This document shows, piece by piece, positions 1-64,000 of a DNA stretch of 64,000 bases. The DNA lies in assembly GCA_038087875.1 (NCBI GenBank), contig CM075993.1:7814001-7878000 (forward strand). Direction: 5' to 3'. Position numbers and translations under genes: made by a program. The notes under the pieces were generated by a model, which was given only the letters and a program-made list of their open reading frames with translations, was not told the origin of the DNA and did no database searches. Positions within the stretch are counted from its first letter, which is position 1; each line of letters begins with the position of its first letter. The stretch is from Malacoraja senta (lineage: Eukaryota).

Positions 1-237
1 TTTATAGACAATAGACAATAGGTGCAGGAGTAGGCCATTTGGCCCTTTGAGCCAGCACCGCCATTCAATGTGATCATGGCTGATCATCCCCAATCAGTAC
101 CCCGTTCCTGCCTTCTCCCCATATCCTCTGACTCCGCTATTTTTAAGAGCCCTATCTAGCTCTCTCTTGAAAGCATCCAGAGAACGTGCCTCCACCTCCC
201 TCTGAGGCAGAGAATTCCACAGACTCACCACTCTCTG
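1..237 (-). mobile_element. CR1 (HER1-like) LINE 3' end
   Basis: QRVVSLWNSLPQ..VEA.SLDAFKRELDRALK; tail cctattgtctattgtct. Confidence 0.85.
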
Positions 238-283
238 TATATAAATGGTGATGTTCACCAGCATAGTTTTATTAGGAATGTCA

Positions 284-447
284 AGAAGGAACTGCAGATG
301 CTGGTTTAAACCAAAGATAGACACAAAATTCTGGAGTAACTCAGCGGGACAGGCAGCATCTCTGGAGAGAACGAATGGGTAACGTTATGGGTCTCGACAG
401 CACTGATGCTGCCTGTCCCGCTGAGTTCCTCCGGCATTTTGTGTCTA
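284..447. mobile_element. Fold-back Penelope terminal-repeat mini-insertion
   Basis: Inverted arms; 14-bp TSD tattaggaatgtca (270-283 and 448-461). Confidence 0.8.
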
Positions 448-769
448 TATTAGGAATGTCACTCAGCTTCTGGAGAGCACTGAGGTGTAGCAAGTATGAC
501 TGCAGAGAGCACCCTCATAGCTACGTGTCCCCACACTCAACGGTGATTCCAGTACCAACATAGAAATGGATTATGTGTAGGAAAGAACTGCAGATGCTGG
601 TTTACATCGAAGGTAGACACAAACTGCTGGAGTAACTCATCGGGTCAGGCAACATCTCTGGAGAGAAGGAATGGGTAACGTTTCGGGTCGAGACCCATCT
701 TCAGACTTCTTCAGACCCATTCTCCCGTCTACCGGTCTCCCGTCTCCCGAGTGGTTGATGATTCATGTT

Positions 770-1305
770 GGGTGGGCGGCGCGACTCATGTCGCAGCGGC
801 CTCTGCAGTCCGTCTGTATTTTTAAATTTTTTTTGTCTCGTTTGAGTGTAGTTATAGTGTGTTTTTTTAACTGGGTATGTATGTGGGGGGCGGGGGGTGG
901 GGAAACTTTTAAAATCTTTTCCCTGTATGGAGGACCCGACCTTTCTCTGTCGGGTCTCCGTTGTCGTTGGGGCCTAGCACCGTGGAGAGGCCTCCAACCG
1001 GAACGACCTGGGGCTCCAGTCGCAGAGCCGGCGGACTTACTCACCATCGTGGAGCTGGCCGAGTTTGGAGCGTGGAGAGCTGCGGTGACGCGCGGCTGCG
1101 ACCCGACCCTGGAACTTCGGAGGCTCCAGCCGCAGGTCTGGTGGACGGTAACAGCGGGAGCTCGCGGGTCCCTGGTGGGAGACCGCTTTTCAGGGCTCCT
1201 GCAACGGCAACTTCTCCCGCCCGAGTTGCGGGGTTGAAGATGACCTGGAGCTGGGTCTAACATCGCCCGGCGCGGCTTTAATGGCCGCGGGACTTGCTAG
1301 CGCTA
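770..1305 (+). mobile_element. GC/CpG-rich repeat related in organisation to 28985-29868; 3' part absent
   Basis: Same order of gcct..agtc.gt, T-rich block, tatgtggggg...gggggaaa, then a CpG-rich body. Confidence 0.5.
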
Positions 1306-1348
1306 CCGGGGGAAATGGATTAAACCAGCCACCAATTGTTAGAACTTA

Positions 1349-1445
1349 GACAAAAGTGCTGGAGAAACTCAGCGGGTGCAGCAGCATCTATGGAGCGAAG
1401 GAAATAGGCAAAGCTTCGGGCCGAAACCCTTCTTCAGACTGATGG
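1349..1445 (-). mobile_element. Solo Penelope terminal repeat
   Basis: 11-bp TSD gttagaactta (1338-1348 and 1446-1456). Confidence 0.8.
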
Positions 1446-3632
1446 GTTAGAACTTATCTGTTCCAGTGTTAGACAATACAGCCAATCTGTCACTGAAAAT
1501 TAACTTTCCTCTAGAGTAGACAGATTCTCCACTTTTTCTTTTAATGGAAAATTTAAAAGAAATCTCTTTATTACTTCTGCGGTGTCCTGATTGTGGTACC
1601 TGGGTTGACATTGAATTTAATTCCAATTTGCCACTTCTCCTACGGATTGTGCAGTGCATTAATGATTCTTTAATCTGGTTATTATTATGTTCTTGGATAT
1701 TAAAAGCTGTGAAGATGGAAACGTACTGTTTGAGAGGAGACCTGACAGAAGTTGAGAGACATCTCTTCGGAGCTTTGAATATTCTGCTTAGATGATCTTC
1801 CAAGCACATATAATCCAGCATCTTCGGTATGAGGTTTACAGTGTTTAAAGGCAACAGAGAATGTCGAATTATTCCGGTTGTGGCCGCTAACCTTCCCACT
1901 TCTGACTCCTGGCATAAACGATCCCAGAGTTAGACAAAGTGCTGGAATAACTTAGCAGGTCAGGCAGCATCTCTGTAGAAAAAGGATGGGTGCCATTTTG
2001 GGTCGGGACCCTTCTTTCTGACCCAAACCTTCACCCATCCATTTTCTACAGTGATGCCGCCTGACCCCGCTGAGTTACTCCAGCCCTGTGTGTCTATGTT
2101 CGGTATGTACCAGCACCTGCAGTTCCTTCCTACACATTTCAGACCCCAGCCCTGGTTCTGGCCACAGTCTGGACGCTGGATCTGGCCGCACAACCCACTC
2201 ACGCCCGGGATCACCAGATCACGTTCAAGATCAGTGTGTGAGCCAGACGCTAAAACATCAGGAATGCTGAGCAATTGTCTGCCTGGTTATTGGGCTTTTA
2301 CTATCTGTGTACTTGCATCTGCATGCTTGTTGGCAGAACAGAGTCCGAGTTATCTGATGGAGCGGTTCACTCAGTTCATACATATAAGGAAGTGGATAGT
2401 ACGGATGTAACATCTTTTTTTAAGACCAGAGTCTATCTAAGTTTGGATGGTTTACAGTTTAGTTTTCCGTTTGGGGTATTGAGCAAGTTCCATCTGGAGA
2501 CTGGAATGACAATGGGTGGGGACTGGTTGAATCAGATTGGCCACTGTGTGCTCTCTGGGCTGCATAGACTCTCCTATTTCTCGTGAAATGTGATGTCCAC
2601 GCATGTGGAAAGACTCTGATTTATAATTAGATCAGGAAATTCCAGACAGACGATCGTGTGTTATAACATTGCTGCTGTTATCCCACACCACCAAGGCTGC
2701 CTTATATTACCAACCGCACCCGAGAGGTTGCCCAGGAACCAACTTGATTTGCGGGTCCTGGGAATATGTTTGGCAACTTGAACATTTGCCTCTCTCCCCT
2801 GCCCCTAATCATTATTCCCATTCATGGAAATTTGAGGAAGGCAATGCTTAATTGAACATGATTAATAGGGAAATAGCTTTTTACCATTTCCTCCGGTTTG
2901 TGTACCAGCACAGCTGAAGAAAGAGCCAGATGATGTCAGAGCCATTAACCCTGTCATTACCCCTTTGTTTGTCTGAATGTTTCAATGGGTCTTTCTCATG
3001 TGTACCAGCTACAGCATATTTTTATTTTCCGTACAGAACAGTAACATTCATTACCCTACATAAGTACAATCCCCAATTAAGTACAGAATGCATAGAAGCA
3101 GCCCCCTGAGTCTAAATGCAAGTGGCCAGGTTTTGTAGCTGATGTAGTCCCAGCTGTAGCTGGCCATGTTGGTCTATTGGAGCAGTCACCCCCATCCACT
3201 CGTCCCACGAACCGTTTTATCCCCCCCCTCGCCTGGCCATCTTCAACTTTCTGGATGCAAATGAGATCACCTTTTATTCTTCCATCTCTTGAGTACAGAT
3301 GTTTTTTATTTCCAAAAATAAAGTTTATTCAGAATAAAAAATATATACAAAACAAGAAGTGCTCAAACAGGTTTCCAGCATTCTCAGCATCGCCACGTTC
3401 GTTAGTGTCATAATTGATAGTGTTGGTAAACTCTCCCTAAACCAAGTACCCTTGCCCCTCATGTGTCCCCACTGGGGTGATATCCCTTCCCTTGTTTGTG
3501 GAGTTTCCCCAACGGACTCTGCCCCTCAATGTCCTGCAGCACGAGGGCTCGAGTCAATCTCGGGATATATCCTTGCCCTAGGATCATTGATGCCCTGTAG
3601 CTCTGACTCCTGAAGGGGGGGCGGGGGGAATT

Positions 3633-3943
3633 GCACAGTCCTGCAGTGGTAGAGTTGCTGCCCTACAGCGCCAGAGACCAAGGTTCGATGCTGACTACGG
3701 GTGCTGTCTGTGCAGAGTTTGCACGTTCTCACTGTGACCGTGCGGGTTTTCTCTGGGTGCTCCGGTTTCCTCCCACATTACAAAGGCGTGCAGGTTTGTA
3801 TGTTAATTTGCTTCTGTAAATTGCCCCTAGTGTGTAGGATGCAAAACTGGGATATCATAGAACTAGCATACAGGTGATCGGAATGGACATGATGGGCCAA
3901 AGGGCCTTTCCCCCCGCATTGTATCTCTAAACTAAACTAAACT
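3633..3943 (+). mobile_element. tRNA-derived SINE (HE1/V-SINE-like)
   Basis: A/B-box-like head (gcagtggtagag, ggttcgatgc), conserved core ggtttcctcccaca, CR1-like tail and (taaac)n. Confidence 0.85.
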
Positions 3944-6201
3944 CTTTTCATCCGGAGCCGTAAGAAATGTCTTCAGTATTTACTGGGCCTTCCTCAACTC
4001 CCCCAATTGTGACATACTCAAAACAAATCTTGCATTTGCTCTTTTCCCTTTGAAAAACTTTGCTGACTGTCTAATTGTTATAAAAAGTTTGTTGTTGGGT
4101 CCTCAATGATGGATTTCAACATTTAGATGACAAACAAAACTCTTAATAACTCTCCAAGTTCTTGCTCTTTCTTTTTTGTTAATTGCTTGTTTCCGAAAAT
4201 CTGAAGTCTAAAGGTGATGAATCCTAAAATTTAAAACTCGTTTAAATAGAGTGTTAGTTATATAGCACATAAATAGGCCCCTTGGCGTACTTTGTGCTTG
4301 CTTACCCAGTTGGCCTATTGGGCTAGTGCCATTTGCCTGCATTTGGCCTATGGTAGCTTACTAAAGCTTTCCTATCCATATATCTGTCCAAATGCCTTTT
4401 AAAAGTCGTATATGTATCTGCTTCTATAGCTTATTCCAGATACAGATGACCCTCGGAGTGAAAAGGTTGCCCCTGAGGTCCCTCATAAATTTCTCACCTT
4501 TCACCTATGTCCTTTAGTTTTAGAATCCTCTACCCTTGGGGATAAAAATATTGTGTGTTTTCACTTTATCCATGCCCCTCATGATCTTATTCACCTGAAT
4601 AATGTCACCCCCCTCACCTTTTAAGCCTTCTAACCAACAAAAGTGTCCCAGCCTATTCAGCCTCTCCCTAACTCAAGCCAGCAAGCCCACATAACATTGC
4701 TGGATTTTGTGTAGGACAAGACTGAACAAAATGAATTTGGCTTAATACTAATTTTTAAATTATGGCTTGTAATCTCTAAGGTCTAGCCAATATTTATCCT
4801 CCAATGTACAACACTAAAACAGATTGTCCAGTCATTATTGCAAATTGCTGTTTGTGGAACCTTTCCATATGAAAATCTGCTCTTTTTCCAACACAATAAT
4901 GTGATTTCACTTCAGAAGCGATCATTGCTGCATGATACTCTGGCCGTAAGCTCCATTGGATTAGATATTGCATGCAAATCATTTCCAAAGAACACCAAAA
5001 GAGATGACTGAGCAAGGCAATAATGGGCGACACAAGAGATCACAGATGCTGGTATCTTGCGCAAAAACCCCCAAAACTGCTGGATGAACAGTGGGACAGG
5101 CAACATCCGTGGAGGGAAATTCAATGATATTTGGGGTAGGGACCCTTCTTCAGGCTGGGTGATTTTTTTTGTACACATTAATGGTCACACCATGTTTTAT
5201 GAAGGAACTGCAGATGCTGGGTGAAACCAAAGATAGGCACACAATGCTGGAGTAACAGCATCTCTGCAGAGAAGGAATGGGTGACGTTTCGGGTCAATAC
5301 CCTTTTTCAGACTGGTTCTTCAGAATGGTTGCACCACAATGGGATGAAGGTAACAATCTGGTGAAGATGGCAGTGCATTCAGTTATACATTGAAGGCTGC
5401 TACTGGTTTGGTTTCTTTATACTCTACTTATTTTACTCTCATGTATTCCTTAATATCAAGAAACTGAAGGGAGACAAATGGCTGATAAGACTCACTGAAG
5501 ATGTTTGAAACAGTGACAAAGCACAATTGACCCTGGCGGAAATAGGTTGAAGGTGCTCGTTTGAGGAAAAAGCCTTTCACCTTTCACCTATGTCCTTTCT
5601 TTGAGCAAGAAGGAAATGTGTTATAACTAGGTGGAAAGGATGGATAGATAAGCCTAACATTAGAGTGGCAACGTGTAGAAGACACAAAGCGCTGGAGTAA
5701 CTCAGCGGGTCAGGCAGCATCTCTGGAGATCATGGATAGGTGATGTGTCAAGTTGACTTCCCTTTTCAGACTCCATTCACCCATTCATGTTTTCCATAGA
5801 TGCTGCCTGACCTGCTGAGTGCTGTCTTTTGCAGTGATATCTATGCGCTGCTTCAAATAAGAATTTCATTGTTCAGTTTCAGGACATATGACAATGGAAC
5901 ACTCTTGACTCTCTTGTCTATTAGCCACAAGGAGAGGTTGGAGAAACTTGAATTGTTTTTGCTAAAATGCTAGGAGTTGAGGGGACACCTGATAAAAGGA
6001 TATAACATTTGCGAGAGGCATTAGGTAGGTTAGACGGTCAGAACTTTATTCCAAGGGTGGAAATGTTAAAGACTAGAGGGCACAGCTTTAAGATGATAGG
6101 GGCAAAGTTTTAAAAAAAATGAGTGGGGCAAGTTATTTTACAGAGGGTGGCGAGTGCCAGGAGCGCTCTGTCAGGGGTGGTGGTAGAGGCAGATATGGTA
6201 C

Positions 6202-6415
6202 TCACAAAATGCTGGAGTAACTCAGTGGAACAGGCAGCATATCTGGAGAGAAGCAATGGGTGATGTTTCGGGTCGGGACCCTTCAGTCTGAAGAAGGGTC
6301 TCCACCCGAAACATCACCAATTCTTTCTCTCCAGAGATGCTGCCTGTCCCGTTGAGTTAATCCAGCATTTTGTGTCTATCCGGTTTAAACCAGCATCTGC
6401 AGTTCCTTCCCGCAC
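6202..6415. mobile_element. Fold-back Penelope terminal-repeat insertion within an old CR1 tail (about 5925-6530)
   Basis: About 80-bp inverted arms around cttcagtctgaag. Confidence 0.8.
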
Positions 6416-7151
6416 AGGATATGATAATGGTGTTTCAAAGGCTTTTAGATAGACACATGAATATGCGTTATGTGTGGGCAGAGATTAGTTTAATCTGGCA
6501 TCGTAGGGCCTGTTCCCGAGCTGTACTTTCTGCGATGACTAGGAATCGAGGTGGCCTTGATGACTGTACCCAAGATGGTTGAAAGCATTTGGAATGGAGT
6601 CGGTCGAAGCTCTGGTTACAATTTCTATACCTTAGCAGAGGCCCCACAGACAGGAGAGCAGGCATCGTATAAACAAAATCCCTGCTCGGTAAAGAGAGTG
6701 TGATTAGCCTTCATCTGCAGACTTGTTTTTCTTGTTTGAAAGCTGTGGGCACCCTCACAGGAACCATCGCTTTGTGATCCAATTTAATAAGTATTTAGAA
6801 ATCCGATGGTTAATTACAGTCAGAAGTATGGAATAGGACTAAGCTAATTTTGATTATTCTTAAATTTCAATTCTTGTAATCACCATGTTTTTTATTGCTA
6901 TGGTTCACCAGAACATAGAATGTTTCTTAGCAAAGCTGGTAATAAAATACCGCAGTTAAAGCAAATGCACTGAAGCATATTACACATGCCTGCATGTGGT
7001 AATGCACTCAGGGAAATTATAGTTTCAACTGAAGACAATGCTTGTGGTTGTGTGGAATTGTAGTCAGACATGGTCAGATTTAGCATTGAGCATTATTTGT
7101 GAGCACGTTGGCTAGTGGCTTCCAGCAGATACAGTTTTCATTCAACATGGA

Positions 7152-7365
7152 TGTGCAGGAAGGAACTGCTGATGTTGGTTTAAACCGAAGATCGACACAA
7201 AATGCTGGAGTAACTCAGCGGGACAGGCAGCATCTCTGGTGAGAAGGAATGGGTGACGTTTCAGGACGAGTCTGAAGAAGGGTCTCGACCCGAAAGGTCA
7301 CCCATTCCTTCTCTCCACAGATGCTTCCGGCCCCACTGAGTTACTCCAGTATTTTGTGTCTTATC
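7152..7365. mobile_element. Fold-back Penelope terminal-repeat insertion
   Basis: 15-bp TSD ttcattcaac[a/g]tgga (7137-7151 and 7366-7380). Confidence 0.8.
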
Positions 7366-7636
7366 TTCATTCAACGTGGAAATCCCTACGTTGCTTTTCT
7401 GCGGTGCTGGCTTATTTTTAAGCACCAACTAAACTGAAAATGCCTGTCAAGCTGCACTATTAAATAAATTAAATGGCATGAAGTTCCTGTGGTCATCGTG
7501 GATGTGCACTAATATCACAAATTGGTAGGGCTTATCTATTGCAATTTTGCAATTATTAAATCATAATTATAACCAGCTATCCGTTTCATACTTAAGATTG
7601 ATCTTGACAGATGTCAAGTCTAATTTCCATATCTCT

Positions 7637-8005
7637 TAGAGTCATAGAATCATAGTGTAGAAACAGGCCCTTCGGCCCAACGTGTCCACACCGACCAACA
7701 TGTCCCATCTACATTAGTCCTACTTGCCTGACTTTGGTCCATATCCCTCCAAACCTATCCTATCCATGTACCTGTCTTATTGCTTCTTAAACGTTGCGAT
7801 AAACTTCTTGAACTGCCTCAACTACCTCCTCCGGCAGCTTGTTCCATACACCCCCAACCCCGTTGTGTGAAAAGGTTACCCCTCAGATTCCCATTAAATC
7901 TTTCCCCTTCACCTTCAACCTATGCCCTCTGCTTCTCGAATCCCATACTCTGGGCACCTCTGTAAGAGCACCCCGCATCCTCCTGCACTCCAGGGAATAG
8001 AGTCC
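7637..8005 (-). mobile_element. CR1 LINE 3' end (second subfamily; similar copies at about 4250-4690 and 37715-38120)
   Basis: agagtcata tail and ggcccttcggccc hairpin shared with the SINE tails. Confidence 0.75.
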
Positions 8006-8529
8006 CTTGTAAATCTTCTCTGTTGAGAATTTTTCTAAAACTGTTAAAAAAAAAATTGTCCTTATCCCATCTTTAAGTTCCTATCCCAATTTACATTGAA
8101 TTCTGTCGAACATAAATTTCCTTGTTCAGCCGTTGCGATGCTTGTAATGATTCATTAAATTAGACACACCAATCTTGCAGCTCAGGTTCTGTGAGGTTAT
8201 CCTATTTTGGGTACTTGTATGAAGGTAAACTGCTGTGCAAAGTTGCATGACTAATTATATAAACTTAAGCCCCTATTGTGTAGATAGATATGTTGGTCCA
8301 TTGGGTGGTAGTGAATGTGGAAATGTAATTGGTATCTAGAAATACTAAATATCTGAAGTCCTGACTTTGTGATGGAGGGTGAGTCATTGACGAAGCAGTT
8401 AATGGTTGGAGCTAGAACACTTTCCCAAGGAAGTTCTGTTGTCTGGGCTGTTTTGTCATTCAATGTGCACTGTCCTTCTGAACCTTCTGAATTTTGTAGT
8501 CGGCAGGGCAGTACCTTGCATATTGCCAA

Positions 8530-8740
8530 CTTGGACAATTTTTACATTTAACCTACAAAGCCAATTAACCTACAAACCTTTGGAGTGTGGGAGGAAACTG
8601 AAGATCTCGGAGAAAACCCACGCAGATCACGGGGAGAACGTACAAAATCCATACAGACAGCACCCGTGGTCGGGATCGAACCCGGGTCTCTGGCGCTGCA
8701 TTTTGCTGTAAGGCAGCAACTCTACCGCTGCGCACCGTGC
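8530..8740 (-). mobile_element. tRNA SINE (HE1-like), partial
   Basis: Reverse complement of the same family. Confidence 0.8.
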
Positions 8741-9012
8741 TCTATCAGTGGAAGAAGGTGGGTGGGTGTACAGCTGTAATTGTTGCCTGGACGTTTTGTA
8801 TGTTCTTTGCTGGATGGAATCAGAATTGTCACAGAGGTGTCTTTTTGGCATTGCTGACCTAGGTACCTATCTACGCTAATCCCATTTCCCTGCATTAGGC
8901 CCATATACCTCTACCCTTTGACAATGAAAGTCCCCATCCAAATGCTTTTCAAATGCTGCAATTGTATTTGCCTCTACCATTACTGCGGGCAGCTCATTCC
9001 ATATACTCTCCA

Positions 9013-9757
9013 GGCCAAGGTGGGAAAAGGGGAAGTACAACGAGATCTGGGGGTCTTTGTTCATCTGTCACTGAAAGTAAGCATGCAGGTACAGCAGGCA
9101 GTGAAGAAAGCGAATGGCATGTTGGCCTTCATAACAAGAGGAGTTGAGTATAGGAGCAAAGAGGTTCTTTTGAAGTTGTACAGGGCCCTAGTGAGACCAC
9201 ACTTGGAGTATTGTGTGCAGTTTTGGTCTCCAAATTTGAGGAACGACATTCTTGCTATTGAGGGTGTGCAGCGTAGGTTCACGAGGTTAATTCCCAGGAT
9301 GGCGGGACTGTCATGTTGATAGATTGGAGCGGCTGGGCTTGTATACTCTGGAATTTAGAAGGATGAGAGGGTATCTTATTGAAACATATAAGATTATTAA
9401 GGGATTGGCCACGCTAGAGGCAGGATACATGTTCCTAATGTTGGTGGAGTCCAGAACCAGGGGCCACAGTTTAAGATTAAGGGGTAGGCCATTTAGAACG
9501 TAGATAAGGAAAAACTTTTTCACCCAGAGAGTTGTGAATCTGTGTAATTCTCTGCCTCAGAAGGCAGTGGAGGCCAATTTTCTGGATGCTTTCAAGAGAG
9601 ATAGAGCTCTTAAAGATAGAGCTCTTAGATAGAGCTCTTAAAGATAGCGGAGTCAGGGGATATGGCGAGAAGGCAGGAACGGGGTACTGATTGTGGATGA
9701 TCACATTAAATGGCTCGAGAGGCCGAAATGCCTACTTCTGCACCTATTGCCTATTGT
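9013..9757 (+). mobile_element. CR1 LINE 3' fragment (RT C-terminus), nested in an older minus-strand CR1 (about 8855-10400)
   Basis: RDLGVFV..SLK.SMQVQQAVKKANGMLAFI.RG.EYRSKEV...LYRALVRPHLEYCVQFWSP; contains stops and a triplicated gatagagctctta. Confidence 0.9.
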
Positions 9758-10847
9758 CCCCTCCTCTCACTTTAAACTGATGTCCTCCAGTTCTAGACTC
9801 CACTGTCCAAGGATAAAGACTCTATTACATATCCTAATTTTATATTATAATTCTATGAACATCTATAATGTCAGCCCACAGCCTCCTATGTTCCAGTGAG
9901 AATAAACCAAGCCTCTTCAATCTCTCCTAACTACAGGCCTCCACTCCAGCTCACATCGCGGGGGATCTCTATGCACGGCCCATTGCTACCACATCCTTTC
10001 TGCAGCGTGAGAAGTCGAACAGTAAATAATACTTCAAGTGCGGTCTAACCAACGTTTTTTACAACTGAAACATGAGGTTTTGTGCTCAACACCTCAGCCT
10101 TTGAAGGCAAGCATTCCGAATAGCCTCTTCAATACCCAATCCACCTGTGTCGCCACTTTCAGGGAGTTATTGACTTGCATTGCAAGGTCTCTCAACATCA
10201 ATGCTCCTGAGGTCCATATAATTCACTCTCTTATTAAAATGTGACTTTCCAAAGTACATTACCTTTCACTTGCCTTGATTAAATCCCATTTGTCATTACT
10301 CTGTCCATCTTCCTGGTTGCACTATGTCCTACTGTGTCCTTGGACATACCTCTTCACTGTCAGTGGCTCCACTCATTTTTGTGTCATCTGAAAGCTGACT
10401 GAATAGACCTGTGAATTTAGCTGGAGTGGAGGCCTGTGCTAGGATAGATTGAATAGGCTTGGTTAATTCTCACTGGAACATAGGAGGCTGCGGGCTGACA
10501 CTACAGATATTTATAGAATTATAATTCTAAATATGTAGGAAGTAACTGCAGATGCTGGTCTAAACCAAAGATTTAAAGTCTGAAGAGGGGTCTCGACCCA
10601 ATATGTCACCTATTCCTTTTCTCTAGAGATGCTGCCTGACCCGCTGAGTTACTCCAGCTGAGTTACTCTATCTTCAGATACATTCTAATCCAGGCCATTT
10701 TCTATGTGTTGCAAGCAACAATGCATCAATTCCCACGGTACACCTTTCGTTACAAAAAAAAACACCCTTCTGCTGCATCCTGCTTCCTGTCACCAAGCCA
10801 ATTATGTGTAGACATGAGGTGAGTTGTGATGTGCTTTGAATCACTTA

Positions 10848-11115
10848 TGGGCCTGTCCCACTTAAGCGACCTTTTCGGCGACTGCTGGCACCCATCATAG
10901 GTCGTCGAAAATTTTCAACATGTTGAAAATTCCGCGGCGACCAGAAAGACGCTACGACTCTTTGGGTGACTAGGTGACCTCTCACGACCATACAGGCAAC
11001 CACCTGGCGATATGCCCCCTGGTGACATGTCACCAGGTGGTCGCTTGTATAGTCGTGAGAGGTCGCCTGTATGGTCGTGAGAGGTCCCCTAGGTCGCCGC
11101 AGTGGGACAGGCCCT
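10848..11115. mobile_element. PIF/Harbinger-type MITE
   Basis: TIR gggcctgtcccact / agtgggacaggccc; TTA on both sides; internal ggtcg-rich repeats. Confidence 0.8.
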
Positions 11116-12104
11116 TTAAGTGTAGCAGTGGCTAAGGGAATGTTCATTGTAAGGGTATCGATTTACCAGGCAATTTTGAGCCGATGTTGTTCTGTTTTGT
11201 GACTGCGGAATAAGATTTGTCACAAACAAGTTCTACAAGCGTTGCTAGTGTTGAAATGCTCCACAGCTATACATAGAGTTGATGTCGAGGGCTTTCTCTT
11301 CAGGCCAGAAAGCGTAATTAAGCACATGGGTCTGTGGTTGATTCAGTTGTCTGATCAGGAAATGAAGCAAATGTCTATCAGAGCCTGCAGTCATTCAGAA
11401 TTCAGTGAATCAGAATGGACGGTGTAAATGTAGAAGTGAAGTGCACAATATTTCATGTTTGTTTTACGTTGGTTAAGTGCTCTCTGTTTGTGCATGCTTA
11501 ATAACTACTTTAAGCTTGACAGATCAGGGCAGTTCACCTGTTATTATCCTGCCAACATTCATCCCTGAAGCTCGAGCAGTAACACAGATTTTCTGAGTTG
11601 TTTCTTTTGGAGGCTTGCTATATCCAGTGCTATTAAAAAGTTATCATTTTATCTTTGTGGTTTTTTTCTACATGTATACATTTTCTTTTAAAGATTTAAC
11701 TATATTTACGTAGAGGTCTATATTCAATATGTATTGTGACACTGGTCTCATATTAGGTTATACCTGTTATTAATGTAATCCTGATCCCTATGTATCGATA
11801 TCATTGTTATGTTTATCATTATTCTTTTTGCTCTGTTTTTTATGTTTTGTTTTTGTTTTTTGGAAAAAAAAACAATAAAAAAGATTTTAAAAGAAAGAAA
11901 GAAAAAGTTATGATATCTAAGAACCCCCTCCCCCTCTTTGATATGGTACTTGAAGATTTGACCATAGTACGTCAGTTCTGGCTGCTGTATTTTCAGACCA
12001 CGTGTGCATCATTTTCGCCTTTACTAATTCACTGAGCATGGATTCATCGAACTTTGAGGGGACACATGTTTACAGAGGAGAGGTGACTGGTTCCTTAATG
12101 TGAA

Positions 12105-12396
12105 CGGGATGGTGGCGCAGCGGTAGAGTTGCTGCCTTAGAGACCCGGGGTTGATCCTGCCTACGGGTGCTGTCTGCGTGGCGTTTGTACGTTCTGCATG
12201 TGTTTTCTCCAAGATCTTCGATTGGCTCCCACACTCCAAAGATGTGCAGGTTTGTAGGTTAAATTGCTTGGTATAAATGTAAATTGTCCCTAGTGTGTGT
12301 GTGTAGATAGCGTTAATATGCGAGGATCGCTGGACGGCACGGACTCGGTGGGCTGATGGGCCTGTTTCCGTGCTGTATCTCTAAACTAAACTAAAA
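12105..12396 (+). mobile_element. tRNA SINE (HE1-like)
   Basis: tggcgcagcggtagag head, (taaac)n tail. Confidence 0.85.
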
Positions 12397-13608
12397 CTTC
12401 TATCCTTTGTTAGGACATTTTTACGAGGTTCTCTGGATGCTTTCAAGAGAGAGCTAGATACGGCTTTTAAAGATAGCGGAGTCGGGATATGGGGAGAAGG
12501 CAGGAACGGGGTACTGATTGGGGATGATCAGCCATGATCACACTGAATGGTGGTGCTGGCTTGAAGGGCCGAATGGCCTACTCCTGCACCTATTGTCTAT
12601 TGATACAATACGATAGAACTTTAGGAGGGAAATTGATCTGCCAACAGTCATAAAAAACCAAAGGAAACATGAAACATGAAATTAAAGTGACAAGTGGAAA
12701 GGATTGGGGATGTGCAAAGATTTGGAGGGGGGGGGAGGGGACATTAGTCTGATGGTTGCATTAATGTGCACCCCTGTAATGAAAGGAGTTGCATTAATAT
12801 GCACTGCTGTACTGTTGAGTCATTGTATAATTGACCCCCTTCCCTAGAAGGTTTGATTTTTCTCTTTTGAGATCATTCTTCATCTTGTGGGATTAACACT
12901 GGTTTTACTGTCAAGCTGCTGAATCTACTAGGTCATGCATCCTTGAGGATGCTGTCACGAACCCTCTTGGAGCTTTCGGTGATCCTTGTAACTTGAAGAT
13001 ATATTGAAGTTGTCCATTGTTTTCATGACCTTTGGCTTCAAGTGACATTGCAAAATTAGATCAATTCTCTCGTGAAGCAAGGAATTAATGATAATATCCC
13101 CAGGGACCAGTTTGATAGCCAAGTTAGCAGGGCAAGAAGTTAGGTTTTTATTTTTTCCCCGTGATCTGGTCTAATATATTAAACTAAAAGCCAACTTCGT
13201 AAAAAATATTAACTGGAATGATCCTACAAATGGTACTTCAGGGACTCCTGAAATCTTGTTCTGATATCCATATGCAATGCATGAGGAATGTTGCTGCATC
13301 TAATGGGCCATTAAATTAAAATTTCCCTTTTCCCTCTTGGGTAAAATATTTCATTGACACCATTAGGAGAAGCAAGGGAGTCCCAACACTCTGACCAATA
13401 AAGCTCGACAGCATAAAACTAATATCTTGATCATTATCAATGTGCTGCTTTAGGGACTTGCTTCTACACTGTTTGGTCATTGTATTTCTTGTATTTTAGC
13501 AGCAATTGCACTTTATTTCATTGACTGTAAAGCTCTTTACAGCATTCTGAGGTTGTGATGCAAGTCTGAGCAATAACATATGTTTCTGGGGTAGTTCCAA
13601 TAAATATT

Positions 13609-13900
13609 GTGCGGTGCAGTGGTAGAGCTGCTACTTCACAGCTCCAGAGACCAGGTTCGATCCTGACTGTGGATGCTATCTGTGTGGAGTTTGTACATTC
13701 TCCCTGTAATTGCGTGGGTTTCCTCCAGGTGCTCTGGTTTCCTCCCACATTCCAAAGACGTGCGGGTTTGTAGGTTAATTGGCCTCTGTAAATTGCCCCC
13801 TAGTGTGTAGAGTGGATGAGCAAGTGGGATAACATAGAACTACTGTGCGGGGTGATCGAAGGTCAGCATGGACTCGGTGGGCCGAAGGGCCTGTTTCCAC
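13609..13900 (+). mobile_element. tRNA SINE (HE1-like)
   Basis: B-box ggttcgatcc and core motif. Confidence 0.85.
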
Positions 13901-14629
13901 TCTTTGAATCTCTTTAAAAAATATATATATATGTTATGTGATTTTCCAGCAGTGAAGGTTTAACTTTTCAGGCTGAACTTTTGCAGAACTCTTTCTGGAA
14001 TCTTGGGTAAAATCAGATAAAGAACTTTCTTTGACGACAGCCCTAGACTGATGTACTGCCCATATGGTGGACTGGAAATGTTGAGACACTAAAATACGTA
14101 TCCATTCAACATGATTTAAAAAAAATCATTGAGCCATTGGAAGTGCTTTATTAACCAAAAGTAAACATTGTTTTTCCCTGTTCAACAATTTTTCTTTGAG
14201 TACATTCATGAAGTATTGCTAGCATTTCTGTCCCAAACAAGTTGCTGCTGAGCTGTCTGATTTGGTAGGTTATTTCAGACGGCAATTAGGAATCAACCAT
14301 TCAGTTGGCAAATGGATTTTGCCTTTGCAGATTCTGTGAAAGAATTGAAAACCTCTCCCACTTTCCACCTGGGAACTCTATGGAATGGTAAATATAAACT
14401 AAAGTTTATAAACCAAACTTTGGCCTCAGAAGTTCAGAACAAGGGGGTGAGGAATAGTCTTTTTAAAGAAGATTTCTGTCTCTTTCCTTCATAAATAGAC
14501 TTGCAAGATTTGCATTCTAGGAAGCCTAACCGGCAAATTTGCCCGAGGGGGCTTTATAAAATAGTTGATGATCCCATTCACTTCCAGCAGGCAATGGATA
14601 CTGATCTATCCAAGTCCACCCATGAGTTA

Positions 14630-14877
14630 AGGGCCTGTTCCACTTGGCCGTCATTTGCGCGTCACGCAGATGGCGCGCGAAGATTTTATACATCACAAAA
14701 TCCTGGGACGCTGTGCGCGACCGCGTGTCACTGCCTATGTCACCAAGCACCTTGCGCGCGTAATGCACACTATGCACGTGTAATGCGCACCAAGTGCGTG
14801 TCATGACGTGTGCATCGTGACGCGTAAATGATGTCGCGTAAATTACGCGCAAATGACGGCCAAGTGGGACAGGCCCT
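14630..14877. mobile_element. PIF/Harbinger-type MITE
   Basis: 33-bp TIR agggcctgt[t/c]ccacttggccgtcatttgcgcgt with one mismatch; TTA TSD. Confidence 0.85.
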
Positions 14878-15054
14878 TTACACTCAGCTTTTTAGTGCAG
14901 CATGCCTTGGTGACTATGATGGATGCTCTGCCTCCAGGATCGTTAGATGGTTTAACCCTAGAGGAGATTAACTTGGTAGCCATCTACATCAAAATTAATC
15001 CTGCCTGTTTCTACGAGGTCATCCAATAGGTTGCAGTGATCGAATGTGTAGGGA

Positions 15055-15382
15055 GGTAGAGAAACTCAGCAGGTGAGGCAGCATCTACGGAGCGAAGGAA
15101 TAGGTGACGTTTTGGGTCGAGACCGTTCTTCAGACTGATATGTGGGGGGGGGGGGCGCGGGAAGAAGAAAGGAAGAGGCGGAGACAGTAGGCTGTGGGAG
15201 AGCTGGGGAGGGGAAAGAGGGAGAAAGAAAGGACTACCTGAAGTTAGAGAAGTCAATGTTCATACCGCTGGGGTGTAAACTACACAAGCGAAATATGAGG
15301 TGCTGCTCCTCCAATTTACGGTGGGACACACTCTGGCCATGGAGGAGGCCCAGGACGGAAAGGTCGGATTCGGAATGGGAGG
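15055..15382 (-). mobile_element. Penelope-like 3' fragment, followed by a second terminal-repeat copy to about 15595
   Basis: Homologous to 48160-48510 (endonuclease C-terminus, spacer, terminal repeat). Confidence 0.85.
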
Positions 15383-16064
15383 TTAAACCGAAGATAGACA
15401 CAAAATGCTGGAGTAATTCAGCGGGACAGGCAGCATCTCTGGAGAGAAGGAATGGGTGCCGTTTTGGGCCGAGACTCTTCTATAGACTATTCAGGGGAAG
15501 ATAAATGAGAGATATAGAACAAATGAATGAAAGATATGCTAGAAAAGTAACGACCCTTCAAACTGAAGAAGGGTCCCGACCCAAAACATCACCAAATCAT
15601 TTTTTGGTTATGGGAAGAAACTGGAGCACACCCACATGGTCACAGGGAGAACGTGCAAACTCCACGTATTCAGCATCGGATGGCGGGACTGAAACTGGGT
15701 CTCTGGTGCTGTGCTGCCACCAAAGAGTCAAAGCACCCACAGGTTTCAGAGCCGACAACCTATTATAATGCTGACGATCACTGCAACATAAGATAGACAC
15801 AAAATGCTGGAGTAACTTATCCGTGTTCTCCACTGATGATGCTTGACCCACTCCACTGAGTATTCCAGCACTTTGCCTTTTTTTTTTTGTAACCCAGCAT
15901 CTGCAGTTCTTGGTTTCTCAAAATGGTTTGATTGATCAGCTATGTACATTTTCCTGAATGTGTAGTTGATTGGTAGAATATGAGGGGGGGTGGGATGGTG
16001 GTTGTTGGTGGGCAGTTGAAAATGTGGGATAAGATTGAGTCAGGGTAGGAATAGTGCAAAATCG

Positions 16065-16702
16065 ATGTGGAGTTTGTCAGTAGCACTAAGTTCCTGGGGG
16101 TGCAGATCACGAACAGTCTGACCTGGTCACAAAACATCGCATCACTAGTTAAGAGAGCGCAGCAGCAGTTTGCACTTTCTGCGCCGGATGAGAAGAGCTC
16201 ACCTCCCCCATCCCGTCCTCACCACTTTCTACAGGGGCACCATGGAGAGCATTTTGACCAGCTGCATCTCTGTCTGGTTTGGGGACTGCAAAGCCTCCGA
16301 CTGGAAGTCCGTGCAGAGAGTGGTGAGGACGGCTGAAAAAATCATCGGGACTTCTCTTCCTTCAAATCCGGGACATTGCGTGCAAACGTTGCTTGTCCAA
16401 GGCCAACAGCATTATAAAATACCCCACACATGTCCATCATGGACTGTTCACTCTGCTGCCCTCGGGCAAAAGGTATCGTAGTATAAGGAGCAGAACGGCC
16501 AGGTTTTGCAACAGCTTCTTCCCCGAGCCATCAGACTCTTGAATTCCATATAAAGTGCCGCCCCTATTATCTATTTTATCTTTGTATCTATTTTATCCTT
16601 TTGTTATTTTATGTTGCACGGCGAGCCAGATGCAACAAAATTTCGTTCAGACTTGCATTTGTTGGTGTATTTTTGAATGATAATAAAGTCTTTGATTGAT
16701 TG
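16065..16702 (+). mobile_element. Rex1/Babar-type LINE 3' fragment, frameshifted
   Basis: KFLGVQITNSLTWSQN..KRAQQ / LHFLRRM...FYRGTMESILTSCISVWFG...VQRVVRTAEKIIG...LLPSGKRYRS; ends aataaa plus (gatt)n. Confidence 0.85.
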
Positions 16703-16894
16703 TTTGATGGTCTTTGCAAAATCAACGTGCTGAAGGGCCTGTTTCTATGACCCTGGATCCAGGACCACGGTTACCAGTCCAGGTAAGGGTGGCAGATTTC
16801 CTTCCCTGGGGGACATTTCTGAGCCTTATTGGTTTTAATGGCAATCCCGTTGTTTCCTGGTCACTATTACTGGGACTAATTTATTATTCAAGTA

Positions 16895-17353
16895 CAGGTC
16901 TGCCACCAATTATACGGCTCGCTTGGTTCCAGAGCCTTTCTGGATCCTCCATTTTTCCAGACCATCAGAGGTCACAGAGGTCACAGCCTCGGGGGAAGCC
17001 AACGGTCCACCTAGCGCAGCCTCGGGGGAAGCCAACGGTGCCGGAATAGTCCTCCCTCGGCTACTGAGGGGTGGAGCTAGCGACCCACAAAGTTGGCCTG
17101 GTGTGAACTGAGCTGCCGTCTACGGCCCTGCCGGAATTCCTGAGCCTCGGCCACAAGGGGGGGGGGGGGCAAATTCAATCCGCCGATCGGTGCCAATGTG
17201 GGTTGAGATTGGCTGCCTCACCCGGCCTCGGCACCATATTCTCGGGGGGGGGGGGATGACTTCCAGGGAGTATTTCAAGTATGCCCACGTAATTTTGTCT
17301 GGATTAAAGGAGGCGCTGGACCACCATTTGCCGGATAATCGGTGGTGGACCTG
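16895..17353. mobile_element. Tc1/pogo (Tigger-like) MITE
   Basis: TA|caggtctgccaccaattatacggc ... gccggataatcggtggtggacctg|CA imperfect TIRs; internal 23-bp repeat cagcctcgggggaagccaacggt twice. Confidence 0.7.
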
Positions 17354-17395
17354 CACTTGAATTTAAACTTCACATCAGTCATGATGGAATTCAAA

Positions 17396-17579
17396 GATAG
17401 ACACAAAAAGCTGGAGTAACTCAGCGGGTCAGACAGCATCTCTGGAGAAAAGGAATAGTTGATGTTTTGTGTTGAGACCCTTCTTTAGACTTTTCTCCAG
17501 AGATGCTGCCTGACCCGGCTGATTTACTCCAGCTGTTTGTGTCTACAGTTTAAACCAACATCAGCTGTTCCTTCCTGCA
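17396..17579. mobile_element. Fold-back Penelope terminal-repeat insertion
   Basis: 16-bp TSD catgatg[g/c]aattcaaa (17380-17395 and 17580-17595). Confidence 0.8.
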
Positions 17580-19895
17580 CATGATGCAATTCAAAATAGT
17601 CTCCAGGTCAGCAGTCCATGCCTAAATATAGTTAAGTACCTTATTATGTATCCTGTACATAGAGCAATACAGGTCAATTGGCCTACAATGCCCATGCCAT
17701 ACATTGTCAGGTTAAACTAATCTCTTCTGCCTGCACATAATCCATAATCCCTCCATTTCCGACATATCTAAAAGCCTCTTCAATGCCACCATTGTATACT
17801 CTTTCCTGCCTGTGACTGCCTCATTATTTGCTTAAAGGTCTATCTCAAATTGTCTTTTCTTTTATTACTTTTGAAGCTGTGTGTTTACCTGGTGTTGAGA
17901 CTTTGCAAGTGAGCTTTCTGTTTAACTGTAAATAAGGTGGCGTGTAGCACTGTTTCGGTGTAATCCCAAGTTGAAGGAAGTTTTATACTAGAATGTGAGT
18001 CAAGATTTCATACAGTCTGCATGTTTCCAAAGGGAGTAAAACAAGCTGTGGGAGGAACTCAGTGGATCAAGCATCATTTTTGGAGTTGACTATCACTTTG
18101 TCTCTACTGACTCACTGAGTTCCTCCAGCAGCTTGTTGTTTACTCCAGATTCCAGCATCTGCAGTCTCTTACGCAGCCACATTTCCTAAAGAGTTGGCTT
18201 CTATGTTGCTGGCAATTTATATGAAGAAATAACTTCTCGATCGTGGGTCCACGCTGCCAGTTCACAGTGGACTAGGCTTGTGTGTGTTTATAAAAGTAAT
18301 GAAATGGGTGGATCAACAGCTTCAGACCTTGGCAAATAGTATTCCCACAAGATCCCAGAGTGTTGTCACGATTTCCTTCGACCCACCTCATTGCAGCCAG
18401 TGGATAATTTAAAATCTGCACTTTCTCTGTATCTATAATGCTGTAACGCTATGTACTACACTTACTTTTCTCTCTGTGCACAACCTGTTATAATTTTGTG
18501 TGGCTTGATTGTTAAAGTTGGTGAGACTTGATCAGTAGAATAATAATTCAAAGAGTCAAAGGTCTCGTTGAACAAACTTTTACTAAGTCACCCAGGAGAA
18601 ATAGGACACGGACCTGTTATAATTTTGTGTGGCTTGATCCCTCTCCTGTATAGTATGGTTTGACTGGACAACAAGCAAACAGCTTTTCACTGTACCTCGG
18701 TGCACATGGCAATAATATACCAACTCTGAAGGCCAATAAAATAGAAGGGTCTCGACCCCAAACATCACCCATTCCTGCCCTCCAGAGATGCTGCTGGCCC
18801 ACTGAGTCACTCCAGCTTTTTGTGTCTATCCCATCAGTAAATATATTCAGCATTTTTGGATCACATTGAATCATAATTATTTATCCAAAGGAAAGCCTTT
18901 CACAAGTTGATCTACTTTTCCAGCTTTGGATTGGTTCAGTGTGGATGGATTTCAGGAAAATAGGGTCCTCCAGCTCAGTGCTGGTTGCTGATGTTGTTGA
19001 ATCTCATGACTAAGAATGTTTAGTCTTCCACAAGAGCATGGGGAATGTAGTTAACCCAAATCAATGATGGCATGCCTTCAACTGCCTCAATATTCATTCA
19101 TTTTAAAGGACATGAACCCTTCTGACAAAGCTAATGCTTACTGTTCATCTCTCATTATCCTGTAGCTAGACACATGTGGCAGTAAAGTGCCATTGAAGCA
19201 TTGAAGAGAAGCTGGTGAGCACCTTCCCCTCAATCAGCTCTCTCTGGTGAAGGTACTTGTACCGTGATCTGCGGATGGGAAGTTCCATGGTGTAGACTGG
19301 TGATGATGCAGGAACAGCAGTACAACTGCAAGCCAGGCACAGATTTCACGTGGTCTCGACCCGAAACGGATCTTAATAAGAGTCTTGACCCAAAACATCA
19401 CCAATCCTTCTCTCCAGAGATGTTGCCTGTCCCTGCTGAGTTACTCCAACATTTTGTGTCTATCTTTGGTTTAAACCAGCATCTGCAGTTCCTCCCTACA
19501 CAGATATGACGTGGTTGGAATGACATTCCTTGGATCTGCTGCTCTTTTCCTTTGTGGGAGAGGCCACAGACTGGAGATGATTTTGATGAAGCCTTGGCAG
19601 ATAACTACAGTGCTCTCTGTGACTAGTATGGCAGCTGATGGTACATGATGTCATAATCCTATGGTTGTGAACTGCGATACATCTCTAACAGCCGTAACCA
19701 CCTTTAGTGAGAGGTTTGACTCCAGCAGACTATACTGCCATAATTTCTATTGTGATGTTAAATGTTGACATGATATCTATGCAGATCGTTGTCATCAGCA
19801 TGGCATAGACAGTCATCCAATCATTATTCCATTACTATCTGTATTGAAAATACTGGTGTTGCCTGCTTTACATAGATGTTATACTTCAAAGCACT

Positions 19896-20145
19896 GTTTA
19901 GTTTGGAGATATAGCGTGGAAAAAGCCCATTGACCCACAGAGTCCATGCTGACCAGCACTCACCCGTACAACTGTTCTAGGTCACATAACCCACAAACCC
20001 GTGCAGAATGTTGGCAGAAACTGGAGCACTCGGAGGAAAGCCACGTGGTCATCGGGAGAATGTACAAACTCCGTATAAACATCTGTAGTCAGGATCGAAC
20101 CTGGGTCTCTGGTGCTGTAAGGAAGAACTCTACCCTGTGCTGTCT
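19896..20145 (-). mobile_element. tRNA SINE (HE1-like)
   Basis: Family match with an internal deletion. Confidence 0.75.
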
Positions 20146-20941
20146 TTAAAGTGCCTTGGACTATGTTGGAATCCAAATTTTAATTCTGAGGTAAATGATG
20201 ACCCCTGAACTATGACTGGCACAAAAGGCCATGAATCCAGTTCTCTTGTATCCCATTGTGATTTGTACACTTGAGAGGGGAGAGGGAATTACCCTCTGAT
20301 TACATCCTTGAGGCTCCATTGAGAAGTTGTGTAATGTAGGACATAGATGCAGTCAAATTAATTATAAACAAGGAATTCACTATTTGCATTTTCAGACGTG
20401 TTTTGTTTTTTAACAGCATCTCTCTGTTTCCTGAAGAATTTTTCCCTTTCCCAATTGGCCAGTCGACTAAATGTTTACAGAGCACCGGGCCAAAAAATGG
20501 CACAGAACGATGTTCTTCTGTGTCCTGCGCATGTTCGGAAAGGAGAGTTGGGTGTCTTGGCAACCAGGAACGGCAGCATTACCTTATCTTAGCACAGAGG
20601 TGGATTCCGCTGTGGTGGATGTTTATGTTAAATTTAATATTATGTGGCTGTGTGTCTTGTTGCTTTTCACTGAATAGGGCTGTATGGTAACTCAAATTTC
20701 ACTGTACTACAATGCTAGTGTTTCCATGGCCACAAAGATTCCCACGTTGGGCATCTTCCAATAAAACTCTTTCTCTAATTAGAGAAAGGGAAAGACATTA
20801 GATTGAATTTATAAATGTCAGAGAATCAACTAGAGGATTGCCCATTCCCTTTCACTAAATTGAGGTGGCCTGTTGTGCTGTTTAACCTCAGAAAGCTGCA
20901 GGTGGATTTGCTGCAATCCCCTGTGCTTGACAGGACAGGTA

Positions 20942-21195
20942 GGGCGGCACGGTAGAGCCTTACATCGCCAGATAACCGGGTTCGTTCCTGACTGGCGGGA
21001 CCTGCGTGGGTTTTCTCTGAGATCTTCGGTTTCCTCCCACACTCCAAAGACGTGCGGGTTTGTAGGTTAATTGGCTTGGTGTAAAATTGTCCCCAGTGGG
21101 TGTAGGGTAGTGTTAATGTGTGGGGATCACTGGTCGGTACGGACCCGGTGGGCCGAAGGGCCTGTTTGCACGCTGTAAACTAAAAACTGAACTAA
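20942..21195 (+). mobile_element. tRNA SINE (HE1-like)
   Basis: Family match. Confidence 0.8.
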
Positions 21196-21596
21196 GATGT
21201 TAACGCCCAAAAAAAGCGTTCAGGGCCAAAAAATGTTCTGCGGAAATGTTGTCTGAATACTCTCATTCTGTCTTGGTTAATACTTGGAAAGGACAGCTTA
21301 TCTTATGATGTATGATAACAACATTTAGAAGACATTTGGACGGGCTCATGGATAACAACAGCTGACTTATTCCAGCACTTTGTGTCCTAATTCATATGGT
21401 TATATGTTTTCAATCTTGCAATTATTGTTGGCAAATGTTCATCCCTGCAAAGGGTTAATTTTTCTTTGTAATGTAAATGTTCATTTGAATGTTTCCCCCC
21501 TAGAGTTTGTGGTGCAGTGTGAATCATTCCTTCTGTATTCTCACACTTGCCACCTGACTCATCCTGAAAAGACCAGAATCTGCAATGGGTTGTTGT

Positions 21597-21942
21597 GAAG
21601 ATTGTTAAGGGCTTGCACATGCTAGAGACAGGTTGGGGGATGTTGGGGGAGTCCAGAACCAGGGGCCACATTTTAAGAATAACGAGTAAGCCATTTAGAA
21701 CTGAGACGAGGAAACACTTTTTCTTACAGAGAGTGGTGAGTCTGTGGAATTCTCTGCCTCAGAGGGCGGTGGAGGCGGGTTCTCTGGATGCTTTCAAGAG
21801 AGAGCTAGATAGGGCTCTTAAAAATAGCGGAGTCAGGGGATATGGGGAGAAGGGTACTGATTGGGGATGATCAGCCACGATCACATTGAATGGCGGTGCT
21901 GGCTCGAAGGGCTGAATGGCCTACTCCTGCACCTATTGTCTA
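21597..21942 (+). mobile_element. CR1 LINE 3' end
   Basis: LGESRTRGH..RI...FF.QRVVSLWNSLP; a shorter copy lies at about 12428-12602. Confidence 0.85.
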
Positions 21943-22136
21943 TAGTCTCCATGTTATTTGTTCAAGTTTCATCAAGTGAGAAACCAGTGCTTTCTTCCTT
22001 TTTAGAAGCTGGGAACAGTGATAATACAAATCCAAGCAAAATGCTGGCGATACCCAGCACGTCAGACAGCATCTGTGAAGAGCAAAACAGTTGACGTCTC
22101 GGGTCAGTCGATAAGGGACCAGGTGACAACCCCTGT

Positions 22137-22164
22137 CTGAAGAAGGGTCCCGATCCGAAACGTC
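22137..22164 (+). ncRNA. Minimal hammerhead core
   Basis: CUGAAGA-A-GGGU(CCCG)AUCC-GAAAC-GUC. Confidence 0.55.
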
Positions 22165-22334
22165 ACCTATCCATGTTCTCCAGAGATGCTGCCTGACCCG
22201 TCAAGTTACTCCAGCATGTTGTGTTTTTCTTTTTGTAAACCAGCACCTGCAGTTCCTTGTTTCGAGCCGTGGCAACATGCTGCAGTAGCGTGCCTTATGG
22301 ATGGTACCTTAAACCACTGGTAAGTAGAGGTTAA

Positions 22335-22781
22335 GACTCCGCTCAGTTACTAAGCGCAGGCTCGGCGATCATTTCGCTGAACACCTCCACTCAGTCCCCT
22401 TTCACCTACCTGATCTCCTGCTTGCTCAGCACCCTAACTCCCCCTCCCATTCCCAATCTAACCTTTCTGTCCTGGGCCTCCTCCATTGTCAGAGTGAGGC
22501 CCAGCGCAAATTGGAGGAACAGCACCTCATATTTCGCTTGGGTAGCTTACACCCCAGCGGTATGAACATTGATTTCTCTAACTTCAAATAGCCCTTGTTT
22601 TCCCTCTCGCTCCATCCCCTCCCCTTCCCAGTTCTCCCACCAGTCTTACTGTCTCCGACTACATTCTATATTTGTCCCGCCCACTCCCCTCTGAAGAAAT
22701 GTCTCGACCCGAAACGTCACCCATTCCTTCTCCTTCTCTCCAGAGTGTCCCGCTGAGTTACTCCAGCATTTTGTGTCTACT
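22335..22781 (+). mobile_element. Penelope-like 3' fragment (degenerate GIY-YIG end plus terminal repeat)
   Basis: RRLGDHFAEHL and RKLEEQHLIFRLGSLHPSGMNIDFSNF segments; 15-bp TSD gtaagtagaggttaa (22320-22334 and 22782-22796). Confidence 0.88.
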
Positions 22782-23430
22782 GTAAGTAGAGGTTAAAGCT
22801 GGTGGGTGGGTTACAAGTAGCTGCTTCCTAATTACTGTAAATGCGGAATCCTGGTATCAATATTCCTTTCCCCTGTATTCATGTTTTCACAGCTCAGTGT
22901 ACTATGTGTTGCCCTGTTGTTTGTTCTGCACTAGGCACAATGCAGCCTAATGAAATGCAACCCGGATTTGTGTGAGGCTTTTGTTAATGTTGGTTCAGCG
23001 AGTCTTTTTCTGGGCTTTCCGCTGAGGGTTGTAAGTTGGCCGTGGCTCCCTCCGAGCAGCAGACTGGGTGGTGTTACGTACAATAAATTGCCCATTTGTT
23101 CTCTGCTATGGAAAGAGCTCGTGACGAGTGAGTGCACTGCTTCCCGGGACTGAGTCCCGCTGACTTATCAGCTCAAACCTGGTGTTCGGTGAACTTGCGT
23201 GGTGTTTATAACCTTTTCCTCATCTGTGATTTTATGGAAGTAGTTTTCTTTTTGGGAGAACAAATGAAAAAATTAGGACACTGGCGTTTTACTTCTTGGA
23301 GCAGAGGTTGAACTCAGTGGGGGTTATTTGGGGTCGGAAGGAACTGCAGATGCTGGTTTAAACCGGTTAGACACAAAAAGCTGGAGTAACTCAGCGGGAC
23401 AGGCAGCATCTCTGGAGAGAAGGAATGGGT

Positions 23431-23458
23431 GACGTTTCGGGTCGAGACCCTTCTTCAG
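23431..23458 (-). ncRNA. Minimal hammerhead core
   Basis: Minus strand CUGAAGA-A-GGGU(CUCG)ACCC-GAAAC-GUC. Confidence 0.6.
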
Positions 23459-23768
23459 ACATGGTTCGTGTATATCTGGTGATCAGGGACAGGTCAAGAC
23501 TCTTCCCTTCTTTAGATTGAAGAAGGGTCCTGACCTAAAATGTTCTGTCCATGTTCTCCAGAGTTGCTGCCTGACCTGCTAAGTTACTCCAGCATTTTGT
23601 GTCTTTTTGTATAAACCAGCATCTGCAGTTCCTTGTATCTCATTTCTTATGTTTCCTTTGACTATATGAAAGGACTTTGTGAAATCACCTGTTGGTGTAG
23701 CTCAAGTCCACAGTATAACCTGATAGTCTTGGACACGTCCAAACTATTTGTATGAACTTTTCATTTGT

Positions 23769-24320
23769 GTTGTACAGGGCCCTGGTGAGACCGCACCTAG
23801 AGTATTGAGTGCAATTTTAGTCTCCTAATTTGAGGAAGGACATTATTGCTATTGAGGGAGTGCAGCGTAGGTTCACCAGGTTAATTCGCGGGATGGCGGG
23901 ACTGACATATGATGAAAGAATGGGTCGACTGGGCTTGTATTCACTGGAATTTAGAAGGATGAGAGGTGATTAGACAGGCTAGATGCAGGAAAAATGTTCC
24001 CGATGTTGGGGAAGTCCAGAACCAGGGGTCACAGTTTAAGAATAAGGGGTAGGCCATTTAGGACTGAGATGAGGAGAAACGTTTTCACCCAGAGAGTTGT
24101 GAATCTGCGAAATTCTCTACCACAGCAGGCAGTGGAGGCCAATTCCCTGTATGTTTTCAAGAGAGAGTTAGATTTAGCTCTTAGGGCTAAAGGAATCAAG
24201 GGATATGGGGGGAAAAGCAGGAACAGGGTACTGATTTTGGATGATCAGCCATGATCATATTGAATGGCGGTGTTGGCTCGAAGGGCCGAATGGCCTACTA
24301 CTGCGCCTATTTTTCTATGT
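23769..24320 (+). mobile_element. CR1 LINE 3' fragment
   Basis: LYRALVRPHLEY... through the 3' UTR, with an internal deletion. Confidence 0.85.
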
Positions 24321-25346
24321 TGTGGGCAATGATTAAAACCAGGGCATGTTGGTGAACTTTAATCAGCTTCTAACCATTTCAGCGGAGACTTGTTGGGATG
24401 ATGTTTTTAGGTTTTAATCTGGACCCAATGTTAATTGCATTTGAAGGGAAAGATTCATTGCTGGTAAATAAGACAGGCTATCCAGCCCTTGTGCCACCGT
24501 CACCAGTAAGGTTATGGATGGTCCACATCTTATTTCAGTTAATTTCTCTGGAGATATGGGTTATTGGGAAATACTTCCAGACACATCTCTCTTCTGAGCA
24601 TGAAAATGGAACTATTTGTATAGTGCCTTTCATAATCTTTGGTTGTAAATCTTGAGTATGTACATAAAGTATTATTCACATGTTGCCACTGTTGTCTGTT
24701 GCTGTAAGGAATGCAACATTTGATGCAAGACAAGGTCACATCAATTACAAAATGATAACGAGGGATAGATATTAGCCAGGATATCAAGACCTTTATTGTT
24801 ATTCCTCTACATGTTTACCTGTGAACATCTCTGACAGTCGGGCACACTCTCACTACTGCCCTGGAGAGGTCAGCTTTGATTTTGTTTTTGTTCCAGTGTC
24901 TGGAGTGGAACATTGTCCTGACCAATTTTACAAAGGTTACACTTCAAAGCACAGAAGCCACACTGGTTCGAATGGGTAGCAAAGTATGAGCGTACAAGCC
25001 AGCCTGATGCTTTAGTGCGGTACTAAGCTTTATCACATGGTCACAGGTATCAACAATCAGTAGAAATGTTCAATTGAGGGGGATTTAAAAAATAATTGTC
25101 CATGTCATTGTAAATATGTGTTCCAGGTATTCGAGTATTCATTTATTGTGCAAATACATAGACACATAGACAATGGGTGCAGGAGTGATCGGGTGATCAC
25201 ATAGGAAGAGGAATAAACTTTCTAGTTGCCTTTCCCCACAGTGGAAATTTTTGATTCTGTTGTGGGGGGACGTTCATGTTGAATTCTATAATGTGTTGTG
25301 TCATTTTTATTTCTTTTTAAATTTTTTTCTATGGATGTACGGAAAC

Positions 25347-25656
25347 TTAATTCACAACTCTCTGGGTGAAAAAATTGTTCCTCGTCTCAGTTGTAAATGG
25401 CCTACCCCTTATTCTTAAATTGTGGCCCTTGGTTCTGGACTCCCCCAACATCAGGAACATGTTTCCTGCGTCTAGCATGTCCAGTCCTTTATTGATTTTA
25501 TTTGTTTCTATAAGATGCCCTCTCATCCTTCTAAATTCCAGTGAATACAAGCCCAGTCGCTCCATTCTTTCATCATATGACAGTCCAGCCATCCCGGGAA
25601 TTAACCTGGTGAACCTACGCTGCACTCACTCAATAGCAAGAATGTCCTTCCTCAAA
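25347..25656 (-). mobile_element. CR1 LINE internal fragment
   Basis: QRRFTRLIPGMAGLSYDERMERLGLYSLEFRRMRG.LIET. Confidence 0.85.
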
Positions 25657-25712
25657 TGAGTCAATTGCAAACATTAGATTGGACTGATACAAAATGCTCA
25701 AGTGACTTCAGT

Positions 25713-25740
25713 CTGAAGAAGGGTTTCGGTCCGAAACGTT
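25713..25740 (+). ncRNA. Minimal hammerhead core
   Basis: CUGAAGA-A-GGGU(UUCG)GUCC-GAAAC-GUU. Its unit is nested in another terminal-repeat copy, with TSD tgctcaagt[g/t]act. Confidence 0.55.
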
Positions 25741-26757
25741 GCCTATTTCTTTCGCTCCATAGATGCTGCTGCACCCGCTGAGTTTCTCCAGCACTTTTGT
25801 CTGCTCAAGTTACTCAACGGGTTAGGCAGCATCCATGGAGAGCATGAATAGGGTGACATTTTGCGTTGGGACACTTCTTCAGACTTGTACCCTAATGGTA
25901 TGAAACTGGACAACCAACACCTCTTATTCCACTGGGGAAGCTTACAACCTTGTTTCTACAAACATTGGATTAACCGATTGTGCGGAAGATAAACACAAAA
26001 TGCTGGAGCAACTCAGCGGGTCAGGCAGCTTCTCTGGAGAAAAGGAATAGGTGACATTTTGGGTCTTCAGACTCATTGTACAGCATTATATCTAGGACCT
26101 TGTAGTCCTCAAATTGAAAACCAAGTTTGCCTACTTGGGTGATCTCAAAAGAAAACACGACCAAGGTCCTCCTTGCAACCAGACTCAGACCTTCACAGCT
26201 AACTTTGAGGTGCAGTGGAAGGTGGCAAGAAACAGATCTTGTTGATTCTAAACGTTTTAAATTAATTTGCCTGTTCTATGTGGATATTGCTGGCAATGCT
26301 TTTGTTTCTGATCTTAATTGCTCCTGAAATGAAGCACTTTCGAATTAACTACAACGTGAGGGCTGGAGCTGCAGACGAGGCGATTAACTTCCCAGAAGAG
26401 TGATTATAAATGAAGCATTTTTATGAAAGTTTGCTCATTTTATACTTCCATTTCTTGTTGGGATTTAATCTGATCTCAGATGCAATGGTGCATAACGGTG
26501 GCTGGCAACGTATCACCGCATAATCATACTCTTTAGACCTTTGTTATCTGGACTGGTGCTAACTGAACTCCGCGAGGACATCTCTCGGGAGATGTGGGTG
26601 GACCATTTTCAAATGGGGTCTGTGGTCAACGTCTGTGAGTTGCTTTGGTTATCTGGCACCTGCCTGAGTTTCTGGTGACCTCTTTGATACTTCACTGGGT
26701 GTGTAAAGCTGGTGGACTCCAACATGGGCAGTAATCTGTATAATTACACAAGTCGTT

Positions 26758-26892
26758 TAAGAAGGAACTGCAGATGCTGGAAAATCGAAGGTAGACAAAG
26801 GTGCTGGAGAAACTCAGAGGGTGCAGCAGCATCTAAGGAGCGAAGGAAATAGGCAACGTTTCGGGCCGAAACCCTTCTTCAGACTTCTTAAC
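26758..26892 (-). mobile_element. Solo Penelope terminal repeat (another copy at about 27064-27190)
   Basis: 13-bp TSD tacacaagtc[g/a]tt; intact hammerhead core on the minus strand. Confidence 0.8.
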
Positions 26893-27604
26893 TACACAAG
26901 TCATTGATTGTCAATCAATGTACATCACAAGGACTGATATATACACTGACTACCAAGTTTACATATTCTGTTGTGCTGCAGCGAGCAAGAATTTCATTGT
27001 CCTACCTGGGACATATGACAATAAAACACTCTTGACTCTTGACAATGCTACAAGGACATAAAGTTTAAGAAGGAACTGCAGATGCTGGAAAAAATCGAAG
27101 GTGGACAAAAATGCTGGAGAAACTCAGCGGGTGAGGCAGCATCTATGAAGTGAAGGAATAGGTGACGTTTCGGGTCGAGACCCTTCTGAAGAATACATAG
27201 TCATTAAGACTCATCTGTAGCTGAATCTCCCCACAGTTCTGTCCTGTTGTGCACGCATATGGCTGCACCTCACACTACTGTTGCTTGCTGTGTAATCAAC
27301 TACAGTTGTCCAAGCTCAGAAATTCATTCCTCAGCTCCTATGCCTTCCTGCTATTCAAGACATTGTTTTACTAAGCCCACTACCCTGATGTTTCTTCCTT
27401 TGGCTGGGCGTTTATCACTCCTGGGAAGTGCTTTGGGATGTTTAATATTGTTCCTGTATGATTCCCAACCAGGAAAATCAGTAATTGTTCTAATCATACA
27501 CTCGGCATTTCCACTGGTGCGATCAGTCTTTATGCCATTACCACTGAGTTTGGACTTTGTGCTGCCAATTTTATTCACTGCCTGACTTTGGCGTTAGACT
27601 TTAC

Positions 27605-27853
27605 TTTAGACTTCAGAGATACAGTGTGGAAACAGGCCCATTAGGCTCACCGAGTCCGCGCCGACCACATATCACCCCGTACGCTCGCACTAACCTACAC
27701 ACCAGGGACAATTTACAGAAGCCAATTAACCAACAAACCTGCACCTCTTTGGAAACCGGAGCACCCGGAGAAACCCTACGTGGTCTCGGGGAGAAGGTGC
27801 AGATTCTGTACAGACAGCATCCGTAGTCGGGATCGAACCTGGGTCTCTGGCTT
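27605..27853 (-). mobile_element. tRNA SINE (HE1-like)
   Basis: Family match, head truncated. Confidence 0.8.
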
Positions 27854-27957
27854 TGAAACCTGCACCTGGACTTGACGATGTATTTTTGGCCACACTTCTG
27901 CAAGCATGGAGTCACCATGAAAGAAGTTGCGATCCATGCTTTTTAATCATTGTCACC

Positions 27958-28329
27958 ATATAAAATTGTTAAGGGCTTGGACACGCTAGAGGCAGGAAAC
28001 ATTTTCCCGATGTTGGGCGGAGTCCAGAACCAGGGGCCACAGTTTAAGAATAAGGAGCAAGCCATTTAGAACGGAGACGAGGAAACGCTTTTTCTCACAG
28101 AGAGTGGCGAGTCTGTGGAATTCTCTGCCTCAGAGATCGGTGGAGGCAGGTTCTCTGGATGCTTTCAAGAGAGAGCTAAATAGGGTTCTTAAAAATAGCG
28201 GAGTCAGGGGATATGGGGAGAAGGCAGGAACAGGGTACTGATTGGGGATGATCAGCCATGATCACATTGAATGGCGGTGCTGGCTCAAAGGGCCGAATGG
28301 CCTACTCCTGCACCTATTGTCTATTGTCT
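27958..28329 (+). mobile_element. CR1 LINE 3' end
   Basis: Near-identical to 21597-21942 and 35644-35925. Confidence 0.85.
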
Positions 28330-28646
28330 ACCCTCTTCAAGAACCTCGCCAACCTTGTCCCCATCTACCTCTGCGATCTCCTCTCGCCCACGAACCTTGG
28401 AAGAAGGGTGCCTTCCACATCTGATCTCTTGATGATTCCTAAAGGTAGCTGCGCTGAGAGCTGGCCAGGCCATGCCATTCCTCTCCAAATTCACCCAACG
28501 CTCCCACAAATGTAGCTCTCTGATCAAGCTTTCAGGCGACCATCCTGCTCTCCCCATGTTGTCTCCCTGTCAAAGTTTGTTTCATGACCCTGTGGGATTT
28601 TTGCAACTTTTAAAAAGTCTGTAAAATAAAATCACAAGGCCAGCAG

Positions 28647-28935
28647 AGGGGCACAGCTGATGGACCTACTGCCTCACAGCGCCAGAGAGTCAGGCTCCAT
28701 CCTGACCTCTGCTGCTGTCTGAGTGGAGTTTTCACGTTCTCTCTGTGACTGTGTGGGTTTCCTTTGGTTTCCTCCCACATTCCAAAGACATGCAAGTTTG
28801 CAGGTTAATTGGCTTCTGTAAATTGCCCCCAGTGTGTAGGGAGTGGATGGGAACGTGGGATCTTGTGTGGACGGGTGGTCGGTCGATGGTGTGGTCTTGG
28901 TGGGCCAAATAGCATGTACCCATACTGTATCTTTC
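28647..28935 (+). mobile_element. tRNA SINE (HE1-like, older)
   Basis: Diverged family match. Confidence 0.75.
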
Positions 28936-28984
28936 AATCATTCATTCTTGTTCTCTAAAATGACATCCGGGGGCTCTGAGATGA

Positions 28985-29868
28985 CATCCGGGGGTGCTGC
29001 ATGATGGCTGCCTCTGCCTACAGTCTGTTTATTTTTCTTTTATTTTTTTTAGTTTGTTTAAAGTATGTTTTGGAGGATTTTTTTCAGTATTTTATGTGGG
29101 GTAGGGGGGTAGGGTAAGGGGGAAAGCGTTTCCCAGTCACTTCCTGGCGAGGATTCGACTATTCTCCGAGTCACGCCCTCGCCCCCCTCCTCGCGGCCTA
29201 CCACCTGGATTGGAGCGGCCTTTCCTGCCGGGGACCCGGAACAGAGCTTCAGCAGCGGTGGAGCAGCAGTGAATACATCGCGGAGCGGGCGATACCTCAC
29301 CTGGGATCGCCGTTTGAAGCTCCGGAGTGCTGGGCCTGCTGCATCGACATCGCGGAGCTGTGGTTCGCGGAGCTCCCAGCGCGGGCGGCGCTGACCAACA
29401 TCGCGGAGTCCTGGGATCCCTTTGCCGAGGGCCGCCAGCGTTGAATCTCCGCCCAGCTCGGCCTGTGGAATTTGGGAGCCGTGGACTCCAGTAGGAAGTG
29501 GCCGATTCGGAGGTCCAGGCCGCTGAGGATGTTCTTCCGTTCCGACGTCGGAGTTCCATAATCCCGGCGAGAGGGCCTGAACATCGGGCCGCCCGTAGCG
29601 GCGACTGCGGGGGGCTCGGGAGGCCCCGACCACGGGTGAACATCAAAGAACTTCAACGAGGAGGTTGACTGAACTTTGGTGCCTTCCCTCACAGTGGGAA
29701 ACTTTGATACAGCTGTGGGGATGATTATGTTATAGACTATCGTGTTCTGTGCTTTTATTCTTTTTTTTATTCGTATGGCTGTATGGGAAAAAGCATTTTG
29801 TTCTCTCAGTACTTGTACTATGGACAATGACAATAAAGTTGAATCAAATCAAATCAAATCAAATCAAA
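28985..29868 (+). mobile_element. GC/CpG-rich non-coding retroposon with a Rex1-like 3' tail
   Basis: Ends gacaataaagttgaatc(aaatc)n. Its 3' part is shared with about 20590-20710 and 25227-25345; its 5' organisation is shared with 770-1305. Confidence 0.6.
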
Positions 29869-30352
29869 ATAAAATGCATCTTAGGCCACCGTCACAGCAG
29901 TCCATGTTCCCACCTTTAATACAGGAAGGGGTGGAGCTGGTGATGAAATGGAGCAAGCAGAGTTGAAGCAGAAGTATCTGTAGAATGATCTGCTGAAAAT
30001 ACTACACCTCAGCAACAGTAAACTGGGCCAAGTGGTTTGCAGTTAATTTTCTTGGTTAGGTGCTTGAAAGATTGAGATCCACAGTTTTATCAAGTGTGTG
30101 TTTCTCAGGCAGCTGGTTCTGTAGTATGTACGGCTGGCATATGGAGGTAATTTTTTTAAATAAAGCAAAAAAGAGTTGCCAGCAAAATGGTAACTTCCTG
30201 GATTTGATCTTCGGTGGAATGGGGGCTTTTGTTTCCTGTAAAATCACATGCAATTCTTGGCCACAGAATCAGGGACTGGTATTGTAAATGGTGTAATTTC
30301 TCTTGCAGCTCTTTAGGATGTTGGCTTGGCCGCATCTAGAATATTGCATACA

Positions 30353-30667
30353 GTTTAGTTTAGTTTAGAAATACAGTGCAAAACAGGCCCCCCGCGGGGC
30401 CCACCGAGTCTGCCGCTGACCAGCGATCCCTGCACACTTTTACTATCCTACACACACTAGGGACAATTTACAATTTTACCAAGCTAATTAACCTACAAAC
30501 CTGTACGTCTTTGGAGCGTGGGAGGAAACCGGAGCACCCAGAGAAAACCCACGCAGGTCACGGGGAGAATGTACAAACTCTATCCAGACAGCACCCGTAG
30601 TCGGGATCGAACCTGGGTCTCTGGCGCTATGAGGCAGCAACTCTACCGCTGCGCCACCGTGCCGCCC
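30353..30667 (-). mobile_element. tRNA SINE (HE1-like), full length
   Basis: Head gggcggcacggtggcgcagcggtagag and B-box ggttcgatcc on minus; (gttta)n tail. Confidence 0.9.
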
Positions 30668-31079
30668 TTGTTCTCGTTCTGGTCTGCTCCATTACAGGAA
30701 AGATGTGGAGACCTTGGAGCGTGAGCAGAGGAGGTTTACATATGTTTTGCAGTTATTTGTCTTGGTTAGGTGCTTGAAAGATTGCGATCTGCAGTTTTAT
30801 CAAGTGACTGGGCCTGTTTCTCGTTCTGTAATTGTAAGGCTGGCATACTGAGGTGATTTTTAGAAAGAAAGCAAAAAAAAAAAAAAAATTGCCAGCAAAA
30901 TGGTTACTTCCTGCATAAGATCTACTGTGGAATGAGGCGTTTTGTTTCCTGTGAAATCACTTGCAATGTTGCCTGAATTGGACAGTTTCGTCTGTAGGGA
31001 GAGGTTGGACAGACTTGGATTGGTTTCTCTGGAACATCATAGGTTGAGCGGAGACTTGATAGAAGTATATACATTTATG

Positions 31080-31444
31080 GTGCAACACAATTCTGGAATT
31101 AAACCGATTCACGGACAGGGTGATGGGTGTGGTGAGAAATGAAGCAGGTATATCAACACGTAATGGTCCCCTTTTCTTTATTATTTTTTCGTTTTTGTCT
31201 TCTTATTTTTTTTTTTAAGGCTTTTACCTATTCACTCCTGGACTGTACTATTTGGTTGATTAGGGGTTTACACATTCACTATTTCTTTCACTTTCTCTCT
31301 TTCTCGCTCTTTCTCTCTTGTTCTATTTCATTTTTGTTAAATTAAAAATGGAAGATGTGCAATAAATGTATTTTGTCATATGCCGCGGTTTATACCACTG
31401 TACACCGCTTCTAATAAAAATATTAATAAAATTAAAAAAAAAAA
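31080..31444 (+). mobile_element. L1/Tx1-like 3' UTR with poly(A), inserted in an old CR1
   Basis: T-rich UTR, two aataaa signals, A-tail; perfect 19-bp TSD agaagtatatacatttatg (31061-31079 and 31445-31463). Confidence 0.8.
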
Positions 31445-31650
31445 AGAAGTATATACATTTATGAAATGCATAGAGGCGTAGACAGTCAGAATCTGTTTCC
31501 CAGGGTAGTGGGATGTCCAACACTAGAGGGCATAGCTATAAGATGAGAGGGGGAAAGTTTGACAGAGTAGTGGGGGACTAGAACGTATATTGCCAGGGTG
31601 ATAGCAACGTTTACGTTTAGATAGGCACATAGGCAGGGAATAGAAGGATA

Positions 31651-32015
31651 TGGATCTTATAGAAACGTACAAAATTCTTATGGGGTTGGACAGGCTAGAT
31701 GCAGGAAGATTGTTCCCGATGTTGGGGAAGTCCAGGACAAGGGGTCACAGCTTAAGGATAAGGGGGAAATCCTTTAAGACCGAGATGAGGAAAAACTTTT
31801 TCACACAGAGAGTGGTGAATCTCTGGAACTCTCTGCCACAGAGGGTAGTTGAGGCCAGTTCATTGGCTATATTTAAGAGGGAGTTAGATGTGGCCCTTGT
31901 GGCTAAGGGGATCAGGGGGTATGGAGAGAAGGCAGGTACGGGATACTGAGTTGGATGATCAGCCATGATCATAGTGAATGGCCTACTCCTGCACCTATTT
32001 TCTATGTATCTATGT
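31651..32015 (+). mobile_element. CR1 LINE 3' end nested in an older CR1 tail (about 30665-32110)
   Basis: DLIETYKIL.GLDRLDAGRLFPMLGKSRTRGHSLRI. Confidence 0.85.
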
Positions 32016-32536
32016 GTTCAGGGAGATGCCATCAGTTTAACTTGGCGCCATGTTTGGCACGAACATTTTGGGCCGAAGGGCCCGTACCTGTGCTGTACTG
32101 TTCTACGTTCTATAGCAGCTGGGAGATATCATGCACTAAGTTTAAGGAAGCTTCTTACTCAGTTTGTACTGGTGTTGGGGCATTTTTTATAACCACAGAG
32201 TGGAGGTTTGATTTTGTTTGAATCAAACATGAGTCAAGAATGGGAATATTGTTTGACTTCCCACTTGTTCTTTGTGTTTGCTCAAAATATCTTTAAGTTA
32301 GATATAAAGACGATGCACTGTTTCTGAAATTCCTTAACCTTTCTACTAATGGGACAAAATTGCAAAGCTTGAATGAATAACGGATGGCCTTGACTTGTCT
32401 TTGATTAGTCGCCTGCATAGTATGTTCTCTCAATCCTCTACTAAGGTATATTTGATCTCCACTTTAAGGCAGGTCCCGTCAATGATGAAAACTGAGATGA
32501 CTGTGAATTTAACCTCCGCTAATCTAAGACCACCAG

Positions 32537-32950
32537 GGAACAGTGGCGCATTGGTATAGCTGCTGCCTCACAGTGCCAGAGACCCGGGTTCGATCCTGAC
32601 CATGGGCGCTTGTCTTGTACGTTCTCCCTGTGACCTGCGTGGGTTTTCTCCGAGATCTTTGGTTTCCTCCCACACTCCAAAAACGTACAGGTCTGTAGGT
32701 TTAAGAAGGAACTGCTGATGCTGGAAAATCGAAGGTAGACAAAAGTGCTGGAGAAACCCAGCGGGCGCAGCAGCATCTATGGAGCGAAGAAAATAGGCAA
32801 CGTTTCGGGCCGAAACCCTTCTTCAGACTGACCAGGTCTGTAGGTTAATTGGCTTGGTATAAAAAAAAGTGAAATTATCCCTAGTGCATCGCTGGTCTGT
32901 TCGGGCTCAGTGGGCCGAAGGGCCTGTTTCCCCGCTGTATCTCTAAAACT
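32537..32950 (+). mobile_element. tRNA SINE (HE1-like) interrupted by a Penelope terminal repeat
   Basis: SINE sequence resumes after the TSD at 32846. Confidence 0.85.
32702..32832 (-). mobile_element. Solo Penelope terminal repeat inserted into a tRNA SINE
   Basis: 14-bp TSD caggtctgtaggtt (32688-32701 and 32833-32846). Confidence 0.85.
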
Positions 32951-33285
32951 AAAAGAAAAAAAACTAAAAAGGGCGATGAAAGGATTACACAGCGCAGTTC
33001 ACCTTTATTTGCCCTGTTAATGTTCATCACTAGACCATGACAATCATCAAGTGGCCTGGTTTCATGTTGACTCGATGGGTGGGTGGGTGACAACGTTGGG
33101 GAGGAACATAAAGATAAAAATAATCTGAATGAAGGTGATGCCAAATAGTCGACGGTAGACAAAAATGCTGGAGAAACTCAGCGGGTGAGGCAGCATCTAT
33201 GGAGCGAAGGAATAGGTGACGTTTCGGGTCGAGACCTCAATAATTGAGGTCATTTTTCCCCCCATGTTTTTGAAAGTAGTTTAAG

Positions 33286-33500
33286 ATGTGGAATTCCCTG
33301 CCACAGAGGGCAGTGGAGGCCAAATCACTGGATGGATTTAAGACAGAGTTAGATAGAGCTCTAGGGGCTAGTGGAGTCAAGGGATATGGGGAGAAGGCAG
33401 ACACGGGTTATTGATTGGGGACGATCAGCCATGATCGCAATGAATGGCGGTGCCGGCTCGAAGGGCCGAATGGCCTCCTCCTGCACCTATTTTCTATGTG
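33286..33500 (+). mobile_element. CR1 LINE 3' end
   Basis: Matches 58376-58585. Confidence 0.8.
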
Positions 33501-33869
33501 TTCATAGATTTGCTAACAGTTGAAAACATTGATGGTAAATGGAGTAAGAACTTCCCGTATTTGTGCTTAAAATGGGATCAGTTTGGCAACTCAACAAATG
33601 TTGCAACCCAGCATCGTAATACCTAACCATTCCTCTGAAATATGAGTGCAAAGATTTACTGAAACACTTGTAAGATATTTGTCATTAAGGGGAACTAATG
33701 GGGGAAACTTGTCATGCATGTGATATTGTGAAAGCTGGAGTTGAGTCTTTCCCATCTGAACGATGACCAAATCCTGAGGGGAGGGGGCAGGATGGAGCAA
33801 AATAAATATATCCTTAATTAATGAGGCTGATTGGTCTCCATGTCTCAGCACTTAACAGCTGTTTGGTAA

Positions 33870-34532
33870 CGCCCCTGTCCCACTTACGTGTCCTTGGCAC
33901 GCTAATTACGAGACCGTCCCGCGAAGGTCGCGCTCGACTTCATGCGCCGTCTGGAGCGCGTGACATCATTTGAAGATGGACACAAAATGCTGGAGTAACT
34001 CAGCGGGACCAGCAGCATCACTGGAGAGAAGCAATGGGTGATGTTTTGGGTCGAGACTCTTCTTCACTCTGAAAGAAAGGTCTCGACCCGAAACGTCATC
34101 CATTCCTTCTCTCCAGAGATGCTGCCGATTCCCGCTGAGTTACTCCAGCATTTTGTGTCTACCTTCAATTGTCTTGGCCCCGCTCTGGGAGTAGAAGTGG
34201 GGGCGGATCCAGACCGCAATGGCCGTGAGCCCCAGGCTGAGTTCGGCGATTGTCTGCCTGCTTCTGCTGTTGTTGGAGGTGAGACGTTGCGTCGCGCCAG
34301 GGTCTTGGGCCTGTCCCACTTTGGCCGTCAGTTACGCGACAGGCCGTTGGCGCGCGAAGATTTCGTTCGCCACAAAATTTCGGAGCGCCGCGCGATGTCG
34401 CGCACAACTCCATACCCCTCCGCGCTTCTCAGTGGGACCGGCCCCGCGCGGCCACACGATGCCCGTGCGCCTCAACACGACGACAAGGTCGCGTAATATG
34501 CGTGCCAAGGACACGTAGGTGGGACAGGGCCT
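33870..34532. mobile_element. Harbinger-type non-autonomous element, composite
   Basis: TIR ccctgtcccac[t/c]tacgtgtccttggcacgc; flanks TAA/TTA. Contains a fold-back Penelope repeat (about 33973-34168) and an internal TIR-like pair (34307-34444). Confidence 0.78.
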
Positions 34533-34549
34533 TTACTCTTAAGCTTATA

Positions 34550-34830
34550 CTGGTCCACCACTGATTTTTTTTCCAGCAACTGGTGGTCCGGCACCGCCTT
34601 TAATCTGGTTAAAATTACGAGTGCACTTGAAATGCCTCCTGGGAGTTCCCCTGAAAATATGGCACCTACGCCGGGCGGGGCTGGCCGATCTCGACCTCGT
34701 CGGGACCGCCGCGGCCGATCGGCCCTCCCACCTGTGGCCGGGGGCTCTGGAACTCCAGCCCGGCCGGAGCTGGCAGATCCGTTCCCATGACCGACTTTTG
34801 GCAACGATCGGCGGGTTGAATTTGCCACCT
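34550..34830. mobile_element. Partial copy of the 16895-17353 MITE family, in opposite orientation
   Basis: TA|ctggtccaccac... aligns with the reverse complement of 17170-17353; second end not found. Confidence 0.65.
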
Positions 34831-35307
34831 GTGGCCGGGACTCTGGAGGGACAGTCAGAGGGAACGGGGATTTAAAAAGAGCGCCAAAGGCAAGGCTCCA
34901 GTGTTTAACGTGAAGGTCGGAGAAAAGCAGCAGCCAGAAGCAGCCAGAGCGAGTGTTGGCTGAAAGAAGGTGAGTCAGAGGGAACGGAGATTTATAAAGA
35001 GCGCCAAAGGCACAGGTTCAAGTCACTTACAAATTAGCCTTAAAGTAGTTGATTAGGTAGCAGATAAAATAAGTGCAGCTGTGGTGGAGCAGCCTTGTAG
35101 AGGTGAAGTGCCTTGGGTGGTAAAGTGTGAGTCTTTGGCGAGGAGGGTGCACTTGATTTGAATTTGTGATTTCTTTTTGTCCACTGAAGAAATCCTTCTG
35201 TATTGCAATGTTGCCCATGTTGTGGAAAATGGTTTTTGAACTCCCAATGCATATTCACCACGTGTTCTTTTTGTTATTTCTAATTATCCTCTTCTCTTTC
35301 TCTGCAG

Positions 35308-35539
35308 CAATGGTGTTAACGTGGAGGGAGCGACGCACAAGCAGGTCGTGGACCTGATTCGGGCAGGCGACCGGGAGCTGATTCTGACGGTGCTGTCAGT
35401 CCCACAGCAAGAAGCTGATCGCCTGGACCCTGGCGACGATTCCTCTGGGAGCATCTACTACGACTACAGTGAGAAGCGGGCCGTGCCCATCTCCATCCCC
35501 AGCTACAAACACGTCGAGCGCAACGGGGAGAAGTTTGTG
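35308..35539 (+). CDS. SNX27: Sorting nexin-27 coding exon (equivalent to mammalian exon 2): PDZ C-terminal part, linker, start of PX
   Basis: Polypyrimidine tract plus tgcag acceptor (AG 35306-35307) and gtgagg donor at 35540; 232 nt. Translates [32 protein letters not shown]...[12 protein letters not shown], closely matching vertebrate SNX27. Ends in phase 0, in frame with the next exon. Confidence 0.95.
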
Positions 35540-35643
35540 GTGAGGAGATGTTCCTTCCATTCTTGTTGATGCAAAATCAAGGATTGATTTTTCAGATTAT
35601 GGAATCGGAGAGATTCTGTTGGGAAACAGGCCCTTCGACCTTA

Positions 35644-35925
35644 TTTAAGAATAAGGAGTAAGCCCTTTAGAACGGAGACGAGGAAACACTTTTTCTCACA
35701 GAGGGTGGTGAGTCTGTGGAATTCTCTGCCTCAGTGGGCGGTGGAGGCAGGTTCTCTGGATCTAGAGCTAGATAGGGCTCTTAAAAATAGCGGAGTCAGG
35801 GGATATGGGGAGAAGGCAGGAACGGGGTACTGATTAGGGATGATCAGCCATGATCACATTGAATGGCGGTGCTGGCTCGAAGGGCCAAATGGCCTCTTCC
35901 TGCACCTATTGTCTATTGCCTATTG
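35644..35925 (+). mobile_element. CR1 LINE 3' end inserted in a minus-strand SINE tail
   Basis: Same subfamily as 27958-28329. Confidence 0.8.
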
Positions 35926-36124
35926 ACTCACTGAGTCCATGCTGACGATTTTGCCTTTCACCCCTCCCCCCCCCCATCTTTTACATCAATACAATAATCT
36001 TTTTTATCCTCCCACAATTTCAACTTTTTCCTGCCACTTCCCCAAAGACAGAATTCTACCACATACACGCTAGTGACGTGTACAATGGCTGGTTAGCCTA
36101 TCAATTTGCATGGCTTTGGGATTT

Positions 36125-36309
36125 AAGAAGGAACTGCAGATGCTGGAAAATTGAAGGTAGACAAAAATGCTGGAGAAACTCAGCGGGTGCAGCAGCATCT
36201 ATGGAGCGAGGGAAATAGGCAACGTTTCGGGCCGAAACGTTGCCTATTTCCCTCGCTCCATAGATGCTGCTGCACCCGCTGAGTTTCTCCAGCATTTTTG
36301 TCTACCTCC
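36125..36309. mobile_element. Fold-back Penelope terminal-repeat insertion containing a perfect 153-bp palindrome
   Basis: Arms 36155-36230 and 36232-36307; 17-bp TSD gcatggctttgggattt (36108-36124 and 36310-36326). Confidence 0.9.
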
Positions 36310-37060
36310 GCATGGCTTTGGGATTTGGGAAGGCCCAGATGAAAGCCATGGTCACAGGGAGAACGTGCAATCTCAATGCAGGCAGCTCCTGAGATCAGGA
36401 TTGAACATGAATCTCTGGAGCTGAGGTCACGGTTCCACGAGCCACGGCTGCCCAGCTCTGTTCAACACAGCCGCAAGTTACACGCTAATATTAGCAACCT
36501 ACTTAGAGCTCTGCATAAACAAAATGGCAAGAAATTCCCTGAAACAACAAAACATAAGGGTCGACAGTCAGCACCCTTTACCCAAGGTGAAAATAACTGG
36601 GGGGGCATAGCTTTAGGTGAGAGGGGCAAAGTTTAAAGGAGATTTTAAGGGCAGTTTTTTTTTCGTGCAGAGTGTGGTGGGTCCGTGGAGGCATTTAAGA
36701 AGATTTAAGAGGCATATAGATATATAAGGAATGGGGGAGATATGCAGGTCAAATTAGGTAAAATTAATCAAACAGTGAGATTAGTTTAACGGTGTCATAT
36801 TTGACACAGACAATGAGGGTTCTCTGTTCTGTAACGCATTTCCTTGCACAACTTTGAGGTGGATGGCACATGCTAGTGAGGTTTAATGTCTAGTGGCCAT
36901 GATAGTTGCAAAGTCAGGCTGCATTGTGTGGTCTGGAGCAGAGTATGAGAGCTGGTGAATCGGTCAGAAGTGGGAAGTTTAGATGTACTGACTAATTTGA
37001 TCTGTATCTCTCCCCAATTATGTATTTGCAGCATAGCTGCTGTGAGAAGAACAGCTGCAG

Positions 37061-37150
37061 GTGTGTGTGTGTGTGTGTGAGCGTGCATATATATATGTGT
37101 GTGTGTGTGTGCATGCGTGTGTACGATCATGTGTGCGTATGCGTGTTTGT
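37061..37150. repeat. Imperfect (GT)n/(AT)n microsatellite
   Basis: Direct reading. Confidence 0.9.
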
Positions 37151-37394
37151 CTCTGATTTCCAGGAGGCTTTTAAGAACTGGAGATTCTCACAATGCAAGT
37201 AATATTTTAACTGCCTCGGGAAGATTGCAGGGTTTGAGTTAAGTTAATGACTTTAACATTAAGGTGAGAAAACTACGAACTTCAACTAAATTACAAACTG
37301 CCTGGGTTACACTGGAGACTTCGGGCTTTGTTTTGTCTCTGCATTATATTGGGGGTTTTATTTATTGCAACATTTTGTTTGTTGTGTTATGCAG

Positions 37395-37620
37395 TTTTAG
37401 AGATACAGCATGGAAACAGGCCCTTTGGCCCACTAAGTCCATGCTGACCAACGATCACCCATACACTAGTTCTGTCCTACTCACCAGGGACAATTTACAG
37501 AAGTGAATTAACCTCCAAACCTGCACGTTTTTGGAATGTGGGAGGAAACCCACACGGTCACAAGGAGAACGTACAAACTCCATACAGACAGCACCTGTAG
37601 TCAGGATCGAACCTGAACCA
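37395..37620 (-). mobile_element. tRNA SINE (HE1-like), partial
   Basis: Family match. Confidence 0.8.
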
Positions 37621-38193
37621 GGAGAGAACCATCAGTTGTTTGAATAATGCAGTGAGATCTTTTATGAGAGATCTCTTGTCCTCTGAAAGATAGCACCTGT
37701 GTCACTGCAGCACTCATAGAGTCATACAGCGTGCAAACAGGCCCTTCGGCCCAACTTCCCCACACCGACCAACATTTCCCATCTACACTAGTCCAGCTGC
37801 CTGCATTTGGCCGATATCCCTCCAATCCTGCCCTGTTCATATACCAGTTTAATTGTTTCTTAAACATTGCAATAGTCTCCACCTCAACTAGCTCCTCTGG
37901 CAGCTTGTTCCTTACACCCACCCCCCTTTGTGTGAAAAAATTACCCCGCAGATTCCTACTGAATCTTTCCCCTTTCACCTTAAACCTGTGGTTCTCGATT
38001 CCTCTCCTCTGGGCTAGAGACTCTGTGCGTTTACCCGATCTATTCCTCTCATGATTCCAAGATTACTCCTCAACCTCCTGTGCTCTGAATAATAAAATCC
38101 AGCCAGCTTAACCTCTCCCTTAAAATTCCAGTGTCATTGTGGATTACATGCTTGAAGGGAGATTTTAAATCCATGAGACTCTACCCATTAAAT

Positions 38194-38427
38194 CAGGGAT
38201 TCCCAACCTTTTTCGTCCTGTTTACCCCAGGCAACTTTAATAGCACATAACAACGTTATTTCACTTATTTATGAACAACTAATGATGAACAGATACGAGT
38301 ATACCAGAACCAAGCGCAGTTGGTCAATGAGAACAAATATGTACAAATCCAGAAACAATGTAATTCACCCCCTGGGTAGGTGAAATATACCCCTGGAAGC
38401 AAATTTACCCCAGGTTGGGAACCCTTG
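38194..38427. mobile_element. hAT (Charlie-like) MITE
   Basis: TIR ca[g/a]gg[a/g]ttcccaacct; 8-bp TSD [c/t]attaaat (38186-38193 and 38428-38435). Confidence 0.85.
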
Positions 38428-38805
38428 TATTAAATCATAGCTGACACTTTTTATCCATTTAATTATTTAATTATTTATTTCGAGCAGATTAAAAGAATAA
38501 AAAGCAAGTGTGAAACAGCATACAAAAAAACAAAACAAGAATATTTATAAAGTGTCAAACAATATCTATAAATAAATGAAATTGTATGTGTCCGAAAAGG
38601 AGCAGGAAGAAGCCAAAGCTTATTAATTCCCACCCCTTATTCAACTGCTTATAATTATCTTATACAAATTTAGCAGCTATATGTACACCAGCAGCTATAT
38701 GTACACCAAATTATTTACATTTATACACTAATCAAATATTTACAAAGCCATACAAAAAAGGAGAGAAAAAGGCTAAAAGGCTACTTGGACCATCACAAAC
38801 TTTGA

Positions 38806-39008
38806 TTTAAGATAGACACAAAATACTGGAGCAGCTCAGACAGACAGGCAGGAGAGAAGGAATGGGTGACGTATCAGGTCGAGACCCGCCTGAAGAAGGG
38901 TCTCGACCTGACACGTCACCCATTCCTTCTCTCCAGAGATGCTGCCTGACCCGCTGAATCGCTCCAGCATTTTGTGTCTATATTCGGTGTAAACCAGCAT
39001 CCTTCCTA
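38806..39008. mobile_element. Fold-back Penelope terminal-repeat insertion just upstream of the PX exon
   Basis: Inverted arms; 12-bp TSD cacaaac[t/g]ttga (38794-38805 and 39009-39020). Confidence 0.8.
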
Positions 39009-39044
39009 CACAAACGTTGACGTTGCTGTGCTCCTTGTGTTTAG

Positions 39045-39237
39045 GTGTTCAACATCTACATGGCTGGACGGCAACTTTGCTCCCGCCGCTTCCGCGAGTT
39101 CACCATCCTTCACCAGAATTTGAAACGGGAATTTTCGGACTTCCATTTCCCAAAACTCCCAAGGAAATGGCCGTTCTCACTCTCGGAGCAGCAGTTGGAT
39201 GCCAGGCGGAGAGGCCTGGAGGAGTACCTGGAGAAAG
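39045..39237 (+). CDS. SNX27: Sorting nexin-27 coding exon (equivalent to mammalian exon 3): PX domain
   Basis: tttag acceptor (AG 39043-39044) and gtgagc donor at 39238; 193 nt. Translates [30 protein letters not shown]...[24 protein letters not shown] plus 1 nt. Confidence 0.95.
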
Positions 39238-39780
39238 GTGAGCCCAAGGGTGGATGTCACCTATACCTCCACCTGGCAATTATATCATGCCAGCAATGGA
39301 ATAAAAATATATTGTGAAGTTTCAGAAATAGAGGAGTGCTTAATGCTTGCTGTTAGGAGAGGTGTCAGAGCGATAATGGTGCATCAACCTGTTGATCAGT
39401 CTGAAGAAGGGTCTCGACCCGAAACATCACCCATTCCTTCTCTCCAGAGATGCTGCCTGTCACGCTGAGTTACTCCAGCATCTTCTATCTAACCCGTTGA
39501 TCATATTTGAGTGGGTTCTGATGCACCAGTGGGAAACGGATGAGGATAAGGTACTGTTTTGCATTTCATTACCCCTTGAAAAATGAAGATTGGTACACTT
39601 CTTGTCTCTGCTTCCTACTGCCAGTTGCTTGGGGCCCGTGTGTGGTACCAATCTGGTGAAGGGCTTTATATAAATGCAGTATTTTATTTCTTTTCACATG
39701 GTACAATGAGGCGAGTAAATAATTCACTTCATTTGGTATTTTACTTCTCGTCGTGGTAAGAAAGTCATTGTAATGTTGAT

Positions 39781-39940
39781 AGACACAAAATGCTGGAGTA
39801 ACTCAGCAGGTCTGAAGAAGGGACTCAACCCGAAACGTCACCTATTCCATCTCTCCAGAGATGCTGCCTGTCCCGCTGAGTTATTCCAGCTTTTTGTGTC
39901 TATCTTTGGTTTAAACCAGCATCTGCAGTTCCTTCCGACA
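39781..39940. mobile_element. Penelope terminal-repeat insertion with a short 5' inversion
   Basis: 15-bp TSD cattg[t/c]aatgttgat (39766-39780 and 39941-39955). Confidence 0.85.
39808..39843 (+). ncRNA. Minimal hammerhead ribozyme motif, sense to SNX27 intron
   Basis: AGGU-CUGAAGA-A-GGG(ACUCAA)CCC-GAAAC-GUC-ACCU; a 4-bp helix I (AGGU/ACCU) is possible. Confidence 0.6.
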
Positions 39941-40304
39941 CATTGCAATGTTGATGATGTGGCCACATGTTTGGATAATGTTGAAAGTTAATAATTTTAA
40001 TGATTTTTATCTTTGAGTATTGCATCAACAGCTGTATGTTCTGGCCTGTCTTGTTGATCTTTTGACCAAATATTCTACTTTTTATCTAAAACTTACTTTT
40101 TCTATTAATTACCAAATTCACTGGTCGGTGTGGACAAGTACATTCTACTCAACATGGAGGCATTGTATTGTCCATAACATTGGATCTCTACCCTGATTTA
40201 GTAATTATTGTAACGCAATGAACACCCCCTTAGTGGAAACTTTCAAGTGCTGTGGATAGTTTAATCTAATGTATCTTCAGCATTGTATGCCTCATATTCA
40301 TGTT

Positions 40305-40642
40305 AGAGTAGAATTAGGCCATTCAGCCCATCGAATCTACTCCGCCATTCAATCATGGCTGATCTCTGCCTCCTAAACCCAGTTTCCTGCCTTCTCCCCA
40401 TAACCTTTGACACCTGTTCTAGTCAAGAACTTGTCTACCTCTGCCTTAAAAATATCCACTGACTTGGCCTCCACAGCCCTTTGTGTCAATGAGTGCTACA
40501 GATTCACTACCCTCTGACCAAAGTTCCTCCTCACCTCCTTTCTAAAAGAGCGCCCTTTAATTCTGAAGCTATGACCTCTGATCCTGGACTCTCCCACCAG
40601 TGGAAACATCCTCTCCACATCCACTATCTATGCCTTTCATTA
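40305..40642 (-). mobile_element. CR1 LINE 3' end (shorter copy at about 41810-41930)
   Basis: ccgccattcaatcatggctgatct tail motif on the + strand. Confidence 0.75.
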
Positions 40643-41184
40643 CAAGTTAACCACATGCCTCTGTAGCTGGCTTGGGATGTGAATTTTTGAAGTATTAAAC
40701 CCTTTGAAGGACCTTATAGCTTATACAAGCTGTTGTGTAACATTCACGAGAACTGGGCAAGGCATGTAGACGTGATGTGAGGATCAAAGAAACTGTCAAA
40801 TGAAGTTAGTCCTATGTCAGTGCATAGACTGTAGGATGATCACTCGCTGTGTTGCTACTCACATCCGCAGACATGAGGTTGCTTCTCCCCCCCCATCTTG
40901 AATTTTAAACCAATATATCTATGTACGTACACATTGTGGAAGCCATCATTGAACAAATACAGCGATCAGTTTCTCGACCATTCATGTCAAGTGGCTGTGC
41001 TTTTCTCAGAGACAGAGAGAGAGAGAGATTTGATTACACAGCTTTATCTTGCAATATAAAATTGTCCACTTGTAATTTTCAGTGAAGTGGTTTGTTAGCT
41101 AATATTGCTTTTAGATATTTAGTTTAGATAGTTTTTTGTGTACACTAATGTGTGTCAGTACTTTTGGAACATAGGGCATATTTA

Positions 41185-41590
41185 AGAGTCAAGAGAGTTT
41201 TATTGTCATGTGTCCCAGATAGGACAATGAAATTCTTACTTGCTGCAGCACAACAGAATATTGTAAGCATAAATACAGAACAGTTCAGCGTGTCTATATA
41301 GCATAGACCATGTATATACACAGAAATAAACAGATAAAGTGCAATAGGCTGTTACAGTTCAGAGTTTGTTTGATGTTGTGTTTAATAGCCTGATGGCTGT
41401 GGGGAAGCAGCTGTTCCTGAACCTGGATGTACCAGATTTCAGGCTCCTGTACCTTCTACCTGATGGCAGCGGAGAGATGAGTGTGTGGCCAGGATGGTGT
41501 GGGTCCTTGATGATGTTGGCAGCCTTTTTGAGGCAGCGACTGCGATAGATCCCTTCGATGGTGGGGAGGTCAGAGCCGGTGATGGATTGG
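41185..41590 (-). mobile_element. Rex1/Babar-type LINE 3' end
   Basis: Minus frame reads LPTIEGIYRSRCLKKAANIIKDPHHPGH..LPSGRRYRSL; tail aataaaactctcttgactctt. Similar tails at about 5860, 26960-27043 and 49560. Confidence 0.8.
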
Positions 41591-43324
41591 GTACAAAGGA
41601 GAGGGCTTTAGTGGTATCTGCAGTCTTGTTATCCACTGGACATTTGTGCACCCTGCTCTTGCCCTTAACGAGGAGTTGGTGTACAGGAATGACAGGGGGG
41701 ATTGCTAATTTATGGAACTGGTTTACCAGAATCTGGAGAACCTTGAGATTAACAACAGTCATTTGGAAAATTAGATATTAAGTCGATAATTCATAGGAAC
41801 AGAAGTATTCTATTTGGCCCATCGAGTTGTCAGACTTATCTTCTCCGCCATTCAATCATGGCTGATCTATCTTTCCCTCTCAATCCCATTCTCCTACCTT
41901 CTCCCCGTAACCCCAGACACCCGTACTAATCTAAGTGAAGCTGCAGGAGATCATCGACCGAAGGCGTAGTCAGCAAGTGTGTTTAGTTTAAGAAGGAACT
42001 GCAGATGCTGGAAAATCGAAGGTAGACACAAGTGCTGGAGAAACTCAGCGGGTGCGGCAGCATCTATGGAGCGAAGGAACACCAAGTGTTTTTAGTTAAC
42101 AGATTATGCTGGGAAAATCTAGCTCTTTAAGAGTGAATCACATGTATGAGTATGAGAGGAATTAATTCATTTCTATTTGCCTGAAATTTGCAACGGGTTG
42201 GGTTATTATGTCCACTAAACCTTGATTCTAATAGTAGATATACCACAGTATGTAATGGGAATGAGAGGGTTAGAATGGGATTTTCAGATGTACAGTTTAC
42301 GGGAAGGAAGGCATGTCCGAGGGAGCACTAAAACCTCAAAATTGTGCCCAGTTTTGCAGTTATTTAGGCTGAGTACAGAGGGGAAATGGTGTGAATTAGT
42401 AGGTGAGGTCAACGCGTGATAAATAGGACTGAAATAGAATATTGTCCCTGTTGAAAGAGTCAAAATACAGCAATTGGAGAGAAAAAATGTTGAATGTTCC
42501 ATATTAAATCTTCTTTTGAAATGAAAGGCGTGAGAGATTTTATAGGCATTGAACAAATATAGAGGCAGGCAAATGGTGGGCTTAGGGGTGGGGAGAGAAT
42601 AAAAGGAAGGTCTGTATATGGTGGAAGACATTATGTGATGAGGGAACAGCGCAGTGCAAAAAAGAGATAATAATGGGACAAAACATGGAACCAGATTGAG
42701 TCTGGAGGACTGAAAATGACAAAAACAAAATCACTATCTGCAGTTTTGCCCAGAATAAATGACGGCAGTAGTTGAGATCCCTGATTGTCGAACTTGGCGT
42801 TTGAGGTCACAAAATGGCTACCGTAATAAATAAAAAAACAAGGCGCTGTTTATCGAGCATTAACTGTGCTGCAGTTGTGTAGGAAGATGAAGATAATTGA
42901 AGATTTGAACCATGAAAACACTATTGCAGTTGAGAAATAAGGGCTCAAGGGGACTTCAAATGGAATCAAGAACTTGGTTGTGTTAATAGTTAACACAAGC
43001 TTTAGGCCCACGAGAAACAGACTGAAGTCAGGAGGCCAGATGAACCGAGTGAGGGGGTTGTGAATATTTATGCAATCATGGACGTTGTGGGATTTGTATA
43101 TTTCTGACGAGGTTTTGGATGAGGTAGGGTAAAAATTTGCCAATAGCGATGATTAATAGATGGACCTCTTTCTAAACAAAATTGTAACATGACCAAGTGA
43201 TTGGGGGGGGGGGGGTGAAGAAGGAGTGAAAAGAACAATCATTTTGGCCAAGCATCCATTTAATCCAGGGTTGTGGAGTGCTTGCACTGGAGTGCATAAG
43301 TGCAAGTACATCACGGATCGCCCA

Positions 43325-43920
43325 AGATAGAAACAAAAAGCTGGAGTAACTCAGCGGGTCGGGCAACATCTCTGGAGGAAAGGGATAGGTGACGTTTTGG
43401 GTCGAGACCCTTCTTCAGACTGCGAGTCAGGGGAGAGGGAAACTAGAGGAATGTGAAGGTTCAGAACAAATTAGAGCCAGCAACGATGACCAAGGAATGG
43501 TGGAACCCACAATGATCCATTGTTGACATTGGAAGAGGTGATAACAAAGGGTTATATGGATACCAACATTGAACAGGCAGGACGATTAGGGTGGGGAGAG
43601 GGGGAATGGAGGGGTTACTTGAAATTAGAGAAATCAATATTCATACCGCTGGGTTGTAAGCTGCCCAAGCGAAATATGAGGTGCCGTACCTCCAATTCGC
43701 GTGTGGCCTCACTCTGACAGTGGAGGAGGCCCAGGACAGAAAGGTCAGCGTGGGATTGACACAAAAAGCTGGAGTAACTCAGCGGGTCAGGCAACATCTC
43801 TGGAGAAAAGGGATAGGTGACGTTTTGGGTCGAGACCCTTCTTCAGATTAGTTGGGGAAAAGGAAAATGAGAGATATAGACGATGATGTAGATAGATAAA
43901 GAACAATGAATGAAAGATGG
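43325..43920 (-). mobile_element. Penelope-like 3' fragment with a tandem second terminal repeat
   Basis: DLSVLGLLHCQSEATRELEVRHLIFRLGSLQPSGMNIDFSNFK at 43615-43750; near-identical terminal repeats at about 43333-43421 and 43760-43847. Confidence 0.85.
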
Positions 43921-44267
43921 GTCAGTGTGGGAATGGGAAGGGGAGTTAAAATGCCCTGCTCTGTCTGCATGATCACCTTGGTGTCAGGGTGGAATTTTAA
44001 ACAGCGTTTTCTTTGAAGGCTGCTGGACACCCAGGCTGCTTTTGAAATCCTTCCAGCACTCTAGGAATCTGTGAGGTTTAGCTAATGATGGGAATTATTT
44101 GTTTACCAGAGGGGGTGGTCTTATTTGGAAAACGGCGACCATGACAGTGCAACAGTCCCTCAGGGAATGCATTATGGTCTGAAGAACGGTCCCGACTCGA
44201 GACAACATCTATCCATGTCCTCCAGAAATGCTGCCTTACCCGCTGAGTTGCTCCAGCACTTAGTTGA

Positions 44268-44575
44268 GTTTTAGTTTAGAGATACAGCGCGGAAACAGGG
44301 CCTTTGGCCCACCGAGTCTACACCGACCAGCAATCCCCGCACATTAAAACTATCCTACACACACCAGGGACAATTTACATTCATACCAAGCTACTTTACG
44401 GACATACCTGAACGTCACTGGAGTGTGGGAGGAAACTGAAGATCTCTGAGAAAACCCACGCAGTCACGGGGAGAACGTACAAACTCCGTACAGATGGCAC
44501 CCATAGTCGGGGTAGAACCTGGGTCTCTGGCGCTACAAGCGCTGTAAGGCAGCAACTTTACCGCTGCACCATCGG
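44268..44575 (-). mobile_element. tRNA SINE (HE1-like)
   Basis: Family match; lies inside a Penelope terminal repeat (44178-44637). Confidence 0.85.
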
Positions 44576-47113
44576 TACAGAGCCCCTACTCTGTGTCTTT
44601 TTTTGTGTAAACCAGCATTTGCAGTTCCTTCCGTGTCCTTGTTCCTCCCACTGCTTGTTACTGGTTCCTGTAAATAATGGCCATCACAGTTACTTGTGAG
44701 GCTAAAGCAACTGAGTGTCAAGGGCAGAGGGCCTGCGGAAAACATGAAACTAGTACGGTTGAAGCTTGACGTCCTATTGAATAAGGGCAGTGGTTAAGGT
44801 TCACAATTGTTGAACTTGGAATCTGTACGACAATAAAATGTCTAATTAAAAAATGAAGGGCGCTTTTTGCCGAACACAAGTTGCGCTGCATTCGCATGGT
44901 GTCGGAGCTGCGGAGGTCAGAGAATGCTCATTAAATTAAAATAATTGAGGATCTGAAGCATGGAAAGACTACTGCAGTTTACAAACGTTTATTAGTATTA
45001 GGATCACAGCCTAATAAAGGATGGAAGATTAAAAGAGGAATGGGAAATAAGATAGTTACTAGGAGACCGCTTGATCTTGTGAAATATTTTATTCTCCATT
45101 GTGTGCTGCACGCATACTTCCCTCATAGCGAATTCAATTCGACAAGAGTGATATTGACATCACCTTTACTATCAATTTATGTTCGTTGATGTGTTGTCCA
45201 CTTCACGAACATTGCCGCAGGATATTAGTGCTTGCATTAAAAAAAAAAGATTGAGATTAGCTGCCACGCAGTTTATCTGGCTAGTGGGCAAACTCCTTCT
45301 CGGGTGATCTGGCAGTTGAATCGTCTCTTTATACCGACCATGGTCTTGTGCCAAAGAGAGAATGCGAAAGTCCCATCATCGGCATTCTCTGGGGAGAGGC
45401 ATCACTTTCCTTGTTGTGATTAAATTGGAGTTATCAGAGTGTGTGTGTGGAAAGCGTTATTGATATTTCCTGGAAAGAAATGTGAATGCAAAATGCGATT
45501 AGACTTGATTTGAAATAACCATACTCTGCACCAATGATGCAGTCATTCTTCAGCTTCCACAAGAATCCCGTACACTCATGCTTACAAAGTCCTCTCTTTA
45601 TATAGTCTTTTATCTCAATTCTCTGGCTGCAGCACCATAATGCAGACTCTGTGGTGCAGGGTACAGTGATTCTTACCAGTTTATGGTTGACAAAACAGTT
45701 CTTTCTCAGGGCTACACTGGTGGGGTTTAGTGCTCTTGATTATAACAAGCTTTCAGTCCTCTGGTGGACGTTTGCGAGAAGCTCATTACAGTGCAGTCTT
45801 TTTGTATTTGTTTTTTCCCATCTTCAAGTCGTTCAAAATTAGTGTCTGTTCTTCAGATGCACTCAATCCCGCCCTGTCTTGCCCTGTGAGCAAGCGGAAG
45901 CAGGAGCATGTGCTCTCGTATGCCCCTCTCTCTCTCACTCTCTCATACGCAGTATGAGATAGCATGGTAGGTTTATACACAACATGGTAGGTTTATACAC
46001 AATTTAGGGGAGTACAAGGCCGGAAGAGGCCCTTCGGCCCACAATATCTGTGCCGATCATGATAGCAACACCAACTCACACGCCTGCACTTAATTTGTAT
46101 CCCTCCATTCCCTGCATATGCATGTGCCTATCCAAAAGTCTCCAATGCCACTATCATAATCGCCACCACCACCCCAGCAGTGCGTTCCAGGGACTCGCCC
46201 ACCTGAGAAAGAAAGAAAAAAAATCGTGTCCCACACATCTCTTTAAATTTCGCCCATCTCACCTTAAAGCTATAAATACCCTCGTATTGATTAGCTAGAT
46301 CGAATCCGGGTCTCTGGCGCTGTAAGGCAGCAACTCTACCACTGTGTCATTGTGCTGGTCCAGTGTTGATGAAGGCAGGCGTATCTTTTTACCGAGGCTT
46401 CTCGCACTAAGATGTGGATTAAACACCCAGCTTGGGCTTGCTGAAGAGTTATCTGTCACAAGGTATACAGCATGAAGACAATTATCTATTCCTGAGCGAA
46501 TTAATTAATATTGTCAGTCTGAAGTAGGGTCCTGACCCGAAACATCACTTATCCATGTTCTCCAGAGATGCTGTTTGACCTGCAGAATTACTCCAACACT
46601 TTGTGTGCCTTTGTGTTAATGTAGGTAGGATAATTGCTGGTACCTTCATTCGCATACAAGGTTTTAATTGTTTTCCAAGGGTCAGTAATCCATCTGGAAG
46701 AGGTACATGGAAGACCTATATTCACAATGTTCAGATCAGTAAGATGAGACTTGCTAATATAGGCCACGCCACTCCTGAAGAAAACTGCTTCAATGAGCCT
46801 GCAGATTTGACAAAACTGAATTCAAGCTTATTGCTTGACTTAACTTTATGGTCTCCAGTCCTCATTGTACAATGTCAGTGAAAGAAAACCAAGCAGGGTT
46901 GACGAGAAATATGCCAATGCCTTGGAAAACGCCACGGGTGGAGAAAGTCACCTTGGAGTGACAGTCATCGCCTCTGTCCACAGGCCCGCAGTGAAAGGAT
47001 GTCAGAACGAGACACTGTTGGCTTTGAGTGGCGAGCTACGCTGCAACTATCCTGAGCAACGTGTCAAGCATAGAGTGTTGCCTTGGGATACTGTCCTACT
47101 TCACATTTGTAAA

Positions 47114-47304
47114 AGGTTGGAGGAAGGAACTGCTGATGCTTGTTTAGACCGAAGACAGACACACAGACACACAGACACACACACACAGACACACAGACAC
47201 ACAGACACACAGACACACACACACACACCTTCTATCCCACACATCACCCATGCTGCCTGTTTCCCCCCCCCCCCCCCTGAGTTACTCCAGAATTTAGCAT
47301 CTAT
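47114..47304. mobile_element. Penelope terminal-repeat insertion with an internal CA/CAGA microsatellite expansion
   Basis: Perfect 15-bp TSD cttcacatttgtaaa (47099-47113 and 47305-47319). Confidence 0.8.
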
Positions 47305-48212
47305 CTTCACATTTGTAAACCTTTACACAAATATCTAGTGCATTGTCTGGCTAAGTATTGGCGGCAGAGGCTTGTAAAACCAATGGCACTGCTGCCCGGG
47401 GAGACAAAGCAAAGGTTTGCTTTAAATTCCTTGTTGATTTAAAGTATCTCCGTTCTGCACAGTTAATAAAGTTCATATTGGAGATGTGATGTAATTTAAG
47501 ATTCTGTTCACCAATTCCTGCACCCGGTGTTATTCAGTCATGTCTGATCTAAGCAGTTTGAAGAGCTGTTTGAAGAACCGTCTGAATAAGGGTCTCGACC
47601 CAAAACGTCACCCATTCCTTCTCTTCAGAGATGCTGCCTGTCCCGCTGAGTTACTCCAGCGTTTTATGTCTATCTTCGGTTTAAACCAGCATCTGCAGTT
47701 CCTTCCTACATGATGCGTTTACCGCTTTTATCTTTTCTCTGGTTTTGTCCTTCTCCTGGTAAAATCTAATCGCTCACTTTATGCTATGGATTTAAGTTCA
47801 GAACATGTCTTATGGTAATGGTTTTAAATTCCTCTTTCCCTGTAGCCCATTGTTATTAGGATGCTTTTACTGACTTGTACTATGAAGATTAACTCAAAAT
47901 CATTCGAATCTCAGTTCCTGTATTTATGATGTTCGCTTGTACCCTTTCTAGCCTCGGGTGAATGTTTTGCATGACTTGAAAGAGGTCTCACTGGGATCCT
48001 GCCCCAGTCTCGCCTTGCCCAAGGGCCAGAGAGAGTTCCCTGAGGCAATGTAGCCTCCTGAGGGGAGAATGGCGCTGGGGACCGTGCGTCCATTGACTGA
48101 CTGACTAGCAGATGAGAATTAGTTGTCCCCAGACATTATAGTTCACAGGTACACAAAAATGCTGGAGAAACTCAGCGGGTGCAGCAGCATCTATGGAGCG
48201 AAGGAAATAGGT

Positions 48213-48240
48213 AACGTTTCGGGCCGAAACCCTTCTTCAG
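48213..48240 (-). ncRNA. Minimal hammerhead ribozyme core in the Penelope 3' repeat
   Basis: Minus strand reads CUGAAGA-A-GGGU(UUCG)GCCC-GAAAC-GUU, about 120 nt downstream of the ORF stop. Confidence 0.7.
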
Positions 48241-48356
48241 ACTGATGGGGGGTGGGAAGAAGAAAGGAAAAAAGGAAAAGGAGGAGGAGGAGCCCGAGGG
48301 CTGGGGGAGGGGAGGAGACAACCAGATGGCTGATGAAGGGGAGGGGACAGCCAGGG

Positions 48357-49111
48357 CTAGCAGAATTGGGAGAATTCAACGTTCAGGCCACCAGGATGTA
48401 GACTGCCCAAGCGGAATATGAGGTGCATTTCCTCCAATTTACGGTGTTGCTCGCTGTGGCCATGGAGGAGACCCAGGACAGAGAGGTCAGATACGGAATG
48501 GGAGGGGGAGTTGAAGTGCTGAGCCACCGGGAGTTCAGGTTGGTTATTGCGGACCGACCGGAGGTGTTCGGCGAAACGATCGCCAAGCCTCCGCTTGGTC
48601 TCACCGATGTAGATCAGCTGGCATCTAGAGCAGCGAATGCAATAGATGAGGTTGGAGGAGATGCAGGTGAACCTCTGTCGCACCTGGAACGACTGCTTGG
48701 GTCCTGGAATGGAGTGGAGGGGGGAAGTGAAGGGACAAGTGTTGCATCTCTTGCGGTTGCAAGGGAAAGTACCAGGGGAGGGGGTGGTATGGGAGGGAAG
48801 GGAAGAATTGACAAGGGAGTTACGCAGGGAGCGGTCTTTGCGGAAGGCAGACATAGGGGGAGATGGGAAGATGTGGCGAGTGGTGGGGTCACGTTGGAGG
48901 TGGCGAAACTGACGGAGGATCACTTGTTGTATGTGACGGCTGGTGGGGTGAAAGGTGAGGACTAGGGGGACTCTGCCTTTGTTGTGAGTGGGGGGATGGG
49001 GAGAGAGAGCAGTGTTGCGGGGTATGGCAGAGACCCTGGTGCGAGCCTCATCTATGGTGGAGGAGGGGAACCCCCGTTCCCTGAAGAATGAGGACATTTC
49101 AGATGCCCTGG
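48357..49111 (-). CDS. Partial Penelope-like ORF: RT thumb/linker, Cys knuckle and GIY-YIG endonuclease (no start codon; 5' truncated)
   Basis: About 250 uninterrupted codons: PLVLTFHP, CNRKRCNTC, NLIYCIRC..C..IYIGETKRRLGDRFAEH, VAQHFN, E..LI..L...PGGLN. The linker Cys cluster is typical of Neptune-type PLEs. Confidence 0.88.
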
Positions 49112-49127
49112 TATAGTTCACAGTATG

Positions 49128-49442
49128 TTTAGTTTAGTTTAGAGATACAGCGCGGAAACAGGCCCTTCGGCCCACCGGGTCCGCACCGACCAGCGATCCC
49201 CGCACATTAACACTATCCTACACACACTGGGGACAATTTTTACATTTACCAAGCCAATTAACCTACAATCCTGTACGTCTTTGGAGTGTGGGAGGAAACC
49301 AAAGATCTCGGAGAAAACCCACGCAGGTCACGGGGAGAACGTACAAACTCCGTACAGGCAGCACCCGTAGTCGGGATCGAACCCGGTTCTCCGACGCTGC
49401 ATTCGCTGTAAGGCAGCAACCGCTGCGCCACCGTGACCGCCC
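49128..49442 (-). mobile_element. tRNA SINE (HE1-like), full length and CpG-rich (young)
   Basis: A/B boxes and (gttta)n tail; flanks share acagtatgt/acatgtatgt similarity. Confidence 0.9.
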
Positions 49443-50020
49443 ACATGTATGTAACGCAACCTAGTTTAGATCTAGCAGAATGTCTGGAAATCCTGAGGCA
49501 AGGCCCAGTCCATCATAAGTTTATTATATCAGCTATTGAAGTTTACAAAGCCTGCTGTCCTGCTGCTATTTCAAGTAAGAATTTCATTGTTCCATCTGGT
49601 ACGTATGACAATGAAACACTCGTGATCTCCCCACCATCGCAGGGATCTATCGATAGGAGGTGCTGCCTCAAAAAGACAGTGTATAGTGTCTACAGGCCTG
49701 TTATGCTGCTACACGTAAGAATTTCATTGTGGGAAAACCAATCTGGAGGAAAACTGAACTGGTCTCTGTGGTGCGTGTCCGGAGTTGGGCTGGGAGGTCA
49801 CACCTTCTGTCTATTCATCTCTGGCCCTTGTCCACTATCAACCCCCCAACCCCTCATCAACCCCTACATCAGTCTATTGCTTGCTAGGCTTCGTCCTGCC
49901 CCTCTATTCCGGCTTCTTTACCCGCCTCTTCCTCCCGACAACCAGTCTGAAGATGGATCCCGACCCAACACGTCACCTATCCATGTTCTCCAGAGATGCT
50001 GCCTGACTCCAGTTCTTTGT

Positions 50021-50242
50021 GTTTAGTTTAGTTTGAGAAACGGCGAGGAAATAGTCCCTTCGGCGCACCAAATCCGCACCGACCAAAGATCCCTGTACAT
50101 TAACACGATCCTACACACGTCTAGGGACCATTTTACATTTATACCAAGCCAAGAGACTGTACAAACTCCGTACAGACAGCACCCATGGTCAGGATCAAAC
50201 CCGGGCCTGGTCCTGTGAGGCAGCTGCTCCACTGTGCCGCCC
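50021..50242 (-). mobile_element. tRNA SINE (HE1-like), internally deleted
   Basis: Family match. Confidence 0.75.
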
Positions 50243-52460
50243 TTTGGTCTTTTTTTGTAAGCCAACATCTGCAGTTCTTTGTATCCACAAAGTGCAGACA
50301 GTTGCTGAGAAGTTAGAGGTGGAGAGAGAGGCAAACTAATGACATCAATTGAAGTAGCAGACTAGGATAATTATAGATATATGCACATTTTAAATAAATA
50401 TTATTTTGCTGAATTTCCCATTCGACAGATGCCAGAATAGTAAAAAGAAATATTTTGTTAGCAATCTGGAACACATTGTTCAGTTTAACAAATTATTTAA
50501 GGTTGTCTCTAAAATTCCTGTAAGGCAGAACAATTTTAACATTGATTCCAGGAACAATCTTCAAAGTGATTAATGAAGTATCAGTTGCGCAAAGGCTGAG
50601 TTGAGTATACAAACTAATCGTTGATATGTACTGAGGAAGGATCTACGTTTGGAAAGTACTTAATTAACTGTAAAGAGCTGTCTGCTATTGTGAAGCAATA
50701 AATGGTGACATAAGTACAGAGACGCAGGGAACTTGCAGATGCTGGTTTACAAATGAAAACGGTGCTGGGGTAACTCAGCGGGTCAGGCAACATCTCTGGA
50801 GGTCATGGATAGGTGACTTTTCGAGTCGGGACTCTTGTTCAACCGGACTTGATTTTTCTCCATGACAATTAAGGAAGCATGCGAACTTTCATCTTTTCTA
50901 TTCCTCCTAAGTTTCTGCATGTGCATTGGTATCCTTAACTTCAATAAGAGCTTAGTGATATACAATGCACAATTCATTCTGGGTAAATGAAAGAACATCA
51001 ATTGGAACTAATGTTATTACTTTTAAACTTCCGTCCCTTGATGTTTGAACCACATAAATCTAGATTCATTGACAATCCCGTTCCGATCTTAAATGAGATC
51101 ACCACAAAATGCTTTTACTGTAGTATTTGGCCAGTAGTGTTCGCAAGCTGAGGGATGCAATGTTGGTGAAGAGTCTACTAGACTAGTCTTGCATAAAGGA
51201 GGCAACACAGTATGCATAATGATAGTGACAGCACAGTTAGCTGCTGGTCCAGCCTCTAAGCTTGCACAGACAGACCTTTGGTTATGAAAATATAATAACA
51301 TTATTGTAGTTCAGAGAGACAGCGCGGAAGCAGGCCCTTTGGGTCGAGACCCTTCTTCAGTCTGTGTGTGTGTGTGTGTCTATCTTCGATCTAAACCAGC
51401 ATCTGCAGTTTCTTTTACAAATGTGAAGTAGGACAGTATCCCAAGGCCACATTCCATGCTTGACACGCTGCTCAGGATAGTTACAGCGTAGCTCTCACTC
51501 AAAGCCAACAGTGTCTCGTACATTAAAACAACACTTTCACTGCACACTAAAACATTTTATCTCTATCTCCAATCTGACACATTGCCCAACATGATTTTTT
51601 CCCCCTATAATTATATTTTTAAATCTCACTTTAAGGAAGCATCAAGGAGATGGAGAAATCAGCATTTTGTGGTGATCTAATTTAAGATCTAAACAGGATT
51701 GTCAATGAATCCAGATTTATGTGGTTCAAATATCAGGGAACAGTGGTTTTAAAGTAATAACATTAGTTCCAACTGATGTTCTTTTATATACCGGGATGAA
51801 ATGTGCATTGTCTTATTGAAGTTAAGGATACAAATAGATTCAACAATTATTTATACGATGTATTAAAAAAAAGAACTGCAGATGCTGGTTTAAATCAAAG
51901 GAAGACATAAAATGACATATTATTTGTCTATCTCCCTAGTGAACCCACTTGCCTTTGTAATATAGATAAATATCATGTTAGCATCATGATTTGGTCCAGA
52001 GAGAAAATAAATGTTCATCATAATTCAGTATCGTTGTTTCAGATTGGTATTGTTTCACCAATAGCTCTTGAATTCTAGAGTATAACTGTAGGCTGATAAT
52101 TTGGGCATTGGTTTGAAACTGCAGTTACAGCCGGCTGTTGTGTATCTTCCTATACTTTCCCAGGGGAATAGCCAAGTTGTGGACGATTTGCAGACATCAG
52201 TCATGAGAGGCTTCAATGTGAATGCTACCTTAAAGCAGTACTCATTTCATCATTGCCGTTGGAAAGGTCGTGGTCCATTGGGATAGGAGATGGGGATGTT
52301 TCAAGGCTTGCACCAATACCCAGCAGACACATTTACGTCACAATGCAAATGTGGAACTTCAATCCCCATGCACTTGTGTACATCAGGGGCAGAAGGTGAA
52401 CGCATGCTTCCATATATGGATTTCCAGCTGTCACTGAGCCAAGGTCATATTTGCTACACG

Positions 52461-54054
52461 CAGTGCCCTCCATAATATTTGGGACAAAGACCCATCATTT
52501 ATTTATTTGCCTCTGTACTCCACAATTTGAGATTTGTAAGAGAAAAAAAATCATATGTGGTTAAAGTGCTCATTGTCAGATTTTAAGAAAAGGCCATTTA
52601 TATACATTTTGGTTTCACCATGTAGAAATTACAGCAGTGTTTATACATAGTCCCCCCCATTTCAAGGCACCATAATGTTTGGGACACAGCAATGTCATGT
52701 AAATGAAAGTAGTCATGTTTAGTATTTTGTTGCATATCCTTTGCATGCAATGACTGCTTGAAGTCTGCGATTCATGGACATCACCAGTTGCTGGGTGTCT
52801 TCTCTGGTGATGCTCTGCCAGGCCTGTATTGCAGCCATCTTTAGCTTATGCTTGTTTTGGGGGCTAGTCCCTTTCAGTTTTCTCTTCAGCATATAAAAGG
52901 CATACACAATTGGGTTCAGATCGAGTGATTGACTTGGCCACTCAAGAATTGACCATTTTTTAGCTTTGAAAAACTCCTTTGTTGCTTTAGCAGTATGTTT
53001 GGGATCATTGTCTTGCTGCAGAATGAACCGCCGGCCAATGAATTTTGAGGCATTTGTTTGAACTTGAGCAGATAGGATGTGTCTATACACTTCAGAATTC
53101 ATTATGCTACTATCATCAGCAGTTGTATCATCAACAAAGATAAGTGAGCCAGTACCTTCAGCAGCCATACATGCCCAGGCCATAACACCACCACCATCGT
53201 GTTTCACAGATGAGGTGGTATGCTTTGGATCTTGGGCAGTTCCTTCTCTGCTCCATACTTTGCTCTTGCCATCACTCTGATATAAGTTAATCTTCGTTTC
53301 ATCTGTCCACAAGACCTTTTTCCAGAACTGTGGTCGCTCTTTTAAGTACTTCTTGGCAAACTGTAACCCGGCCATCCTATTTTTGCGGCTAACCAGTGGT
53401 TTGCATCTTGCAGTGTAGCATCTGTATTTCTGTTCATGATGTCTTCTGCAGACAGTGGTCATTGACAAATCCACACCTGACTCCTGAAGAGTGTTTCTGT
53501 TCTGTCGGACAGGTGTTTGGGGATTTTTCTTTATTATAGAGAGAATTCTTCTGTCATCAGCTGTGGGGGTGTTCCTTGGCCTGCCAGTCCCTTTGTGATT
53601 AGTAAGCTCACCAGTGCTCTCTTTCTTCTTAATGATGTTCCAAACAGTTGATTTTGGGAAGCTTAAGGTTTGGCTGATGTCTCTAACAGTTTTATTCTTG
53701 TTTCTCAGTCTCATAATGGCTTCTTTGACTTTCATTGGCACAACTTTGGTCCTCATGTTGATAAACAGCAATAAAAGTTTCCAAAGGTGATGGAAAGACT
53801 GGAGGAAAGACGAGGTGCTGAGAGCTCTCTTATACCAGCATTAAGGAGGCAATTAAACACACCTGAGCAATTACAAACACATGTGGAGCCATGTGTCCCA
53901 AATATTATGGTGCCCTGAAATGGGTGGACTATGTATAAACACAGTTGTATTTCTGACAATGTGCACTTTAACCACATGTGATTTTTTCTATTACAAATCT
54001 CAAATTGTGTACAGAGGCAAATAAATAAATGATGGGTCTTTGTCCCAAACACTG
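52461..54054 (-). mobile_element. Full-length Tc1-family DNA transposon of IR/DR type (about 1.6 kb)
   Basis: Long inverted repeats 52461-52688 and 53892-54054 (cagtg...cactg followed by TA at 54055). The left IR has two direct repeats (cataat[a/g]tttgggaca at 52471 and 52671). Encloses a transposase ORF. Confidence 0.93.
52719..53756 (-). pseudogene. Tc1 transposase, open frame of 345 aa from ATG 53756, with catalytic Glu replaced by Val
   Basis: N-terminal HTH with GRPR motif, WTDETK (D1), QQDNDPKH (D2), and SLDLNPIV where SPDLNPIE is expected; 34 residues lie between D2 and this position. Confidence 0.88.
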
Positions 54055-55714
54055 TAGGTGGAGAAGTGCCATTCTTAGCAAAACATTCACAGTGCAGATT
54101 CTTTGTGGTTCATCGTACTTCAACTAAGCTCCTATGAATTGAATCTGGATCTGTGCAAAACTGAGTGGATGGATTGGGGAATTGCCCATTCAAGTCTGGA
54201 AACGACACTGCTTTAGGTTAAAGGACAGCAGGGTGCTGGAGTAACTCTGCAGGTCAGGTAGCATCCCTGGAGAAGTCTGAAGAAGGGTCTCGACCCAAAA
54301 CGTCATTTATTCTTTTTCTCCAAAGATGCCGTGTTCTCCCTGTGGCCGCGCGGGTTCTCTAAGGGTACTCCGGTTTCCTCCTACATTCCAAAGATTTGCA
54401 GATTAATTGGCTTCGATACAAGTTGTAAATTGTCCCTCGTGTGTCGGGTGATGTTAGTGTTCATGGTGAATGCTGGTTGGAGTGGACTCGATGGGTCAAA
54501 CGGCCTGTTTCTGCGCTGTATCTCTAAAGTCTAAATCTAGTATATGTTTGCATCCTCCAGTCATTGCATTTTGCTGCACCTTACTGTACCCAGAAGACAT
54601 TGATCAGGTACCCCAAATTTCAATCCTGCCCTGCCTTACTCTTTGACTCTTTTCTTGATATAGTAGGTTCAATATTCATTCTGAATAAACTGAATAAAGT
54701 TTTTGAATTCTTTATAACTGGGAAGGCTACTTGTATAGACTGTTGTTGCTTTTAGACATATTCAAACACACTGCAGACAGTTAGGAATGTATTTTGTAAG
54801 GGGCTGGTGTCTTGCATGGCTCCTGCATGCCTAGTCTTTCAATGAAGGCAGCTTTTGTGCAGCTTGCGCTTGGGTGGATTCAAATCAAGCAGGTTATTGA
54901 CATTGCCTTTCTCTCCAAGGGGGTAGAAGAAAAAGCTGGAAATAGCTCTGTCTGCAGGGAAGTGCAGTGAATGGCGTTACTCAGCACTGAAAATCACCCA
55001 TTCTGTACCGGTGCTGATTTGGAAATGCAGCGTGATGGGAAGTGGCAGGCGTGACCAGATCTGACGATATAGTCACTGCACGTCATTACTTTCCCTGCAG
55101 CATGGCACCTAATCACACAAGCTAATGCGGCAGATGAAATGATGTCAAGTGTTTGAAATTAGCAGGAATATACATGTCCAAGAAAGTAAGTATACAATAG
55201 AACAGGCAGCAGGCCCATTTTGAAGCCTGTCCCTTAGATTGCATCTGTGCACTGCCTCTCATGCTTCCCTGTAACTAAAGTGGGCCAGGCAGCACCTCTG
55301 GAGAACATGGATAGGCAACATTTTAGGTCTGGATCCTCCTTCAGTCTGAAGAAGGGTCCTGAAGTGAAATGTCGCCTGTCCATGTTCTCCAGAGTTGTTG
55401 CCTGACCCTCTGAATTACTCCAGCACTTTGTGTTTTACTTAATAAGCACAACACTGTCCTACATTTTGAATGCCTTGTGCTAATTTAAGACCAAATTGTA
55501 AGAGGTTTAGTTACATTGCTGTATTACTGTATCTATGCAAAGTCTCCCTGATTGAGATGTAATGTTAAACTTTTAGCATTAAATTTTAATTGGGATGCAC
55601 ATATTGCAGGAACAGTAGTAGATATTTAATCTTCGCCCCTCCAGTGCTGCAATTCTCTTATTTTAATTAATTTAAAAAGAAAATCAACTTGCCATTCTCA
55701 ATTAGGACGTGTGT

Positions 55715-55736
55715 GGGGGGGGGGGGGGGGGGGGGG
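55715..55736 (+). repeat. Poly-G run (22 nt)
   Basis: Direct reading. Confidence 0.9.
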
Positions 55737-56637
55737 TAGTAATTGGAGACTTTCTTTCATGGGCTGATAGAATCTAGTTCCGGCAAATCTCCTACTTGAT
55801 CGCTACAATTTAATGTAAATTGTTTGGAAAAATGCCCTTTATGCAGCCTTCGTGGGTTTGAAGAGAGTGAATCAGAACGTCTAATTCAATTTCCTTCATC
55901 TTAAAGCGAGCAAATTTCAGTGAGGCCTTGTTGGACATATCTAAGTCAGCACATTCCACCTGAAGAATGCGTGGAGCATTTTCTAATCATTGTGAAGAAT
56001 ATGCAGACATTTACTTTCAAGGGCAATGTAGCTTTAATTTTCTTTACATGACAAAAAAAAAATGAAGTGCCTTTGCACAAAATAATTCCCATCCGGTTCC
56101 TTAGAGGTTTAGGTGTGATGTTAACTTTCCATTTTCCAGATCAAACTAGTACTTGTTTGGAGCTGTTTAAGATAAAATGGTAGCCTTGTGAATTAATTTT
56201 TCAATTAATTAATAAGCTAATCAATCAACAAATTAATTAATAAATAAATAAATCTGCCGATCTGATTAATAAAGCCTCACCCGCTGAGTTTCTCCAGCAT
56301 TTTTGTCTACCTACGATTTTGCAGCATCTGCAGTTTTTTCCTAAACAAACTGGGAATGAATTTCTTCCCTTTTCCTCAGCCCCTTTGTTGCACCAATCTT
56401 TCCCTGTTCATTATCTACTTCAAGTTAATTATTTCTGGGTATGATTTCGCTGGCTTTCATCAGCTTCTGGACGCTACTATGCAAGCAGGTGTTTTGACAA
56501 TATAATTTAATGGAATCAATTCATTGTTCCTCTCAAGATACCCAAACGCTTGTCGGTAAAGGAGAACATAAGTGTGCTGCTATTTGGATCTGATTTCCAC
56601 TTCCTCATTCCGAAATAACAAAAGTGTAAAAAGAACA

Positions 56638-57135
56638 GGTGGCGTAGTGGTAGAGCTACTGCCTTGCAGCGCCAGAGACCCGGGTTTGATCCTGACTACG
56701 GGTGCTGTCTGTATGGAGTTTGTATGTTCTCCGCGTGGGTTTTCTCCGAGATCTTCCGTTTCCACCTACACTCCAAAGATGTACAGGTTTGTAGGTTAAT
56801 TGGCTTGATATAAATGTGCAATTGTCCCTAGTGTGTGTAGGGTAGTGTTAACGGGCAAGGATCGCTAGTCGGTGCAGACTCGGTGGGTTGAAGTGCCTGT
56901 TTCCGCGCTGCATTGACCCGTACACTAACACTATCCTACACACTAGGGACAATTTTTCTGAAGCAAATTAACCTACAAACCTGTAAGTCTTTCGAGTGTG
57001 GGAGGAAACCAGAAAACCCACGCAGTCACAGGGAGAACGTACAAACTCCGTACAGACAGCACTTGTAGTCGGATCGAACCCAGGTCTCTGGCGCTGTAAG
57101 GCAGCAACTTTACCGCTGCGCCACCGTACCGCCCT
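56638..57135. mobile_element. Two tRNA SINEs in inverted tail-to-tail arrangement
   Basis: Plus copy at about 56638-56910 and minus copy at about 56918-57135. Confidence 0.85.
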
Positions 57136-58204
57136 TAAACTTACTTAGTTGGTGATACAGCAGTAAGTGCTCAGTTGATCAAACAGCTTCTGCAGAGAAA
57201 GAAAGATGTTTCAGTTCAATGATTCCCATCAGAACCTGTAAACTACCATGGCCAGCCAGTAGTTTCTGACCCTGGTGTTTTATAGTTGCCTTCAGTGAGC
57301 TTCTGTGTTCTGTTTTCACTAATGATGGTTGGGTTCCCAGCATTAGTTAAACCTGCCAACCTGAAATGAGCCATTTATTGCAATGTTTAAGAAGGAACTG
57401 CAGATGCTGGAAAATCAAAGGTAGACAAAAATGCTGGAGAAACTCAGCGGGTGAGGCAGCATCAATGGTGCGAAGGAAATAGGCAACGTTTCGGGTCAAA
57501 ACCCTTCTTCAGACAATTATTTTCAGCTAGTCGTCAGTCATGCCAATATATCGCCCTCAGTGTCATGAGCTCTTACCATGTGCAACAAAGCAAAATAAAA
57601 TGAGAACCTTGTCCTGCTGGACAAGCTGCCAACCAAGGTTAACCTGATTTAGGTAGGAGGCAAGTAAGGCTACGGGGTCAAATATTTCAAAATGACAAGG
57701 TGTGATTTGGAATGTGTTGCCTTAAGGGGTGTTGATAGCAACTGAGATAACAACACACGGTGTGAAAATAGATAAATATTGCAGGACCGCATAAAAGAGG
57801 AAGGGAGCAGTACTGAGACGACTTGCTTTACTTAATGGTGAATAATGAACCTAATGTAGTGATATTAATACTCTTAGATCGGAAATGAGATAAAGAAGAA
57901 ACACAATGGTTATGCTCAATCACCTCTGTGTTCCCCACTCAACAGGCCTAGCTGGGATTGGCAAACTCCCATGTCCACATGCCCTCCCATCCCTTCACTG
58001 AGGTGAATGTGCAGCTCATTGCAGAAGCAAAAAAACTGTAGAGGCTGCTTTACAAAAACACACAATGTCAAAGTGACCCTTGATTAACAAATGAAATGAT
58101 TTTCAGTCAGGCAAATGGTTTTGTATGGAGACACAAGGAACTACAGATGCTGGAGTCTTGACAGAAACCCAGTGCTGGAGGGTCTTGACCTGAAACTTGA
58201 CCTT

Positions 58205-58588
58205 GGATCTTATACAAACATATAAAATTATAAAAGGACTTGGACAAGCTAGATGCAGGAAAAATGTTCCCAATGTTGGGCGAGTCCAGAACCAGGGGCC
58301 ACAGTCTTAGAATAAAGGGGAGGTCATTTAAGACTGAGGTGAGAAAAAACGTTTTCACCCAGAGAGTTGTGAATTTGTGGAATTCCCTGCCACAGAGGGC
58401 AGTGGAGGCCAAGTCACTGGATGGATTTAAGAGAGAGTTAGATAGAGCTCTAGGGGCTAGTGGAGTCAAGGGATATGGGGTGAAGGCAGGCACGGGTTAT
58501 TGATAGGGGATGATCAGCCATGATCACAATGGATAGCTGGCTCGAAGGGCCGAATGGCCTCCTCCTGCACCTATTTTCTATGTTTCTA
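58205..58588 (+). mobile_element. CR1 LINE 3' end inserted into an old Penelope terminal-repeat palindrome
   Basis: DKLDAGKMFPMLGESRTRGHSLRIKG...; the host repeat continues on both sides (58130-58200 and 58589-58650). Confidence 0.85.
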
Positions 58589-59926
58589 TGAAACATCGCC
58601 TGTCCATTCCCTCCACAGATGCTGCCTGCCTCGCCAAGTTCCTCCAGCATTTCATGTATTTATTTGAAATAGTTTTATATTCTGATACCTGATGGTGAAC
58701 CTCTCACAAGGTTTACAAAAAAAGTTACAAAGTGCTGAAGTAACTCCGTGAGGTCAAGCTGCATCCCTGGAGAACATGAAAGTGATGTTTTGGGTCGGGA
58801 CCCTTCTTGAGGCTTGGTCAGTGTAAGGCACTGGAGAGAGAAAAGCAGAGTTAAAATGTCTGGCAACAGAAATGCCCGGTTCTGATGCAGACGGATAACG
58901 CCAGTTATCTGAAGTTGGAGCGTGGGGAAGCTGGAGAAGGCGTTTCCGTGCCCAGACGGAGGGTGAGAAGCTGATCCACAGGCTTGAATTGTCTCCGTGT
59001 AGGAGGCCCTGACGGGTCAGAGTGAGATGGAGCTTTGAAGTGTAAGAAGGAACTGGAGATAGACACAAAAAGCAGGAGTAACTCAGCGGGACAGAAGGAA
59101 GGGGTGACGTTTCGGGTCGGGACACTGGGTCACTCCGCTGAGTTACTCCAGCACTTTGTGTCGACACCAGCTACTGTATCGTTTCAGCTGCTGTTCAAGT
59201 TTCATCATACTCGGCAACTTCCAGAAGTCATTATTCCTGAGTATGTACAATTCAAAAAGACGGCTTGAACAATGTAGATGGCTTCAGCTGTTGATCACTG
59301 ATTACAGTCGTGGGATTGTGTAGTTTTTAATCAAACTTTTGTGACCCACTGCATAAATGTATTACGTTTTTGGCTGTACTCCATCTTGCATCCATTGTTG
59401 ACTCTGACCAAGTGACTACAGTTCACAATGGAGGCATGTTTTCAATTTCCCGTCAAATCTTTGGTCATGGGTTTGCTACCTGTTACAATCGGAAACACCT
59501 AGCCGTGGCCTTTTGATTATCAACGTTTGATTATCAAATTAAATTATCTTCAGTCAGGCAAATAATTTTGTATGGAGACACAAGGAACTGCTGATCCTGA
59601 AGTTTTGACCAAAACTCGGTGCTGGAGGCTTTCAACCTGAAACATCACCTGTTCGTTCCCTCCATAGATGCTGCCTGACCCGCTGAGTTCCTCCACACTT
59701 TGTGTTTTTGCTTGAAATAGTTTTTGTTTCTTACCTGTTTCTGAACCCCTCTTCTGTGCCTTCATGTCCAAATACAAACACTCCTCGGTTCTCTTCCCAG
59801 CCTCTCCTTTTGCATAAACTTCAACCAGAAATCTTCTCTCTTTGTTTTGGGCAAATCATGTTCATTTGTTACTCCTCATTTTGCTACCTTAAACAGGATT
59901 CTGACCTCACAGCACCTCCATTCTAA

Positions 59927-60254
59927 TGGCCCTGTCCCACTGTACGAGTTCATTCCAAGAGCTCTCCTGAGTTTGCCCTGATTCGAACTCGGAGATTTAC
60001 AGTAATGGCCGCTCGTTGGTACTCGAGGCTCTCGTGGACATTTTCCAACGTTGAAAAATCTTCACGAGTCTTCCCGAGCTTACCTGCCGTTAGCGAGTCT
60101 TCCCGAGTACCTGCAGTTAGCGTTACGAGCCGCTAAGAGACGTCCCCGAGCTCCGACATACCCGCTACGTTCATTCTCCGTGCTTACCACAAGTTTGATT
60201 TTTTTAAAACTCTGGAGAGCTCTTGGAATGAACTCGTACCGTGGGACAGGGCCA
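59927..60254. mobile_element. Harbinger-type MITE
   Basis: 41-bp TIR tggccctgtcccac[t/g]gtacgagttcattccaagagctctcc; flanks TAA/TTA. Confidence 0.82.
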
Positions 60255-60482
60255 TTACGTTGTAATCCTTATGTTTGAATGACGCCCTGCCATTTTCAGT
60301 TTGGCTGTAGTCAAGTCACAGGAAGATTCATTCTTTCACTCTATGAGATCATTAAATACGTTCTGACACCCTAGCCACTTGTGCACGCATACTGCTTGCA
60401 ATTTAGCTTCTGTGTTGATCATATTTTTTATACATTGCCTGCAAACCACCTCTCAAGAATGAGAAAGGCACTTAAAGTAAAA

Positions 60483-60675
60483 CGGCGGTGCAGCGGTAGA
60501 GTTGCTGCCTTACAGCGCCAGAGACCCGGGTTCAATCCTGACTACGGGTGCTGTCTGTACGTAGTTTGTGACCACGTGGGTTTTCTCCGAGTGCTCTGGT
60601 GTGTATGGGGATCGCTGGTCGGCGCAGACTCAGTGGGCCGAAGGGCCTGTTTCCATGCTGTATCTCTAAACTAAA
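60483..60675 (+). mobile_element. tRNA SINE (HE1-like), internally deleted
   Basis: Family match. Confidence 0.8.
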
Positions 60676-60695
60676 GTAGATGAAAACATTAATCC

Positions 60696-61080
60696 GACAC
60701 AAAATGCTGGAGTAACTCAGCGGGTCAGGCAGCATCTCTAGAGAACATGGATAGGTGACATTTCAGGTCGGGACCCTTCTTCAGACAACCTTCTTCTGTA
60801 CGTATCCATGTTCTCTAGAGATGCTGCCTGACCCGCTGAGTTCCTCCAGTACTTTGTGTTTAAGAAGGAACTGCAGATGCTGGAAAATCGAAGGTAGACA
60901 AAAATGCTGGAGAAACTCAGCGGGTGAGGCAGCATCTATGGAGCGAAGGAAATAGGCAACGTTTCGGGTCGAGACCCTTCTTCAGACTGAAGAAGGGTTT
61001 CGGCCCGAAACGTTGCCTATTTCTTTCGCTCCATAGATGCTGCCTCACCCGCTGAGTTTCTCCGGTACTTTGTGTCTTTT
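60696..61080. mobile_element. Nested fold-back Penelope terminal-repeat elements
   Basis: Older palindrome 60696-60859 interrupted near its end by a younger palindrome 60860-61064, with TSD gtactttgtgt. Confidence 0.8.
60958..61014. ncRNA. Two back-to-back hammerhead cores, one per strand
   Basis: 60958-60985 on minus (loop II CUCG) and 60987-61014 on plus (loop II UUCG); both end GAAACGUU. Confidence 0.6.
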
Positions 61081-61199
61081 TGTGTAAAGACAGGGAGAGA
61101 GTGTGGAAACCATGCCCCAGTGGCTAGAAATAGAGCACTGCAATCGATACGCAGTTAACGGGATGCCAGCATGTTGGGGACCCTGACTATTGATTCATT

Positions 61200-61490
61200 T
61201 TTAGTTCAGAGATACAGTACAAAAACAGGCCCTTTGGCCCACCGAGGCTGTGCCGACCAGCGCTCCCCGCACACTAGCAGAATCCTATACTTTAGGGACA
61301 ATTTACAATTTTATGGAACCCAATTAACCTGTGAACCTATACGTCTTTATGGAGTGTGGGAGGAAACCGGAACACCCAGAGAAAACCCACGCAGTCACAG
61401 GGAGAACGTACAGCCAGCACCCGTAGTCAGGATTGAACCTGGGTCTCTGGTGCTGTAAGGCAGCAACTCTACCGCTGCGTCACTGTGCTG
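61200..61490 (-). mobile_element. tRNA SINE (HE1-like)
   Basis: Family match. Confidence 0.85.
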
Positions 61491-61889
61491 CTTGGTGAAG
61501 CTTTATCCCGGGTTCAGTGATCACTAGTTACTGTGGGAAGTCACTCAGTGCCTTGAGTATTGGAGATTTACTGTAGATGGAAATCTTTCTCTATTAAAGT
61601 AAAACACTGTGGATGCCGAAAATCAGCTCAATGGTACATTTGATCAATATTTGCCCGAAATTGAATTTATTTTCGTTATGCAAATCGTTATGGTAAAGAA
61701 TATGTGGCACTGGGATTGAATCTACGAGGAGAGGAAGTGTTGGATCTCGACCATCCGCTCACTTTGATTTCCTCCCAGATGCTGTGTATGAATTCCATGT
61801 GATCTGGACTTTGATAAAACCAGAAGCAATTAAATGTTGCAGGCTGGGACATAACAAAGGCAGAACTTGGATTAAACCAATTTAACTGT

Positions 61890-62178
61890 GGGCGGCATGA
61901 TGGCGCAGCGGTAGAGTTCCTGCCTTTCGGCGCCAGCGACCCGGGTTCGATCCCGTCTACGGGTGCTGTGCTGTACGTTCTCCCAGTGACCGCGTGGGTT
62001 TTCTCCGAGATCTTCGGTTTCCTCCCACACTCCAAAGACGTACAGAGTTGTAGGTTGATTGGCTTTGAGTAAATATATATTGTCCCTAGTGTGTGTAGGA
62101 TAGCGTTAATACGTGGGGATCGCCGGTTGCCGCGGACTTAGTGGGCCGAAGGGCCTGTTTCCGCGCCAACTAAACTAA
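61890..62178 (+). mobile_element. tRNA SINE (HE1-like)
   Basis: Family match with intact B-box ggttcgatcc. Confidence 0.85.
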
Positions 62179-63037
62179 TTTAGTGAAAAGTTGTATTTGC
62201 GCGAAGAGTCAGGCCAAATGGAGTAGAAGCCCACTGGAGTCCCAGACAGGCCCAGAAGGGACAAATTATTGACCTATTTTCAGTGATAAGGCCATTGTGA
62301 ACTCATTGTGCCCATTCCAATTTCACAGAGTTGCGCATTAATTCTGAGAGTTGCACCAGAAAGAATGTACACGGATAAAGGCAGACAGACCGTCTTGGTG
62401 TGAAGCGGAGCTGTGAATGCCTTGCTGGTCTATATTTAATTTGAAACATCTTCAAGCTGTCCAAAATGTGCAATAGTGCAGATTGTCCTGAAGGAAAAGA
62501 TGGCAATGCCAAATAAAATGAGTGCAAGGTTGTTTTAAAACTGAACTTCTTTACTCAAGTGGTAAATTTGGAACGCATGGGATTGAAAATAAAAGTACTT
62601 TAATATCTTAAGAATTGGGTCAGGTGCTATACTGGAAGATAAAAGCCAGCCACGGGATGACATATGAATGCTGACACATCGTCTTGTGGTATTGATCAGT
62701 TCGGAGGCCGGTCTTGGTTGGACCATTACATGGACACCTCACTTGTGGTCCACGACAGCAAGTTTCAATTCCTGTTGCACACCAGTTGTAGGCACGGATC
62801 ACTGTGGGCTCCCATTGAGTTGTAGTGTTAAGATGCTGCACGGTGGAGTAACTCAACCTTTGATGCAAGTTAATGCCTTAATAGTTAAGAAAATGTGGAA
62901 GTTCAATCATAGAAGTTGTTTTCCAGTACTGACACTAACGTCAAAGCATCAATTGAATGGACTTTGCATTTCCTTTGGGGACCACTAAGATATATGTTGT
63001 GTTCTTGCTTAGTTTAATGCATGAATGAATGAAGGAA

Positions 63038-63290
63038 AGATACAGCATGGAAACAGACCTTCTGGGGACCACGCCGACTATAGACCACGAGTCCTGTGTT
63101 GTCCCACTTTCGGATCCGTTCCTTGCACACCAGGGGCAATTTAGAGGCCAATTAACCTCCAAATCCACACGTCTTTGGGATGTGGGAGAAAATCCAAAGG
63201 GAGAACGTGCAAACTCTGCACAGACAGCACCCAAGGCCAGGATTAAACCCGGGTTTCTGGTGTTGTGAGGCAGCTGCTCCACTGTGCCAC
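63038..63290 (-). mobile_element. tRNA SINE (older subfamily)
   Basis: Diverged family match. Confidence 0.7.
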
Positions 63291-63861
63291 AGAATTTAGA
63301 GTGGTGAGAATGGTCCATTATTGCTGGCTTTGTCAGGCCAGTTGGATTCCAGCTGTGATATTCATGGCGCTAACTCTACAGTGTTGCGGCACTCATGAAT
63401 TTGGTCTTGCACCATCGTATGATAGTGCTCTCATAAAATTAATTAGGATAAAGATTGGGAAAGATGATTTAGTGAGCATGCACTTTGAACAGTGTCATTG
63501 TTTGAGGTAGTGGAAGGCTGTGCAGAGTGACGTGATGGGTTGCAAGTGAACAATAATTAGTTGTCTGGTCACTCCATTCAGTGCTTGAAACCATAGCTCA
63601 GACAGTGTTTCAGTGCCTTCCCTTCCCAAAAGTTTTAAAAAATGAAGATAGACACAAAAAGCTGGAGTAACCCAGCGGGTCAGATAGAAACATCATCTAT
63701 TCCTTTTCTTCAGAGATGCTGTCTGACCCGCTGAGTTACTCCAGCTTTTTGTGTCTATATCTTTAGTGTAAAGCAGCATCTGCAATTCCTTCCTACACAG
63801 TAAAAAAACAAGAACTATAAATCAAAAGCTGGCTGTTAACCCAACGAGAGATGTGCACGAC

Positions 63862-64000
63862 AGGTTAATTCCCGGGATGGCAGGACTGTCATATGCTGAG
63901 AGAATGGAGCAGCTGGGCTTGTACACGCTGGAGTTTAGAAGGATGAGAGGATATCTCATTGAAACATATAAGATTGTTAAGGGTTTGGACACGCTAGAGG
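63862..64000 (+). mobile_element. CR1 LINE fragment running off the window end
   Basis: RLIPGMAGLSYAERMEQLGLYTLEFRRMRG. Confidence 0.85.

Follow-up and report, generated by a model that had tools for sequence, protein, structure and literature searches.

Leader Units in the Introns of an SNX27-Like Gene

The window—the whole stretch of 64,000 nucleotides from Malacoraja senta analysed here—lies within an SNX27-like host gene, and two exons are present on the plus strand at 35309..35542 (PDZ/PX) and 39045..39236 (PX). Because exon 1 is found upstream of the window and the next exon downstream, the window is otherwise intronic.

A unit of 100-130 bases recurs throughout these introns. A profile built from five natural copies matches 82 leader-unit pieces, which span 282..63798 (44 on the minus strand, 38 on the plus), and has 0 matches in five resampled windows; joining pieces no more than 40 nt apart gives 59 loci, about one per 1.1 kb, all inside the SNX27-like introns. 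An earlier sequence-only reading had proposed about 50 insertions of a 100-130 bp unit, one every ~1.3 kb, through SNX27 introns, and both the recurrence and the setting agree with what we found. The density that it singled out for study is real in the window, but only about twice that of a genome sample (11.7% versus 5.4% of bases). Targeting of SNX27 in particular is ruled out by the abundance of the unit across the genome: one exact motif pattern alone has 54,342 matches, and we estimate that the genome holds about a million leader pieces.

A Neptune-Type Penelope as the Parent Element

Unit positions are numbered from the A of AGTCTG at 48243 (+1) in a reference unit at 48147..48243 on the minus strand, in which the hammerhead core begins at 48240 and the predicted cut falls between 48213 and 48212. 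A 5'-truncated young copy of a Neptune-type Penelope element occupies 48149..49111 (minus strand), comprising the end of the ORF, a pyrimidine-rich 3' UTR of 110 nt, and a unit that ends at the first 3' site (+97); it is flanked by a 12-bp duplication (48137-48148 and 49112-49123). The ORF end, at 48357..49111 on the minus strand, contains a CX4CxxC linker and a GIY-YIG endonuclease (Pfam E=2.4e-4, below the curated cut-off), and at least 150 genomic matches are 100% identical to it. As proposed, this GIY-YIG element terminates at its 3' end in the unit, and the copy is identical at 961/966 positions to a full-length element (L046).

Full-length copies are arranged unit-ORF-unit, and the suggested Penelope origin and the tie to full-length Penelope-like elements (PLEs) are supported. 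The parent ORF, with an ATG near +167, encodes 1,212 aa with a reverse transcriptase (RT) and, at the C terminus, a GIY-YIG domain (RVT_1 E=6e-6, GIY-YIG E=1e-3, neither of which reaches its curated cut-off); 1,709 homologs of it were counted at E<=1e-20. One and the same unit serves as terminal repeat (pLTR) and as 5' leader of this ORF. A single RT/GIY-YIG ORF, pLTRs formed by partial tandems, 5' copies in inverted orientation, and an optional tail of 30-40 bp place the element among the EN+ PLEs. Between RT and EN, CNRKRCNTC at 1079 matches the CX2-5CxxC finger that defines Neptune; this finger is common to Nematis as well (PMC8557442), and we infer Neptune, not Nematis, from host range.

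Short copies dominate, with 361 solos and pairs compared to 64 long copies. This excess could suggest that the solos are a self-propagating SINE-like family, carrying their own promoter and RT start sites, transcribed into the flank and copied in trans; pLTR-flanked sequences are mobilisable in trans in rotifers (PMC3846280), and internal priming would erase any sign of the source flank. We consider this improbable: ORF-linked copies exist in all subfamilies, 514 exact matches continue into the ORF (versus 9,383 for the unit body), and the anole enzyme discussed below depends on RNA well downstream of where it starts, which solos do not contain. Since copies linked to GIY-YIG are present in every subfamily, the non-autonomous RNAs suggested in the sequence-only reading are not needed.

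Solo units in the window illustrate the forms that these copies take. Tailed solos with an intact motif lie on the minus strand at 32699..32831 (-1..+132, 14-bp duplication) and at 26755..26885 (+1..+132, 10-bp duplication); the latter has 7 extra bases similar to an inverted tail end. Short solos are found at 1347..1444 (minus strand, -3..+94, 11-bp duplication) and, within an older copy, at 25705..25802 (plus strand, 9-bp duplication). The most abundant subfamily, with a CUCG loop, is represented at 23336..23460 (minus strand, intact motif), and the CCCG-loop subfamily at 22135..22260 (plus strand).

The Hammerhead Motif

The whole motif is spanned by 36 of the 62 well-aligned window pieces, and many pieces begin inside it. 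The sequence-only reading described a match to the hammerhead core in these units; the core match, extra A, and ACGU stand, but core, helix II, and ACGU are intact together in only 10 of the 36 spanning pieces. The sequence features of a minimal type I hammerhead with an extra A and a palindromic ACGU are present, and loop and closing pair vary among subfamilies as described.

The core (CUGANGA, GAAA, UH), G10.1-C11.1, the extra base, and the palindrome are invariant among the subfamilies and 13 relatives, the relatives having been chosen by a descriptor that requires these features. In invertebrate relatives helices I and II are 93% paired with 49 double changes, matched by 0/500 shuffles, and helix I, which lies outside the search requirement, covaries in 4/4 pairs. 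On this comparative evidence, the minimal hammerhead is real in this Penelope clade as a predicted structure. Within this genome there is only a one-sided U-A/U-G change in helix II, and the 3' flank and the motif are about equally conserved between subfamilies.

Folding gives a different picture of the ray copies. Helix I in this genome is 2 bp, short of 4-5 bp; helix II has a probability of no more than 0.05 in all six natural copies folded, well below a stable fold; and a rival hairpin lies 4-7 kcal/mol below the hammerhead fold, and neither monomer nor dimer hammerhead folds have thermodynamic backing among the folded copies. Of the 18 matches at E<=1 in the Rfam search that had been proposed, none is to a hammerhead; the miRNA and plastid matches are fold-back hairpins that score under their gathering thresholds. 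The ribozyme would be mostly folded off, cutting rarely. The ribozyme itself is not new, and extensive cutting of host pre-mRNA by it is unlikely.

Where Copies Begin and End

Copies share a sharp 5' boundary. Of 239 pieces at risk, 168 end at -4..+5, a loss of 11.4% per nt compared to 0.36% at +33..+60, 1.05% at -30..-5, and 0.41% at -59..-31; the boundary is about 10 nt wide with a shoulder out to +15, and the pile-up sits ~31 nt upstream of the predicted cut site, at an initiator-like TCAGTC. In the young family exact matches drop by up to 43% over nine bases (6,596 to 3,765), and 15/38 copies in a hand-checked set are lost at the same cliff. The 3' ends fall mainly at two sites—among 425, 189 are short (+98), 177 have the tail (+131), and 59 are other—and in contigs from other organisms, too, loose ends occur at these three positions. 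Target duplications of at least 8 nt are found at 32/189 solos (control 2.6), and 26 of these 32 end at -4..+5. The sequence-only reading offered extreme 5' truncations as one origin of the units, which overlooks this cliff.

A truncation model could accommodate the cliff through a hot spot, where RT stalls or cDNA is cut or joined at TCAG-N-CTGA on read-through RNAs, with no promoter involved. The palindrome is exactly at the cliff, fold-back joints prefer palindromes (with peaks at -1, +12, and +14), and PLEs regularly show truncated 5' ends as well as inverted pLTRs (PMC8557442). However, the cliff remains when fold-backs are removed (113/180), the target duplications are unlike the palindrome, and 6/6 full-length copies with a complete upstream unit run past +1, so that on those RNAs most passages are not halted by the site. 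We therefore think this explanation unlikely, though the best placed of the alternatives.

The other origin proposed is that the RNAs are delimited by the ribozyme, self-cleavage setting free retrozyme-like monomers or circles, which would place the ends at the cut site. Only 5/230 non-fold-back pieces end in the cut-site zone (+29..+33), which is background; dispersed copies instead run from a point ~31 nt upstream of the cut to +98 or +131, and the low helix II probability noted above also speaks against it. A minority of cases would fit such a process: in two of six tandem arrays each restart is at the base directly following the cut (11 x 138 bp and 4 x 165 bp) and the four others have an intact motif in each unit; apparent starts number 406 at +32 versus 253 at +35; and jumps back to +32 occur in 4/30 versus 0/30 (P=0.11). 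For the bulk of copies this origin is refuted by the position of their 5' ends, and as a general account it is very improbable.

A 3' splice site is a further candidate for the boundary, given that a pyrimidine tract and CAG occur in every subfamily and that a Drosophila Penelope intron ends at helix I (PMC4209133). A spliced RNA would retain its upstream exon, and there is no sign of one: among 117 solos, no upstream 10-mer corresponds to donor-adjacent parent sequence, 91 singletons have no common upstream sequence, duplications directly adjoin the unit, and no splice joint into +3 is among the contig joints listed. (Loci for this exon test were chosen for G, which biases letter tallies, so the set was used for this purpose only.) We give splicing very little credence.

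The sharp ends are likely to reflect run-off of the element's own mRNA leader in each copy, not ribozyme-excised RNA. At seven loci an ORF-start fragment has, at most 18 nt further on, a new unit that begins at +1 or 0, in three of them with an A-run in between; jumping by RT after run-off from a free 5' end would be expected to give this pattern.

Head-to-Head Pairs

Inverted pairs are overwhelmingly head-to-head (72 versus 4 tail-to-tail), and 50/57 head-to-head pairs combine one short arm with one tail arm (P=4e-9); among young ORF-bearing pairs, all five that could be classified are mixed. The short arm extends further 5' in 28 pairs versus 11 (P=0.009). Loop type matches between arms in 30/30 pairs, and 13 rare variants are common to both arms (control mean 4.3, maximum 10); the loop agreement could come partly from subfamilies that were active at different times.

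Pairs of a tail arm and a short arm in the window include 36122..36307 (joint in helix II, 17-bp duplication, one variant base common to both arms) and 7155..7368 (short arm to +1, 10-bp duplication). A third, at 60857..61077, has its joint at the TCAG-N-CTGA palindrome; its arms have different loops, making it a counter-case.

A Predicted Promoter at the Boundary

We compared natural long copies with published core promoter consensuses (PMC5580651), of which those for MTE and DPE are from Drosophila. The initiator TCAGTY (6/6) is at +1 in 9/12 natural long copies, against a background of 6e-4; TCAGT at this position occurs in 0/21 invertebrate relatives. MTE CGANC at +18..22 matches the Drosophila consensus at 5/5 positions in 6/12 natural long copies and at 4/5 in the remainder, but the match is partly forced by the overlapping ribozyme and the young family reaches only 4/5; the Drosophila DPE matches at 4/5 positions in 11/12 natural long copies, and here too the ribozyme accounts for part of the match. 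As a proxy for capped RNA ends, we counted G as the base before +1: it stands there in 2,072/5,162 (40% versus 28% expected), although G is common before +2 too, and exactly one extra G follows the duplication in only 2/30 loci with G before +1.

Proposed Origin of the Leader Copies

With a probability of roughly 0.6, we favour the explanation that each repeat is an insertion of its own, copied from the first 98 or 131 bases of the element by reverse transcription from inside the mRNA leader and run-off at its 5' end. Against it stand the passage beyond +1 in all six full-length copies with a complete upstream unit, and the spread of the boundary over about 10 nt with its shoulder. On the motif matches, +1 would be the Pol II start site of an internal promoter, with initiator and downstream promoter motifs overlapping the hammerhead; by analogy with the anole element, +98 and +131 would equal its two internal RT start sites. 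A dimeric enzyme would nick both target strands and prime one cDNA from each start site, both cDNAs usually coming from the same RNA or from RNAs of one source. Two cDNA ends joined via microhomology would form a pair, and loss of one end would leave a solo. Solos would likely be dead by-products, because they are without the downstream sequence that the anole enzyme requires.

A broader proposal is more tentative, and we put it forward as possible, at somewhat less than even odds: the Penelope hammerhead of rays and sharks would at the same time be a Pol II core promoter, helix I having been traded for an initiator, and leader priming would have filled ~5% of the genome with a million copies, a SINE-like scale, with no non-autonomous master. 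The filling would follow because the enzyme primes inside its own mRNA leader from two sites, on opposite target strands.

For the formation of the tandem and inverted ends of Penelope and of the one-sided tail, antisense self-priming and endonuclease resolution have been put forward. If the broader proposal is true, the leader copies directly record the way in which one-sided tails and inverted pLTRs originate. The 5' cliff, together with the one-short-one-tail rule, leads to direct tests in an existing in vitro system, and both would explain why full-length offspring come only from tandem copies. Additionally, leader copies make up ~5% of the genome and lie for the most part in introns, on either strand; in cartilaginous fishes they are thus a major source of predicted double-stranded RNA and a family of possible cryptic promoters.

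Comparison with Known Systems

Solo PLE hammerheads, tails, and inverted pLTRs have already been published. In the parts of the literature searched, we did not find the scale, the 5' cliff, or the paired-end rule. Minimal PLE hammerheads are described as type I with an extra base between A9 and G10.1 and a loopless palindromic helix III, as here; most of them occur singly and scattered, which has been attributed to truncation of PLEs, and they are known in fish Neptune and Poseidon. The published descriptions give a helix I of 4-5 bp (2 bp here), a helix II of 7-8 bp in schistosomes (4 bp here), and 4,000-9,000 motifs in a vertebrate genome (here a single pattern has 54,342 exact matches), and in the parts covered describe no fixed 5' boundary.

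Non-LTR retrozymes resemble the leader copies in being PLE-derived, with a type I hammerhead and dispersed monomers, and one chondrichthyan was sampled (PMC7229834; bioRxiv 10.64898/2026.07.22.740005). In these sources, however, retrozymes are defined by an arrayed arrangement in which successive units each carry a hammerhead, whereas window copies are solos, inverted, or ORF-linked, and bounded by RT signals instead of by the cut; consecutive hammerhead units are absent from the window and present in four arrays elsewhere in the genome.

Published inverted pLTRs with one-sided tails are likewise head-to-head, with palindromic joints, a tail often at one end only, and duplications of 8-10 bp (PMC8557442, PMC3846280). 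Those accounts are qualitative and invoke antisense self-priming or endonuclease resolution; here we counted the pairs, and they suggest that opposite strands are primed from two sites.

A parallel to such priming is PAc, a Poseidon element of the green anole, for which two RT starts, nicking and extension of both strands, and use of uncleaved RNA as template have been shown, and whose ribozyme needs protein (Frangieh 2024, PMC11167929). As here, two adjacent internal RT starts yield an optional tail of 30-40 bp. PAc belongs to another clade, however, and its ORF begins in helix II (~167 nt downstream here); its main text describes no 5' pile-up and no one-short-one-tail rule.

Two systems bear on the predicted promoter. 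Pr77/L1TcRz of trypanosomatid retrotransposons is a short 5' sequence that serves as an internal promoter in DNA and a ribozyme in RNA, as we propose here, but it is HDV-like and cuts upstream of +1, setting the 5' end, whereas here the cut would be at +31 and the promoter is predicted (PMC8190864). Drosophila virilis Penelope has a TATA-less promoter with initiator and DPE inside the pLTR, the arrangement predicted here; its hammerhead lies beyond an intron and away from the start site, while in the ray element hammerhead and promoter would overlap (PMC2377424).

Repeat unit and parent element

We numbered the unit, a 100–130-base repeat, from the A of AGTCTGAAG as +1, with the preceding base as 0 and the predicted hammerhead cut after +31. 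A profile built on five natural copies finds 82 unit pieces at 59 loci in the window and none in five resampled windows—the recurring unit seen by the sequence-only reading is real. That reading had placed the amplification in the SNX27 introns, and the first three introns of a plus-strand SNX27-like gene (closest proteins from rays and skates) do contain the window; the repeat is, however, genome-wide, with 54,342 exact matches to a 28-nt unit pattern (reversed control, 0). Sampling 10-kb stretches at round coordinates (48 in all, from the 21 largest contigs) gives 279 unit pieces that make up 5.4% of bases, compared with 11.7% in the window; extrapolation from this small, not strictly random sample suggests about 0.7–1.1 million pieces in the genome. 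Interspersed with the units are a second abundant short repeat family (49130–49450 and many other places) and reverse transcriptase (RT) fragments that we take to be CR1/L2-like. An open 373-aa Tc1/mariner transposase frame with HTH and DDE domains lies at 52719–53840 (minus strand).

The proposed tie to Penelope holds: the GIY-YIG piece at 48149–49111 is an insertion that lacks its 5' part and carries a 12-bp duplication; it is identical at 961 of 966 positions to a full-length copy, and its protein has at least 150 genomic matches at 100% identity. Full-length copies run unit, tail, ATG near +167, 1,212-aa ORF, 110-nt pyrimidine UTR, unit; stop to stop, the ORF spans 1,224–1,302 codons among copies. 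In older subfamilies the UTRs differ, yet GIY-YIG ends are also present upstream of units. The protein carries RT, CX4CxxC finger and GIY-YIG domains, a layout that PMC8557442 gives for Neptune and Nematis; we infer that the element belongs to Neptune, and the named homologs nearest to it (65–73%) come from sharks and rays.

Three features of these copies may be added. Residues 160–480 of protein P0001 form a long, repetitive, proline-rich insert in the N-terminal half; a splice-donor-like AG/GTATG overlaps the ORF start codon at one locus (L047:2557–2565); and fragments at three loci (L153, L162, L176) stop near +284–287, where an A-run leads into a new unit; an early poly(A) site may lie there.

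3' ends and head-to-head pairs

The 744 kb examined contain 559 pieces; 551 of them aligned, and 425 passed filters on score, distance from edges and a 3' end beyond +60. Their 3' ends are bimodal: 189 are short (+88 to +106), 177 reach the tail (+118 or beyond, on references running only to +133) and 59 end otherwise. Young copies terminate at +131/132, and only 514 exact matches run on into the ORF. In the young family, bases +5 to +13 can pair with the end of the tail, by the second putative RT start (L046:2839–2847 with 2956–2964), forming 9 bp in the predicted fold; the pairing is weaker in older subfamilies.

Fold-backs comprise 172 of the 425 pieces, with 72 pairs head-to-head against 4 tail-to-tail, and a duplication of at least 8 nt flanks the whole pair in 25 of the 72 (control 1.5). 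One short and one tail arm are joined in 50 of 57 classifiable pairs (P=4e-9), as in five of five young ORF-bearing pairs (a sixth is unclassifiable). The arms agree in loop type (30/30) and cut base (46/48), and share 13 rare variants against 4.3 in the control; the short arm reaches further 5' in 28 pairs, the tail arm in 11. Each insertion event would thus comprise two cDNAs, one per start site and per strand, often templated by one RNA, with the rear cDNA displacing its partner in front. At 60857–61077, a pair outside the pair filter has arms with different loops and needs two templates.

A cliff of 5' ends

The 5' ends pile up in a cliff at −4 to +5: of 239 pieces at risk, 168 end within it, a rate of 11.4% per nt that compares with 3.0% at +6 to +15 and 0.4–1.1% elsewhere; with fold-backs excluded the count is 113 of 180. 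Missing upstream references do not account for the cliff, since 26 of the 32 solos with a duplication of at least 8 nt (among 189; control 2.6) end at the cliff and 91 singletons share no common upstream sequence. The cliff is weaker in the youngest family, with 9,383 exact matches for +30 to +62, 6,596 for +3 to +34 and 3,765 for −6 to +34; 15 of 38 copies examined individually end there. Loose ends at +1, +97 and +132 also occur in contigs from two other organisms.

The sequence at the cliff, TCAGTC, is that of the Drosophila initiator (PMC5580651); CGANC at +18 to +22 and four of five matches to the Drosophila-derived DPE consensus at +28 to +32 accompany it. An internal Inr/DPE promoter is described for D. 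virilis Penelope (PMC2377424). A look for a cap-derived G gave a mixed picture: G stands before +1 in 2,072 of 5,162 cases (40%, with 28% expected), yet it is frequent before +2 as well, and just 2 of 30 such loci carry exactly one additional G behind the duplication. At seven chimeric loci, three of them joined via an A-run, RT seems to have run off at +1 and then jumped onto a second short transcript at its 3' end. Against +1 as the start of the element RNA, every full-length copy that has an upstream unit (six in all) extends past it, although one copy begins at +1 and continues into the ORF for over 800 nt. The units carry no attached exon, which makes a 3' splice acceptor at the cliff unlikely; stalling of RT, or a hot spot of joining, at the TCAG-N-CTGA palindrome could produce the cliff.

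The hammerhead

Among 80 metagenome loci of relatives, minimal hammerheads, some of them near-duplicates, number 22 on the coding strand and 1 on the other, with none in 20 shuffles. Across 16 aligned motifs the core alone is invariant, and helices I and II both covary, helix I without having been required by the search. The hammerhead is thus a genuine feature of the clade, as already published (PMC4209133). In M. senta copies helix I is 2 bp, as the sequence-only reading had cautioned, and predicted folds favour a rival hairpin. The motif is intact in 10 of 36 window copies and 54 of 205 sampled copies, many losses falling at CpG sites. The suggestion that copies are ribozyme-delimited fails for dispersed copies, where ends at the cut site are at background level. 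A hint of rare self-cleavage comes from two of six tandem arrays restarting at +32, from 406 apparent unit starts at +32 against 253 at +35, and from jumps back to +32 (4/30 versus 0/30).

The two arrays restarting there, L110 (G000:C1:27817314-27818850) and L186, have units of 138 and 165 bp that begin anew directly past the predicted cut; the L110 array terminates at the tail site, as expected of small-circle rolling reverse transcription. Arrays of 254–384 bp at L121, L183, L184 and L185 carry a complete hammerhead per unit and could in principle form dimers.

Comparison with known elements

Penelope-like hammerheads, solos, tails and inversions are already known; searches of the openly accessible literature gave no account of this family in rays, the 5' cliff or the paired-end rule. 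Trypanosomes offer an earlier case of promoter–ribozyme overlap (PMC8190864). Both one-sided tails and joints of the head-to-head kind have been described before, and antisense self-priming was put forward to explain them (PMC3846280). The four 254–384 bp arrays resemble retrozymes (bioRxiv 10.64898/2026.07.22.740005; PMC7229834). The two 3' end sites of the unit match the pair of RT start sites, and the tail, described for an anole element (PMC11167929).
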